Shown: positions 1 to 64,000 of the stretch, one piece after another | Layout of the letters: every line of letters begins with the position of its first letter | Numbering within the stretch: the stretch's first letter is position 1 | DNA from: Chrysomallon squamiferum | Taxonomy: Eukaryota; Animalia; Mollusca | Direction of reading: 5' to 3' | DNA length: 64,000 nucleotides | Assembly: GCA_012295275.1 (NCBI GenBank) | Contig: CM022679.1 | Span: 6,634,001 to 6,698,000, forward strand | Program-made: the position numbers and the translations under genes | Notes under the pieces: model-generated | The model's input: the letters and a program-made list of their open reading frames with translations, nothing else | The model's database searches: none | Told to the model about the DNA's origin: nothing

Positions 1-561
1 TGTCATTAGTTGCTCCACATTAGTGATTTTAAACTATTCTTAACAGTTAGTGTTTTAGCAGTTATAGCTGAATTTAAAGTACATAAAACGAAAACGATGC
101 ATAAATATCATTGTCAGCATAAACTTCGTTCACAGATTTTTCTTTATAAAATATTTGTTTTATTACATTTCATGCATGGAAATCCTTCTTATATATATAT
201 CAAACAAAATAATTAAGAAACATATAATGACTCTAACTTCGTAAAACAAATCTCTTCAAATATTCTGCTAAAAAAATGAAGAATGAATATATCCAGTTAT
301 ACATGAGGTGATCTTTGTGTTTATGACAAAGGGTATTTTTATTTTAAAAAAATGTTAATAAACAATAACCCACAGAAAAATTAATAATAGTAATAATAAT
401 AATAAAAGTTAAAATATTTTTATTTTGTAATTATATATCGAATTTTCATATGATCTTTTTCTTATAGGTATGTTTAAGCACTGCGAATAATTTTTACATT
501 TATAACAGTATGAGAAAAAAAAAAAAACAACAACAACAAAAAACAACTTTTCTGTTTCCCA

Positions 562-997
562 TTATATATCGATCCTGCGGATGTACAGCCCTTTGCTATC
601 TTTTCCAGCTTTCTCGCTCTCATCTTGAACTTTAACAGGGTCAATATTGTCATTAGTGACATTCATAAACCCAACGTAAGGAAGACCAAACTTGTACTGA
701 TTAATATCAGCTTGTGTGTTGTCTTCTAATTCATTGCCCATATCCATAACAGCGTTCTTGTTTTCATAGGACTTATCCAGCTGCGAAGTGGCTTTGAGAT
801 ATATGGAATTGCTCTTTCTGCTCGCGCTGCCATCATTGCTGCGTTTGACGCTTTGTTTCTTAAACTCTGAAGACGTTTCCTGTGGCTCTACTAGCTCTAC
901 TACTGTGGCAGGCTGAGTGACTACATACTTGCCGTCCATGTAAAAGTATGGGTTGTATGTACCTTCGGATAACTCGTCCATGTTCTTGATTCTACCA
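562..997 (-). CDS. Gene A terminal exon: cytoplasmic tail
   Basis: Acceptor tttccag, phase 2. GRIKNMDELSEGTYNPYFYMDGKY...GLYIRRIDI*; GC-richer than its flanks. Confidence 0.8.
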
Positions 998-2014
998 CTG
1001 GAAATCGTGACAAATTTTTATGTACATATCTGTGTATATGTGTTTGTACCTGTATTACTGTGCAAACGTTAATTAGATAAACATTTTAATTTTATAGGTT
1101 TTTTTCCACTGCTTTAGCAATTGTAATTCAACACTTATTTGATTAACAATATCTAGTTTGGGCTGTTTAGAAATATAAATGAATAACAGTCTTTGTAACA
1201 CAGTTTATATAGTTCAACAGCATTATCTTTTGCAAATAGTTTATAATATTGCCTAAACGTGTATAAAACCGAGTCATTCACATTTATTATTATAATGCTA
1301 TATTACTGAATAATATTAACATATGCGATAATACACATTCTATATGCTTTGATATAATTATGTAAATATATTACACTTATGTTATTTATATGAAGTATAT
1401 TATAACAATATTTATAAAGTTAACAATAACATGTTAATAAAGGCATGAGGATGTATCTAGAAATTCACTCTTATCTATGTGGTACATTACCTTTTGTCTT
1501 TAGGGGAAGATCTGCAAGATAAACAGGTTCCATTAGTTCGTTTTTAAATCTAATCAGGTATCTGATCTAAACTTTTTGCAGATGCCATTGTAAAATGATA
1601 TATCAGAGAATGTCATCAGTCTAGCTTTATGTTCATGATAAAGTAATTTTCATTCAAATCATATACCTCAGATAATATGATATCCTTCAGTTATATAAGC
1701 TACTTAAATTTTATTTGGAGAATCAAATATTTTTGTCTTTATGGTCAAGTCTACATTATATATGTATTAGATATGTTATTGTCATAAAAAATAACTTGTT
1801 CACTCAGTCAACATTACAGTCTTTTTACCTAAAAAAAATACTTCAAAATATATTCTACAAATCTGAGATAAATATCTTAAATGTTGTTTTTTTACAATTC
1901 TTTTACCCAAATGTTGAAAATGTTAATATTAATGGCCAATATTATTATAAAATGATAAAGGTCATAAAGAAATGCATAGAATACCAAAGAATAAACCACC
2001 TACACTTATTCACA

Positions 2015-2105
<91 letters not shown>

Positions 2106-5100
2106 AACAGACTGACCTAATTAACTGACTGTACAAATCAGTGCATTTATACACGTGCTGCATGGTTATTTCTACAGACTAAATTAGCAGATATGTGCAA
2201 GTGTTGATACACTAATATCTGAATTTAACTTTTCTGTATTTTTCAGGAATAATCTGACAAATAATAGGTATAATTAAAATGAAATATTAATGAATATGTA
2301 CTTTGAAAATATTTTTGAATGTCAAAGTAATCTTCAGAATATGCATTCCATTACAAATACATGTGTTGCATGATCAATTATATGTTTAATTTTTAAATAT
2401 TTTAGTTTTAATCAAAATTAATATATAAATAATATGAATGTATTAGTTTCTCGCATTTTCTATATTAACAGCTGTTTGATAGAGCAGTCTTAAAAATACA
2501 GTTATGAATAAAAGAAATTGTAAATATCAGCTTGTGTTTTTTTATTAAGTGTCCGATTCAAAAAAGGCCAATTAATTCTATATTTTTTATAAATGAATTT
2601 TACAAGTTATAAAGGTATATTATTGAAATTTTATTTGGTTGAAACAAATAAAAAGCAGAGAAATACTAACGTCCAAGCTGGTTCATGAAAATATCAAATG
2701 TGCAGTTATTAGTGTCTTAATAAAGACAAAAGTGCAGCTAATGTACCACATACATTCAGAGTGGGATTAATAGTTTCTATGTATCTACAGAGCTATATGT
2801 TAGTGTACTGATTTCTAAATACAGTGTTTTTGTAAGATATTCAAAATTAAACTATACATTATAAAAAAGTATTGATTAAATAAACCCAAGAATAATGTGC
2901 ACTAAAAAGCTCAAATTCTAAATACTGAATATAAAATCTACAAAACAAAAGTGTAATAAAACCCAAATCTTGTCATAAAAATGTACCTCTAACGGTATTA
3001 AGAAATAGCCTTAATACATTTGATATTTCTAAATTATTGTTTTGTTTAACCGTTAGCATATAATATAAAGCTCTTGAAGTTGGATGGAGCTTGACATTTT
3101 TTCTTTATTCTTATTATGTTTTACAGAGAAATGAAGAAATGTCCCAGATAAACTGTGGATAGTGCATGTAACCAGTGAATATATCAGTCTATCTGGGACT
3201 TTTCCACATGTCTCACTGTGAAATAACATTATAATCTGGGGTTTTTTGTTGTTGCTGTTGTTGGTGTTATTTTATTATCATCAGTTACTGATTGGTTGCT
3301 AGAAAACAATTTTTAAAAAGTTTGTAAGAAGCAAAATATATTTAGGTTATTCTTATATTTTATTGAAATAGTATAATAAGTATAAGCAGTGTTATATTTC
3401 AGAAAGAACATTTATTAGAAATTAACATTACATACATGCATACCTACATATATATTACACAAACATACACAGACACACACACCCAGCTTCTCAAATATAT
3501 CCATTAATCCACTGTATCATGCATACACAAATACACATGCATATAACACACAAGTGTGTATAAATAAATAGCCACGTATTCTCAGACAGAGAAATACACA
3601 TGCATGCATACATATTTACTTACCGACAACAGAAACAAGCAAGAACAATGAGTAGTAGAAAAAGGAAGAATGCCAGAGATCCACCAACAGCTCCACCTAT
3701 CACTGCAGACAGATTATCTGCTCTCTCTGGGTAAAACAAATAGAATTTATCACACACTAAGTTACCATATTTACAAGAATTCTCCATTTTTATTTATTTG
3801 CTGTTTTCCTTTGTTTACAAATATATATAAATGAATGGATATTTGCTGGAAGCAACATTGAAACATTTTATTATTTACTGATGAAATTAGAAAGAAACTT
3901 GTCACTGTCACTCTTATCTATAAGAAGTAATGGGTGTTTAATATGAGCTTTCCCTCAGACAGAAAAGAATCACCCTTGATACACCATTTATAGCTCAATT
4001 AGCAATTATTATAATTACTATTATTATTTCTTTTTATACACAGTTCATAACATTCCAACATTTTACAAACATAAAATTATATGTATTTGTAAATTATGAA
4101 TCAGATTTAATAGTGGTAATATTTTTTTGGAAAGTATAAAACATAAAACATGAACACAGGTCTACAACAGTTATGATGGCGAAGAATGTGTAAGGTACTT
4201 ATACTGTATTTTCATCACTAACTGAAAATCCAGTGAACATACCTGCATAATTCTCACAGTGATCACCACTGAAGCGTGTCTGACAAGTGCAGGTCATCCC
4301 ATCTTCAGGTCTGCTTTCATTCCACAAACAAGTGCCACCATTTTGACAGAAATCAGGGGACATTTCACAGGGAGCTACAGATAAAATTTAATGTAATCCT
4401 ACATCAACATAGCTTTATTTGAATGTAAATAATGTAGATGTTGTGTGTACATTTATTAAAACATTAGTTAAACAATGCTTACAAGAATAATAACTGATAA
4501 GATTACATTTGTATATATATATATAAAAAAAAAAAAAAATAAAACTATTATTATTATTTTAAGAAAACAAAGTGTATCTGGTGTCAGAAATGAGGTCTAG
4601 AATACCATGGAATCATGTTTAATAAAATAATTAAAAAATAACAGTGTTCTTATTTAGGATAGAAAGAAAAGAAGAATAAATAATTAAATGAGTCTTTAGA
4701 ATAAATAAAAATAAAATATACAAACAAATGCTACATATTCTAATAGTAAATATTTTAATAAAATATTTTCTTACAAACAAATGCTAAAATTTTGGAGTAA
4801 TACTGCAATATTTTGCATTTTTCCAGTAAACGTAATTAAAACTCAGTGTACTAGAATACAATAATGTATTATATGAAATTTTAAAAATTGTTTGTCAGTT
4901 GTTAGAAATAATTCCTGACATGAAATATGTCATCTGTTTATCTGCAGTATGCAGTAAACATAAAAAAGCTGAACAATTGTACTTACATAAACAGTGCTTT
5001 AACAATGATGCACCTGTTCCATTTGTTCGTCTGTTATTAGGACAGTTTTTACAAAATGTTTTTCCTGATTCATCCTGGTACTGATCAACAGGACATTCTT

Positions 5101-8100
5101 GACACTGCTGTTGCAGTTGCATTGTTCCAGCAGGGCATCTCACTATGGAAACAAATTGATGTAGTCATACAGCACAAATGTGTCTAACAAAATTTCAGTC
5201 ATTTGTCAGATATACATTTTATTAAATAATACATTGAAATATATTAATGAAATTTCACTAATTCATCAGATATAATTTTTATTAATATCAGATAAACATT
5301 TTACTAACTGATATAAAATAAAAGTTTGAATAATAGGTATAATTTTTACTAATATCAGATTTCAGGTTTACTAACTGATTTAAAATGCAAATATAATTAT
5401 TTCTAGCTGATGTCAGATATATTATTTAATTCAGTCAGTCAGTTGTAAATGTTTATTTTATTTATGTTAAATACAAGTTTTACTGAAATACAACATTTTC
5501 TAAAATTTATAAATAATTAAAACAAATTGATATTACATATAACGTCTGTGTGATTTTTTTTATAACAAAATTTAATTCATCTTAATTCCTATATACTTAT
5601 AAAAATTTAAAATAGATTCTTCCTTTCTAAGTTCAGACTTACATTTGCACTGAACTACTGAAGTTGCACCCGTGAATTGTGTGTACTTATACTGAGGACA
5701 TGGCTTGCATGAACTTGATTCAGTTTTATCCTGATAGTAATTAAGAGGACACTTCACACAGATTCCTGATTCTTCTTTGTATCCAGCTGGGCAGTGAGCT
5801 GCAGAAGACATAAAAATTATTGGTATTACAATTTTATAAGCCAGTAGTTTCAGTAATGCAAATTAATAGGTTTTTTTTCTTTCCCATTGTACTTGGAGGT
5901 TATATCACAGTGTATCCACCTACATTTTAAATCTACTCACGAAACTAATATTTAGAAATGGTTTTATTTATTTTTTTGTTGTAATAATAAACAGTTTAAA
6001 ATGTAATCTTTAATAATTATACTATTACTAATCAATTACTGCTTCTAACACTATGACATATTCTATTATTATCATAATTAGGATGAACTACCATTTGTAC
6101 CAGTATTTCTACAAATATTATACTACTACTATTGTATCTAAAAATAATAATAATAATAATAATGAAATTTTAATTATTTAATTTATAAGTAATGTCCTAA
6201 CTACATTTCTAAGATTCAGTGATGAACATTTTCCATGATATTAATTATGACCACTGTGTTATTAAATAAATGGAGTTTCATGCACTCACCAATACACTGA
6301 TCTCGTGAAATAGCACCAGAGATGGATGTGGCTGTGAACTGAGGACATTCCTTACATAACGTGGAATTTGGCTCATCCTGATACTGTCCAGCAGGACATT
6401 TTACACATGTTGCTTTCTGTTCCTTTGTTCCAGTGGGACAGTATACTGTAGAAGAAAACATTACAGTTAGTACATAGTATCATTTCTAAAATAAATAAAT
6501 ATTGTGAAGATTTCTTTAACATTTAATTTTAAAAACATAAATATGCTAATGTATGTACATTATAAGACACAGGTCATAGTTTATTATGGTGTTGTTTTGA
6601 GTATGAAAATTATGTTATCATGGACAAGATATTTAAGAGACATATCTAAAGGCTACAGTTATGTGAAATCAGTGAAATTAAATAAAAACAGATGAATTGT
6701 CTGTAATCAGTTAATAAACTTACAGTAACAATCCATGAGAGATTTGGATCCAACATTTTTTGTTGTTCGAAATTCTGGACAAGCCTTACAAACAGTAGTA
6801 CCAATCTCATCTTGAAACTGGCCTCGAGGACATTTGACACATTCCCCACGCTCTCCCTTTGTGCCAGCCAAACATTTTGCTGTAGTAATAAAATGAAGTA
6901 AAAGACACTGTGAATCATAAAGAAAAACATTGACATTATCACTGAAATAATTATTTAAAAAACCCCAAAACCTACAAGTGCTGACCAGGACAAAAGAAAG
7001 ATGTTATTACTCAGCCCATGTCAGACTACTTGAATGATGCATCTTCAACTAAAGATAGACCAGCCCAAACTGTTTTTATAGAAAACCTGCGTTGAGATGC
7101 TGTGTTGAATAGTAAAGAGATCAAAAGGCACAGAGAAAAAGATTGGTTCCTATAGCCTAGATTTAACTATTAAAAAACTTACGAAAACATTCATTCAGTG
7201 ATGTTGAACCAGTGGTGTTGGTAGTAGTGTACTCAGGACAAGTCTTACAAACTGTTGATCGTATTTCATCCTGGTACTGACCTACAGGACACAGTTCACA
7301 AGAATTTCCTTCATGTTTCATTCCTTTTGGACAGTTCCCTGATTTTATAATCAAATTAATAATAACTTAATTAAATGAAAATATTAATGAACAGCAGCAG
7401 CAACAACAACAGTAACAATAAGAAGAAAGCAACAACAAGTAGATCTACATCAATAATAATATTAAATAAATAAAGAAACAATATTCTGAAAGTTGTCAGT
7501 GATAAACAAAACCTATAACATATATATATATATATTTTACAGGTGAAATGATGATTAACTCACAGAAACACCCAGCTAGCGAAGGAGTTCCTTCAGCAAG
7601 AGTTGTTCTAAATGTAGGACACTGTTTACACTGTGTGGAGTTCATCTCATCTTGATACTGACCTACAGCACACTTCTCACACCTTCCAGACACTATCCTA
7701 GTACCCAGTGGACATTGTACTGGTTAAATAGACAGTAAACATTCTCAACATAAAAAAAAAAAAAAACACAAACAAGCAAATAAATAAATAAATAAACAAA
7801 ATAAATACTTCTTACAACTACCAGACACTGGCTTTTAACCCGATGGACACTGTACTGGTTAAAACAGACAAAATACATACATAGTTTATAAACTTTCTGT
7901 TTACTTTATAGATACAGCTACAAGGGCAAAACTTCATGCAGAAATAATTTAGTAGTTTGAGATGATTAACAGTTTATCAATTAAATGTTATGACAACTGA
8001 TGTTGCATATGTATTATTCAAAATAATGTTCACATTGTTATCAGTTAAACTGAATATCAAAATATATATATATATATGTCTATATAAAATGATTTAAATG

Positions 8101-11100
8101 AAACTACACTGTGCTACATTGTTCAGTATGAATGTAAACTTACAAATACATTGACTCTGTGATGTGCTGCCAGTTTGTTTTGTCACTTTGTTAGGCCCAC
8201 ATGATTTACACAAAGTTTTACCAGTTTCATCCTGGTACCAGCCTCTTGGACATTCTGTACAAGTTCCTGATTCTTGTTTTCTACCAACAGGGCAATGCAC
8301 TACAATTAAAAAGTGATCATTTCTGAGATAATTTCAAAATAATTCCTTTGATTTAAACTATTAAATTATTTAATATTGTATATGCATCCGTAACCCAAGA
8401 AGAAAGTATTAATAATGATAATGATTATGATTATGATGTTGATGATGATGATGATGATGATAACAATAGTTATAATAGCAATCAGAAATATTTATTTACA
8501 TCATTAATTATCCATTTGCTATAGTTTAAGGGTATTTTGCAGATATGCCTATCAAAAAAATGAAATGAAAATAAAAGGTAATATCATGTTTCTATCAGTA
8601 AAACACAGATTAAAAGATGTTACACATGGTAGAGTGTAAGGGCAATTGATTTTTATTTTAAACTATAAACTTACAGAAACACTGAGTAGAAGAAGTTGCT
8701 CCTTGTGAACTTGTGGTGTAATACTGTGGACAGCTTTTACATGTTTTTGCACCTACACCATCTTGATATTGACCAACTGGACACTGCTGGCATGTTCCAG
8801 AAACTGCTTTATACCCAGTAGGACATTGTACTGTAACATAATTATTTTATCCAGCTTATGATTTATTCAGATAAATGTAATTTCCTTCTCTTCATACATA
8901 TACTTAATAAAATAATACATAATACATTTTTGAATACTGTTATCTAAATTCTTAAAAGAGCTGGTTTCTGAAGTCCCTACTGAAGAATTACCTTTGAAAT
9001 GATCAAACAATAACTGAGGTGAGGGAGAATTTTACTGCATATTTGTTTTTATGACATAACCTATATAGTTCCTCAGTGAACAATAAAAAAATAAAAGTGA
9101 ATGATACATGCTACATTCTGTTGTTACATGACAATGTAAAAACAGTTAGAAAAAAATACCCATAATGTTAAATAAAATAAAATATTGATTCATGTTGAAA
9201 ATAGGTAGCAAAATAATTATTGTTTTGATTGGGGTGATTCTTAAAACAACTTATTTTAATTATAAATTCTTAACTTACAGAAGCACTGAGTAGAAGATGT
9301 TGCTCCTTGTGAATTTGTAGTGTAATACTGTGGACAGCTTTTACATGTATTAGCACCTATACCATCTTGATACTGACCAACTGGACACTGCTGACATGTT
9401 CCAGAAACTGCTTTATACCCAACTGGACATTGTACTACAAGAGAAACATTTACACATATTATTAAATAATTTATTATTTCATGATTAAGGCTTGAAAATT
9501 AGTATTCATTTGTAATAACATGTCATTCTAATACCTGTTTTAAATTATAAAGACACATGTTAAAATAAAAGTACAATAAAATGATAAATGTTTTGCTAAA
9601 CTGTCAAAAAGAATGGCTTGTTGTTTTGCAGAACTCATAGTACCACTAAAACTATTTTTGGGGGGTTTCATTTGTCTCTCAGATAAAAAAAAAAAAAAAT
9701 AATAATAAGTACAATAATGGTTATTGTGATGATGATGATGATGATGTTGATGAGAATTATTAAGAAAATATGTAAAAAAGTACTAATTCATCATAAACAA
9801 CACTGATGAGTGTAAACTATTTTGGAATTACCATGAAAATAATACATTCTTTGTTAATACTCTCAACTTACAGATACACTGAGTAGAAGATGTTGCTCCT
9901 TGTGAATTTGTAGTGTAATACTGTGGACAGCTTTTACATGTATTTGCACCTACACCATCTTGATACTGACCAACTGGACACTGCTGACATGTTCCAGAAA
10001 CTGCTTTATACCCAATGGGGCATTGTACTGTAATATTATAAAAATAATTACTGTCTATCTATCTATCTATCTGTATATATAATTTGTGTGTGTGTGTGAT
10101 GTTAAAATTTTAAAATAATAATGTATATGAGATTCTAGTATTTTAACAAAGATGCAGATATCCCACTGATTAGTAGAAAGATATTTTTTTATATATAACA
10201 GTACAAAATGAAAATAAAAGAAAGTTATAATTTTTTATTTTAAAGCAGGAAACTTACAGAAACACTGAATAGAAGATGTTGCTCCTTGTGAACTAGTAGT
10301 GTAATACTGTGGACAGCTTTTACATGTATTTGCACCTACACCATCCTGATACTGACCAACTGGACACTGCTGACATGTTCCAGAAACTTCTCTATAACCA
10401 GCAGGGCATCTTACTGCAGCAATCATAGAAATATTTGGAAATATTATTAAAATGTCTCTGTGTTGCACAATTTCTTCATGGAAATCATTATAAACATGTA
10501 AAAAATATGATAGTTAATCAAATAGCAATTGCAAATAAATAAATACAAATTACAACATGCTTATTGAAAAGTATTGGTTTGTGAAGAAAAATTTAAATGA
10601 ATTATTTATGCTAAATTTGCTCTAAGACAGGACTGTAATAACAATGAAAAAATTCTTATGGTGTTAAAAAAAATATCAAATGAAGATAACTTTTACTGTA
10701 TTTAAGCTAACAGAACATAGATAATAACATGTTGCTTTTCACTGATTGTTAATGCAACCATTTTTAGCTGATCTATCAACTTACAGAAACACTGAGCAGA
10801 AGATGTTGCTCCTTGTGAACTAGTAATGTAATACTGTGGACAGCTTTTACATGTATTTGCACCTACACCATCTTGATACTGACCAACTGGACACTGCTGA
10901 CATGTTCCAGAAACTTGTTTGTACCCAGCAGGACATTGCACTATAAAAATAATATAAATAAATAAATGATAAGTACACATCTTCTCCTTTCGTTATTTAT
11001 TCTTATTCATATTTTGTATAGAATGATTTTTTAATGAAACACTCAGTTTGGTTAATGTGATATCATATATATGATCAAGGACAATCCTGGTAAAATATAT

Positions 11101-14100
11101 ATATATATATAATATAATAGAATTTTAAAAATAATTCTACTAAATACATAAAAGGTTAAGATTTATTGTTTTCTTAATAATAACTACATTTCCTATGGAA
11201 TTCTGTCTATCTCAAGTATTTTAACAACAACAACAGAAATTGTAATAAAAAGTAACATAATGAAGCAGATGATGGTCATACAAAGCTAAACAAAAGATTC
11301 TGTTAAATATGATATTATCATGCTAGAATGCAAATATGATATGAAAAATCAATTTAAACACAAATACTAATTGATGTTTGTAAGTTTCATCATACAAAAA
11401 TAATCTAGAATATTCTATGACTGACAGCCACAGCAACTAATTTTAGTTTTAAACTATCAACTTACAGAAGCACTGAGTAGAAGATGTTGCTCCTTGTGAA
11501 CTTGTGGTGTAATACTGTGGACAGCTTTTACATGTTTTTGCACCAACACCATCTTGATATTGACCAGCTGGACACTGCTGACATGTTCCAGAAACTGCTT
11601 TATACCCAATGGGACACTGTACTGTAACATAATTATTTATAAACATTATGTATGTATCTTATTCTTATGAAGACTAAAGACTTCTTATGGTATGTTTTTC
11701 TTCAGGTAGTATTATTTTCCAAATACAGATATTAAACAAGCATTATTAGGTTATTCAACTAAAAGGTTAGGAACTGGTCTTGTGTTTTGTTATTTAGAAT
11801 TTTTTTATTTTAACAAATAACTCTTCCTGCCCCTCATATAATTTATAAATAATATAAAACATTGACTTTATTTTAATATAACAGTTTTATATGGATCATT
11901 ATAGATTTTAGCAGCACAATTTGTATATTGAATGGTCCTTTTCTAAACTAATAGCTTCACACATTAATAAAAGTTACTCTATAAAGATTTAGAAAGCGTT
12001 AAGAATGTGGTTTAAAATGTTTTCACGAATTAAATAATTCCACTCACTCCTCTATTTAAAAAGTTAGGACATTAAGGTGGGGTACCAGGATTCTGCGATG
12101 GAAGTGTTTTATAAAGTCTAAATGCACATATCTCATTTAACACTGATGCATTGTTTTTCCTTAATAAAACATGAAAACATTATTGCACTGGGAGGGAGGA
12201 CTGTGTCATAGTGTTGAATGAGGATAGTGGAGACATTCTTTTTGACTAGGCTGTTTAGATGGTAGTAATTAGGTGTTTAGAATGAAACAACAAAGTTAAA
12301 ATGAAATTGTTGATCCATATTATTATGTTTAACAGAACATGAAAGAGGTGACAGTGTCTGATACCCATAGCCTGCCAAATACGAGTTTTATACTGTCAAC
12401 TTACTGAAACACAGAGCAGATGATGTTGCGCCTTGTGAAGCTGTAGTGTAATACTGTGGACAGCTTTTACATGTTTTTGCACCTACAACATCCTGATACT
12501 GACCAACTGGACACTGCTGGCATGTTGCAGAAACTTGTTTATAACCAACAGGACATTTCACTGTAACATAATCATTTAAAATATACATATATTTTATTAT
12601 TGCATAACTATTTGATGAAGAATTTTATGAATTGATTATATAGCATAATTTGATAATGTACCTTTCTATTCTAAATATAGGTGCTAAAATAAAAGTTTCA
12701 AAATTTTTTAAAGTTATATTTATGAATATTTAAGAATAGTGGGTTTATTATTTTAAAACTGATAGATTAGGGGAGACAGACACTGGTTTCATCTCATTAT
12801 ATCTGAAACACAGCACTGACAACAAATAACCATTAATAAATAACTTTGAGATTTTAAAACTCTTTTGAAATAATGAAAATAATAAATTACAGGATAATAA
12901 TGAAGATTGTAATGATAATAATTCAGATAAATAATTTGGTATTCAGAAATTTGTATATGTGTGAACTGTTTCTGTTATCAATTACTTTGTAATTGTCAAT
13001 TAGACTCTCAACTTACAGATACACTGAGTAGAAGTTGTTGCTCCTTGTGAATTTGTGGTGTAATACTGTGGACAGCTTTTACATGCATTTGCACCTACAC
13101 CATCTTGATACTGACCAACTGGACACTGCTGACATGTTCCAGAAACTGCTTTATACCCAATGGGGCATTGTACTGTAATATTATAAAAATAATTATCTAT
13201 CTATCTAAATATAATGTGTGTGTGTGATGTTAAAATTTTAAAATAAAATGTATATAATAATTCTAGTATTTTAACAAAAATGCAGATATTAATGATTAGT
13301 AGAAAATATTTTTTTTTATATAAGAATACAAAATGAAAATAAAAAAGTTATAATTTTTTATTCTAAAACTTACAGAAACACTGAGTAGAAGATGTTGCTC
13401 CTTGTGAACTAGTAGTGTAATAAATTTGCACCTACACCATCCTGATCCTGTTTGGACACTGCTGTTGTTTTATAACCAGCAGGGCATCTTACTGCAGCAA
13501 TCTGGAAACATTTGGAAATATTATTAAAATGTGTGCATTGAGTTCATTTTTATAAACATGTAAAAAAATATGATAGTTAATCAAATAGCAATTGCAAAAA
13601 TTCTTATGGTGTTAAACAAAATATCAGGTTTCCAACTGTTGCTTCATACCAGCTGGACATTGTACTGCATTACAAATTAATAATAGAATAAGGCATTCAA
13701 TGTGGATAATGATAAAATACTAGACATTTTAGATAATTTATTATTATAGCAAATTATGGTATTTGCACACACACACACACAATATGAACTACAAATTTTT
13801 CTGAAATATTTAAAATAATTTTTCAATCTTTCAAATGAAGATGTTTTTAAGTTTTTGTTAAACAATACCAAACAAATATGGAATATAATCTGTTTTATGT
13901 CATAAAACTTCATAAATAAGATCAGAAAATGCAACAGCATACAGAACAGTATCCCTCTATCGTTCTTTCTCTAGAAAAAAAAAACAAATTAGAAAAATGT
14001 TCTCTATCAATTTACTACCTTATGATTTAGAGTATTAAAATTATCTTAGACATCTAATCTAGAAAATTTGTGTTTAAATCTTTCTTTTAAATAAATGTGG

Positions 14101-17100
14101 AGTCACACAAACACCTGGTCTGTAAAGATGTCCTCTTTTTATAGAGTTTCATGTGTAATCTGTTTTTTACAAATTACATTTCTTTGTCCAGTTCCTGTCT
14201 TTATATTATTATAGTTGTTTGTGTAACTGAATAAAAATATATTTCTTTATTTTCATTAAAGTGAAATATTAATACTTACAAACACACTGAGTCAGTGACT
14301 TAGACCCACTGTTTAATGTGGTTCTGTACTTAGGACATGATTTGCAATGTGAAGAACCTGGCTCATCTTGGTATTGCCCTAAAGGACACTCAACACATGA
14401 CTGACGTATTTGCATAAAACCAGCTGGACATTGCACTGAAAAACAAAGACATATTTGATTTAGACCAAAACATGAATAAGAATGCAATCACACACACACA
14501 CACACTCCACTCACACACAGCCATATGCACAGACATATACATACACAGAAGTTCTCACACATTACTCAAACATATAAACAAAACACACCACATACACATT
14601 CACACCACCAGTAGTGGTGATAGTAATATTAGTTGTAAGAGTAGTTGTAGTAACAAGATGATGATAAAGAACAATAAATAAATAACTATTAAAATAATGA
14701 TGTTGATGATAAGAATAATGATAATTAAAGAAAACCCACTTACAGACACACTGATCTGCTGATTTTGCTCCTACAATGGTTGTAGTTCTACTTGTTGGAC
14801 ACTCTTTACAGGTAGACTGTCCCTCCTCATCCTGATATTGTCCAGCAGGACACAGTTCACACGTTCCAGACACTTCTTTTGTACCAGTAGGACATCTCAC
14901 TAAAGTAAGAAAATCGCATTTTGTGAACAGCTGATATAATCAGAGTTAAGTTCTTTTTAAATGCTTTTCATATGCCTGTTAATGTTTTGCAAGACAGTTT
15001 TGTTTTGTATTAAAATTGAAATTCTGAAGAATGCTTGACTAGCAAAGATAATGAACTAAGATCCAGCAATCATACAGCATTTCAAAAAGTTAATATTATT
15101 ATTGTGATGGATCCAAGTTAAAATAAAAAATACTGATAGCCAAATAATGAATGATTATGCTGATCCATGTTTAAATATTACAAAAAATGATAGCAAACAT
15201 TTTATTTTTTTATTTATAATCTTTTAATAAATGAGATATATAAGCTGCAGCAAACATTATATATACTTTTACTAAATAATTAATTACAGAAACAAAAGTT
15301 CACTGAAGAGGCCCCTTGTGAAGCAGTGGTCTTAAACTTGGGACAGTCTTTACAAACAGTGGATCCTGCAATGTCCTGATACTGACCAACTGGACAAGCT
15401 ACACATGATCCTGCCTGTGCTTTAGATCCAACTGGACAATGGACTATTAAAAAATTAAAGAATGTGTGGTCAGAATAGAATGTTTTTGATATAAATATAC
15501 TTAATATACAAAGAATTTCCCATCCAAGTAGCGCTGGAAACTTAATTACTTGCAAAAACAATAGTAATACCTATTCAGTTATCATTAAAAATCAGTTTAA
15601 TATTTGGTTGACAATCTAGAAATACATTTATCATACATTAATGATACATCACACAGCATTAAGAAATATCTAGATTTATAAGAACTCACGTGTACACTGG
15701 TTAATGGAAGAGGCTCCTAGTATGTTAGTTATGTGGAATTGTGGACAAGGCTTGCAGCTTGTCTGTCCAGTCAGGTCTTGATAGAAATTCTGTTGACACA
15801 GGACACATGATCCAGATACTTCATACTGACCAGCTGGACACACAACTTGTACAGCTTCAAAATAAATAAATATATAAATAAATAAAAAAATAAAGTTGAA
15901 CAAATCAATACAAAATTATTTAGCTTAATGTAATTTAATTTAAATAATGAAAATATTCTGTTTTATTTCCATATTATATAATACTTATTACAAATTTTTT
16001 AAGTACCATAAATGAGGAAATTATCTATTTTCTTTATGTTGAAGCTCATTTTAGCTAGAACATTATATACTCAACAGTGATCATTTCCTTTCTTCAGACT
16101 GTCACAAAAGACATAGTATACATTTCCAAAGAAATCATCAAAAATAGTTATTCTCTCTTAAGCAGTTGTTACCAAATGGTAAGTAAATCAAATTTTATCT
16201 CTAGAAATTATGTTTGTAAATAAGATTTTAAACAGAGTTTTTAACTGGCGTTAGACATCACTTACAGACACACTGACTGGCAGAAACTGATCCAGATGTC
16301 TTTGTTGTTTTGCCAGCTGGACATGTCTTGCAATAATTAGAACCAATTTCATCTTGATATTGACCAACAGGACAGAGCACACATGTTCCCGTTTGTTCTT
16401 TGTAACCACGTGGACACTGGACTGTTTATATGAAATAGCAGTGTATACAGTACACACTTACATCACTCAGAAAATGTACCACTGACTGAGTTTTTAATAA
16501 AATATGTGTTTATAAATTATTAATTATTCCTCAGAAAATTTAGTAAAATAAATGTGTATCAAATATATTCAGAAAGTATAGAACTGACTGGATGTTTAAT
16601 ATATACGTTAAATATGTGTTGAATATTTTATACTTTGCTAATAGAATTATTAGTTCATTAGTATCAAACTAAAATATGAATAGAACTTACGGAAACACTG
16701 TGCAGTTGAAATTGCTCCTGTTATGTTAGTGGTCATGTTGGGTGGGCATGATTTACATGTTTTTGAACCAATCTGATCTTGATATTCACCAAGTGGGCAG
16801 GGAACACAAGTAAATGATTCTTCTTTCATTCCAGCTGGACATTTCACTGTTAATAATAATTTTAAACAATCACAGTAATAGTCATTAATATGAATGAGTG
16901 TTTTTTTTCTAATATAATGATTTATTAAAATAATTTTAAGTGGTAAAGAATAGTTATTTAAATAAAGATAATAAATTGTTAAAATTTTGAGATGATGAGC
17001 ATGAAGAGCTTGAATGAGTGAATGAATGTATATTTATATACTGTAAAATTTTAAACAAAATTATTCAAATGCTATTAAACATTTGTTTATTAATTGAATA

Positions 17101-19113
17101 ATGTTGATATGAGAGATGGAGGAATTGTGATGTCACCTACTCTTTAGTCTATCCTTACAGATTACCTGTAGTATCTTTTATACACACCTTCACATAGGAG
17201 GGTGCAATGTTTTGTAAACCATTCAAGAAGCACTGGCTGAATGCTATCTAGATAACAGATACACTGAGAAAGACTGATCCCATGAACTATGTATAGATTT
17301 TTGAAAAGCTTCTCATACTCAGGTTTTAATCAAATTTCTGTAGGTAACATGAAGTTTTCTGTTATTTCATCTTATTTCTTCATTATTGTTAAAATAGATG
17401 TTTTAAGATATAATCATCATTAACTCCACCTACTCAACATTATCATCAATAAAATCAATAAAAACAAGAATGTTTTTATTACTAAAACAAATATACTTAC
17501 AATAGCAATCAGTGAATGATGTTGATCCATTTTGATTTGTAGTATAATATTTCGGACACAAATTACAAGTCGTTGTATTTATTTGATCTTGGTAATATCC
17601 AACTGGACATTCTACACATGTGTCAGATACTACTCTTGTACCCTTTGGACATGTAACTGAAATACATAATGACATATTGAAACAGTCATACTTAGAACAG
17701 GACAAATACAGATATAAATATATATTTTGGATGTTTGAAAATCTACAAATATATTCTCGATGTATTATATTAACAAGGCATAGAGAAATATTTAAATTTA
17801 TAAACTCACGTGTACACTGGTTAATGGAAGAGGCTCCTAGTATGTTAGTTATGTGGAATTGTGGACAAGACTTGCAGCTTGTCTGTCCAGTCAAGTCTTG
17901 ATAGAAATTCTGTTGACACAGGACACATGATCCAGACACTTTATATTGACCAACTGGACATACAACTTGTACAGCTTCAAAATAAATAAATTAATAAGGT
18001 TGAACATATCAATAAAACATTATTTAATTTAATTTAATTTAAATAACGAAAATAATCTGTTTTATTTCCATATTATAAAATACATATTACAAATTTTGTT
18101 CTTTCCATAAATGAGGAAATGATCTATTTTTTATATTGAAGCCCATTTTAATTTGTGTGTTATATGCTAAACAGTGATCATTTCATTTCTTCAGACTAAC
18201 CCAAAATACCTACAGTATTATTTCCAAAGAAATCGTCAAAAATATTTATTACCTGTTAAGTAGTTGTTATCAAGTAAGTAAATCAGATTTTCTCACTAGA
18301 AATTATGCTTTTCTGAAAGTAATCATCTAAAATGTATATTCTCTGTTAACCAGCCGACATCATATGATAAGTAAACTAGATTTTATCAGTAAAAACAGGA
18401 TTTTAACTGGGGTTACAGATCACTTACAGACACACTGACTGGCTGAAAGTATAGAACTGACTGGATGTTTAATATACGTTAAATATGTGTTGAATATTTG
18501 ATACTTTGCTAATGGAATTATTAGTTCATTTATATCAAACTAAAATATGAATAGAACTTACAGAAACATTGTGTGGTTGAAATTGCTCCTGTTACATTAG
18601 TGGTCATGTTGGGTGGGCACGATTTACATGTTTTTGAACCAGTCTGATCTTGATATTCACCAAGTGGGCATGGAACACAAGTAAATGATTCTTCTTTCAT
18701 TCCAGCTGGACATTTCACTGTTAATAATCATGAAAACAATAATAATTAATATGCATTGTTATTACACTTTTAAATAATTAACAGAGAAGAAACTCCTGAA
18801 ATTTTGAGATAAACAGTAACTAAAATGAATATCAGCTCAATGACAACTGATAATTCACAAAATAACTGTTTTATGACTGAGGGATAAAGCTTATCCCACC
18901 ACTTCATCGATTAACCTTAACTTATTAAGGTAAACATTCACAAAATACTAACTGGAACGTTAAGCAGACCAGTCAATGTACCGAGAAGGATTAGTCCTAT
19001 GCTATGTGAAATGTTTCATATATCTATTGTCATCAAGTTTTAAAAAATCATTCTTTAAGCAACAAGAAATACATTCTTCTTCTTCTTCTTCATTTTCTTG
19101 TTATTATTATTTG

Positions 19114-19166
<53 letters not shown>

Positions 19167-21142
19167 TACTATTTAACAAAACAGGCATTTTAATGTATCT
19201 TTAAAAAAAAAATTTTTTTATGAAACAGGGTCGTAAACTTGTAAAGAAAAAACCTCAGATGTCGACACTATATTATCCTACTCAGCCAACCCCCCCTAAA
19301 AAAAACCCCGCTGTTTTCATTGTTTCTTATTTTATATTTTTGTTATATATATATATATATATATATTAAGAAAACTAAGCAACAACAACAAAAATATATA
19401 TATATATATATAATTGATTTCAACCAGTGATCGAAAATGTCCAATTGCTTAAATATATACATCATTTCATCAACTCAACCTAGAGCACCAATAAAACAAT
19501 TTCGCTAAAACAAATATACTTACAAAGGCAGTCAGAGAATGATGTTGATCCATTTTGACTTGTAGTATAATATAGAGGACAACTATTACACGTTGTTGTA
19601 TTTATTTGATCTTGGTAATATCCAACTGGACATTCTACACATGTGTCAGATGCTACTCTTGTACCCTTTGGACACGTAACTGAAATACATAATGACAAAT
19701 ATTTATTTTGCACTTGTTTCTATTTAATATATAAAGTATACCATATAGTAAATCCTCATAACGAAGAATTATATTTTGTTGAAAAGTCTCTCACTATCTT
19801 GATGGAGGTTTTCTGCTATTCACTAATCTACCAAGATAGGGCATTAGCCCAATATTACTTAATTGTAAAAGAATTTAAAAATAATTAAAGGCAAATGTAA
19901 TTTAACAAATTCTTTGAAATGGATTCTGGTTCATAAATAAATTGCAGTATGGTTGCTAATTATCAAACATGACAGACATTAACAGTAGGCTAAAAATAAT
20001 TGCGGTAAGTCTGCTAATAACTGTGGTTTTAGGAACCATTCATAATTTTTTATGTTTAAAGAAAGACAAATACAAAGGTAACCAACTTACGGTAACAATA
20101 GTTTATAGATGTGGCTCCTCTGATTGTAGTTTTTTATATTTTGGACATTTTGTGCATCCTGTCATTCCCGTTTTATCTTGGTAGAAACCGTATGCACATT
20201 CCACACATTTATCAAAATTTTCTGCCGTTCCAATGGGGCATGGCTCTGTAATAGTAATAATATTAATATTATAATAATTAGAAGAACAACAACGATAATA
20301 GTTAAATGGCAGAAAGAAAACGTATTCAGTATACTACTTTACAAAATCATTTCTAGAACAACTATTGAAATTTTATTCAGTATTTTTCATGACTAATGAG
20401 CATAAGTGCTGGTTGTCTGAAACTACTGTAAAGTTCTTACCACACATAGTATTGGTGAGGACATATCCAGCCTGCCGACATACTATGGTGATGTTTGTAT
20501 TTGAAACTGACTGAAAAATTAGTCCATATATGTCAATCTGAAAGAATAAAATTATTACACAGTAGATCAGTTTGCATTATATTTATCCATTACTATTCTG
20601 AAAGCATGAAAATAACACTGTAAAAACATTACATATCACATGTGGAGTTGTGAATAAATTAAATTAGTTACTTATAACATTCACTTTGAAATATGCTAAT
20701 CTGAAATAATCAAACAAATAAATAAAGTTAAAAAAACAACAAATTTATGAGTCAATTAAAAGACTGATTATAAAAAGAAACATTTAAATTTATTCCAGTG
20801 CTGATAATTCTTTTATTTATTTTCGTCTTTATCTTCTTCTTCTTATTATTTATTATTATTAAATTTTCATCATTATTATTATTATAATATATTTATTTAT
20901 TTTTGATGAGAGCAGATAAACATTTGCTTTCCTTTTATTTTCAACTAAACAGAATAATGTTCAGGAATAAATTATTGAAAAAATAAAAATCTTATTCTCA
21001 CATAGTTAGCTCATAGCAACTAAAAGAATCATACCAAAGTACTGAAAACTGTCTTGTCAGTAAAATAATCATTGAGAACATTTCTGGTAGATCTAATTTC
21101 TTCAGAACCTGTTGATGTGTTCAGCTTGAGTTCTTGTCTGCA

Positions 21143-21190
<48 letters not shown>

Positions 21191-23832
21191 GCAAATGAAG
21201 TACAGAAGGAAGTTTAAAAAAATAAGATTAATATCGTTTGATTAGATAGGGATCTTTTATATGCACATATTCATAAGCATGAAATTACATCTGAAATTCG
21301 TGATAAACTGATTGCCTAGCCTGAAATGGGAAACTAATGCAATGACTGGTTTGTGCTCTAACCCTGAGCTGCAATCTGCCCGTTATCACCAGTACCACCA
21401 TCACCACCACTACTAAAACTACTGCAGCTCTCACTACTAGTTATTGTTATCATAAAAAAATATTAATGACATCTTTTAAAACCAGCTAATAGTTATTTAA
21501 ATTTAATTTTGATGGATTAAAAAATAATAATAATAATAATAAAAAAAGAAAATAAATGAATAAATAAAGTAGAGAAAAGTAACACATACGGAATAGAGTT
21601 GAATATCAAATCCATTTTTATCGGAATCTGAGTCTGTCGGCGACGACGACCCGAAGACTGACATCCTGTTACAGCACCACTGACGTCCACGTTGTCGCAG
21701 ACCACATTGTTACATATTCCTTCCCACGTGCGATTGAGACGTTTCATCTGACGTCGTGCTTCAGCTCGTAGTGCGTCTGTCATCAACTCCGGCCTGTCAC
21801 ACGACTTTGCTGTAAACTGCATCGTGATTCTGTATGTCATTAAATCCAGCTGCGGAATCACTTCACCACCTAGCAAGAATCAGAACGATATCATGATAAT
21901 TACAATGTGTCTTTCTTTCAAACTTCTTGTTTTCTAGCTAGGTTGTATTAGAAAATACACTTGTAAGAATAGTAACAGTAGTAATTAAAACGAAGTATCA
22001 TACTTGGTAATGGAACACATTCTGCACTTCCCCGCTGAACAGTTTTCTGTCCTTGTGGACATTTTGTACAAAAACGTGACTGAGTGTTTTTGAAATAATT
22101 CATAGAACACTGTTTGCACTGAGAGTCCAGGTAATCGAACTCTTGTCCGGCAGGACACGGAGCTGTAATAATAACAGTGCAAAAACAACAGCAATAATAA
22201 TTATAGCCAGGACAGTTAGAGTAATTATAATAATTTCATTTTAAATTAAACAGTAACATAAAAAAAATATATACCAAATAATTGTATCATTACTGAAATA
22301 ATACACATTACATTATTATTTAGAAAATTACCATAAAACGTTTAGAACTGAGATACCAAGACAATTACAACATATAAATATTAACTTAATTCAATCAGAG
22401 TATTTATGTGATTGTCGAGGATAAATAAGTAACTAAACCTTGCATAACTGAAAATCTGTAAAGACTTCTAATTAATTTCTTTTTTAGAAAATGTTTGTTA
22501 ATATTTTTAAAATGAAAATTTTAACATGAATTAAAACAGATAAATTAAAATGTCAGGTAAGTGAAAACTTACGATGACAAAACTGTTTTCCTGTTGATCT
22601 GGTGGATTTGGTCAGAGTTCCAGAAGGACATGGGATACATACAGGTTGAGATATTTTATCCTGATACTTATCCAGCGCACAGTCAATACAGGTGTATGTT
22701 AAAGAATCCACACGTGTACCAGCCTGACACTGATCTATGAACAATTGCAACATCATTATTGTACTCAACAATAAAAACAACAACAGAAACAATAATACTA
22801 ACACGATCACCATAACAGCAACAAGATACCAAAATAGGGAAATTTAAATTATACAATAATAATAATACATTATATTAATACAATTTTCTTCTTATTATTA
22901 ATGTCGGAAAAATACTTATTTTTCTATCCTGTGCTTAAATATATATGCAAACACAGTAACAGACACACAAATTCTGAATATTTGTATAATGTGTATAGTG
23001 TATAAAGATACATACATATATAGTATATAAACAATACATACATATATACATACATACAAACAAACGTAAATATGTACATACCATCAGACAGATACATACA
23101 TACATATATATATATACATATAAATACGTACCTACAAACACAAACATACATAGATATATGCTTGTTTATTTGTGTTTATCTGTGTTTGTTTTTTATAAAA
23201 AAGAAAGATAAGTGATAACAAATTTTATATTGATATAAGTCATATAAACATCTTGCTATGACAACAGAAATTTATATAATAAAAAAGCCTACAATTGGAG
23301 AATGATTAATGAATACCTTTACTAAACTGAAGTACTTGTTTCAGCTTGGTCAGCAGTGGGAAGTTACCCTCATTACAGAACTGACCATTGAAGTCATCTT
23401 GAGAAATTTCGAATACCATAGCACCTCCTTAGATTCATATCCTTAATGTAATTAGCCTATTAAGAAAATAATAAACATATTTATTAATATACTGTTTTTA
23501 TGAGGTTGACATAACTGAAATTCATAAATGCACTAAATGTCTGAAAATTCATTATTCTATTTCGTTCATTGTGGCTATCATTAAACGAGGATGATTTTTT
23601 GTGAAATGTTGGATATGTTTAGAAAATATTTATTACCTTTATTTCAATACTTTTCTGTGTCTCGTATCCAACCCATTGCGCAGAGTCCCAGGCAAAAGAA
23701 GCATTTTGTTCTTGTTGAAATCCATACTGAAACTGGTATATTGGTTTCGATGTGCTGTCACTGCAAACCTGGAATGAATATAAGTAATGTTAACCTGTAT
23801 CTTACTACTTTTTTTCTGATTCTTTCTCGTTT

Positions 23833-23908
<76 letters not shown>

Positions 23909-24219
23909 TTCATTATCTTTCCGTCACTTACGTTTTCTCTCTCTCTCTTTCACATACTTACCTTATAGTATGGCAAATCATACGATGATGTGAATGGATC
24001 TCCTATTTTATAAAGCGTTTGACTCTTAAGCTGAAAAGCTTTCCCATAGAATGGTATTCCAAGAACAATTTTCTGAGCAGGCATCCCTTTAGACATCCAA
24101 TACCTCACTGCATAGTCCTGTTGCAAGGGAAACAATATTAAAGAAAACTTTAAAAATATAAACCAGATATGTATATACATATATGCATACATGCATATTA
24201 CAAGTATACATAATTTACT

Positions 24220-24287
<68 letters not shown>

Positions 24288-26850
24288 GAAAATGTACATT
24301 CTTACAGCATTTGTATAACTTTGTGGAGGTTGCTGATTAGATCTGGGATACAGTGGGCTGGGATGGTCAATTGTGCTGCTAAAGTTACCCTGGTAATCAT
24401 AAGCCATTATGTTCACAAAGTCGAAATCCCTTAAAACCAAAAAAAAAAAAAAAAAAATAATTTATTAACAAGAACAGTAACAACAAAAACAACAATAATA
24501 ATAATAATGTTAATAATGATGATGATAAAAAATAATAACAACAATATATATGGATGAATGACCAAATGACATAAGAAAAAGCAGGACAGAGATAGAAACT
24601 CAGTTAACTGACAAGTAGTATGTATATTAGATAATGTATCAATTTGCAATAATATATATATATATATATATAAATTGTTTTTAAACGTCCTCTAAAATAC
24701 TGTCTGATGTTAAATCCTTTCTTTTTATTTGCTAAAACTAAAGTATTCAGTATATTACAAGCTTTTATATAGTTTTAAAAACTTACCTTGTCAGGTTATT
24801 TACTTCATAAGAATTATCTATCGTCTGCTTGTTGCCTGAAACCGAGGCTGAAAGAATCAGTTTGCTCTTTGTCGTCTGACTGGCTGCTTCTGTATCAAAC
24901 TTCTGACGAAGTTGCTGTAAGTTTCATCACAAAATTTGAAAACGAGGTAAATTACATGAAAAAATTAGATGTCTTCTAGTTTCTACGTGATATGTGAAAG
25001 CAGGTAATTTATTTATAATTATAAAATAAGTTGTAAACATGAAAATAATTATTTGTACGATTTTGGTTTTTGGATGCATCTGCCTGAGACACTCAAAACA
25101 ATAAAAATACAAAGCAAGTAAGTAAGTAAATAAATAAGTAAAAAGTTAAGACAGTTGTAACAAAATTTAAATTCTTGTCAAACTTATATCGTTTTAATAT
25201 TATCCTGACAATTATTAGATATCACTCACAAACATTTTATGATGAAAACTATCAAATAGTTAATAAATAAATTAATAAAAAGACAAATTATAATTATTAG
25301 ATAAACTATTTTTGTAAGAAAGACGTTTGAAAAAAAAAGTCATTGTACTTTGTTAATGGCTTCTTTTATCTGTTTGAAGCAAAAATTATATTTTACAGTC
25401 ACCTTACCATTTTCAAAAAAAAAAAAAAACATTAAATTTTTATAATAGTCGTGGAGAATTTGGCTGGAATTAAAAATAGCTTCGCCCTTGAAATAAATAC
25501 ATAGATATTATGCATCATTTGATTTAATACAAAGCATTCCAATAACAATACAGTACAATAAAATAATAAATACTATAATAGAAACAGTTAGGTTTTGATA
25601 TGTTTATTTGAAAGTGTTATTTGGGGTTTTAATCTATTATTCCGTCATTCCAAGTTTCGCTTTGTTGACTGGAAAGCTACATTTGCTTAACATTTTTAAA
25701 TAAGAATCAAAAGTTCCATAACAAAATGAAAAAAAAAAAAAAATAATAATAATAATAATAATGATAAAAATAACGATAAACTACGACCAATATCGAGTGC
25801 GTACATGTTGGACCAGTTTTCTGTAGACGCTGTTTAGCGATAACAAAAAATGCTTTCCAATCGGATAATAAAATAACATATCGTTCCTTATTTCGAGCTG
25901 CCTGATGCATGTCAGAAAGTATCCTTGTACCTATATAAATACATTTTAAACATTATATCGAACGAAATATAGTATCTACTTTTTGAATTTAAAACCCCAA
26001 ACTTACTGAAACTAAGACACTGTATCGCTGATTGTCAGTAGAAATTCCGCCGTTTTCGCCAGGAAACTCCCAAACAATGTCCAGTCCGTCGAAGTTACGG
26101 TCACGGAGATATTTAATGACGTTGTCACAGAAAGCATTTATTCGTGTGTCGGTACTAACAACAGCAGAGAATGCAGCTGATGTTTGATTCCAGCCTCCAA
26201 CTGCCAAGAGAACTTTTAGTCCTGATGTCGAGAGTTTTAAATCTGTCACTTTTTTATAATTACCTGAAAAGTCAGTTTACTCTATTAGCAAAAGCATTTT
26301 TTAAATTTTACTTTTCTTGTTTTATTCTTATATTTATAAATATATATATATATATATATATAAAATAGCGCAGAGTACTGAAACCAGGTTTCATTCTAGA
26401 TTTTGTTACTGGATTTTTTGAGAGCTTTGAACTCTATTTTTAGTATATTTTATGTTTTTTTACAATGGTCAGGAATACGCAAACAATGATTTAAGTGAAT
26501 CCAACATATTCGATACATTGTTAATAACAAACAGATTTCGAGACAGCCATTTGGAATTTATTTTTCAATTAAGGCTTACTGGTGTTAGTAAAAATGCCTT
26601 TAGTAAAATTCTAAATCACAAAAAACAAGAGAAAATAAACTGATTGCTAAGGTTGCTAATAATCGTTATACTGCCAGTAATAAATTTCAACGTTGACCAT
26701 TTAGAAAAGTGGCTTTCTAAATAGTGGATTTGAAAGCGGTTTCAGTAATACTAATACTATTCGTGAAAAATCTCCGATCAAAATAATATAATTTCTGTAA
26801 AATTTAAACGTTAAAATAAAAAAGCCGACAAGTCCTTAAAATATAATATA

Positions 26851-26893
<43 letters not shown>

Positions 26894-27747
26894 GAAATAT
26901 GTTTTATGGTCTTCTTTTGAAAATTAGCACCTGATCTAAAACACCAGTGGGTTGGTTTCTTGTTCGTTTTTCCATCCCGCCCCCTTTTTCCAAAAAATGT
27001 TTTATTTTCTAATTAAAAAAAAAAATGTTTTAAACATAATTTTCAAATCCAAAGATGATATTTATTTACTACTGTTATCATAGAAACCATCAACACCGGC
27101 ATCACCTCTATGCTGCTATTTCTACCATCATTATTACTTATTTTATTGTTGTTGTTGTTATTATTATTACAGAGCAGTGCTCAACAGAAATCTTTTATAA
27201 ATATGATTTCTGTCAAGATAAAACAGAAACAAAGTATCAAGTATATAATTAGGGGAGTCACATCTATAAACAAGTGTTTTCGTAAGGTTGTTATCTCTAT
27301 ATCTTATCTGTTACGTAAACCATATATGACTTATATAACATAAAATTTGTTTTTGAATTTTGTTGTTATTATTTTGTTATTATATAATTTCACATCTATA
27401 AACAAGTGTTTTCGTAAGGTTGTTATTTTATCAGTTATTATTGACTTTATAACAAAACTGTTTTATTATTCTTTCCATAATGATCATCATCATCGTCATT
27501 ATTTAATTAAAAAAATGAACCACAAAGTTATGGTATTTGAGTAATAAGAAAAATGTTTACCGTTTAAACCGTCGTCGTTGGATTCTGTAGTTCCAAGCGA
27601 ATTGGTGTCAGGAAGGATTTTGGCGAACGCATACACAATGTGAGTACACAGGGATGGGTTGATGTTCTCAGGATTAAACTGCATGACCGCAGGGCGGTAC
27701 TGAGCCCAGTTGGCATAGTAACAAACACGTTTATAATCTGCGTTGAC

Positions 27748-27794
<47 letters not shown>

Positions 27795-27810
27795 TTACTT
27801 TTCACCAAAA

Positions 27811-27841
<31 letters not shown>

Positions 27842-28389
27842 AAATAAATAATAATAATAATAATAATAATAATAGTAATAATTTACTTTTCACCAAAATA
27901 AATAAATAAATAAAAGCATATAAATAAATTAAAAAAACAAAATTTTTGAAAGTTAAATTTATAAATAAAATAAATTTAAAAAATAAATTAAATTAAAGAT
28001 AATTAAATGAAAATAATAAATTAATTATTAATTAATCAAGGTAAATTATTTCTATTATTTAAATTAAAAAATAAAATAAATTATATACAATGTGAATTAA
28101 AATAGAAAATGAAAATAATTAAATAAATAAATAAAATAACAGACTTTTGTTACTTTAATTTTACTTTAAATATAATTATTTCATTGAAATGGAAAAACTT
28201 CCAATATTTTATCTACAAATACAGTACGTTCCTTACGTCTTTTTCATTAATGTAAATACAATTTCAGATATTATAAACATATTCGTTTATACAAACATAT
28301 ACACATAGTTACACATATATATTATCCTCTTTACAAACATACCAGCTATCTTCCTATTTATCTATTGTATAATTTTCACATGCATAACA

Positions 28390-28429
<40 letters not shown>

Positions 28430-28569
28430 CCACCTCCAACAGTAATAATAATAATAATAAAGACGTATACATATAAAAAGGTGCATCACCTAAATTTATT
28501 CTTACCAGTTCCTGAGAAAAGTAGTAACAGTGTAATGCCCACAAATCGATGATAACGAAAGGAAATCAT
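562..28569 (-). CDS. Gene A (spliced, 43 exons, ~2250 aa): membrane-anchored GH18 chitinase-like protein with a long stalk of ephrin-receptor-like (GCC2/GCC3, PF07699-type) repeats, a SEA-like domain, EGF, TM and cytoplasmic tail
   Basis: All exons have AG/GT borders and compatible phases from ATG 28569 to TAA 562-564. Summed coding length is 6753 nt (divisible by 3) after correcting a +1 indel at 23429 and a -1 indel at 20130-20135. Confidence 0.85.
1491..1511 (-). CDS. Gene A 21-nt cytoplasmic microexon (candidate)
   Basis: ttgcag|A TCT TCC CCT AAA GAC AAA AG|gtaatg, encoding SSPKDK; phase 2-2. Confidence 0.6.
2021..2102. repeat. (CT)n microsatellite
   Basis: Directly visible. Confidence 0.97.
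3624..3726 (-). CDS. Gene A transmembrane exon
   Basis: RADNLSAVIGGAVGGSLAFFLFLLLIVLACFCCR; phase 1 to 2. Confidence 0.88.
4243..4374 (-). CDS. Gene A juxtamembrane EGF-like exon
   Basis: PCEMSPDFCQNGGTCLWNESRPEDGMTCTCQTRFSGDHCENYA; six-Cys EGF, phase 1-1. Confidence 0.9.
4987..5142 (-). CDS. Gene A stalk repeat exon 26/26
   Basis: RCPAGTMQLQQQCQECPVDQYQDESG...; 156 nt. Confidence 0.9.
5643..5798 (-). CDS. Gene A stalk repeat exon 25/26
   Basis: HCPAGYKEESGICVKCPLNYYQDKTE...; 156 nt. Confidence 0.9.
6290..6445 (-). CDS. Gene A stalk repeat exon 24/26
   Basis: YCPTGTKEQKATCVKCPAGQYQDEPN...; 156 nt. Confidence 0.9.
6724..6879 (-). CDS. Gene A stalk repeat exon 23/26
   Basis: KCLAGTKGERGECVKCPRGQFQDEIGTTVCKACPEFRTT...; 156 nt. 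Confidence 0.88.
7183..7338 (-). CDS. Gene A stalk repeat exon 22/26
   Basis: NCPKGMKHEGNSCELCPVGQYQDEIR...; 156 nt. Confidence 0.9.
7564..7719 (-). CDS. Gene A stalk repeat exon 21/26
   Basis: QCPLGTRIVSGRCEKCAVGQYQDEMN...; 156 nt. Confidence 0.9.
7816..7854 (-). pseudogene. Partial duplicate of the 5' end of a repeat exon, with an in-frame stop
   Basis: Acceptor aaccag, then QCPSG*KPVSGS, then gtaaga. The acceptor context matches that of exon 7564-7719. Confidence 0.65.
8144..8299 (-). CDS. Gene A stalk repeat exon 20/26
   Basis: HCPVGRKQESGTCTECPRGWYQDETG...; 156 nt. Confidence 0.9.
8675..8830 (-). CDS. Gene A stalk repeat exon 19/26
   Basis: QCPTGYKAVSGTCQQCPVGQYQDGVGAKTC...; 156 nt. 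Confidence 0.9.
9279..9434 (-). CDS. Gene A stalk repeat exon 18/26
   Basis: QCPVGYKAVSGTCQQCPVGQYQDGIGANTC...; 156 nt. Confidence 0.9.
9872..10027 (-). CDS. Gene A stalk repeat exon 17/26
   Basis: QCPIGYKAVSGTCQQCPVGQYQDGVGANTC...; 156 nt. Confidence 0.9.
10258..10413 (-). CDS. Gene A stalk repeat exon 16/26
   Basis: RCPAGYREVSGTCQQCPVGQYQDGVG...; 156 nt. Confidence 0.9.
10785..10940 (-). CDS. Gene A stalk repeat exon 15/26
   Basis: QCPAGYKQVSGTCQQCPVGQYQDGVG...; 156 nt. Confidence 0.9.
11466..11621 (-). CDS. Gene A stalk repeat exon 14/26
   Basis: QCPIGYKAVSGTCQQCPAGQYQDGVG...; 156 nt. Confidence 0.9.
12405..12560 (-). CDS. Gene A stalk repeat exon 13/26
   Basis: KCPVGYKQVSATCQQCPVGQYQDVVG...; 156 nt. 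Confidence 0.9.
13017..13172 (-). CDS. Gene A stalk repeat exon 12/26
   Basis: QCPIGYKAVSGTCQQCPVGQYQDGVGANACKSCPQYYTT...; 156 nt. Confidence 0.88.
13374..13491 (-). pseudogene. Degenerate repeat exon, a copy of exon 10258-10413 with internal deletions
   Basis: Both splice sites are kept but the exon is 118 nt rather than 156, so frame is lost and Cys codons are deleted. Confidence 0.8.
13627..13664 (-). pseudogene. Truncated repeat-exon fragment (5' end only)
   Basis: Acceptor tgcag, then QCPAGMKQQLET*, fused to intronic sequence matching ~10650-10678. Confidence 0.7.
14280..14435 (-). CDS. Gene A stalk repeat exon 11/26
   Basis: QCPAGFMQIRQSCVECPLGQYQDEPG...; 156 nt. Confidence 0.9.
14744..14899 (-). 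CDS. Gene A stalk repeat exon 10/26
   Basis: RCPTGTKEVSGTCELCPAGQYQDEEG...; 156 nt. Confidence 0.9.
15288..15443 (-). CDS. Gene A stalk repeat exon 9/26
   Basis: HCPVGSKAQAGSCVACPVGQYQDIAG...; 156 nt. Confidence 0.9.
15690..15854 (-). CDS. Gene A stalk repeat exon 8/26
   Basis: VQVVCPAGQYEVSGSCVLCQQNFYQD...; 165 nt. Confidence 0.85.
16266..16421 (-). CDS. Gene A stalk repeat exon 7/26
   Basis: QCPRGYKEQTGTCVLCPVGQYQDEIGSNYCKTCPAGKTT...; 156 nt. Confidence 0.9.
16691..16846 (-). CDS. Gene A stalk repeat exon 6/26
   Basis: KCPAGMKEESFTCVPCPLGEYQDQIG...; 156 nt. Confidence 0.9.
17501..17656 (-). CDS. Gene A stalk repeat exon 5/26
   Basis: TCPKGTRVVSDTCVECPVGYYQDQ...; 156 nt. Confidence 0.9.
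17810..17974 (-). CDS. Gene A stalk repeat exon 4/26
   Basis: VQVVCPVGQYKVSGSCVLCQQNFYQDLTG...; 165 nt (156 if the inner AG at 17966 is used). Confidence 0.85.
18562..18717 (-). CDS. Gene A stalk repeat exon 3/26
   Basis: KCPAGMKEESFTCVPCPLGEYQDQTG...; 156 nt. Confidence 0.9.
19524..19679 (-). CDS. Gene A stalk repeat exon 2/26
   Basis: TCPKGTRVASDTCVECPVGYYQDQINTTTCNSCP...; 156 nt, phase 1-1. Confidence 0.9.
20091..20245 (-). CDS. Gene A stalk repeat exon 1/26 (carries a -1 frameshift in an A6 run)
   Basis: PCPIGTAENFDKCVECAYGFYQDKTGMTGCTKCPKYK/TTIRGATSINYCY; 155 nt instead of 156. Confidence 0.82.
20441..20537 (-). CDS. Gene A exon 13: end of SEA-like region and half Cys repeat
   Basis: IDIYGLIFQSVSNTNITIVCRQAGYVLTNTMC; phase 0 to 1. 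Confidence 0.78.
21035..21137 (-). CDS. Gene A exon 12: SEA-like region
   Basis: QELKLNTSTGSEEIRSTRNVLNDYFTDKTVFSTL; phase 2 to 0 fits both neighbours. Confidence 0.75.
21590..21869 (-). CDS. Gene A exon 11: SEA-like domain with furin-type RRRR site
   Basis: GEVIPQLDLMTYRITMQFTAKSCD...GCQSSGRRRRQTQIPIKMDLIFNSI; phase 1 to 2. The SEA-like label is inference. Confidence 0.8.
22004..22162 (-). CDS. Gene A exon 10: ephrin-receptor-like repeat
   Basis: PCPAGQEFDYLDSQCKQCSMNYFKNTQSRFCTKCPQGQKTVQRGSAECVPLP; 159 nt, phase 1-1. Confidence 0.85.
22573..22734 (-). CDS. Gene A exon 9: ephrin-receptor-like Cys-rich repeat
   Basis: DQCQAGTRVDSLTYTCIDCALDKYQDKISQPVCIPCPSGTLTKSTRSTGKQFCH; 162 nt, phase 1-1. 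Confidence 0.88.
23317..23456 (-). CDS. Gene A exon 8: GH18 C-terminus (carries a +1 frameshift)
   Basis: ANYIKDMNL[+A]GGAMVFEISQDDFNGQFCNEGNFPLLTKLKQVL; 140 nt, whereas 139 is needed for phase 0 to 1. Confidence 0.88.
23637..23768 (-). CDS. Gene A exon 7: GH18 insertion domain
   Basis: VCSDSTSKPIY...FAWDSAQWVGYETQKSIEIK (QWVGY motif). Confidence 0.9.
23836..23904. repeat. (CT)n microsatellite
   Basis: Directly visible. Confidence 0.95.
23962..24117 (-). CDS. Gene A exon 6: GH18
   Basis: DYAVRYWMSKGMPAQKIVLGIPFYGKAFQL...LPYYK. Confidence 0.92.
24221..24286. repeat. (CT)n microsatellite
   Basis: Directly visible. Confidence 0.95.
24306..24429 (-). CDS. Gene A exon 5: GH18
   Basis: DFDFVNIMAYDYQGNF...HPSPLY (MxYDxxG motif); phase 2 to 0. 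Confidence 0.9.
24787..24914 (-). CDS. Gene A exon 4: GH18
   Basis: QLRQKFDTEAASQTTKSKLILSASVSGNKQTIDNSYEVNNLT; phase 0 to 2. Confidence 0.9.
26007..26263 (-). CDS. Gene A exon 3: GH18 with catalytic motif region
   Basis: KVLLAVGGWN...YLRDRNFDGLDIVWEFPG; phase 1 to 0. Confidence 0.95.
26376..26747. mobile_element. Possible MITE in a gene A intron
   Basis: Terminal inverted repeat TACTGAAACC...GGTTTCAGTA, extending imperfectly inward; ~370 bp, no convincing coding content. Confidence 0.35.
26852..26890. repeat. (TG)n microsatellite
   Basis: Directly visible. Confidence 0.95.
27561..27746 (-). CDS. Gene A exon 2: GH18 N-terminus
   Basis: VNADYKRVCYYANWAQYRPAVMQFNPENINPSLCTHIVYAFAKI..., the classic animal chitinase start. 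Confidence 0.95.
28506..28569 (-). CDS. Gene A exon 1: signal peptide
   Basis: MISFRYHRFVGITLLLLFSGT, donor gtaag, phase 1. Continues as VNA/DYKRVCYY. An acceptor at 28585 implies an upstream UTR exon. Confidence 0.8.
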
Positions 28570-28658
28570 TTTTCTAGTTAGCACCTGAAAGTTTAAAATA
28601 AATTTATTTATAAATATAAGTTCAAATACAATTTAAGTTCAGGATTATTATTATTATT

Positions 28659-28691
<33 letters not shown>

Positions 28692-30301
28692 TTCATCATC
28701 AATAATAACAACTTTAGTTATTGAATAAGTTGCTACAGCTATCAGTTATTATCACTGTTGCCTGCTGCTGTTGTTGATGTTGTAACATATTTGACAGCAT
28801 TGGTGGTAAATATTTTTTATTGAATGCATCTTATTTCATTATGTTTCGAAGAATTTAACATTCACTTTTAAAAATACGATATATATATATATATTTGGTA
28901 GATTTCGAGACGATCCTGGGCAGGAATACGATCCCAGCAAATACTAATCTTAAGGCATCGAAGCTGATGAAACAAAAGTTTACAGTATACTTTTACAGAC
29001 GTCTTTTTGTTCTGTGGATGTAGACATTCTTCACTACCAACCATAAAATAACCTGTTGTGTAGTATTATGTAACTTAAACGCGAAATATGATAACGCGTA
29101 AGATTGTGAAAAAAGTAGATTAGGAGCTTCAGTTGAAAGGGAGAGTCAGAATGTCAGAATGTAAATTTATGTCTTGCATAGCATTCTCAGTCAGAGTTAT
29201 AGAAGTTACTAGTTTTATAAGAATCGAAAATAAAAGCAGAATTCAGTAGATACTAATTTACATGTTAGGATTATGATGTTTCAATATTTTGTGAGGTTTT
29301 TCTATGGTTACTAATAAGTGATTGATAATTTAGTGTTATCATTGACAGTCATAATGGTGTAAATTTGATTACTATATTGAATACTGTACCCTTTTTAGAT
29401 CTTAAAATACCATTTAGATAACTGTTTTCATTTAAAGAGTAACCAGTACATTGTTGTTATTTAAGAATTATTCTGTTTTGATGTACAGTTTTTGTATAAC
29501 ATGCGTGAATGGACTGCTTTCGAGAGCGGATGAGTAGAGGATTAAACTGTCAATTTCATTTAGGTTTTTTTATTATTAGATGAGCAGGATAGAAGAAATA
29601 ACCGTATGCTATCTTAACATGTCTGTTTTATCCTGCTCAGGTCGAATGGGGCAATTCTAACCTTTGTAGGACTAAACTGATGTCTTAAAACAATACAGAA
29701 TTATGTGTTTTAGCATGATAAAGATTACATCTATCACAGTGATTGGTGTAACACATGGAGACTGCTCTTGATGCATCGTTAATTAATATTAGTGATCTGA
29801 TTTGCATTTTAAAAGAACACGAATGTAAAGCTAGAATCTTCAGTTTTAGTGAAAATAAAATGGAATAGCTTTAAGCATGAAGCCATTCCGCCATGTCTGA
29901 CTTATTAAATTCTGTGGTTTGTGCTTCCCTATCTGTAAGAAAATACACAAAAAATACTACCTGCAGCTAGTCGTTATGAGTAGCTCGGTAGTACATTTTC
30001 TCTTTGCTATAATGTAAAAATCCTTTCATGTGTCTAAAAATAAACATGAATTTATTCAGCACACGAGTGGTGATTTTATCATATCGAACATTAATCAATA
30101 TTAAATGATATCCCAATCATGGGCTGTCAAACAATGGTGAATATTGAAATAAATATATTTAAAACCACATAAAAATTATACTATATAAAGCAAACTAAAT
30201 ACAGCGTAGGCAAACAGATTTAAAAAAAAAAAAAAAAATGTCAGCACGACTTTAATGAACAGTCGGTCAGTCGGAGTTCAAATTATGTTATTGTTGGGTT
30301 T

Positions 30302-30333
<32 letters not shown>

Positions 30334-33300
30334 AGAGACGCTTTCCTTTGCTGGATTTTCAGATCTCTCATGCGTGAATTTCATCTGCTGGAATCGGGTC
30401 ACCAAACATTGTAAACACGTCCAGGTATTTATCAGTCTCAGCATGTTATGGAATGTCAGAAAGAAAATATGGCAGTAGACTCTTAAACGAGCAAAACATT
30501 AATTACCTAGTAAAGTCTGGCCTGGGGCTGGTCGTAGTTTACGGATGAGAATGAACCTTGACATAGATTATTAAATTAAATTTGATATCCATTGAAAAAA
30601 TACAGATCCCAAATATTTGGATTTGAGAAATTAAAAAATGAATAAATAATATAACATGCACATACTTTAAAATGATTTTATCACTCATATTTATTATTCA
30701 TTTTAGAATTTTTACAAATTTTACAGTGAAGAAAATTCAGTTTCATTTATTTGAGGATGTTATTTAGTTACTGGAAATAATGTACGTTACTCTTCTGAAT
30801 CGAGCTTAAGGCAGTAAATATACTGTGTAGAGTTTTAATCAGGACTTGATCTGAAAACATAGTTCATCACATTGTAATCTACAGGCCGCATTCTGCTTTA
30901 TCTAGATGCCATAAAATGAATATATCAAAACATGTCACAGGCCGAGAGAACTTCTTGATAAAAACACGCACAAAAAACAATTTAAATACTGATCTCTATA
31001 TGGCTGCATAAATAGATACATAAAAACAATACAGAGACATATACACATTTACAAGTACTTATATACCCATATATACATATTTGCATACATACATACATAC
31101 ATACAAACATACACACACATTCATAAATACACAGACACATAAATACATACATACGCATACATACATATATACAACCATACATCATTTGGAAACTACATAA
31201 ACCATTATGTGTCTGGGGGAGGGTTTCTGTGAAAAGAATGCATTTACAGCTGATTGATATAAATAGACATACTTCTTCAACGGCGCAAAAAGAAAATGTG
31301 ATATGTTTTGTTGTTTATCTCTATTTTGTAATGTTTGTGATAATTTGTACCTGGGCTTCGATAATCTGCTTGTCCTTTGGTCTATTTGTGGTTTCGATGA
31401 ATGGAAATATGGAATTTCTTTCGTATGTGTGGGTTACTGCTCCACCCTTATTGCTCCACCCTATCTTAATAATTATAATCCTTCGCTCTGAACTTTTTAT
31501 TTATTCATGTTTTTATTATTGTTATTGTTGTTGTTGTTATTATATATATTTTTAATAATACCCGTACATATTTCTATGTATATTATTATTACATCATATA
31601 TATGTACATTTTTATAAACACACCCGCTATTACTCATCAGCAGTAACAAAAGCACATCCTTAACTAATTTCATCGTCAAGAAAACACCCTATATTCAGAT
31701 AAACAAACCATATATATCTTTATGTCTCTTTTGAAATACTTACATACGAATTCAGCACCTCATCCCTATAAGAATTATACATCGTGAAACTACACGTAAA
31801 TTGGAAAGATGGCTGTGATCCTATTTTACGTCACTTAATTTATTTCATTTGCAAGATCTTTGTCAAAGAAAAAAAAAAGTAAAAATAAAACAAACAAAAA
31901 ATAAAACAAAACAAAACTAAAAAATAATAATAATAATAATAATAATAATGAATTATAAATTTTAAAATAAAGTTTATTTAGAAATTACGTAATACCATTC
32001 TTTATTCACTGCAGTTATTTTAACAATAGAAACTAAATGCATAAATACATACTCAAATATGTACATACGCCAGATTATATACACATACAAATACTAACAG
32101 CCATGTACACTAATGTATAATAAAACAGTGAAACTCATATAAAATATGCACACACAAATGTATATATTTTTGCTTCGTAGTTTTATGATTACTAAATATT
32201 TGTATCAATTATGATATTGAATAGACACCAAACATTGCCAAACAGGACGTTTTGTGCATTAGTTGATCTTAGAATGCTTTCGTCTGAGAACAGTTCAACT
32301 CTGGGTCCCCTCTGGGTCCCCTCTGACATGTATCCATATAGCACAGTACCTCCGCTTTCAAGTTTTTCAGTGTACAGATCATAAATACAATGTGGTTCTG
32401 TAAGTCGCTATTTTATTTTAGGTAGTGTGCAAGCGTGGTCTTTTCATTGAATTGAAAAGTTAGGTTTGAATTACACGTTCCATATATAACATAACCTGTT
32501 TTTCTCAGAAACACTTTAATACGGACGAACCTTTTATTTCGAAAATCACAACGATGACATAATTTAATAACATCGGAACATTGAAATTAGTTCCACCTTT
32601 AGTGCTACTACTACTACTACTACACCACACTACATCAACCACCACCACTACTACTACTAACAAAAACAACAACAGCAGCAGCAATAATAATAATAATAAG
32701 AAGAAGAAGTAGGAGGAAACATTTTGCATTTCAAATAAACATAAACTACTTAAATTATATCCACTAATGTTTTTTTAATCTTCGAAATATCGATTATAAA
32801 TCTAACTGACAATGTCTTATTTTACCTACTGGTAAGATCAAATCTGTAAACTTTTATCCGTGTAATAACATAGCATTAGAAAGAAAGGAAGCCGAATTTC
32901 ATAATTTCAAACTTACCTCGGAAATAAACAGATAATCCAAATATTTATTATGTCTGGAAGTTTTCAGTTGATCAGAATATAAAAATGTAACATATATACA
33001 CAAACATACTGAACACAGAAATGTCGTCTGCCCGGTAAGGCGACTATCGAAAATACACTGTTATTAATAAAAGAAATAGGATACACCCTTGCCACGGACC
33101 ACTGGGTCGGTATAAGTCTTCTCTTTTCATCCCTCGTTTTAACAGGTTTTGTTATATGGCACGTTACCTTCCTAGTCTTGTCAAATTTACATATACACAC
33201 ATGAATGTATAACGTCTCATAGCATGCAGTAATTTTCAGCGGTCATTATTTTAATGGTAATTTAAAGACGTAAAATTTTCTCTGCGGTTAAATGTGTCGA

Positions 33301-34548
33301 ACCAGAACGCGGCAGAACGAAGGATCGATCCTCCAAGAAAAGGGCAGTTTTCTGTTATTAAATTTGAATTTACAAAGGCTATAAAACAACTCTTTTCAGA
33401 AGCTAACTATTAAGAATTCTTTAGAATAAGGGTGTCTAACATTAGTCCGTTAGATCACAGAGGTAAATATTTTGAGGCAGATCTATTGGATTATTAACAT
33501 AAATACAGGTGCATTTGTCAGCTGATATATATGGTTCATATATGAATAAAAATTATACATCCTTAGTATTACTGGCTTTTTATATTATTTTATGAATGAT
33601 CTGGAAATGACTTTAATTGATTTCTTTCGAAAATATTATATAATTATTACCCAAATAAATAAATTATTATTTAAAATTTCTTCCAAACTAATTCTATTGT
33701 AATTTAAAATCCTTATGGCATGTATTAGTTATCGTTCCTGTAATAGTCACCGAAACAGATGTTTGTCCTGGTCAGTTTCCTTACTTGTACGTTAAATTCT
33801 AAACTAGTTAATGTCAAAATATCCAGTGTAAAGGGTTGAAGACAAATAGGAAGGAAGGACTAAATGTGTACAGTATAAATCTATAAACTGCCTTTATTAA
33901 TCGAACAATCATTAACAGTTTGTCAAACTTAATTTTAGTTTGTCACCAGTCGAAACAAAGACAACGTTTTGAAATTTTAAAAAGAAAAATAATCATTTTT
34001 GTAGTTTATCTTGTTCGTAGGTGAACATTATTACAACATTTGTTTGAAGCCAAAGGCTATATCCTTATCGGCCTGTTAAATCGGCCATTAACCAACTACT
34101 GTCGATGATTGTAAAAATTGTAGTTTTTCTTTTTCCGAACAGTACAGTAATGAGTTCTGAATCGCAGTTTTATACAGCTTAACAGGGTAAGGCGGGCATG
34201 CAATTACAGAAATATTCTGAACTGTCTTCTTTTTAAAAACCGGTTCTCCCACCCCTCTAAACATGGGTAAGGACAAACAAAGACATAAATATGTGCACTG
34301 ACCTGAAACTTTAACAACGGGATTATTTTTAAACCAGCACAAAACCATCACCAGCTTAAATACTAAAAGTTTACAAACAAGAATAAACACATCTGCAGTA
34401 ATTCAGTATAAAGATTTTAATAAATTCTGAAATTTATCTTTAAAAAGTTGAAAAAATAAATAAAACCACTATCAAAATATTACGCCTATATTACATATAA
34501 AGTGATTTGATTTTTATTACAAAATAAATCTCGACACGATTTAAGTAA

Positions 34549-34635
<87 letters not shown>
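34549..34635. repeat. (AAT)13(ATT)16 palindromic microsatellite
   Basis: Directly visible; centre at 34587/34588. Confidence 0.9.
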
Positions 34636-35310
34636 TCAGATTTATTATTTTTTTTTATTTATTTATTTTTTTTTTTTTTAAGGACAGTTCTCTTGAAAAA
34701 TAAAGATCGAAACGTTCACAAATTTTAATAAAAAAAAAGTATTAATCTTTTTCATTAAATAAAATTACAGGTAATTCTAACTGGAGAGAAATAAATAAGT
34801 AAAAAAAGTGTGTGTGTGTTGACTTACAGATAATGATGTTTGATTTTTTTTTGATTATTATATTTACTGACTTTCAGGGATAAATTGCTAATGTGTAATT
34901 TCTAAAAGCAGTTCCCTTCACTTTAGTTGTAGATACGCTGGACGAGTTATACCCCTTTATGACTATTTAGTTAGTTATTTAGTTAGTTTTAGTTTTATCT
35001 TTAACATCAATTTGTTTCTACAATCGTTTATAATGCACCGTTTATAAATTGTATACGAAGTTGCTTATCTGCCTCTTTTTCTTAGGCGCAAACTTGCATT
35101 ATATGAATGGTGCCATAAAACTGGACATTTCTCTCAAAATATTCTCTTTCTGTTTTTTATAATGTAGAAAGAGAAAATGAAATGAACGAGGTACGCTACT
35201 GACAAAAACAGTTCTAGTAATAACATTTTTAATACGTTTGTAATCCACTGAAAAAGTCCATAAAGAATGTGTCAATAATAAAACAATAAAAATAAATAAT
35301 AAATAATAAC

Positions 35311-35364
<54 letters not shown>

Positions 35365-35747
35365 CACACACACACACACACGTGCGTTGTCAGAACAAAT
35401 TTAGCATTACGCCCATCTAAGTGGTGTATAAGTGGGTGGGGTTCAGGGAACATTTGTAAACTTTGGACGCTGCTGAGGCCTTCTGAGCCATGTTTTCTAT
35501 TTATTTTCTGAGGCATTTTTGTTTTCTAACAATATTAAATAAAAAGGAAGAGGATATTTTATTGAGCCTGTGTGTGTGTGTGCGCGCGCGCGTGCGCGTG
35601 TGTATGTGTGTGTGTGTGTGTTTATATTTTTTACCAAATCTGTTTATTTTAATTGCTTCTAAAATATGAATAATGAATTTAAAACCTATGGAACAAAATA
35701 CAAACAAGTTGAAAGATGTGTAGGTCACAATATAAAAAAAACATAAA

Positions 35748-35754
<7 letters not shown>

Positions 35755-35812
<58 letters not shown>
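35755..35812. repeat. (AG)n microsatellite
   Basis: Directly visible. Confidence 0.95.
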
Positions 35813-35816
<4 letters not shown>

Positions 35817-38800
35817 TTCGGCACTATATATTTTACACTGAATAATCTAGATGACTGGCGTCATGAATGAAATGATATAGCGATGATAAAGACAGTGATA
35901 AAGTTATAACAAGACATATCTGCACATGATCAAACTCATAGATAAACAGACAGATTTACGTATGTATATTATTATTGCTGTTGTACTTTTCTTTTTCTGA
36001 AACTGTAAATAATTGCTTGAATTATAATTGTAATGTTTAATGTAATTTTAGTAAAATAAAACTGGAAATATATTGCGATCCATATTATTAAAACTCCTAG
36101 CCTAGTATGAGCTCGCTGTTTTGTATATTTAAATTACGCTTTCCAGAACAAATAATTACTTTGAAGATAAATAAAATTACTGAATATGATTTAAGAAAAT
36201 CGAGTAAATATTTACAATTAAAATAATTTACTTCCAAGAAGCTACTAAGAAAAATATTACGCAACTTACACTTACACTGCTTAACACGTAATACTTTTTT
36301 TCTCTCTTTCTTTATAAAACGTGTATGAAATAACAATATGATGGCTTTATGTATTTGATCTACTAGCACAGGAGAGATTTTCTCAAGAATTATCTTCAAT
36401 TTTGGAACCTTTAAAAAACATTAAATATATTAATGCAACCATTTTAAGTTATGTTATGAAAGGTATATATAAGTTTACGGATGAAATAGCAGGGCCCATT
36501 ATAGATCAGTCGTATTCAGCAGTTAGCAGGCTACATTTACAAGCTCTGTAAAATACAGTTTAGAAAAGCAGTGCAGTGTTCCGACGTTTGTAAAATTGTG
36601 ATCTATAAATATTTTGCGGATATTAACTCTATTTTTTCGGATTCCTTTATTTTCTGCAAGAATGACTTTTGTAAAGTATTTTATTACGATACTTTTCCTA
36701 ACATCTGCAACAAAGGTAAATCCTTCTCAAATTTATGTCTGTCTTCTGATTTCTGTACATATCTTAGAATGTATGTACTGTAAACGCATGTGCATGCAGG
36801 TGTTTGCTGTATATGTGTATACGTAAATGGGTCTGTAAAAACACACACACACAAATGTGTTAGTGTATGTTTGGTTGCTTGATGTCACTAATTATAATAT
36901 ATGTCAAAGCAAAGACGTATGGAGTGATGTATGAAAAATGGTCAGGAGTGTAACTGAGTATGCGTATTTCTGATTTTTTTATATGTTTTTTTTTCTTCTG
37001 TATATTCTGTTAATTTTATAATACATATATTTTTTTATATTTATTATTACGTTTCTTCTTTCTTTTACATTGATTTTAAAGATCTTTCTGATATTTTCTG
37101 ATAAGAATATAATAAATGATAAAAAATGCGTGAAACACTTTTCCTTTTCAGGCCTTTTTCATCTTTTTATTACTGCGACATCTTGATTCTTACATGAAAA
37201 TAAGCAAACAGTATTTCTTTTGTCCCCGACACACAACTTCCTGGTACACTCTAACATTGAATATGAAACACAAAAGCTTTACAAAAAATATGTAGGTCAG
37301 TGAGAAGTGAACCTCCGCAAACTAAATCAATTTACAAATTTATACGAGAAAAAAAAATGTCAGTCGATTTCTGCTGTAACTAAAACATTTTTTAAGCAAA
37401 ACTTTCAACACACACACAAACAAACACACACACAGAAACACACAAACACAAGCACACAATTAATTAGAAAGAAAAAATAACTAACAAATAATTATGTCTA
37501 GCGAATAGATATATATTAAAATGTTACGTGTCTTTAAAGTTGTGAAAATGATTGTCTGTTTGAAACTATTTTTATTTTACTCTTTGTTTGTAATTTTATA
37601 TTAAAATTAGACTACACTGTTGAGTACTCAGCGAATATTCAACAAAATATAATACATTATAGTTGGTCAATGGGGCATAAAAAAACAAAAACCACACACA
37701 CACACAAAAAAAAAGGGTTTACAGCCCAAACGTTTAAGATTAAATTTCAGTTTGCGAAAACCTTTTTCTTTTAAAATTTAAAAATAGAAGGAAAAAAAAC
37801 AATCAAACTTATTATCCCCATACTGGTATGCTGTCGTATTATTTAGTCACGTATAACATGACTACCTCACTGAATAGGTACAGGGCATGAAGTAGCTCCG
37901 ATTTTTCTCAATAGATACCTACTGGCTGTTTCACTCGACCTGTATGTCAGAGGCACATTTATAAAAATTTTCATTTCTGAACGATTGCTTGTAAAAAAAT
38001 CCTTTCTTGTAATTCCTTTGTTTGCGTCACAGATTTTCTTCTTATTTAAATATATATTTATAATGACATATAACCATATTTTAAAATGCAGTGGTTTAAA
38101 CAGATAGTGATTTTCGTATTTCTGTTTGGTATTTTCAGGTTACTTTTTTGGAACGATTTAATCAGAAAAAGTAATATCCATCTGATTTGATTAATGTTTT
38201 AGAAAATGTGCAGAAAATGAAATTGATTTTAATCGTTTGCTTCTTCTTGGATTTCTGTTAAATTTTGTATCAAAATCTTGAGAGTTTGTAAGAGATAATG
38301 ACGTATTTTGTTTGAAAATTATATTCTGAAATCAATATCTTTCACAGAACCAGAAAATAACAGTAATAACAACGACAACAAAAATGGTATTTTCTTGAAA
38401 AAGGCAATTGTGTGAATCGGCAATTTTTTATCATTGAAATCAGGAAAAAAGATCTAGTTATTGTTACGAATCAGTCTTTTATTTTCAAAACAGAAGATTA
38501 TTTTTGAGTACTGAAGATATGTTGTTTTAAATTAAGAGTCCTGATCCTGTATTTATAATATTAAAAAGGAAAGATAAAAATATGGTTAATCTTGCTGCAA
38601 TTAGGTATAATTTTAAGTTGAAAATATCTATTAGTCCCACAGCAATATACTTAGTTTCCGAGACGATAGACCTATGAGGCTATCTATGCACCCAGGCTCG
38701 TTACTAGATACATTGATAAAAGTCATTATTTTCACTGACATCCTGGAAATTTTGGGAGTGATGGATAATAATGTGAAATAATAGTATAAAATATTTTTCA

Positions 38801-39243
38801 TATATTAAATCAAATCTTTCTTTGAAAACATTTACCATAAGAATACGTTTGACATATGTATAAAAAAAAACTTTAACTGTCATGAAAAAGCAATGATATG
38901 CTCAGAGACAAAATGCAAACAAAAAGTTACGGCCCGGGAAGTAGATTAAAATTATAGTCATAAAATGAATTCTATGTCACTTGTTAACTGCTGTTATAAC
39001 TGTCAAAAGTTAACAACGAACTAGTTCTGTACCTCAATTATTAGCACTAATAATTTGTTCACTGGTTATATAATTATATCTGTTTGTCTGTCGTCTGGCA
39101 ATTTGTCTCTATATATGTCTTTGTTAATTTGTATATTTAATACAACAAACTCCAATTTAAAAGTGGCATAATATTTTTATTTAAACTTCAATAACTCATT
39201 AACTGTTTCCATAATTTAGTTTCACAATTCATTTTCCCTTAGT

Positions 39244-39900
39244 TCTAGCAGCTAACATGCAAAAGTTCTCCGATGTGATCAGAGTATTTCATATCTGTGC
39301 TATTGTGGCTGGTCAAATCGACTTTCAGAAATTCGAATACTGGAATCAGTAGTGCGGCACTTTCATTTTCCATGGTGTCAGTGCCAAAGTGGTTCCACAT
39401 TTCTAGAATACATAGCCCTTCTATTCAGATGTTGGTGATCTAGTCCATCAGTAATGACCATTTTCACCGTGGACTGATCGGCAGTTATGTTAACGTAAAG
39501 GTCCTCGACTTGTCCAGCACAATCATCGGAAGGGCTGACATTTTTTCACATCATCGTTTTTAGAATATTCTGATATTGTCCTACTTTTTGCTTACGACAT
39601 ATACACTTAGTGTAATGGAATAAACAGCCTCTCAAGTGCTAGAAAAATATCCACCACACACTTCCTTGGGTGCTAAAGAAAATGTCCCATCTAAAGATAA
39701 ATTAGCATCACCCAACAGTCGTGAACAAGGTGCAGAATATGGTCTCTTCCGTCCATATGTGTCCGCTCATCTTTCAGGTTGATTTTCTGTCTTGTTTGTA
39801 GTAGTCGAGGAAATGTTTTTATCGCATTGTCAGAATTCTACCAACACTATAGGCACAGCATCGTGGATCTTCCGCAGTTTGGATATTTCATCACATTAAA
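39244..39900 (-). mobile_element. Decayed Mutator-like (MULE) transposase remnant (tentative)
   Basis: GC-richer island. Broken minus-strand frames give FPRLLQTRQKINLKDERT, LDGTFSLAP and MWNHFGT, in the order I recall for animal MULE transposases. Confidence 0.4.
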
Positions 39901-40502
39901 TCTTCGGAATTGTTATTGTTGTTGTTATTAGATTAATCAATTTATTAAAAACAATCAAATAACATTTGATAAAACAGAGATTATGTAAACAAATCTATAT
40001 ATGTCTCTATCAATAAAGATTTCTACTAATATTTTAAGATTAGGTCTGCTATGTTCGTTTGTTTAGAAATATGCCCAGCACATGTATTAAAATTGATTAT
40101 ATTATTCCATGTTCATGTTATCACATATCACAACTCATAGTTGTATCAGTAACTCTTTTTTATTATTATTTTGAAGTAAGTTTTATGCACATGGAAAATA
40201 GCTAAAAAGATATGGTAAGAATTTATTCTTTGCAGTTTAAATATTAATTAACTAGACGTTAAATATGTTTGCAATGGAAATAAATCTTTTTTTTTTTTAA
40301 ATTTGAAATCAATCAAATCCACTAATTAAAACTAAACACACATACTTCCTTAATAAAACTAAACCTGCGATATAGAGACGTCATTCTGTAAGTAATGAAT
40401 TCATGAATATACTCATAACTACAATATAAGACGGCTGTAATTATGAGGCCGATATAAAATTAATATAGGATTAGCTACTGGGCCTCTGCTAAATTGAAAC
40501 TT

Positions 40503-40576
40503 TATTATATTATATTATATTATATTATATTATATTATATTATATTATATTACATTACATTATATTATATTATATT
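40503..40576. repeat. (TATAT)n pentanucleotide microsatellite next to an acceptor site
   Basis: Directly visible. Confidence 0.9.
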
Positions 40577-40587
40577 GTTTTTTACAG

Positions 40588-40624
40588 ACAGATGCTCTGA
40601 CAACAAATGTTGATTGTCAACCAG
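40588..40624 (+). CDS. uif: Gene B exon: start of C-type lectin domain
   Basis: [12 protein letters not shown], joining DWTNIG in phase 1. Confidence 0.7.
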
Positions 40625-43600
40625 GTGAAGGTTTTTTTTTTTTTTTAAAAAAAATATATAATTAGACCTCTTAAATGATAGTAAAATATTTAGAAGTATT
40701 TTTGAATATTAGTAACTGGATAAAAGTCAACGAACTCCATTTTACATTCTAAATGTTCAGAAACGTCTCGAATACCATTGAAGATTTTTATTAATGCGTT
40801 CCTTGCCGTAATAGTACACTGAAATTATTTGCTTTCACTTTGATTATAAAATTAAATAAATATAGGCAGACCTTTCTGTTGATCATACCTTCTGTTTTTG
40901 TTGTGATGGGAGAGATGTCTTCGGGGGGAAAAGAAAGAAAAAGAAGACATGAATTCTAAGAATTGACAGAGGTGTCCCCAAAAAACTATACCGTCGTCCG
41001 AATCAGTTAAATATCATAAACCAAAAATATAAACGCACAGCTTTGCCCAGTGTGAATTTTTACATCAAAAGATAAAGAAATATTTTAATTATATATTTAG
41101 ATAATAATGATTAAAAGTATCTCAGTTTTCATTTTCATTCTTGACAAAAAATTTTGTTTTACAGACTGGACAAATATAGGAGTACAGTGTTACAGACTCT
41201 TTACATCTTTATCACCATGGGAAAGTGCAGCAAAAGTATGCAAGAGGTAAGAAAGGAAACTGTTTTCTTTACCTCTGTGATCCTTTGGAGATATCTATGT
41301 CAAATCCGTTTGATTTGCAAAAAGTGAATTTGATTAATATGCCACAGGGTGTAACCAGAATAAATTCCTACTGACACACTGACATATCTTACAAGTTGTA
41401 GCTATTTTCCAAAAAATGTTTTATTTATATCAATATGTTTTAGGTTTGTGCAGGATATTACAAATGTTTTACAATATTTTACAATGAAATTATTAATCAT
41501 TTTGTTGTTGCAAGAATTCAGATATACTTAATTTAATTTGCATGACAATGTCTTAAAATTCCTCAACCATCTTCACACACACACACACACATACACACGG
41601 ATACATACATACACACATATACCTATATCTATAGATTTTTTTCTGAATATGATCAGATTTAATTATAATTTTTTATGTTTTTACTAATATAAATGAAATA
41701 GATTTTTAAATATAAAACAAATTTGAAAAATGGTAGCAGTATTGTGGTGCAGTATTGTGGTGTACTTTTGTTGTAGTTTCTTTAATTTATTATTATTATT
41801 TGTTTTTTCTCTACTCTAGCTATGGATCTGAACTGGCAACAGTTACTGATTATTATGAAACTGAAGATGTTGGCAAGTTTGCTGACTCAAAAGGAAAGAC
41901 TAAATTCTGGATTGGTAATTACATTAACTATAACAGCTTATTCTGCTATTTCATCTGGAGTTCTGGAGGATATTGTAAATTTTATATATATCGGGTTTTT
42001 ATTTCTCATTCACTAATATATACATGTCAAGTTATTAATCAGTAAACAGAAAAATACACTCATGAGTGTAAAACATAAAAAAATTGTGTCATTATAATTT
42101 GTTTTGTGCTTTATTTGTTTATTGTTTTATTAATCTTGTAAATCTATAATTATATCAAACTATGGTTAACAATCCGTACTTCCACCAAAATCATAAAATT
42201 AAAATGTTTCTTTTGATACCTAATTAAATACATTTTTGGGTTTGTATCTTGAATTATCATTTTATTTTATTTTATTTATTTTATTTTATTTTATTTTATT
42301 TTATTTTTATTTATTCATTATTGTTATTATTATTTCAGTACAGTCTTTTTATTTGTTTAAGTTTTCATTTTTAGGAGATTTTCTTATTAATAGATTTTTA
42401 AAAAATTACTGTATTAAAGAGTTGCACATAAAAGTCATGCTGTTTTAATTTTGAAAATGGCTAAAGATTTGGGGTTTTGAAACTATAACAAGTATTTTAT
42501 TACTTTTTGTTTTAATAGGATTAACCAGAGTTCGTTATGATGGTGAGTGTTTATAAAATAGCTGCATGCAGATAACAAAATTGAAAAAAATCATACACTA
42601 CAAGTGTTGGATTTAGATTGTGATTCAGACAATAATTATCAAAATATTTTCTCTTAAAATTTACAATGTCACTAGTTATAAAGATTCAAATAAAATACAT
42701 TTAAAAAAAGTATTTAATTTTAATTATGTTTTAAATTATTATTAATGTTGTTGTTGTTGTTGTTATTATTATTATTGATGTATGTGAAGATAAGATGAAG
42801 ATAAATAGATTACCAAAATGAAAAAATTCTTATTGCACAAAATGTATGACAACATATTTTATATTCTCAGTCTTATTTATTTCTATCTTAACAATGTAGA
42901 ATTTGTAGTATAATAAGTAATCATTTGTTATAATAGATAACTATTTCATCATCAAATTATAGATATAGAATGCATTTATCAATATTCAAACTCCATTTTA
43001 AATATACCAAAAACAGTTTTATATGGATCTGATTTTCATTATTTAGTAAGAAATCCAATATTTGTACAAATTTAATTTTACAAGATACTTATCCTGGTTA
43101 TAAAAGATTATGATACTAAATATATATTTAAATTATTACTATGTTGGGTTTTTATTTCATTTTATTTAATTTGCTGTTTTAGTTCTAATTAAAAAATCCA
43201 AAGTGTTCTTAAATTTATGATTATTGTATTTTGTGTTATAAAATGTTTGCATATATCTTTTGTGTTTGGTATAAAGATAGTGTTAACAAACATATACTAA
43301 ATATTTTGTAACTTAAAACTGAAAATGATGAAATGTTTTTTTTTTATTACAATTAGCCCTTCATATGTATAGGTGATATAAGAGTGTTTTAAAATTGTTT
43401 TGAAATAGGTAATAACCATATTGGAGCTGATCCTGGTAATGAACAGGAAACATTTTGGAGCAATGGAGATAAAACAACTGTATTTTCTGGTTTCTGGAAG
43501 AACTTTCAGCCAGACAGTAGTAAGAAACAAGAGTGTGTGTACATTGAAAAACAGGGTGTCACTTACAAGTGGTCATTTACACAGTGTGAAACCAAACTCG

Positions 43601-46600
43601 GTTATCTCTGTCAAAGACCCGCTTGTCCTGAAGGTACTTTTTCATTGAACATCTGCTATCTTTCTATATATTGTAATAATTTTATATAAAATAGTACCTT
43701 TAAAATGTGGAAAAAAGTATCTATTACATATTTTGTTATAGTATGTCCACTAAAATGTCTTTTGTACTTACTTTTTACGGACTGTAAATTTTAACAAAAT
43801 GAAGACAAATTATTTACACTTAAATAACTATTTGAAACTTGAATAGATATTTCACAACTTCTGTATTATTGATTTAAATCACGAAAATGTTCATATTGTA
43901 GGAAGTTTCCACTGTTCAAATACACGCTGCATTAATAATAACTTGAAATGTGATGGAGAGGATGACTGCGGAGATTCATCAGATGAACTTGACTGTCGTA
44001 AGTTTGTTTTTACTTCTTTTTTAATAACATCTTAGATAATGGTATTTCAAAACTTCATTTATGTTTATCTAAAATTTTATATGATTTTCACTCTTATAAA
44101 CAAAAATATTAATTCATTGTGTGTAAGTGTGACTGAGCGAATCAATTTGTAAGATTTATTGTTATTATTATAATGTTATTTGTTTACTGTAAAATTATTT
44201 AATTTTATGTATTATTTAGCTTCTAAATGTTCCTATGTGATAAAACAAGACACTGGCAGATTTGTTTCACCAAACTATCCCAACAATTACTCTGATTCAG
44301 TCAACTGTTTGTGGATGTTTGAAGTGCAGACTGGATCTAATGTTGTTTTGCAGGTTAGTAAACAGCTTTTCTCATTACTAATGCTAATTAAATTCTTCTG
44401 AAAATCATACTGATCACATTCAGACATACAGAGTTAAAATTACATATGTTCAAATGAAATAGATACCATAATTTATTGATAAAAAAAGTTCAGTACTATA
44501 TTAATTATATATATATAAAAACATACAAAAAGAGAAAGTCAATAAAAATAAATAGATAAATCCACCAAAATCAAACAAGTAATAGGCTGTCTTCAAAAAG
44601 ATAATACTGATTTGAAAATCCCATATATGTTTAAAACTACACAAAAAACATATCAGATCTGTAGCACAAAGTGACTGAAGAACTAACTGGCTTTGTCACA
44701 CTGACACACACTGAATAAAACTTTGATTAATACTAATTATGATGTAGTTAGGAATTAACTGAAATACAGGATATAAAGCTAAATGAAATCCTTGGTTATT
44801 ATAAATTTATGATAAGGGGAAAATATTATAGTAGAAAAATTATTTAAAAAGAAATAAATCAATATTGTTTGATTATATCTACTAAACTTATGATAAGGGG
44901 AAAATATTATAGTAAAAAAGTTATTTAAAAAGAAATAAATCAATATTGTTTGATTATATCTACTATATAAGAGATTATATTTCATTTAAAAATACATTTA
45001 TAAAGACAAATTCAGATGTTCATTTATTTGAACTATACTTTAAAATGTAAAGTTACATTAAATTCACTACAAATTTTTTTTAATTTAGTGAACAATTACT
45101 GAAATGCAAATCATTTTAAATTGTATAAATTTCCTTTATAACAATGAATAATTTATTTGTAATATAGTGAGAAAATACATTAGATATACATGCCAGTTAA
45201 AATATGTAAAATGTTATGTAAGAGAAGAGTTTTGTGAACATTAGTTCTTTATTTTGTTTAAACATCTCAGTTCAGTAACATTGTTAATTATTGAAATAGA
45301 TTTCCAGTTATCTGTTTTATCAGACATAATAATTGACTTATTTCAGCTTCCTTTTTCCATTTAAAAACAAATAAAGTATTAATTAAGATACTAACAAATT
45401 GTCATATCTTACTTAGTTAAAGTATAATGAAATCTTTGTTTATTCACAGTTTCACAGTTTTGTCACAGAACAAAATGGTGACATTGTTGAAATTCTTGTT
45501 GGTGGCCAAACTGAATCCATGTCTCTTCTTGTCAAGAGCCTATCAGGTAATCAGAATGGAAAAAATCTAAAATTTGTTAGTTCCAACAACTTCCTGATTG
45601 TCAAGTTCACGTCTGATGCCTCAGTTGGAGCAGCAGGTTTTAATGCATCATTTTCTTCCAGTAAGTAGAAATACTCAAAAAACACAAAGTAGATTATTCT
45701 AATATTTAACATTTTTGTTTTATTTGTTTCGATTATTATTAGAATCATCTAATAAGAAATTGTAGAATGTAGTGTACAACACAAATTTGAATTAGTATTT
45801 TAACAGAAATAGTTACAAAAAATAAAAAATGTATCCATCTTTTTAGTATGTTAATTTCAATATTTTCCTGTAATTCTCAGCTGAAAATTGACATGATTTT
45901 TTTGAATTCTCGAGTTATGTTAAAAAAAATATTCTAAGTAAATTCTTAAAACAAATCTTTATAAATTGTAAAACTCAGTCAACTCACTGAAACATGTTGA
46001 TACTTACAGGAAAGGCAAACTTTCCAGACTACAAACAACTTACAGCTAGAGATGCACCACAGGAGATGACCTCACCATTTTATGACCAAGGCTGGAATTA
46101 CGTTGGCAGTCAGGACTATACCTGGATCATCACAGCTGAAAAGAAAACAAAGATTATAACTCTTGAGGTGAAATAAAATTTATCTTTAAAATGCAGTAAA
46201 TAAACTTACAGAACCCGACTGTGAATGTTCTCAGGCTTACTCTGCTGACCCTGCTTTGAGAAAATATTGAATTTTAAGTGTTTCATGTTGATGATTTCAG
46301 ATTTTTTGTTACCTTCATTCACTTTCTGCCTTTGTTCATCATCTTCACTTCTGAAATCAGCATAGTATAATTATTTTTCTTGTTTTGACTTCAGTAAAAA
46401 ATCTCTCATCTTAATTACTTGATGCTGATGAGAAAATGTCTTGGAAAGAATCATTCATCTGCAGATATTTTGTGCATTTTTCAGGTTGTTGAAGTGGATC
46501 TAAAAAACAATGACTTTGTGCTTGTTCGTGATGGGGACTCAGTGGCTGATAAACTGTTAGTAACTTTCAACAGTGACACAACAAATACACCATATATTTT

Positions 46601-47531
46601 TTCAACAAGCAACAAGATGTACATCACTATGCAAACTCGAAGTTACTGGACAGGAAAGGGCTTCAAATTCAATTATTTTCAAGGTATTTCATTTATTTCT
46701 GTGCAGTTGAAATGATTTTTCAGTATCTTTGATAGTTTGTTCTTCTTTAGGGTAAACAGGTCATATCACTAGATTAAAACTGATTTTAAATATGATTTTT
46801 TCTTCAAATATTTCTACCATTGAAAGGTTGAGGAGATAGATATATACACTTACTTACAAAAAGAGAGGGAGAGAGTGAGTGCCTCTGTTAAAAGTGATTT
46901 CTGTTTTTAATTTCTGTATGTGGAATAACTATTATTTTCTACGAAAAGAAATTTAAAATTATTTTTCTCTGTATTTAGGATGTACTGCTACTCTTACTAA
47001 AGATTATGGAAATATCTTCTCTCCTGGATATGGCATTGCCAATTATGCAGATAATCAAAAATGTACATGGAATATTAGCAGTGGAAAAGACTTGACATTC
47101 CTTGTTGAGGAATTTGACACCCAGGAAAATATAGATGTTCTTGAGGTAACTGATTATGATATCTGGAGAAAAAAGCTTGATTTGACAGATTCAAAATAAT
47201 ACAAGTGTTCATATAATTTGTAAAGTCATCAGAATTTTGTTCCTACAATTATATAATTTATTTATTTACAAATAAATTAATAGATTAATAAAATGAATAA
47301 TTATGTCAAGTGTGCAGTAAAACATAAAAAACTACAACATCAAAGACTTTTTATTAATATAAATAAATAAATTAAATACTTGATTATATTAACACAAAAA
47401 TTAAGTAAGATGTTTTTTATAACCTTTCATCATGTTAAAAATTGTCACCAGAAGTCTTCTTTGAGTATGGTTTGTGTATGTTTGTCTGTGTGTGTCTTCT
47501 TTGTCCTTGTGACTGTGTGTGTGTGTGTGTG

Positions 47532-47565
<34 letters not shown>

Positions 47566-50500
47566 TAAGTCCATATACAGATACTTAATGTTAAGTTAGA
47601 GAAATAAATGGTTGGAAAAACATCAATTTATTTTATTTCAGTCCTGGATTATGTAGCAGTTCTTTCTATTGAATGTCATTGTTTTGTGAAAATATTACAG
47701 AGTTTGAGAAGTAGATTTTGAGCCTAAGTTAACTGATTATATTGACAAATATCTCTTAACAGGTGATAAATTGTTATATGTTGACTAGATTATATCAAAG
47801 TTCTTTTGCTTTCTCAAGATTTATTACAATCACTTCATAATGTTAATGTGAGTAGTGAATATTATATATGGCAAGAAATCTATTAAATAAGAAAATACAC
47901 TTAAAAGTATGGATACTTTTTTATTAAATCTACAGGTAGCACATTTATTTTTTATTATTTTAGATTTATTTTACTGCTTGGACACCTGGTGCCACCAGAG
48001 TAAAACTAGAAACTTTGTCTGGCAAAGTCAGAGAATTTTCAAGTCCTTTCAGAAAAAATGGCATCTTTGAAATGACATTTAAAACAGATACTGCTAATAC
48101 TAGAAAAGGATTTTCTATCAAATATTCTAAAGGTAAATAAAGGTATTTTTGTAATGTTTTCATATTAATAATTTTACCTACATTTTTGAACTACTTACAT
48201 ATAAAATGATTTTTTAAATGTTTCAGATTTAATTTGTGTTTATGTTTCTGTATATGTATGTTTGTGTGACCATATGCATATGCATAAGGTTACATCTGTA
48301 TCTGTTTATATCTTAACTCAGTTGAGAAAGGGAGAAACAGGGAGGAATTGATTGTTAGATTTGGTAACAAAAATCATAAGCATAACTTATCGAAGTCATG
48401 ATTACATGAATGAATAAGTATAGCTAAAAGAATAATCATTTTAACAATCTTTATAATTTTGTTGTTTAATAGAAGTTTTTTTTTTTTTTTTTTTTAAAGA
48501 TTGCAAAAATCCAAATTTCAACAGCAAAACCATCCTGAAACCAGCCAATGCTAACTGGTGGTATGGTTCTAAATTTCAAGTTAGCTGTAAAGAAGGATAT
48601 CAGTTTACTTCAAAAGAGTTCCAGGATTCAACAGTCAAAGATAGATTTGTCAGTCTGTCTGTTGTTGAGATGGAGTGTTTGTATGGTGGAGAGTGGAACA
48701 CTCGCACTGTACCCAATTGTGAACGTAAGTTTTTATTGTATAAAATAAAATATTCTGTACATGAGAAAAAAATAATCACAAATTGGTTGGCTTATTTAAG
48801 TCATATTATTCCATGTAATTACAAGTGTTTGTAAAACATTTATCAACACTAACTTTACACAGTTATCAAAATTATAGTCTTGGATGAAACCATGAAGAAT
48901 TTTTTATACCATTTGATTTTGTAGATTGATTTTGATTTTAATCATAATAATCTGTTCAGTAATAAAATTATTCATCTGGGAAGGTGTACTTTTCTACTCT
49001 ATATCATTATCATGAAAAAAATGAAAAGTAAACATATATGATTTAAACTTGTGCTGAGGACATTTAAATGCAAAAAGATTGTAGCTATGTAACAATGACA
49101 GGTGCAACATAATTGACACGCTTAGTAATTGTAAGATTCATGTTTTTTACTGACGTGACCCTGAAATAATGTGAAAGTTGCAAATATTAAAGATTAGATG
49201 TTATTCTAATTTTTATATTTGCATTTAAAGATTAAGAAATTTAATGAAGAGAATTTCTATCATGTTAATATATTTTTACCTGCTTCATGTCGTATTATAG
49301 AAAGTAATTATTTTAACAGACTGACAAAGCATCATTATCATTGAGGTTGTTTTGGTATATTAAACAAATTAAAGCTACTTTGACAATGTTTTTAGCTGTG
49401 TTCTGTGGAAAAGCTCCCCCTGTAGAATACACCTACATTGTCACCTCTTACCCAAAGGGAGCACAAAGTAGTGTTTATGGAGGAGTTGTTTCCTACAGCT
49501 GTTATCCTGGTTTTACCATGACTGGCAGTGCTAACATTACATGTCTAGCAAATGGTACATTTGAATCTCAACCAACATGCAGTGGTAAGTTTAATCTAAA
49601 TGTTAACAGAATCTTTAATTTACATAAATCCTGTGTCTTATATTTTATTATTTTCTTTAATCTTTTGTGATCATTAGAATATTTGTTCTGACCCTCTGTT
49701 GATTTGAATTTGAACAGATTATTAATACTTAATATTTTCATTTTGTGTGTCTTATTTCTTTTTAAAACTATGTCATTGACAACAGTTTCAAAATACAGAA
49801 AGAAATCGGCATTAATTAAGGTTTACAAAATCAAGGCCAGTCATTTCATAGATGAAATACAGGTAGCATGAAAACAGACTGCTATGTGGACTGAATTTAC
49901 ATTTTGTGCTGGTATTGCCACTGGTACTGATATAGAGCAGGTTTTGTTTGATGTCAATAGATTGAGAATGTAACAAATGTTTTGATGTGACTTGTGTTGT
50001 GTCAGAGTCAGATATATGGAATTTCATCTTTGTTAAACTGTATGAAAATATACCAGCAAAAGATCAGAAATGACATACTCCAGGTTTTGTCATCTTTAGC
50101 AAATAATTTACTTAGAATGCATTTGTTTGTACATGGAAGATCATTATTTTTCTGACTTTTTTCTTAGGTCCAGGCACCTATTAAAGGAATTAATTTAACA
50201 TCTTATGTAAAAGTAAATTCTAATTATGAAGCCTTTCACTGATTTTTTTTTTAGTTGCATCCTGCCCATCATTACCTTCAACAGTACAGAATGGATACAA
50301 AAATATCACTGAAGGTGATGGTACTGCCTTTGGTTCCATTGTCAGATACTTTTGTAATGCAGGCTACCATGTGATAGGAACGGCCATTTTGTTTTGTGAG
50401 ACATCCAGCTCATGGTCTGCACCTCCACCAACCTGCAACAGTAAGTTTGCCTGATGTTTTAATAATGANNNNNNNNNNNNNNNNNNNNNNNNNNNNNNNN

Positions 50501-53500
50501 NNNNNNNNNNNNNNNNNNNNNNNNNNNNNNNNNNNNNNNNNNNNNNNNNNNNNNNNNNNNNNNNNNNNNNNNNNNNNNNNNNNNNNNNNNNNNNNNNNNN
50601 NNNNNNNNNNNNNNNNNNNNNNNNNNNNNNNNNNNNNNNNNNNNNNNNNNNNNNNNNNNNNNNNNNNNGTTGTGTCAGAGTCAGATATATGGAATTTCAT
50701 CTTTGTTAAACTGTATGAAAATATACCAGCAAAAGATCAGAAATGACATACTCCAGGTTTTGTCATCTTTAGCAAATAATTTACTTAGAATGCATTTGTT
50801 TGTACATGGAAGATCATTATTTTTCTGACTTTTTTCTTAGGTCCAGGCACCTATTAAAGGAATTAATTTAACATCTTATGTAAAAGTAAATTCTAATTAT
50901 GAAGCCTTTCACTGATTTTTTTTTTAGTTGCATCCTGCCCATCATTACCTTCAACAGTACAGAATGGATACAAAAATATCACTGAAGGTGATGGTACTGC
51001 CTTTGGTTCCATTGTCAGATACTTTTGTAATGCAGGCTACCATGTGATAGGAACGGCCATTTTGTTTTGTGAGACATCCAGCTCATGGTCTGCACCTCCA
51101 CCAACCTGCAACAGTAAGTTTGCCTGATGTTTTAATAATGAACATAGTGAAAATCTTATTGAAGCAACATTTCCTGTTTTCTTTCATCATCTTTCATCAT
51201 CTTCTTGTTAATCAGAATATTCAAGTAAACTAATCTACATTATGCTACAACAATTTACTTTTTGCTAACATCTTTTTTTTTTCTTTCTTTTTCTGTTTTT
51301 GTTCTTAATTACTTTCCAAGAGTCAGAAACAGTTTGGAATGAACAGTTTTAGAGTTGACTAGGTGTACTCTTTTAACAGTATGAAGTCTTCTTCACTTTG
51401 TTTTGTTATTTTTACTGGTTATTATTTCAATGAAAGCATAATATATTTAAAAATTTCATATTTTGGGGTACTGGAAGTGTAAATGTAATTAGAATTCAAT
51501 AATTATTGCAACAACAAGATTTATAGCTACAGAATGAAATATGTTTTACTTTGTGAAGTTTAGTGTTGGATTAAATACTAGGATTTTTCCTTTCAATAAA
51601 TGTGACAATTTACACATCTTTGAACTATTTCTCTATCATTAAAATGAGATTTTTAGCTTCCATAACTCCCAAATAAACAAATACATGTTAAACAAGTTAC
51701 ATCACTCTGATACATTGTTTATTCTGTTTCAAGGGTTTTCACTGACAAGATATTGCTATGAGAAGAGGAGAATATATAATAATTTGTGAAGGTTATGAAA
51801 CTTATCTAAGTTCATTACAGTTTGTCACAGCAATTATTCTAATATATCCTGAATAAGAATTGGAATTAAAGCTTGGTAAAATTTATCTCAAACTATGATT
51901 TTTTTTCAGGAACAACCTGCATTCTTCCATCAGTTAAAAATGGCTTTCTGGGAAATAATGACATTGTTTACTATGAAGGTAAAAAGATGGTTGAATGCAA
52001 ACCTGGATATGAATTTTCACCTGGTGTCACCTCTCAGACTCTGACCTGTCAGAGTAATCAAACATTCACTCCATCTGTTGACAGCATTTCATGTAAAGGT
52101 AAATGTGGTTTTGCATTTATCTTTTATTTGATATGGGAGAAAAATTAAAAAACAAATACATTGTCTGCATAATAAAGTAATACAAAATGATTTACTTATT
52201 TTATAAATATTTAGCTGACAAATATTTCCTAAATATTCACCGCTAACAGCTGAAATACACTACATCAAGATAAATACATCCTATGTCATTCTTGTTAAAA
52301 TCTCATTTCTCTGTAATTATAAATGTTTTATAACAAGTGATATTGTTATTTTGAATCTGCTAAGAAGTTCATTTCTTAGTCTGAACGCTCAACTCACAAA
52401 AGTCAGTCACAAAAGTTCATCAATATTTCATTTTGTGAAAAATGTATTGGTATAACAAAGTGAATTGCAAGTTATTAGTTTTTCTTGTACAAAACTTGTT
52501 TAAAATTGGAATGATTTTATTATGTTGCTCCATATATCAGTGATGGCTTCATTTTGCATAATGAGTGAAAACAAGTTTATTTGTTTAATTATCAGAATAA
52601 TTTATTTCCAGACATAGATGAATGTCCAGGTGATTGTAAACACAACTGTACAAATACAGATGGATCCTATTTTTGTTCCTGCAGGGATGGATACACTCTC
52701 AATCCAGACAACAAAACATGTGATGGTGATTATGTTTCTTTCATCTTTGTGTCTTCATCACAACACAGAGAAAAAGAACAGTTTAATAATTATTTTTTTT
52801 TTGAAAATATTTCAAGAACAAACATTTTATTTATATTTATGCACATTCAATAGTCATCAATAAAAATAAATAATCATCACTGACATATCTCTAACATGAA
52901 ATAATTGCTGCATATTTTCAGACACATAAATTATCAAAAACTGCAGCTTATTATCAGAATGTTTATTTTTTTATTTTTTGTTTTTTGTTATTAATATATT
53001 ATCTTAATACAATTAAATTACCAAATTTTGCAGAGCAGAAGTTGCTTCCAACAGTATTAAATTTCTAGACTGCTTTTGGATTTAAAATAAAAAATCAACC
53101 AGTTGTTCTTTTTCTTTTTCTGTGTGTGTGTATTATAACTTTATAACTGATATGCTGATATTTATATATTTTGTTTTTAAAACATTTAAAACATTATCTT
53201 GAATTCCGTATCATTTCATCTTGATTGAATAGTTCACTGGAGATTTCAGATATTTAATATTATTTATTTAAATTTAGAAACTTCAAAATTAAAATATTAA
53301 TATGAACACTTTTTCTGTTACAAATAATCAGATGTCAAGACTGTTATAATGTTTAATATTTGTATTATAAGATTCAGGATTTTGTTTCTCGTTTTGACAG
53401 ATATTAATGAATGTGCTGTACAAAATGGTGGATGCAGCCAGATATGTAAAAACAAAGATGGAGGATATGAATGTTCTTGTTCAGCCGGTTTCAGTCTTTT

Positions 53501-56500
53501 CACTGACAATGGCACAGAAAAAAGTATTACATTCCACCCACAGAAACTGGAATGCTTGCTGGAGATCTTTTTTACATTAATCATACTTGTGTTCGTAAGT
53601 ATATGACACACACCCACACCCACACACACACACATGCACATGCATGCAAAAACATAACACAATCATACATACACACTTATATGCGCATTCACAAACTCTC
53701 TCATACATATTTACATTGCATCACATTATTTCAAATTTATTTTATTTTAGCATAATTATTTATAAATAAAAAACCAGATCTTATTATTCTGAATAATTTA
53801 AAATCTGATTTGTTTTTATTAAAATAAAATCATGATTTTAGGTAAATTATGTCCACCTGTTCCAAATATAAACAATGGATATGTACTGTCAAAAATACAG
53901 CAACACAGATATGGTGACTTTGTTCAATTTGCCTGTAATATCGGTTACATATTGGAAGGCAATTCACCAATATCCTGTACAGACAGTGGTTCCTGGAGTT
54001 ATAAATCTGGTTCTGAACCAAAATGTAAAGGTAAAGATTTTCATTAAATAATATTGAAATAAATTAATATTTCACATTTCTAATTGTTTTATTGTTATTA
54101 TTATTTGTTAAAATTATTAGTTGTTGAAATAATTATCTTCATCATTATTATTATGTTGTAATGTTGTTTATAAGAAGTGTATTTCAGGCTGAGAGGGTGT
54201 AGTCCTACATCTGCCTGGTTTCTTCTTTCTGTTAATCACATCTAACACTTGTTTTCTCTTCAGGTCTGAAATTGTTTGATTATTTAGTCTGAGTTTAGCC
54301 AGACACGGTTATTGTGTTTCATTTTTCTCTACAACAGAGTTTCTGCTTTCCAGATTGTTTTCTATATTCCTATTTTAACTTTTTATATTTCTTCAAATGC
54401 ATGGATTTTATTTTAATTGATATATTTAGTTTTATTTTTACATTTTTTATTTCTAACTTTAAAAAATTAACAAGAAAAAATTGGACAGCTCCAAACAAAA
54501 TTTCTTTTCCCTACATAACTAAATTTAACTTAAATATTTATCTGTTATATTATGTTTATTTAAAAAAATCTAAAGTGTTATCATGAAAATTAAGAATTAT
54601 TACGCATTTTTTATTTAATTATTTTTGTCATTTTTTAAATTTATAATACAACTTTGATTTGTTCTCTACATAGTAATTTTATTAATTATTTTATCTTCTT
54701 TTTTATAAGCAGTATAATGTTTTTGTCCTGATTTTTTTTAATAATAATGTTTGTAGTGTTTTTATTTATTAATATCTTTTCAAGTCATGTATTGTCTTCA
54801 TTTTGACTAGCTGACATATTTTCAGTCTGTCTAGCTCTGCAGTTTCTGTTTTATTAAATAGTATCATTATTATCATCATAATATGTTAGGTTTTCCATGA
54901 TTGTTTTTAAAATTATGCTCCAGTAGTTTTTAATCCTTCAATTTGATATTAAAATTTTCTGTTTCATATTTTTATACTTTTCTTTTATTAAACTGGAATA
55001 ACAGAAAAATAAAATAGTTTATCATGACCATGTGTTTTGAATCAAATATAAAATTTTATTTCAACTGATTGATTTTAATTTCTTAACATAGTTAAATTCA
55101 AATTTGAAAAAAATTAATTCTTGACATATTTTACCATTGAAAATACTACTACTAATAATAATAAAACAGGGACTCAAAGATATTTGATTCAATATAAGCA
55201 AAAGTATGCAAAATAATCACATAATATTGTTTTATGTTAATTAAGCAGTTTATCTGTTTTTTCATAACCAACTTCGGTGTTAATTTGCAAATTTAATTTT
55301 TTTCTTTTTGTTTTGTAGCTGCAACATGTCCAGTTGAAACATTACCTCAAGGGTTAAAAACACCAGCTATTGTTAACCCTGCATCACCTGTGAACTACCT
55401 CAGCAATGTGACCCTGCAGTGCAATGTTCCTGGTAAAACTCCCTTTGAGAGAATACGCAGATGTCTGTATTCACAACCAGATAACCAATACCGTCTGGAT
55501 GGAGCACCCTATGAATGTGGAGGTATTAAAAATATGTTTCTTTACTTAAAATTGTAGTTGACTTTTACTTGCAGCTTTTTAAAATAAAGTTTCATATTTT
55601 TGTATTAAACGGTCAATACTAAAATGTCTTACTGAAAACAAAATACATATTCACTTCATGCAAAAATGTGAGTAGATATTCTTTATCAAAAGTTAACTCT
55701 TTGGTAATAATTTTTTATAGATCATGCTAATGGCACAAGAATACCAAAATATTCTTCTATTTTGTATCTTTATCTATACACATACCTTTTGTATTTTTTT
55801 CATTATACATTGTTAGTACTTAATAAATTTATCTTTTTGGACACATTGCTAAATTACTTTTTAGATGCTGAATTATTTCTAATAATAAAATGTTATTATA
55901 GCATTTTGAACAATACCTGCCATGGTAATATTTTATTGTTCCTGAAATTCACTGCAGTCAGAAGGCAAGATTGTGATGACATTAATTAAACATTACACTG
56001 TGAGCTACTTCATAAAAAAAATATATAACTCTTGTACTTGAAATTCTGACTGTTGCATGTGGAAGTTTGGATGCTCAGTTAGATATCAGCTAAAGTATAC
56101 TTTAAAGGGAAAAAAATGTAAAAAAAACAATTAATAAAAATTATTCAAAATGATCTGAGTTTAATATACACATTGAGTTTTAAATTAATTCAGCTTATTT
56201 AAATAGGTTTTATCTTCATGGTGTTGTTAGATGTTTTCCATGTCCTATTTTTATTTACTGTGATAACATCTGGTGATATAAATTTAAAATTTTAAGATTA
56301 TTTTTTATGTTTTGATAGTAATTGACTGTGGACAGCCTCCAGAAACACCAGGAGCCAAAATCCCCAATTTGTCAGTAACAACATTTAATACAACTTTCAA
56401 CTTTGAGTGTAAAAACCTGCATGCAGTGAGTGGCCAGTCTCAGGATGGAAATACTGTAGTAAGATGTGGAGATGATGGATACTGGGGATTCAATACTTTG

Positions 56501-57764
56501 CAGTGTTTAGGTATATTTATTTCTAGTTTTATCATTGTTAACTATAAAAGGAATTCTGAAGCAAACAAGAGCCTTATGTGTTACAGCTGATCCATGTTCT
56601 CTTTTGACACATTTTTATTTAGAGGTAGATATTTTATGTACTTTATGCAGGTCCCACCTATTACTTCCAAGCTGAAATGGTAATAATTATAATAAAATAG
56701 CAACAAACAAACAAACAAACAAACAATTAAAAATATCTTAATTATTGCTTTGAAATGTTTTTTTTATATATTTTGTCTCACAAAGTACTGAATTTCATTG
56801 TTAGATTACTTTGTTAAAATATCAAGATAAACAGACTTACAACATATTTTACAGTATCAGCTGTTTATAATTTTGTGAGAATCACAAATTTAAAAAGAAA
56901 TAATTGATAATATAGTTTACTATGCAGTCACATTCAATTCATTCTAATTTCTAACTGTAGGGAAGACATGCACTGACCCAGGTCGACCACCTGATGGTAA
57001 CCAAGCCAATCAAACAGATCAGTACCAGGAATCAAGTGGAGTCTACTTCAACTGTTCAAGACCTGGATTTTCTCTTGTTGGTACAAATCCTATCAAGTGT
57101 CAGATAAATAATGCAGGCAGTGGTTTGAACTGGTCTGCTCCTGTTCCAGAATGTAAAGGTCAGTTTAAATACATTTTTCTCTAGTAATTAAATATCTCAT
57201 TGACATATTAATGTTTTTATAAAATTAATAAACATTGCTAATATAATTATTACAGATACTACTACCAATGTAAACTTGAATGTGAAAATTAATTTCATAT
57301 TATTATCACTAGAAATAAGCTTGAGATGCATGAGCTCTTGTTCAAAACAATTGTCTTTTGAAATGTTCTGATTTTATTTATTACAGACACAGAGAAGCCA
57401 GTGTTTACAGATTGTGTGTCCACCAAATCTGTTTCACTGTATGTCAGGGCATCTGATGTTGTTCCTGTCCCAAATGCAAAGGATAATGTCGGAATCAAAT
57501 CATTTTCAGTTTCTCCTCAGTGGCCTTCCAAAGAATATATAATAACTCAGAATGTAACTTTCATTTTTGTTGCTGAAGACTTTGCAGGAAATCAAGAGAT
57601 TTGCACAACAAACATTATAATTAAAGGTTTGTGACACGTAATATTTTGTTAAATTTGTTCCCATCTGATAATACAAAACAAAAAAAACAATTACAAACTA
57701 ATTTTGAAAAAAAAAAAAAAAAAAACCCAGAAAGGATTTATTTATGTTATTATTGTTGTTGTTA

Positions 57765-57822
<58 letters not shown>

Positions 57823-60800
57823 ACCAGATTAATAATGCAGTATGATATTTTGTTCAAATATACTCTTTATTTTTGTCCACCAAACAGAAATCAAAAACCA
57901 TATATGATAAAAAGGGGAAAATGGTCCAAGTATGTATTTAAATGTCTAGTTCAAATAATTAAACCATAAAATGTTCCTGTCTGATGCATTGTTTTTACAT
58001 GTTTTTGCCAATCTATATTAATAGAACAAGTAATGAAATGTTGTAGAGGTTTTTTGTCTCATTATTTCTAGATGAAATCAAGCCCACAATTCAGTGTCCA
58101 GCAGCTGAAATCAAGTGGATGTTCACTGACACTGAAAATATAACAGAAACTTTTCAAAGTTCTAAAGTAAATGTGTCTGATGACAGTGGTGTTAGTCCAG
58201 ATGTCACATTCAATCCTCCGTCTTTTTTTGCAAACCAGGATTCTGTTAACACCATGTTTTCTGTACAAGCAACAGCCACAGACAAAGCTGGAAACCAAAA
58301 CACATGTCAGTTTGAATATTTGATAAAAGGTAATGTTTTCAGGATATTTTCTATTTATTTATCTGACATGTAGATGTGAACATAGAGAAACTTGTGAAAA
58401 GGAGGAGATATATTAGCATTGTATGTTTGACCACTAAAATATCTGAGATGATCAAATTCTCAAACAGAATTTTTAAAGTAGATTTTGACAGAAATAAAAG
58501 AATATTTTTAGTATAACACACAATTTAATATGCTTAAATGTTGTAAATCTGGTATGGATGTGTTTGATTTTTTACAAAAAATATACATTTTTAGCTCCAA
58601 AATTATGTCACATCAAAAACAATCATAATGATTCAATACATTCATGGTCACTCTTTATAGTCAGATCAACTATTATTTTGACAATTAAGACTCAACATTA
58701 GTGTTTAGTGAACAACAATTTTTTAAAAGTTGCTTATTTTTTACATGTTTATTTATATTTATTTACAGCACAGCATCTAATAAACTTATTTATAAATAAT
58801 TTCTACATTGTTAAATATAACAGTCCAAAAATAATGTTACAAAAGACAGAATGCTAATTGTTCATGGTTTAAAATCCCAACTTTATATATAACTTTTGAG
58901 AATGAGTTGATGTACTTGTAAAAATGAGTATATATTCATAACAAATAACAGTATTATACTTTGAAGAACCAGTGTAATGTATATTAGTGTGTTATGGAAT
59001 ATTACATGAATGTCACAAAAGTAAGACAGACACACATATTTTTATTACTGATATGTTTTTTCAAACATCCAATTTTTGTCTTATCATAAATTTGTCTGAT
59101 AGTATAATATTTAAAAAGGGTAGTAGCTTTGTTTAAAATAAAATGTATGTGTAAGTTTACATGATGATAATTATTACTTTACTTGTTAAAATTACAGCTG
59201 CTCCATGTTCTCCTCTGTCACTGGTCACTCCAGTTAATGCAAGTAAAACCTGTACAGCTAGATCTGGCAATGCTGGATACAGCTGTACTCTCACCTGTGA
59301 TACAGGATTTGTGTTTTATGAGCAGTCAAACACAACTGCTGCCCAGAATAGTTTGAATGTCCAGTGTGACAAGGGCAAACCATGGACTACAAACATACCT
59401 GCCTGTGTTGATGCTGGTAAGTAAAAATACAATATACAACTGTGCATTATGAGATTCTATGTTTACTTGAATTGTAATGATTAAAATTTCAAGTTTTATC
59501 AACATATTAAAAGTTTAAAATAATAAATATTTGCTGTAAAAGAATCAACAGTAATTTGTTTGATGTTGTCTAAGAATGGTTTTACTACATAAATATCTTT
59601 TGTCACTTTTTAATATAATAAGTACTTTTCTTATGGGTTATCTTTTCAGTCAAGACAACTGCAAACTTCTATCAAACGTTTGAAGTTCATTACACCTCCA
59701 GTGGCACAGTTCTTGATACCTGCAAGAAAGATTATGCAGAAGTTATCAAAAACAAATATGAAACTCAAAGTGTATTTTCCACTATTACAAGTGCTTGCAG
59801 TAATGTTATCGATGCTACCATTTCCTCAGTGACAGTTGCTGAGCCAGACAATGACATAATTATTGATAATCAAAATAAAAAGGTATGTTTAATCTACATG
59901 TTCCAAATCTCAGAATTATTTAAGAGTAATCTCTACTTTCTGTTGTGTTTCTTTTGAATTTTGTCAGTTATCGAAATTAATTGCATGTTAAACAAGTTTC
60001 AATGTCAAAGTGAATAACAAGAAGGTCATTATAATTGAAAATAAACAGTAAAAAAGATTTTACTAAATTTGATCAAATGAACCACTTAAATTTAAAAATA
60101 CTTATTTAATAGCAGGAAAAGAACATTGTAATATTTTAAATTTTACTGAGAACTAATGTATTATTTTATTTAATTTACCTTGTATATATCTGTTTATATT
60201 ATAATATATAATGCACATCTATTTTTAATTATTTGTCTATTTTTAGTAATTTTTTATATTAATTACTTTAAACAGTCTACCCAAAAATGACTTCAATCAG
60301 TTATTGCACTATTATGAGAAAAGTTGATCACAATAATTAACTTCAGAACATGTGATTGTTATATATAGAAGTTTGTCACTAACCTTCATTTTAAGTTTAT
60401 TTAGATGACTATAGCAAGTCATTTGGTATTTTATAATGCTTGCACATTAATCATTAATTTAAGATAAACTGCCAATTAGAAATAATATATTTGTAAATTT
60501 TTTCTTTTAAGATATATCAATTTTTTAGTACTAAATTTCTCTGCTTGAAAATATATTGTCAGCAGAAAGTTCATGACTGTGATATAACTTATAAATGAAT
60601 GGTGCTAAAAACAGGATTTAAAATAACCTATAAATAAAACTTTATTTATTCTGCTGAACTGTTTAAGTTTAAATTACCTTTAGACCATCTTTACCCTGAT
60701 TGAGTTTGTTTTCAGATTTTCAATTATTTTTTAATTTTTTTTAATATTCCTCAGAATCTGATACAGTTTAGTATTTTAATCATAATATTATTAAAAAAAA

Positions 60801-63751
60801 TAATAATAAAATGAAAAAGTGTTATTATATTTATTTATGACAAATCATAATTTAATCCATTCTATACAAATCTAATTAAAGAAAAATAGAAAGATGTTGC
60901 CATTGGTTTTAATAATGCTATTTCCAAGAATCTGTCTATGAGGTACATCAAAATAGTAATGAGTTCTCATAAATGCAAAATAATAATAATTCAGAACATT
61001 TTTCTGAGCAGTTTAAAATCTGAATATTGAATATTAATTGAATTGATGTATACTGTTTACTATTCCTAGCTATAACCAGAAATAATTTAAAGAAGATATA
61101 CTAAAAGATAAACAGCATGCTAGATATTTTTATACTTTTCATCTGTTTAGACATATTTGATAGAATTGAGTATAAAGTTAATATACTTTTAAAAATTGCA
61201 GAAGATATAGTGCATAATTCCGTTTATAGTGATTTACATCAATTGATTTGTAAATTAATTTTACATTATATGTAGTAAACAATTTCATTTGTCAATGATG
61301 ATTAGTAAAGAAATGTACTTATGGAAAATGTTTTGTTTTACAGATGAAAATCAATTATACAATATCATTCACTTGGAGCAAAAAGTCATCACTAACAACT
61401 TGTGCAGGACTTCTGAAGACAGCTCTTGAAAGTACAGGAACCAAACAGTCAGATGTAATGAATGACACACTGAGTACAGTTACTGGTTGTCCTGCAATGA
61501 ATGTTGTGCAGCAGTTAAATTCTGATAATGATCCAGCAGTAGCACTGGAGGTTTCTAAGGAATATGTATGTCCCACCAACATGAAGAAAACAGTGTATAA
61601 TAATTTACAGACATGTTGTGAGTATTGATAATTCTGAGGATCATTAAAAATATATCTAAATACAATTTCTTATAATTAAATATTATTAATACAATGAACA
61701 AAAGCTTTTCCTGACAAAATAGATGGACATTTCTAAGAGAATCAAGACTGACAAAATCAGAGGGCATTATGATTCAACAATCCTTTATCCACCAGATTGG
61801 AAGACTAAACAAAATGTCATAAATATTTATGACTAAGGCTTGAAGTTAAAATGAGATTTTGTTCTCTCATAGTTTTGTTTCTTTTTGGTTTTTGGTTTAT
61901 CATTATCAGCTTCATATCAATGTGAAATGTCACAATGGAGTGCATCTATGCCAATAAACATATAATTGGGACTTTTTGAGGATTTAGTGTTTAATACAGA
62001 TATAAACAGATTATATTAAATCTGCAGGTTTTCGATAAAGAATAGTCAATCATTAACATTTTTTTTTAATGTAAATGTTTTAGTGAATTTCATAGTATTT
62101 TTATTTTCTGTTCATTTAAAAATTAAAATTGATATTATAAATAAAGATTGCTATATACATTCATATGTGTATAAGTAGGAAATTAATTTATTCATATTTT
62201 ATTAGAAAGAAATTTTTTTCATTAATATTCTATTTAAATACTTTTTAATTGTTTATCCTTTCTTTTACTTTTTTTTTTTACACCATGGTTGTATGTATTC
62301 ATTAAAGAAAAATAAAGATATCAGTTGTGTTTGTGTATATATATTTATAATGCAAATGATATCTTTAATTTTCTTTAATGGATATATATGTGTGTGTGTA
62401 TGTGTGTGTATGTGTGTGTGTGTATTCGTCTATGTATGTATATATGTGCATATTTATGTGTGCTCATTCTGAGAACTGTACCTATAAATCTTCACTGATC
62501 TGACTTTTGCAGTGGAATGTTCAGAAGGTACCTATAACACTGGTAGTAACACTTGTGAGCTGTGTCCAGTGGGGATGTACCAACAAAGTACTGGACAACG
62601 ACTCTGTTTAAACTGTGACCCTGGTACAATCACATACATGGCAGGAAGTACTTCCAAATCACAGTGCTCAGGTAATGATCTGTTTATTTCAGTTTTTAGA
62701 AAATATTTTATAGACACTGTAGAGATATAAAAAAAACAGTAATAGTAGTATTATAATTTATATTATAAAAATAACCATGAACAGTATTAAGTAAACATGT
62801 AATAATATTGATAGTAATTATATTTTAAAAGTTTACTTTTATATTTAATTAAAATACTGTTTTCCATCTATTTTTATTTTTTTTAAATATAAATTATACA
62901 AAATCTTATTAAATAATTTTCAAAAACAAAGACAAATTATATAAAAATTTTAGATGATGAGCTAAGAAATATGTATTTTGATTTCCTGATGTGTTAATTT
63001 TAGCTACTTGTCCACGTGGATCATACTCAGAAAACCAGCTACAGCCCTGTGCTCGCTGTCCTCTGAATACTTACTGGTTTAACACTACGTACTGTAAACC
63101 ATGTCCTGAAGATTCTATCACACGTCAGACTGGAGCAACTTCTATTTCTATGTGTCAAGGTAATAACTGTTTTGACAGTTAGAGATAGCTGCTATAAATA
63201 TTGCCTCTAATAACTTTAATTTTGTTGAAGAAAATGTTCCTAAATCATTTGTCCCCTATTTGTTTTTAAGATGCAGCATAAGAAATAAATTATCTTACAG
63301 CATTAGGTTGCATCTTCTTTTAATAAAAATGAAAGTAAATATAATAATATACTACAATGGAGAGATGATATGTCAAAGATTTAAAGAGAGTATGTAAATT
63401 GTTTTAACTCATAATATACAAAAAATTAAAATATTAAAAATTATATTCAAAATTGTATTCTAAGTGATATATATATATATCTGCCTAACATATTTATTTT
63501 TCTTTATGACTATATTACTAATTATTGCAACCAGTCATCAGTTTTATGAGGCTTTTGTTAAAACTTTTCTATCTTTGAAGCTAAATGTCCTGAAGGGAAA
63601 TACAATCGTAATGATGGACATGAACCATGTTTGTTGTGCCCAAGAAATTTTTATCAGGAGACAACTGGTCAAAAGTCTTGTACACGTTGTCCAGATAATG
63701 CTATAACAGCAACCAATGGTTCAACATCAGCTGACAATTGCACTCTGGGAG
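40588..63751 (+). CDS. uif: Gene B (spliced, at least 30 exons, 5' end unresolved, continues past the window): uninflatable-like CLECT-LDLa-CUBx3-Sushi-EGF-HYR-ephrin-receptor-like repeat protein
   Basis: Domain order matches Drosophila Uninflatable/SP1070 as I recall it. Uif-like segments include [27 protein letters not shown]...ETG...GD...NHTCV and [10 protein letters not shown]. Phases are consistent apart from one frameshift at 53518-53523. Confidence 0.8.
41165..41246 (+). CDS. uif: Gene B exon: C-type lectin
   Basis: [27 protein letters not shown]. Confidence 0.88.
41820..41914 (+). CDS. uif: Gene B exon: C-type lectin
   Basis: [31 protein letters not shown](G). Confidence 0.88.
42519..42542 (+). 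CDS. uif: Gene B 24-nt microexon in the C-type lectin
   Basis: aatag|GA TTA ACC AGA GTT CGT TAT GAT G|gtgagt completes the WIGL motif. Confidence 0.75.
43409..43633 (+). CDS. uif: Gene B exon: C-type lectin C-terminal half
   Basis: FWSNGD...[18 protein letters not shown]...[21 protein letters not shown]. Confidence 0.88.
43902..43997 (+). CDS. uif: Gene B exon: LDL-receptor class A
   Basis: [31 protein letters not shown]. Confidence 0.92.
44220..44353 (+). CDS. uif: Gene B exon: CUB1 N-half
   Basis: [43 protein letters not shown]. Confidence 0.9.
44807..44964. repeat. Intronic 81-bp tandem duplication (2 copies)
   Basis: ttatgataaggggaaaatattatag... starts at 44807 and again at 44888. Confidence 0.9.
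45450..45660 (+). CDS. uif: Gene B exon: CUB1 C-half
   Basis: [22 protein letters not shown]...[23 protein letters not shown]. Confidence 0.9.
46010..46167 (+). CDS. uif: Gene B exon: CUB2 N-half
   Basis: [44 protein letters not shown]. Confidence 0.85.
46485..46683 (+). CDS. uif: Gene B exon: CUB2 C-half
   Basis: [19 protein letters not shown]...[13 protein letters not shown]...[10 protein letters not shown]. Confidence 0.88.
46979..47145 (+). CDS. uif: Gene B exon: CUB3 N-half
   Basis: [32 protein letters not shown]...[11 protein letters not shown]. Confidence 0.88.
47964..48132 (+). CDS. uif: Gene B exon: CUB3 C-half
   Basis: IYFTAW...[22 protein letters not shown]. Confidence 0.85.
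48500..48724 (+). CDS. uif: Gene B exon: Sushi/CCP
   Basis: DCKNPNF...[15 protein letters not shown]...[18 protein letters not shown]. Confidence 0.88.
49396..49584 (+). CDS. uif: Gene B exon: Sushi/CCP
   Basis: VFCGKAPP...[36 protein letters not shown]. Confidence 0.9.
50255..50440 (+). CDS. uif: Gene B exon: Sushi/CCP (repeated at 50928-51113 across the gap)
   Basis: ASCPSLP...[42 protein letters not shown]. Confidence 0.88.
50469..50668. other. Scaffold gap (200 N)
   Basis: Run of N. Confidence 0.99.
51910..52098 (+). CDS. uif: Gene B exon: Sushi/CCP
   Basis: [13 protein letters not shown]...VECKPGYEF...LTCQSNQTF...SCK. Confidence 0.88.
52612..52725 (+). CDS. uif: Gene B exon: calcium-binding EGF
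   Basis: [38 protein letters not shown]. Confidence 0.92.
53401..53594 (+). CDS. uif: Gene B exon: calcium-binding EGF with long loop (carries a -1 frameshift)
   Basis: [64 protein letters not shown]; 194 nt, whereas 195 is needed. Confidence 0.85.
53842..54030 (+). CDS. uif: Gene B exon: Sushi/CCP
   Basis: [12 protein letters not shown]...[17 protein letters not shown]...CTDSGSW...PKCK. Confidence 0.9.
55319..55522 (+). CDS. uif: Gene B exon: atypical Sushi/CCP
   Basis: ATCPVE...[16 protein letters not shown]...RRCLYS...[11 protein letters not shown]. Confidence 0.82.
56319..56510 (+). CDS. uif: Gene B exon: Sushi/CCP
   Basis: [12 protein letters not shown]...FNFECK...[18 protein letters not shown]. 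Confidence 0.88.
56961..57158 (+). CDS. uif: Gene B exon: Sushi/CCP
   Basis: [14 protein letters not shown]...[14 protein letters not shown]...WSAPVPECK. Confidence 0.88.
57387..57626 (+). CDS. uif: Gene B exon: HYR domain 1
   Basis: [10 protein letters not shown]...PNAKDNVG...[20 protein letters not shown]. Confidence 0.88.
58072..58329 (+). CDS. uif: Gene B exon: HYR domain 2
   Basis: [10 protein letters not shown]...VSDDSG...[20 protein letters not shown]. Confidence 0.88.
59198..59416 (+). CDS. uif: Gene B exon: Sushi-like
   Basis: [18 protein letters not shown]...[11 protein letters not shown]...[18 protein letters not shown]. Confidence 0.87.
59650..59882 (+). CDS. uif: Gene B exon: SEA-like region, N-half
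   Basis: Open frame [28 protein letters not shown]...; phase 1 to 0. Confidence 0.78.
61344..61617 (+). CDS. uif: Gene B exon: SEA-like C-half and half Cys repeat
   Basis: [11 protein letters not shown]...[19 protein letters not shown]; phase 0 to 1. Confidence 0.8.
62513..62671 (+). CDS. uif: Gene B exon: ephrin-receptor-like repeat
   Basis: [27 protein letters not shown]...GSTSKSQCS; 159 nt, phase 1-1. Confidence 0.9.
63004..63159 (+). CDS. uif: Gene B exon: ephrin-receptor-like repeat
   Basis: [23 protein letters not shown]...GATSISMCQ; 156 nt. Confidence 0.9.
63581..63751 (+). CDS. uif: Gene B exon: ephrin-receptor-like repeat
   Basis: [29 protein letters not shown]...[11 protein letters not shown]; 171 nt. 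Confidence 0.9.
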
Positions 63752-64000
63752 GTAAAACACTGTTTTTATTAAGTATTTATCAGTTCTTTTGGGTTGAGGA
63801 TGTACAAACATATTTGTGATTGAATCAGTTTCAGATATTTTGTAACTCTATCATAGGTTTACTTTACAATAATATTTTATGAAATTATATTAATATAAGA
63901 ATCTGTTAGGAATTCCTCAAACATTATATTTTAAACAGATATTAACATAACCATTTAGATGATAAACAATTGTTTATCTCTAGTTTATATTAACAAAAAT

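What the first reader, a model, noticed from the sequence alone, without database searches (positions are those of the whole stretch)
562..28569. A 'chitinase on a stalk': GH18 head, 28 ephrin-receptor-like repeats, EGF, TM and cytoplasmic tail
Seen: one phase-consistent exon chain joins a signal peptide and a complete GH18 domain to 2+26 Cys-rich ephrin-receptor-like repeats, a SEA-like domain, EGF, a TM helix and a ~155 aa tail (~2250 aa). No stop, second signal peptide or CBM14 exon separates GH18 from the repeats once the +1 indel is corrected. Known: animal GH18 proteins are mostly secreted, with or without CBM14, and ephrin-receptor-like repeats usually occur a few at a time in SCUBE, SVEP1 and Uif. 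Inference: this is a type I receptor-like protein holding a chitin-binding head far from the cell surface. It could sense chitin or anchor and remodel a chitinous matrix. I do not recognise this architecture as described.
Basis: partly seen in the sequence, partly recalled or inferred. Interest (0 to 1): 0.9.

Follow-up and report, generated by a model that had tools for sequence, protein, structure and literature searches.

The report
Snail chitinase-like head on long stalk
This likely snail gene is predicted to make a cell-surface protein whose chitinase-like head, likely a chitin binder more than a cutter, sits on 26 cysteine-rich repeats above a predicted cut-and-release joint; other snails carry the same design with one such repeat, and two one-base breaks in this copy are likely assembly errors.

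Summary
Real, and part of a wider family. A 43-exon minus-strand chain gives 2,244 aa: signal-like N-terminus, GH18, 2 ephrin-receptor-like repeats, SEA-like domain, 26 repeats, EGF, TM, 152-aa tail. It needs two one-base corrections, not one. A neighbouring conserved gene has the same kind of break, so assembly error is likely; no reads checked this. Ten database gene models from limpet, abalones, Babylonia, Plakobranchus and Aplysia have the same domain order, 9 with one stalk repeat and 1 with none. The window's GH18 falls inside their clade (96/97). That rules out two separate genes. The linker folds as a SEA-like domain (best match Gpr126 SEA, Z 8.7) with an RxxR furin-type site in the beta2-beta3 loop, kept in 6 of 10 relatives. 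The active site is degraded: the second Asp of DxDxE is Val and two binding Trp are Phe. Best reading: a furin-cut, force-releasable chitin tether. I found no description of the family in print. The 26-repeat stalk was found only here. Function and expression are untested.

The parts
28506..28569 (-). Exon 1: ATG and signal-peptide-like N-terminus (aa 1-21)
   Evidence: aligns with relatives' N-termini; signal peptide inferred, no predictor run
23317..27746 (-). Exons 2-8, GH18 domain (aa ~24-392): 27746-27561, 26263-26007, 24914-24787, 24429-24306, 24117-23962, 23768-23637, 23456-23317
   Evidence: Pfam PF00704 on exons 2-7; splice sites and phases; 69-72% identity to two partial Gigantopelta models
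26067..26090 (-). Catalytic motif reading D-G-L-D-I-V-W-E: second Asp of DxDxE replaced by Val147 (26075-26073), Glu149 kept
   Evidence: sequence; Asp at this column in all 11 relatives that cover it
23429..23430 (-). +1 base frame break in exon 8; read raw it gives a stop at codon 370, before the last barrel strand
23411..23413 (-). Phe364 at the column of the -1 subsite Trp (a two-base change, so not a single-base error)
22004..22734 (-). Exons 9-10: two ephrin-receptor-like Cys-rich repeats (22734-22573, 22162-22004)
   Evidence: PF07699; same two repeats in relatives
20441..21869 (-). Exons 11-13: SEA-like (ferredoxin-fold) domain (21869-21590, 21137-21035, 20537-20441)
   Evidence: family alignment; model of the Haliotis rubra homologue; fold matches
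21637..21648 (-). RRRR (aa 577-580): furin-type site in the predicted beta2-beta3 loop
   Evidence: cleavage itself is inferred
20091..20245 (-). Exon 14: first stalk repeat, 155 nt, one base short in an A-run near 20135
4987..19679 (-). Exons 15-39: 25 further stalk repeats, each 156 nt, phase 1-1, 6 Cys. Starts: 19679, 18717, 17965, 17656, 16846, 16421, 15845, 15443, 14899, 14435, 13172, 12560, 11621, 10940, 10413, 10027, 9434, 8830, 8299, 7719, 7338, 6879, 6445, 5798, 5142
   Evidence: pN/pS 0.32 over 7 disjoint close pairs
4243..4374 (-). Exon 40: EGF-like domain
   Evidence: PF00008, E 4e-7
3624..3726 (-). Exon 41: transmembrane helix ending in a Cys cluster
   Evidence: hydropathy; near-identical helix in relatives
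1491..1511 (-). Exon 42: 21-nt micro-exon of the tail
   Evidence: AG/GT and phase fit; no homology or transcript support
562..997 (-). Exon 43: cytoplasmic tail to the stop; 9 Tyr in the whole tail

Best explanation
This is one gene, likely of a gastropod, predicted to make a type I membrane protein that likely works as a releasable chitin tether: a GH18 head that likely binds chitin but cuts it poorly, held far from the membrane on 26 disulfide-bonded repeats. Shown: exon chain, domain order, the same order in other gastropods, the active-site changes, the RRRR site, and purifying selection on the repeats. Predicted: the linker is a SEA-like domain with the site in its beta2-beta3 loop. Inferred: a furin-type protease cuts that loop during secretion; the head (GH18, two repeats, half SEA) stays bound without a covalent link; pulling on the chitin-bound head, or matrix turnover, unzips the SEA halves and leaves the head in the matrix. 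The likely place is a chitin-secreting epithelium. The stalk grew by local exon duplication and would set how far out the head reaches (about 65-80 nm, from recalled dimensions of TNFR-type repeats). The two frame breaks are likely assembly errors.
For: Single gene: one HSP across the join with abalone P0008. The same order occurs in 10 gene models from 8 species. The GH18 tree puts the window inside that clade, 96/97. SEA: model pLDDT 84.7, strand-helix-strand-loop-strand-helix-strand; top two matches are Gpr126 SEA (Z 8.7, rmsd 3.2, 109 aligned) and a mucin-16-like SEA (Z 7.7, rmsd 6.4, 115 aligned). The four invariant Cys of the domain all lie before the basic site. RxxR is kept in 6 of 10 relatives. 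PMC6954182 (passages): MUC1, Notch2 and GPR126 are cut in this loop, stay associated and are proposed to part under force. Weak catalysis: D147V, W228F, W364F, R279K, while W35, W108, E149, Y222 and D223 are kept; PMC11182645 (passages) gives the roles of the matching Asp and Trp. 4 of 9 relatives lost the catalytic Glu, so the family tolerates an inactive head. Selection: 33.5 synonymous and 37.5 non-synonymous differences, pN/pS 0.32, p 2e-6. Errors: the neighbouring gene has a frameshift at an A-run near 53520, 1 in about 4.3 kb of matched coding sequence against 2 in 6.7 kb here.
Against: No transcript, read, protein, binding or localisation data. The fold was predicted for an abalone homologue, not for the window's spliced domain. 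Foldseek gave no match at E <= 0.001, and Z 8.7 stands only 1-1.6 above unrelated ferredoxin folds. The four abalone clade-A proteins lack the furin site and keep an intact DxDxE, so neither release nor inactivity is universal. The closest relatives (Gigantopelta) keep DxDxE, and D147V is a one-base change that could itself be an error. Loss of the -1 and +2 Trp may weaken binding as well as cutting. No long-stalk relative was found: 0 of 19 longer hits carried GH18. The tissue is a guess. The error-rate comparison rests on three events.
Confidence: 0.45

Rival explanations
1. Glycan sensor of immune or symbiont-handling cells: the lectin-like head reaches past the glycocalyx to bind GlcNAc-rich microbial or fungal surfaces, and shedding or clustering signals through tail tyrosines.
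For: Catalytic loss in 4 of 9 relatives. A DY[LIV]DY motif in the tails of 7 of 10 relatives, partly kept here. Long stalks are typical of capture receptors (own knowledge). Oyster GH18 proteins have immune roles (PMC1945033 passages).
Against: No expression data. The motif is absent in limpet and abalone clade B and incomplete in the window. The tail has no known signalling domain at Pfam cut-off.
Confidence: 0.2
2. Active membrane chitinase that trims new chitin at a set distance from the cell and is then released into the matrix, working like insect group III CHT7.
For: Glu149 is kept. Limpet, abalone clade A and both Gigantopelta models have an intact DxDxE. TcCHT7 is membrane-bound, released in vivo and organises new cuticle (PMC5891080 passages). 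Limpet radula expresses chitinases along with chitin synthases (PMC9263180 passages).
Against: D147V plus W364F and W228F in this copy. The two Trp changes need two base changes each and so are unlikely to be errors.
Confidence: 0.15
3. Recently broken gene: the +1 base in exon 8 is real, so this allele makes a 369-aa fragment lacking the last barrel strand, and the stalk is no longer translated.
For: The raw sequence stops at codon 370. There is a second break in exon 14, and active-site changes have accumulated. Reading the sequence showed no nearby acceptor that restores the frame.
Against: Exons 15-39 are all open with 6 Cys and canonical splice sites. Purifying selection shows among the youngest copies. 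The same kind of break sits in the neighbouring conserved gene.
Confidence: 0.12
4. Variable stalk: the symmetric phase 1-1 repeat exons are used as cassettes, so most transcripts are shorter than 26 repeats, down to the one-repeat form of other snails.
For: Any stalk exon can be skipped in frame. Relatives have one repeat.
Against: All have ordinary splice sites and introns of 153-1,107 nt. A rough duplex test found no shared docking site: 2 of 25 and 1 of 25 introns at z < -2.
Confidence: 0.08

Closest known systems
Unnamed gastropod GH18-membrane proteins in databases: Patella caerulea KAK6171442.1; Haliotis clade A (XP_046352701.2, XP_071106318.1, XP_067670751.1, XP_046572897.1); Haliotis clade B (XP_046572841.1, XP_067673562.1); Babylonia areolata XP_076449434.1; Plakobranchus ocellatus GFO39145.1; Aplysia californica XP_035827210.1 (partial); Gigantopelta aegis XP_041379019.1 and XP_041379020.1 (GH18 part only)
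   Same: Domain order GH18, repeats, SEA-like, repeat, EGF-like, TM, tail; 29-35% identity over the collapsed model; one GH18 clade; same TM helix and Cys cluster.
   Different: They are 761-951 aa where the N-terminus is present, with one stalk repeat (none in the Plakobranchus model); the window has 26. D147V is found only in the window. All carry automatic names only.
Insect group III chitinase CHT7 (TcCHT7; PMC5891080, passages read)
   Same: GH18 at the cell surface, released into a chitin matrix, proposed to organise rather than digest it.
   Different: CHT7 has an N-terminal anchor, two active GH18 domains and CBM14, and is released by an unknown route. This protein has a C-terminal anchor, one degraded GH18, no CBM14, a repeat stalk and a SEA-like cut site. 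Bombus Cht7 domains fall outside its clade.
SEA-cleaved surface proteins: GPR126/ADGRG6, Notch, MUC1 (PMC6954182, passages read)
   Same: Ferredoxin-like domain with a cleavage loop between strands 2 and 3; predicted two-chain form.
   Different: Here the SEA-like domain lies at the far end of the stalk, just under the head, about 1,400 residues from the membrane. There is no 7TM, GAIN, LNR or mucin region. Fold similarity only (7-8% identity).
Chitinase-like lectins (CHI3L1/YKL-40, Ym1, insect IDGF; residue details recalled)
   Same: GH18 fold with a damaged DxDxE motif.
   Different: They are secreted single-domain proteins that typically lose the Glu (recalled); this one keeps Glu, loses the second Asp and is membrane-anchored.
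Uninflatable / SVEP1 / SCUBE (names and architectures recalled)
   Same: PF07699 repeats, EGF and, for Uninflatable, a TM anchor. A gene of this type is the window's neighbour.
   Different: No GH18. The family SEA-like profile did not hit any of the fetched proteins of this type (5 of 67 proteins hit, all family members).

Membership tests
GH18 chitinase family (fold and sequence) | PF00704 domain | tested here: met
   Exons 2-7 hit PF00704; relatives score 190-285 bits over the whole domain
Active GH18 chitinase | Intact DxDxE catalytic motif | tested here: not met
   D145-I-V147-W-E149; the base was not checked against reads
Active GH18 chitinase | Trp at the -3, -1, +1 and +2 subsites | tested here: not met
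   W35 and W108 kept; F364 and F228 in place of Trp (roles from PMC11182645; columns matched by motif)
Active GH18 chitinase | Hydrolyses chitin | not testable with these tools
   needs an enzyme assay
Chitinase-like lectin | Binds chitin or GlcNAc oligomers without cutting | not testable with these tools
   inferred from residues only
Insect group III chitinase (CHT7) | N-terminal TM, two GH18 domains, C-terminal CBM14 | tested here: not met
   One GH18, C-terminal TM, no CBM14 hit; outside the Cht7 branch
SEA domain | Ferredoxin-like beta-alpha-beta-beta-alpha-beta fold | tested here: met
   Model of the abalone homologue; ferredoxin-fold matches throughout
SEA domain | Closer to SEA domains than to other ferredoxin folds | tested here: inconclusive
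   Ranks 1-2 are SEA domains (Z 8.7, 7.7), and TMPRSS6 and IA-2 ectodomain segments appear lower, but unrelated folds reach Z 7.3; no Pfam SEA hit
SEA domain (cleaved type) | Cleavage motif in the beta2-beta3 loop | tested here: met
   Basic site lies between predicted strands 64-70 and 86-98; RxxR in the window and 6 of 10 relatives
SEA domain (cleaved type) | Cleaved in vivo, halves stay associated | not testable with these tools
   needs expression and gels
Unnamed gastropod GH18-SEA-TM family | Shared domain order and one GH18 clade | tested here: met
Uninflatable / SVEP1 / SCUBE | CUB, Sushi, HYR, vWA or pentraxin domains with the repeats | tested here: not met
   None among the 19 ORFs scanned or in five relatives' whole-protein scans; the 43-exon model leaves no room for them

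The most novel reading that the evidence does not exclude
Gastropods have an undescribed chitin mechanoreceptor: a GH18 head on a furin-cut SEA-like force switch that signals through a conserved tail tyrosine motif when the chitin it holds is pulled, with stalk length tuned by exon duplication (one repeat in most snails, 26 in this lineage) as a molecular ruler for a thick chitin layer.
Probability: 0.15. Interest if true: 0.88.

Novelty: new variant of a known kind. Interest (0 to 1): 0.6.

Why it matters
How mollusc epithelia hold, shape and let go of the chitin scaffolds of radula, shell and sclerites is poorly known. This names a conserved candidate found in limpets, abalones, a caenogastropod and heterobranchs, with a testable cut-and-release site and natural active and inactive versions. 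Abalone, limpet and Aplysia copies are short enough to express and test. The 26-fold longer stalk offers a direct test of whether reach is tuned to matrix thickness. If the frame breaks are real, this copy is only a decayed member, but the family finding stands.

Tried and rejected
Two separate genes: rejected. Assembly duplication as the source of the stalk: rejected; copies differ (best partners 58-98% identical), long matches between copies mostly cover the exon plus short flanks, and differences are enriched at synonymous sites. Capture of the stalk from the neighbouring Uninflatable-like gene: not supported; its three repeats are 36-38% identical to the stalk against 47% within it, and have other lengths; the repeat tree was unresolved, and my pattern failed to pull relatives' repeats into that comparison. 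Its SEA-like exons scored only 3.2 and -0.1 bits on the family profile. Dscam-type docking: no signal in a rough test. Long-stalk relatives: 0 of 19 hits of 1,414-4,035 aa carried GH18 (weak, only 7,987 candidates were scored). Two metagenome scans gave no confirmed locus. Profile search: 14 hits, of which 1 was dropped as spurious (Streptococcus Rib repeats, P0068), 5 were full-length family members, 1 a partial Aplysia model and 7 unnamed single-exon fragments. No genome is held for this window. Sequencing runs: no RNA holder listed; no reads were laid, so both frame breaks, Val147 and all exon junctions remain unchecked. The protein atlas gave no answer. Foldseek found nothing at E <= 0.001. 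Earlier scan notes: nothing. Literature: searches listed no paper on this architecture (listings and abstract starts only; one search matched 10,942 papers and showed 25, one search matched 1,644 and showed 40). The supplement of the molluscan GH survey PMC7560691 could not be read and may list such models.
Full report
Observation. The window is AT-rich animal DNA (about 28% GC). On the minus strand, 43 exons run from ATG 28569 to stop 564-562; every intron is GT-AG and the phases fit. The product is 2,244 aa: a signal-like N-terminus, GH18 (exons 2-8), two ephrin-receptor-like repeats (9-10), a 160-aa linker domain (11-13), 26 further repeats (14-39), EGF (40), a TM helix (41) and a 152-aa tail (42-43). 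Pfam confirms GH18, the repeats and EGF on the ORFs sent, and shows no CBM14. The chain needs two one-base corrections: +1 near 23429 and -1 near 20135. Read raw it stops at codon 370.

Are the breaks real? No reads were laid, so this is indirect. The neighbouring plus-strand gene, a conserved Uninflatable-like gene (the name is recalled), has a frameshift at an A-run near 53520 in an EGF exon that four relatives read straight through. That is 1 break in about 4.3 kb of matched coding sequence, against 2 in 6.7 kb here. A 473-bp exact duplicate flanks the N gap. The 25 exons downstream of both breaks are all open with six Cys, and seven disjoint pairs of close copies give pN/pS 0.32 (binomial p 2e-6). 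I put assembly error at about 85%.

One gene. The best hit to exon 3 was a partial Gigantopelta aegis model (73%); an abalone RefSeq protein carried both PF00704 and PF07699 (34 hits). The model aligns with it in one HSP across the join (aa 7-717, 35%, E 8e-147). A search with its C-terminal half gave two more abalone proteins among 12 hits. A profile of the linker domain against 1.84 billion representatives gave 14 hits: five full-length proteins from abalones, Patella, Babylonia and Plakobranchus, one partial Aplysia model, seven unnamed single-exon fragments and one spurious bacterial repeat protein. With cluster members this gives 10 gene models from 8 species. All have GH18 or its C-terminal half, repeats, the linker and the TM helix. 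Nine have one repeat between linker and EGF-like domain; the Plakobranchus model has none. In a 32-row GH18 tree the window sits with Gigantopelta (100/100) inside one branch holding all fused proteins (96/97), apart from ordinary molluscan, annelid and arthropod chitinases (midpoint root, outgroups limited to hits). The window is therefore likely from a gastropod near Gigantopelta. No named hit lies outside gastropods, but sensitivity is limited.

The linker. A model of the Haliotis rubra homologue (15 sequences, pLDDT 84.7) has the strand-helix-strand-strand-helix-strand order of a ferredoxin fold, with a low-confidence loop between strands 2 and 3. The whole limpet protein folds the same way, with a long helix at the TM. 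Foldseek found only weak ferredoxin-fold matches. The wider search ranked Gpr126 SEA first (Z 8.7) and a mucin-16-like SEA second (Z 7.7), with unrelated folds at 7.3 and below, so SEA-like is likely but not proven. The loop holds RRRR in the window and an RxxR site in 6 of 10 relatives; the four abalone clade-A proteins lack it. PMC6954182 (passages) reports that MUC1, Notch2 and GPR126 are cut in this loop and stay together, and proposes that force parts them. The four invariant Cys lie before the site, so no disulfide across the cut is expected (inference).

The head. The motif reads D145-I-V147-W-E149; all 11 relatives covering the column have Asp. W228 and W364 columns are Phe and the Arg column is Lys, while W35, W108, Y222 and D223 are kept. 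In mouse AMCase the matching Asp positions the catalytic Glu and the substrate, and the four Trp line subsites -3, -1, +1 and +2 (PMC11182645, passages). Weak or no hydrolysis is the likely result. The family is mixed: limpet, abalone clade A and Gigantopelta keep DxDxE, while abalone clade B, Babylonia and Plakobranchus lost the Glu.

The stalk. Exons 15-39 are all 156 nt and phase 1-1. Sixteen distinct repeats average 47% identity; eight adjacent ones and three pairs are 87-98% identical at the DNA level. This points to old and recent rounds of local exon duplication. At roughly 2.5-3 nm per repeat (recalled from TNFR-type modules, not measured here) the rod would be 65-80 nm. No relative with a long stalk was found, which is weak evidence of uniqueness; the Gigantopelta models stop inside GH18.

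Mechanism. Best reading (0.45): a furin-cut, releasable chitin tether of a chitin-secreting epithelium. Shown: architecture, family, residues, motif, selection. Predicted: fold and loop position. Inferred: cleavage, binding, force release and tissue. Rivals: glycan sensor on immune or symbiont-handling cells (0.20; a DY[LIV]DY tail motif in 7 of 10 relatives, partly kept here); active trimming enzyme like insect CHT7 (0.15; PMC5891080 passages); broken allele (0.12); cassette-spliced stalk (0.08). Chitinases are expressed in limpet and freshwater-snail radula tissue (PMC9263180 and PMC5995198, passages), but neither text ties this to the present family.

Known or new. The parts are known, and the short form sits in databases under automatic names. 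Six literature searches (listings only) showed no description. The molluscan GH survey PMC7560691 has no mention of 'ephrin' in its main text (passages and first part of the discussion read); its supplement could not be seen. PMC1945033 has no mention of 'transmembrane', and PMC7142155 none of 'chitinase' or 'ephrin'. The library lacks most subscription journals. Verdict: a new variant of known kinds (surface GH18 plus SEA-type release), an apparently undescribed gastropod family, with a stalk expansion seen only in this window. Interest 0.6.

Noticed in passing
window 41155-63800, + strand (runs off the window): Large Uninflatable/SVEP1-type gene lying head to head with the chitinase-like gene: C-type lectin, CUB x3, Sushi, EGF, HYR, then PF07699 repeats. 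Its best match among fetched proteins, Haliotis asinina P0052, is listed on a contig of the same length (79.6 Mb) as both H. asinina family members, a weak hint of old linkage.
   Followed up: partly
window about 53515-53525: Frameshift at an A-run inside an EGF exon of that neighbouring gene; four relatives read through. Likely assembly error.
   Followed up: yes
window 49996-50468 and 50669-51141: 473-bp 100% identical duplicate on both sides of the 200-N gap, holding a Sushi exon twice; likely a gap-joining artefact.
   Followed up: yes
window about 13300-13470: Decayed partial copy of a stalk exon (72-95% identity to parts of exons 27, 28, 30-32 and 25), not in the model.
   Followed up: no
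window 18000-41000 against 2000-18000 and 42000-64000: CpG counts are several times higher between about 18 and 41 kb (16-43 per 2 kb) than in the stalk exons and the neighbouring gene body (mostly 0-10). This would fit gene-body methylation over only the stalk part; unexplained.
   Followed up: no
window 32195-32412 and 39248-39780: GC-richer ORFs between the two genes with no Pfam hit; possibly exons of a small third gene.
   Followed up: partly
P0008, P0037, P0038, P0039 against P0071, P0081: Abalones have two paralogues with opposite features: clade A keeps DxDxE and lacks the furin site, clade B lost the Glu and keeps it. Both H. rubra copies are listed on a 1.31-Mb contig. A natural pair for testing.
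   Followed up: partly
P0070 (ENA, 152,893-bp contig): Unnamed ORF 54% identical to exon 11 that ends at the same intron position; its contig could show whether a close relative has the long stalk, but it could not be fetched.
   Followed up: no

Follow-up and report, generated by a model that had tools for sequence, protein, structure and literature searches.

Does an array of 26 one-domain exons in the gastropod Chrysomallon squamiferum encode a stalk whose length is tuned by splicing or by copy number? The question was addressed computationally in a stretch of 64,000 nucleotides, hereafter the window (GenBank assembly GCA_012295275.1, contig CM022679.1, positions 6,634,001 to 6,698,000).

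Layout of the gene and its stalk repeats

The gene lies on the minus strand and encodes a predicted protein of about 2,230 aa with, in order, a signal peptide, a GH18 domain, two Ephrin_rec_like repeats, a SEA-like domain, 26 stalk repeats, an EGF domain, a transmembrane (TM) segment, and a tail (Table 1). The stalk is predicted to be membrane-anchored. As assembled, the gene contains two frame changes, one in stalk repeat 1 and one in the last GH18 exon, up to which the GH18 exon phases agree; both are likely assembly errors.

All 26 stalk exons fall within 4987–20245 and are flanked by AG and GT. Twenty-five of them are open, exactly 156 nt long, and of phase 1-1, with six invariant Cys at identical positions, and these 25 exons compare with none in 50 base-shuffled controls. 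The original prediction of 26 symmetric one-domain exons was thereby confirmed, while its statement that every stalk exon has phase 1-1 holds for these 25 and fails for the 155-nt exon at 20091–20245, which is frame-changed as assembled. The four stalk exons scanned all passed the Ephrin_rec_like (PF07699) cut-off, with 43.9–52 bits against 23.1. The predicted structure of one repeat (pLDDT 94.6) matched a thyroglobulin segment (E 3e-4, TM 0.95), with Eph ectodomains and mastigoneme filaments as weaker matches.

Table 1. Features of the gene in the window (positions counted from the first nucleotide of the window)
Feature	Position	Strand	Remarks
First coding exon, predicted signal peptide	28506–28569	−	MISF...LLLLFSGT; translation; hydrophobic N-terminus by eye
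GH18 domain, 7 exons	23323–27746	−	27561–27746, 26007–26263, 24787–24914, 24306–24429, 23962–24117, 23637–23768, 23323–23456; Pfam PF00704; tblastn with Gigantopelta and Haliotis proteins
Val codon GTT replacing middle Asp of DxDxE	26073–26075	−	FDGLDIVWEFP, as assembled
Frame change in last GH18 exon (134 nt)	23425–23435	−	one base surplus relative to neighbour phases
Two pre-SEA Ephrin_rec_like exons	22573–22734 (162 nt), 22004–22162 (159 nt)	−	phase 1-1
SEA-like domain, three exons	20441–21869	−	21590–21869, 21035–21137, 20441–20537; SGRRRRQ furin-type loop
Stalk repeat 1, 155 nt	20091–20245	−	frame change in A-run 20130–20135
Stalk repeats 2–8	15690–19679	−	four-exon block and its tandem copy
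3′ remnant, copy of repeat 7 (16266–16421)	about 18427–18445	−	
Stalk repeats 9–11	14280–14435, 14744–14899, 15288–15443	−	old, diverged
5′ remnant of repeat exon	about 13628–13665	−	inside ungapped X1 contig piece 13569–15712
Broken copy of repeat 16, 118 nt	13374–13491	−	both splice sites intact; frame shift if included
Stalk repeats 12–19	8675–13172	−	recent cluster of eight exons; identity matrix and tree
39-nt remnant	7816–7854	−	acceptor, possible donor, in-frame stop
Stalk repeats 20–26	4987–8299	−	old, diverged; 47–62% identical among themselves
EGF exon	4243–4374	−	Pfam PF00008 over cut-off
Predicted transmembrane exon IGGAVGGSLAFFLFLLLIVLACFCC	3624–3726	−	translation; GGAVGG start as in abalone and limpet proteins
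Last coding exon, predicted cytoplasmic tail	562–997	−	144 aa

The original prediction had not noted the four exon remnants, the two pre-SEA repeats, the substitution in the catalytic motif, or the SEA-like domain and its furin-type loop. The 118-nt remnant at 13374–13491 is a candidate that the listed contigs do not establish as real. No description of a gastropod protein with the GH18-repeat-SEA-repeat-EGF-TM layout was found in the main texts of the open-access literature. PMC7560691 gave no match to ephrin or EGF, and the protein is not described in passages of PMC3374290, PMC6003135, PMC11261597, and PMC3340373.

The GH18 head and the SEA-like domain

Three of the four GH18 exon ORFs scanned passed the PF00704 cut-off individually, and the fourth had an E value of 6e-5. 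AMCase, chitotriosidase, and chains of YKL-40/Ym1-type lectins were among the structural relatives of the head in the PDB. An intact DxDxE triad is the mark of an active GH18 chitinase; here the motif reads DGLDIVWE as assembled, the Val codon being one base away from an Asp codon. Toward the C-terminal end of the domain, Phe stands in place of a conserved Trp. Because of these two replacements, the head may bind chitin with poor hydrolysis rather than cut it. The closest relative, Gigantopelta P0001, reads FDGLDIDWEFP at the same position. The motif of abalone and limpet relatives is either intact (FDGLDLDWEYP) or devoid of Glu (DGVDIDWVWP, DGVDIAWVWP), whereas the present gene has kept the Glu and lost the middle Asp. 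Substitutions in DxDxE on a GH18 fold are shared with the chitinase-like lectins YKL-40 and Ym1, which are soluble and typically lack the motif Glu; the present protein differs from them in retaining Glu and in being predicted to be tethered. In human chitotriosidase, the catalytic triad consists of Asp136, Asp138, and Glu140 (PMC12502790). Oyster Ca-Chit (PMC4457423) is likewise a molluscan GH18 chitinase with a spacer and putative anchoring in the membrane, but it has two GH18 domains, its spacer is Thr-rich, and no Cys-repeat stalk is described for it.

The SEA-like region aligns with the linker of the abalone and limpet relatives, with four Cys and one Trp invariant. For a model of the abalone domain based on six sequences, the best VIA-align match was the SEA domain of GPR126 (370–506; Z 9.0, rmsd 3.7, 109 aligned) against a background Z of 7–8, and the next, a MUC16-like SEA domain (Z 7.5), was level with unrelated ferredoxin-like folds. 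A Pfam scan of the region gave no SEA match, Foldseek with the abalone linker model returned nothing at E <0.001, and no homologue of the SEA-like exon, used by itself as the query, emerged from 111 candidates; the leads of an Atlas search with this exon were all below 0.9, one of them being a SEA cluster.

RRRRQ is located in a low-confidence loop (74–84) between strands 63–69 and 87–99 of the model. Of the abalone paralogues, the second also has the basic loop, as does the limpet protein (RRRR or RRKR), and one lacks it. Furin would cut the RRRR loop, so that the head would be retained until it is pulled or shed. When SEA domains are cleaved in the same loop, their parts remain associated until force is applied (PMC6954182). 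The SEA-cleaved receptors GPR126, Notch, and MUC1 resemble the present gene in its putative SEA-like fold, the cleavage-type loop between strands, and the position between head and membrane; the present gene lacks their 7TM, Notch, or mucin domains, and its cleavage is predicted.

Relatives and growth of the array

The abalone and limpet proteins XP_046352701.2, XP_071107641.1, and KAK6171442.1 have the same domain order, and abalone and limpet relatives are 761–951 aa long with one stalk repeat, compared with about 2,230 aa and 26 repeats here. Among 294 proteins scanned, all 12 repeat-bearing abalone and limpet proteins of this layout carry one stalk (post-SEA) repeat, in searches that covered lengths of at most 2000 and 1413 aa, so that long-stalk relatives could be missed. 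Two pre-SEA repeats are present in 11 of the 12; the exception, abalone model P0178, lacks exactly one, which may be a gene-model error. In the tree, the GH18 domain of this gene is sister to that of P0001 (100/100; the Gigantopelta proteins are partial), and it forms a clade with the GH18 domains of all layout-sharing proteins at a support of 94/87, slightly under the tool's threshold. At the level of the predicted proteins, a change in stalk length between species is shown. The comparison of repeat counts with related species, proposed along with the original prediction, thus gave 1 against 26, and the idea that copy number sets the length holds between species, with recent duplications and losses that can be traced; within the species there is a hint only.

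The stalk repeats had mean scores of 96–111 against the relatives' post-SEA repeat, 58–78 against the pre-SEA repeats, and 82–97 against the repeats of a neighbouring gene. Derivation of the stalk from the neighbouring gene is thus the less likely origin, the average score being higher with the post-SEA repeat of the relatives themselves.

The duplications are nested in age, with identities from 47% to 98%, and include two duplicated blocks: the exons at 15690, 16266, 16691, and 17501 have a tandem copy at 17810, 18427 (a remnant), 18562, and 19524, the exon pairs being 96, 94, and 90% identical and the block alignments 83–94%. Repeats 12–19 are 85–98% identical (tree support 93). Read from these identities, the growth of the array is one of single-exon and block duplications. 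Unequal crossing-over between repeat copies would add and remove units, and phase 1-1 would simply be the condition for survival of a duplicate. For 29 pooled, non-independent pairs of at least 85% identity, pS was 0.170 and pN 0.058 (pN/pS about 0.34); at the codon level, purifying selection on the recent stalk copies is shown.

We consider that the 26 exons are tandem copies, likely derived by duplication within this lineage from the single stalk repeat that the abalone and limpet relatives have, and that they are likely for the most part constitutively spliced into an extended tether, with a probability of about 0.68. Such a tether would hold the GH18 head far from the membrane; at about 3 nm for each disulfide-rich module, the 26 modules could span roughly 80 nm if extended.

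Copy number, splicing, and integrity of the array

Tandem duplication is compatible with a repeat number that is polymorphic among individuals, as in an unstable array, with or without a functional effect; we hold this tentatively, as a substantial possibility. Complement receptor 1 and the kringle IV-2 region of apolipoprotein(a) consist of tandem modules encoded by exons, and unequal crossing-over alters how many there are, with established allelic variation; the module here is a different one, and allelic variation is only hinted at. The hint comes from DNA contigs of four other runs (X1, X2, X4, and X7), compared over 3500–19150. None of the contigs spans the whole array, and variant joints and loose ends occur in three of the four runs. 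A contig joins 16521 to 18445 in X2, X4, and X7, the X7 piece showing 37 letter differences and 17 gap letters relative to 15902–16521, and 43 mismatches and 11+11 gaps relative to the window's second copy; in X1, X2, and X4, a contig departs from the window within the exon at 17894 and continues in letters absent from it. These contigs hint at haplotypes or copies missing from the assembly. However, the same joints and loose ends are consistent with a divergent allele or with a copy that the assembly has collapsed, only 15 of the 69 joints were shown, and most of the long joints listed, which have 21–24-letter sides in AT-rich introns, were treated as noise. The older repeats follow the window's order in the listed contig pieces (9, 6, 8, and 6 exons spanned whole), and because the contigs are interrupted within the recent cluster, in-register changes there are invisible. 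Depth does not equal copy number.

Regulated exon skipping, which would yield isoforms of differing stalk length and a splicing-tuned molecular ruler, appears unlikely. The claim that any subset of exons can be skipped in frame stood, all 378 possible skip junctions being in frame and free of stop codons, and human alternative exons are enriched in symmetric exons (PMC3632108). Frame symmetry is nevertheless no evidence for skipping, because the neighbouring gene's repeats are also of phase 1-1 (all three repeat exons within the window) and only frame-preserving duplicates survive in a tandem array; from the exon sequences, phase symmetry is a property of the module that permits skipping. Further points in favour of skipping are the weak AAG acceptor of exons 15690–15845 and 17810–17965, each of which has another in-frame acceptor lying 9 nt upstream, the absence of one repeat from P0178, if not a gene-model error, and the remnants with intact ends, which imply tolerance of skipping: the two with splice-like ends must be skipped if real, and some exon selection would therefore occur. 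Against these, near-consensus donors (GTAAGT or GTGAGT) were counted in 25 of the 26 stalk exons and 5 of the 14 other internal exons, a comparison of raw counts in which the stalk copies share descent. From splice-site sequence, we infer constitutive splicing of most stalk exons. No annotated abalone isoform pair differed by a repeat (0/3), a weak test given that those genes have one stalk repeat. In Dscam, arrays of duplicated exons encode variants of a binding surface that are used in a mutually exclusive manner, whereas the stalk exons can be joined to one another in frame. Of 235 inverted repeats, the longest 25 were all low-complexity AT runs and included no docking-site-like pairs.

Combinatorial diversity, also suggested originally, is unlikely to matter: the eight central repeats are nearly alike, and the predicted ligand-binding head is invariant. 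An improbable reading is that a gastropod surface receptor has extended a spacer of one module into a telescopic stalk of 26, with exon skipping determining its length in each tissue and repeat number in each individual. The stalk would then position a chitin-binding head, catalytically crippled and releasable by furin, at a selected depth. The chitinous layers proposed for such placement are the periostracum, radula, and gut lining.

A decaying pseudogene, in which the frameshifts, the catalytic substitution, and the broken exons are real losses, is very improbable. The frame changes at 20130–20135 and about 23430, the Asp-to-Val change, and the four remnants would fit decay, but 25 of the 26 stalk exons have an open frame and retain all six Cys, pN/pS is low as given above, and four of the five run differences listed in the exons at 7183, 12405, 14280, and 15690 are silent. 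The neighbouring uninflatable-like gene is also frame-changed in an A-run (exon 53401–53594), and an exact duplication surrounds an N gap in it; both features point to assembly errors in the contig. That part of the array is itself an artefact, with haplotypes or repeats written twice, is hardly credible: such errors are visible nearby, intronic 5283–5349 is absent from the contigs of three runs and the fourth run's contig breaks there, and repeats 12 and 17 are 98% identical, but most copies are 47–65% identical, the duplicated blocks differ by 6–17% with many indels as against about 0.5% between long run pieces and the window, and all 30 bins are covered in all four runs.

On present evidence, the array represents tandem exon duplication of the ordinary kind, in a so far unstudied family. 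It offers a clear natural example of a gastropod surface protein that is otherwise conserved but whose stalk has changed 26-fold in length, and the short-stalk abalone orthologues allow a direct comparison of reach and function. If skipping were regulated, the stalk would serve a chitin-binding head as a simple ruler set by splicing.

The stalk repeats and their genomic setting

The 26-exon repeat array in the stalk of the chitinase-type gene is a real feature. Twenty-five of the exons measure 156 nt, have phase 1-1 and an open frame, and carry their six Cys at identical positions. Exons of this fixed pattern numbered 25 in the stalk region, and neither the rest of the window nor any of 50 shuffles contained one. 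The original observation of 26 symmetric six-Cys exons, nearly all of exactly 156 nt, held for these 25 and failed for the exon at 20091–20245, which has 155 nt and a frame change in an A-run. Pfam Ephrin_rec_like was found in all four stalk exons scanned. The model of a single repeat (pLDDT 94.6) matched a thyroglobulin segment (E 3e-4, TM 0.95), as well as Eph ectodomains, the calcium-sensing receptor, and mastigoneme filaments with E-values that were not significant. The coding exons ahead of the tail sum to 6,272 nt, and the full protein would therefore have about 2,230 aa.

Layout of the chitinase-type gene and its neighbor in the window
Feature	Number	Coordinates	Strand
Predicted signal-peptide exon, 5′ of stalk	1		
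GH18 (head) exons, 5′ of stalk	7		
Further repeat exons, 5′ of stalk	2		
Linker-domain (SEA-like) exons, 5′ of stalk	3	20441–21869	
Stalk repeat exons	26	4987–20245	minus
EGF, predicted TM, 144-aa tail, 3′ of stalk			
Uninflatable/SVEP1-like gene		~40500–64000	plus
EGF exon of this gene	1	53401–53594	
Identical CCP-type exon of this gene	2	50256–50439; 50929–51112	
200-N gap		50469–50668	

The large uninflatable/SVEP1-like gene lies head-to-head with the chitinase gene and extends beyond the window. Pfam assigned C-type lectin, EGF, HYR, and Ephrin_rec_like exons to it, and LDLa, CUB, and CCP were read from translations; its domain list is like that of Drosophila Uif as given in PMC3340373. 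The tabulated EGF exon has a frame change in an A-run that is likely an assembly error. The identical CCP-type exons flank the N gap as part of a 473-nt stretch present in two exact copies, which was likely duplicated in assembly. Because this gene also shows an A-run frame change and an exact duplication flanking an N gap, both frame changes in the chitinase gene, the second of which is located near 23430 in the final GH18 exon, are likely assembly errors.

Repeat number among relatives and within the species

The proposal that copy number tunes stalk length was borne out between species: stalk length differs 26-fold, with 26 stalk repeats here and one in all 12 abalone and limpet relatives. 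These relatives, from four Haliotis species (two paralogues) and Patella caerulea, were the repeat-bearing members of 294 proteins scanned, and all share the order GH18, repeats, linker, one repeat, and EGF, with two pre-linker repeats in 11 and one in the other. In P0178, a Haliotis rubra protein, the first pre-SEA repeat is precisely absent with the frame preserved, through exon loss, skipping, or a gene-model error. Since all 12 have one post-linker repeat, to which the stalk repeats of the window are on average nearest, one stalk repeat is likely ancestral and 26 derived among the relatives found; two of the searches covered proteins up to 2000 and 1413 aa and the third the best 150, so that long-stalked relatives could be missed. 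The closest GH18 found, in a partial protein of Gigantopelta aegis (73%), was sister to that of the window with a support of 100/100, which makes a gastropod the likely source of the window.

The history of the array is one of birth and death of exons. Repeats 20–26 and 9–11 are old (47–62% identical), and repeats 12–19 form a recent cluster (85–98%). A four-exon block at 15.6–17.7 kb was copied to 17.7–19.7 kb, with one exon shrunk to a remnant, and a second duplication (9859–10535 and 13004–13598) gave rise to two fragments: a broken exon of 118 nt whose splice sites are intact, and a 38-nt remnant, which sits within a gap-free contig piece of sequencing run X1. The recent copies are under purifying selection, because pS was 0.170 and pN 0.058 (29 non-independent repeat pairs of at least 85% identity). 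Unequal crossing-over would drive this gain and loss.

Contigs of four DNA runs (X1, X2, X4, and X7) from three studies, one of which runs may be the window's own sample, were compared over 3500–19150. The listed contig pieces spanned 9, 6, 8, and 6 whole stalk exons in the window's order. A contig joins 16521 to 18445 in X2, X4, and X7; compared with the first block, the X7 piece shows 37 letter differences and 17 gap letters, and it does not correspond to the second copy in the window. X1, X2, and X4 contigs depart from the exon at 17894 into letters not in the window. These joints and departures are signs of a divergent haplotype or an additional block copy, in contigs that give no repeat count, and stalk length may vary between individuals. 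The X1, X2, and X4 contigs that break mid-exon at 17894 carry letters of the 15690-type copy and may represent a third, truncated copy. A 67-nt intronic piece (5283–5349) was missing from X1, X2, and X7 contigs, and the X4 contig breaks there.

Splicing of the stalk exons

Stalk length could in principle be varied by exon skipping, which, as originally predicted, would keep the frame: none of the 378 possible junctions among repeat exons contained a stop codon. Two remnants with splice-like ends, if real, have to be skipped, two stalk exons use an AAG acceptor, and in human genes the alternative exons are enriched in symmetric ones (PMC3632108). However, phase symmetry is no argument for skipping, because the three repeat exons of the neighboring gene (159, 156, and 171 nt) are also phase 1-1 and only frame-preserving duplicates can persist. 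The donor was GTAAGT or GTGAGT for 25 of the 26 stalk exons versus 5 of 14 others, a near uniformity that weakly favors inclusion, although the copies share descent. Among three annotated isoform pairs from abalone, no pair differed by a repeat, a weak test in genes with a single stalk repeat; the differences were a duplicated stretch of 17 aa, a shorter N-terminus, or a C-terminus without TM. P0291, isoform X2 of Haliotis cracherodii, stops after EGF with another C-terminus that lacks TM, possibly a secreted form. The 25 longest of 235 inverted repeats were low-complexity.

Head, linker, and the proposed tether

In the GH18 catalytic motif, FDGLDIVWEFP, Val at 26073–26075 (one base away from an Asp codon) replaces the middle Asp, and Glu is kept. 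The middle Asp corresponds to Asp138 of human chitotriosidase, described in PMC12502790 as the central residue of the triad that binds the substrate acetamido group. The C-terminal motif is GGAMxWE in relatives and GGAMVFE in the window. One abalone paralogue lost the Glu instead, and because different residues were lost in the two genes, loss of catalysis may have occurred more than once within the GH18-Ephrin_rec_like family. From these motifs, we infer a head with weak or no hydrolysis that would keep chitin binding.

The abalone linker model (pLDDT 77) best matched the GPR126 SEA domain (Z 9.0, rmsd 3.7, 109 aligned), modestly above background. An RRRRQ loop is common to the linker of the window and one abalone paralogue, and the limpet has RRKR. 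In GPR126, Notch, and MUC1, the SEA domain remains associated after cleavage until pulled apart by force (PMC6954182), which by analogy suggests that the head could be sheddable.

No description of the GH18-repeat-linker-repeat-EGF-TM layout was found in open-access main texts. With a probability of roughly two in three, the stalk is a long, mostly constitutive tether that ordinary tandem duplication of exons produced in a gastropod family that is unstudied.

Follow-up and report, generated by a model that had tools for sequence, protein, structure and literature searches.

Catalytic acids apparently lost by two routes in duplicated copies of a membrane-anchored GH18 gene of Chrysomallon squamiferum

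The window analysed here, 64,000 nucleotides of AT-rich, intron-rich animal DNA from the mollusc Chrysomallon squamiferum, carries on its minus strand a GH18 gene in which the last Asp of the catalytic motif DxxDxDxE is replaced by Val. The best explanation, to which we give a probability of roughly 0.5, is that this Val is derived in one duplicated copy while sister copies lost the catalytic Glu, that the head is a non-catalytic binding domain and that the window copy has recently been disabled. As judged from sequence, the domain is conserved apart from a selective loss of catalysis, which took two routes, and the product likely belongs to a lectin-like, non-catalytic subfamily of membrane GH18 proteins. 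Catalytic loss following duplication is a known theme in GH18.

Minus-strand positions 26093–26061 translate as FDGLDIVWEFP, giving D-x-V-x-E rather than the intact motif. The middle Asp (codon GAC, 26079–26081) and the catalytic Glu (GAG, 26067–26069) are retained, and in an alignment with acidic mammalian chitinase the Val (GTT, 26073–26075) falls opposite the final Asp of DxxDxDxE. The motif and GGW lie in an exon at 26007–26263 (PF00704, E 5.5e-21); a Pfam profile search matches PF00704 to three exons of the gene, and the closest solved structures to the GH18 domain are AMCase and chitotriosidase. The last Asp of DxxDxDxE positions the N-acetyl group of the substrate and tunes the Glu. We take the Val site to be equivalent to D313 of SmChiA, whose D313A mutant is called inactive (PMC6145945), and to D142 of Serratia ChiB, loss of which presumably lowers activity strongly. 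Among 271 motifs from 153 fetched homologous proteins, 239 have both Asp and Glu and 23 retain Glu with another residue at the Asp position; Val was found there in none.

The gene has 40-plus exons and encodes a predicted type I membrane protein, ordered as a GH18 head (seven exons, 27746–23317), two Ephrin_rec_like exons, three alpha/beta exons, 27 further repeat exons (29 Ephrin_rec_like repeat exons in all), EGF, a transmembrane segment and a likely tail. The first GH18 exon found is at 27561–27746, and no signal-peptide exon was located upstream of it within the window. Downstream of the motif exon, four GH18 exons (24914–24787, 24429–24306, 24117–23962 and 23768–23637; AYD retained) are followed by the last, of 140 nt (23317–23456), and by the two Ephrin_rec_like (PF07699) exons (22004–22734). 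The next three exons (20441–21869) encode a predicted alpha/beta domain, which we infer to be SEA-like from the strand-helix order in the model of a Haliotis relative (mean pLDDT 61); the best 50 Foldseek matches to that model were all GH18, with no SEA match among them, and a sequence search with the SEA-like exon gave three matches. The repeat exons of the stalk comprise one of 155 nt (20091–20245), 25 intact exons of 156 nt with AG/GT ends and without stops (4987–19679), and a decayed repeat (~13491–13374). They are followed by an EGF exon (4243–4374; PF00008, E 4.3e-07), a hydrophobic, predicted transmembrane exon (3624–3726) resembling the corresponding stretch of Haliotis and Patella proteins, and a likely last exon encoding a putative cytoplasmic tail (562–1000). 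A second GH18 copy was not found within the window.

The alpha/beta domain includes an RRRR site (21648–21637), which reads RRKR in Patella and two further relatives and is missing in Haliotis; this is a putative furin-type site, cleavage of which could free the head. The stalk (8675–19679) has been lengthened by recent exon duplication, seen in a run of repeat copies 88–98% alike and in a three-exon block present at 19679–17810 and 17656–15690; Pfam finds three repeats in each of two scanned gastropod relatives, compared with 29 repeat exons here.

The same domain order (GH18, two repeats, alpha/beta domain, repeats, EGF-like, membrane helix) is found in four Haliotis species (XP_046352701.2, XP_071106318.1, XP_067670751.1, XP_046572897.1) and two Patella species (XP_050392559.1 and KAK6171442.1), whose transmembrane sequence is also similar, these gastropod GH18, Ephrin_rec_like and transmembrane proteins being database annotations. 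The best match is Gigantopelta aegis, whose partial entries XP_041379020.1 and XP_041379019.1 have the motif intact, unlike the window copy, and are 73% identical over the motif exon and 72–74% over 226 residues of the head. Identity of the GH18 head falls to 42% with H. rufescens and 38% with P. caerulea. In a quick tree of 43 domains the window protein groups with Gigantopelta (support 100) and then with Haliotis (91), the placement of Patella being unresolved. DxxDxDxE is intact in all eight closest relatives aligned (Gigantopelta, Haliotis, Patella), which indicates that the Val is derived. The two Gigantopelta entries are near-identical, but the conserved GGW is GSL in one of them, possibly a parallel erosion of the binding groove. 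A search for short ORF-length relatives returned four matches (43–47%), none from the source organism. Among the papers listed in literature searches, none describes a gastropod GH18-Ephrin_rec_like-transmembrane family in its title or abstract opening, although the supplements of PMC7560691 may show it.

Contigs from seven public runs of the source organism (X1–X7, three studies) and one run of a second organism (X10) were compared with the window. One X2 contig (record 13; 282 bases, 25864–26145) is identical to the window across the Val codon, with no differences, and X2, which may be the assembly's own source sample, is the only one of the seven runs in which this codon is spanned exactly. 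All contigs covering position 26074 in X1, X3, X4, X5 and X7 encode Asp, and in X6 the position is covered by a distant paralogue only; X10 yielded two short pieces of low identity. The sequence-only reading had held that reads showing GAT would overturn the Val, a test that would mislead here: most contigs do carry GAT, and these come from sister copies. That such contigs expose the Val as an error was ruled out, as the Asp contigs differ from the window at many further sites. Each long Asp contig of the same family shows between 7 and 34 differences from the window and the intron adjoining the motif exon is ~21% diverged between them, so they fit paralogues better than alleles. The Val and the retained Glu that the sequence-only reading described are borne out in the window sequence and exactly in X2, the contig support for the Val being slender but direct.

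That only Asp is seen in five of the six runs with family contigs over 26074 might suggest a private allele or a consensus error limited to the source individual. We regard this as very unlikely, given that the X2 contig spans the Val exactly and that window-identical contigs (no differences over 110–282 bases) are also present in X1, X3, X4 and X5, where they end at 26064 or 26050, 10–24 bases short of 26074; among the pieces listed for X6 and X7 there was no window-identical contig. Depth, a weak measure, also fits collapse of a window-type branch in X4 (shared-contig depth 23.9, against 24.1 predicted if collapsed and 27.3 if not) and X5 (16.8, against 18.3 and 24.2).

The sister copies carry a different set of replacements. 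Single contigs of X3, X4 and X5 (records 8, 11 and 19) combine 26081 C>T, 26074 A>T and 26069 C>G, with all differences accounted for, and read Asn-Ile-Asp-Trp-Gln (N-x-D-x-Q), in which the Glu retained in the window copy is Gln. The change of the middle Asp to Asn (26081 C>T) is found in X1–X5 and in most sister copies, and is absent in X7, where arithmetic on difference counts suggests a Gln-bearing copy of the form D-x-D-x-Q. As the sister copies lost the Glu instead, the head is likely non-catalytic. No copy of the gene with an intact motif was seen among the contigs of its family in the source-organism runs; because contigs collapse or drop variants, such a copy may nevertheless exist in this organism. 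Contigs of the source-organism runs that match 26062–26093 and 26185–26216 reveal a further, more distantly related chitinase gene, in which Asp and Glu are retained.

Replacements in the motif exon are concentrated on the catalytic acids. Twelve variants pooled over copies are listed for this one exon (up to four further differences near its end are unplaced); eight are silent, and three of the four replacements are the three catalytic acids. Given the Val, the probability that both other acids would also be changed is 0.001 with four replacements and 0.007 with eight. For the excess of silent changes (8/12) the binomial p is 0.003; counting every one of the four unplaced differences as a replacement raises it to 0.026. 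Copies are about 13% apart at silent sites. A neutrally evolving pseudogene is not what these figures describe: pN/pS is 0.16–0.33 for the motif exon and 0.32 for recently duplicated repeats compared in seven disjoint pairs, values that a pseudogene would show only if its disablement were recent. They indicate conservation of the GH18 domain at a time when change at its catalytic acids was either tolerated or favoured.

The window copy nevertheless carries lesions, which the sequence-only reading had overlooked. An extra A at 23430–23429 in the last GH18 exon causes, as assembled, a +1 frameshift with a stop 11 codons on, ahead of the last barrel strand. Because this truncates the barrel, the copy as assembled would be unable to make the receptor. 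A second frameshift, also as assembled, lies in the stalk exon at 20245–20091, which has 155 nt, compared with 156 in 25 others, and is a base short in an A run at ~20135–20130. The repeat at ~13491–13374 has lost bases and retains its splice ends. Within the head, NWAQYR, GGW and AYD are retained; YGR reads YGK at 24048–24040 (as in 4 of 237 sites) and the last-strand Trp, which is important for sugar binding in relatives, reads Phe at about 23413–23411, downstream of the frameshift. Of 192 matched sites in homologues, 190 are Trp, 2 are Tyr and none is Phe, and the site is Trp in all six full-length Haliotis and Patella proteins, unlike the window copy. Since the 25 repeat exons are free of stops, any disablement is recent, and a rough timing from a single intron stretch favours Val before disablement 5- to 23-fold.

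These lesions bear on a possible, if rather doubtful, explanation in terms of birth and death without new function, in which the Val would be just one of several lesions in decaying surplus duplicates, with the function carried by an intact copy that has gone unseen. The two frameshifts as assembled, the decayed repeat exon, the Trp-to-Phe and Arg-to-Lys changes and the missing upstream signal-peptide exon would all accord with it, as would GSL for GGW in one of the two Gigantopelta entries and the report that molluscan GH18 genes often lie in recent tandem arrays (PMC7560691). The predominance of silent changes and the clustering of replacements on the three acids argue against it, as do the 25 stop-free repeat exons and the nature of the Trp-to-Phe change, which takes two base changes and retains an aromatic ring.

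If the frameshifts were assembly errors, the window copy could instead be whole and act as a weak enzyme or transglycosylase through its retained Glu, an alternative we consider unlikely. Both constitutive frameshifts are single-base changes in A runs, and loss of the Asp with Glu retained does occur naturally (the 23 motifs above). Among engineered enzymes, D313A and D313N of Vibrio ChiA are reported to accumulate longer oligomers (PMC7329927). However, the window-identical contigs show no differences over their 110–282 bases, the neighbouring gene has no frameshift in the 11 exons inspected, and the site would be weaker still with Phe in place of Trp. The 23 natural cases, moreover, all come from multi-domain chitinases, where each is the last domain and sits behind another GH18 domain, whereas the window protein has only one; their Asp is replaced by Cys, Ala, Asn or Gln and never by Val.

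Under the preferred reading, of a Val derived in one copy of a non-catalytic family, the ancestor would have been a catalytically active chitinase of the cell surface, like those of abalone and limpet. The stalk would then have lengthened in this lineage and hydrolysis would no longer have been needed, possibly following changes like that of the last-strand Trp to Phe. Copies would then have lost acids independently, by Asp-to-Val in one and by Glu-to-Gln, later with Asp-to-Asn, in others, with the remainder of the domain under purifying selection throughout. The product would be a putative sugar-binding head, serving in adhesion or recognition and held far off the cell surface, and the window copy would subsequently have acquired its frameshifts. 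More tentatively, the gene could belong to a family of pseudo-enzyme receptors, long-stalked and variable between copies, in which catalysis was switched off at least twice (Asp-to-Val; Glu-to-Gln and then the Ym1-like Asn/Gln combination), with no active copy remaining and with heads to which chitin-like or microbial sugars would bind and be left intact.

Comparable losses are known from soluble chi-lectins. IDGF chi-lectins likewise replace catalytic acids. In YKL-40, YKL-39 and IDGF, acids were lost after duplication, as here (PMC2885077, PMC11190707); YKL-40 and YKL-39 are soluble and have both Asp and Glu replaced, with oligomers still bound (PMC2885077), whereas the window copy retains its Glu. 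Of the mouse proteins Ym1/Ym2 (Chil3/Chil4), Ym1 (FDGLNLDWQYP) has the N-x-D-x-Q pattern of the sister copies, although it is secreted, mammalian and of independent origin, and the window copy itself is D-x-V-x-E. Narbonin, like the window copy, retains its Glu, and it is inactive (PMC3662789). Oyster Ca-Chit is also a molluscan GH18 protein with a C-terminal membrane anchor; its catalytic domains number two, and its linker is rich in Thr where the window gene has a cysteine-rich repeat stalk (PMC4457423).

The suggestion that the head is a weak enzyme or lectin with a receptor or adhesion role gains from the loss of Glu in sister copies and the mostly silent changes in the exon, and is held back by the frameshifts as assembled and by the last-strand Phe. 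Loss of the Glu, named there as the typical mark of chi-lectins, is seen in the sister copies, which have Gln, and not in the window copy. Because the last-strand Trp is Phe, chitin binding by the window head is not a given, and with Ym1 reported to be without chitin binding (PMC11190707) a chitin-lectin role stays putative. Restoring the motif failed to revive YKL-40 or Ym1 according to the same report, so the V-to-D revertant proposed for assay may stay inactive.

Taken alone, a single replacement of Asp by Val in a copy that may be dead matters little; more is to be learned from the comparison of copies. Duplicates of very recent date from which different acids were removed, together with close relatives that are intact, offer a route from chitinase to pseudo-enzyme that is short and open to testing, where older examples, YKL-40 and Ym1 among them, are difficult to trace back. 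They also draw attention to a gastropod family of GH18 proteins with membrane anchors that has been little noticed. Since a survey of seven molluscs describes the key GH18 acids as well preserved (PMC7560691), the window gene family would be an exception.

The neighbouring gene (45991–63750, plus strand) points away from the GH18 gene and includes sushi and Ephrin_rec_like exons, others being CUB-like or HYR-like by eye. At 50001–51141 a gap of 200 Ns (50469–50668) lies between exact duplicates of at least 468 bases that include a sushi exon, likely an assembly overlap. Between the two genes, 39215–39930 has raised GC and short open frames on either strand.
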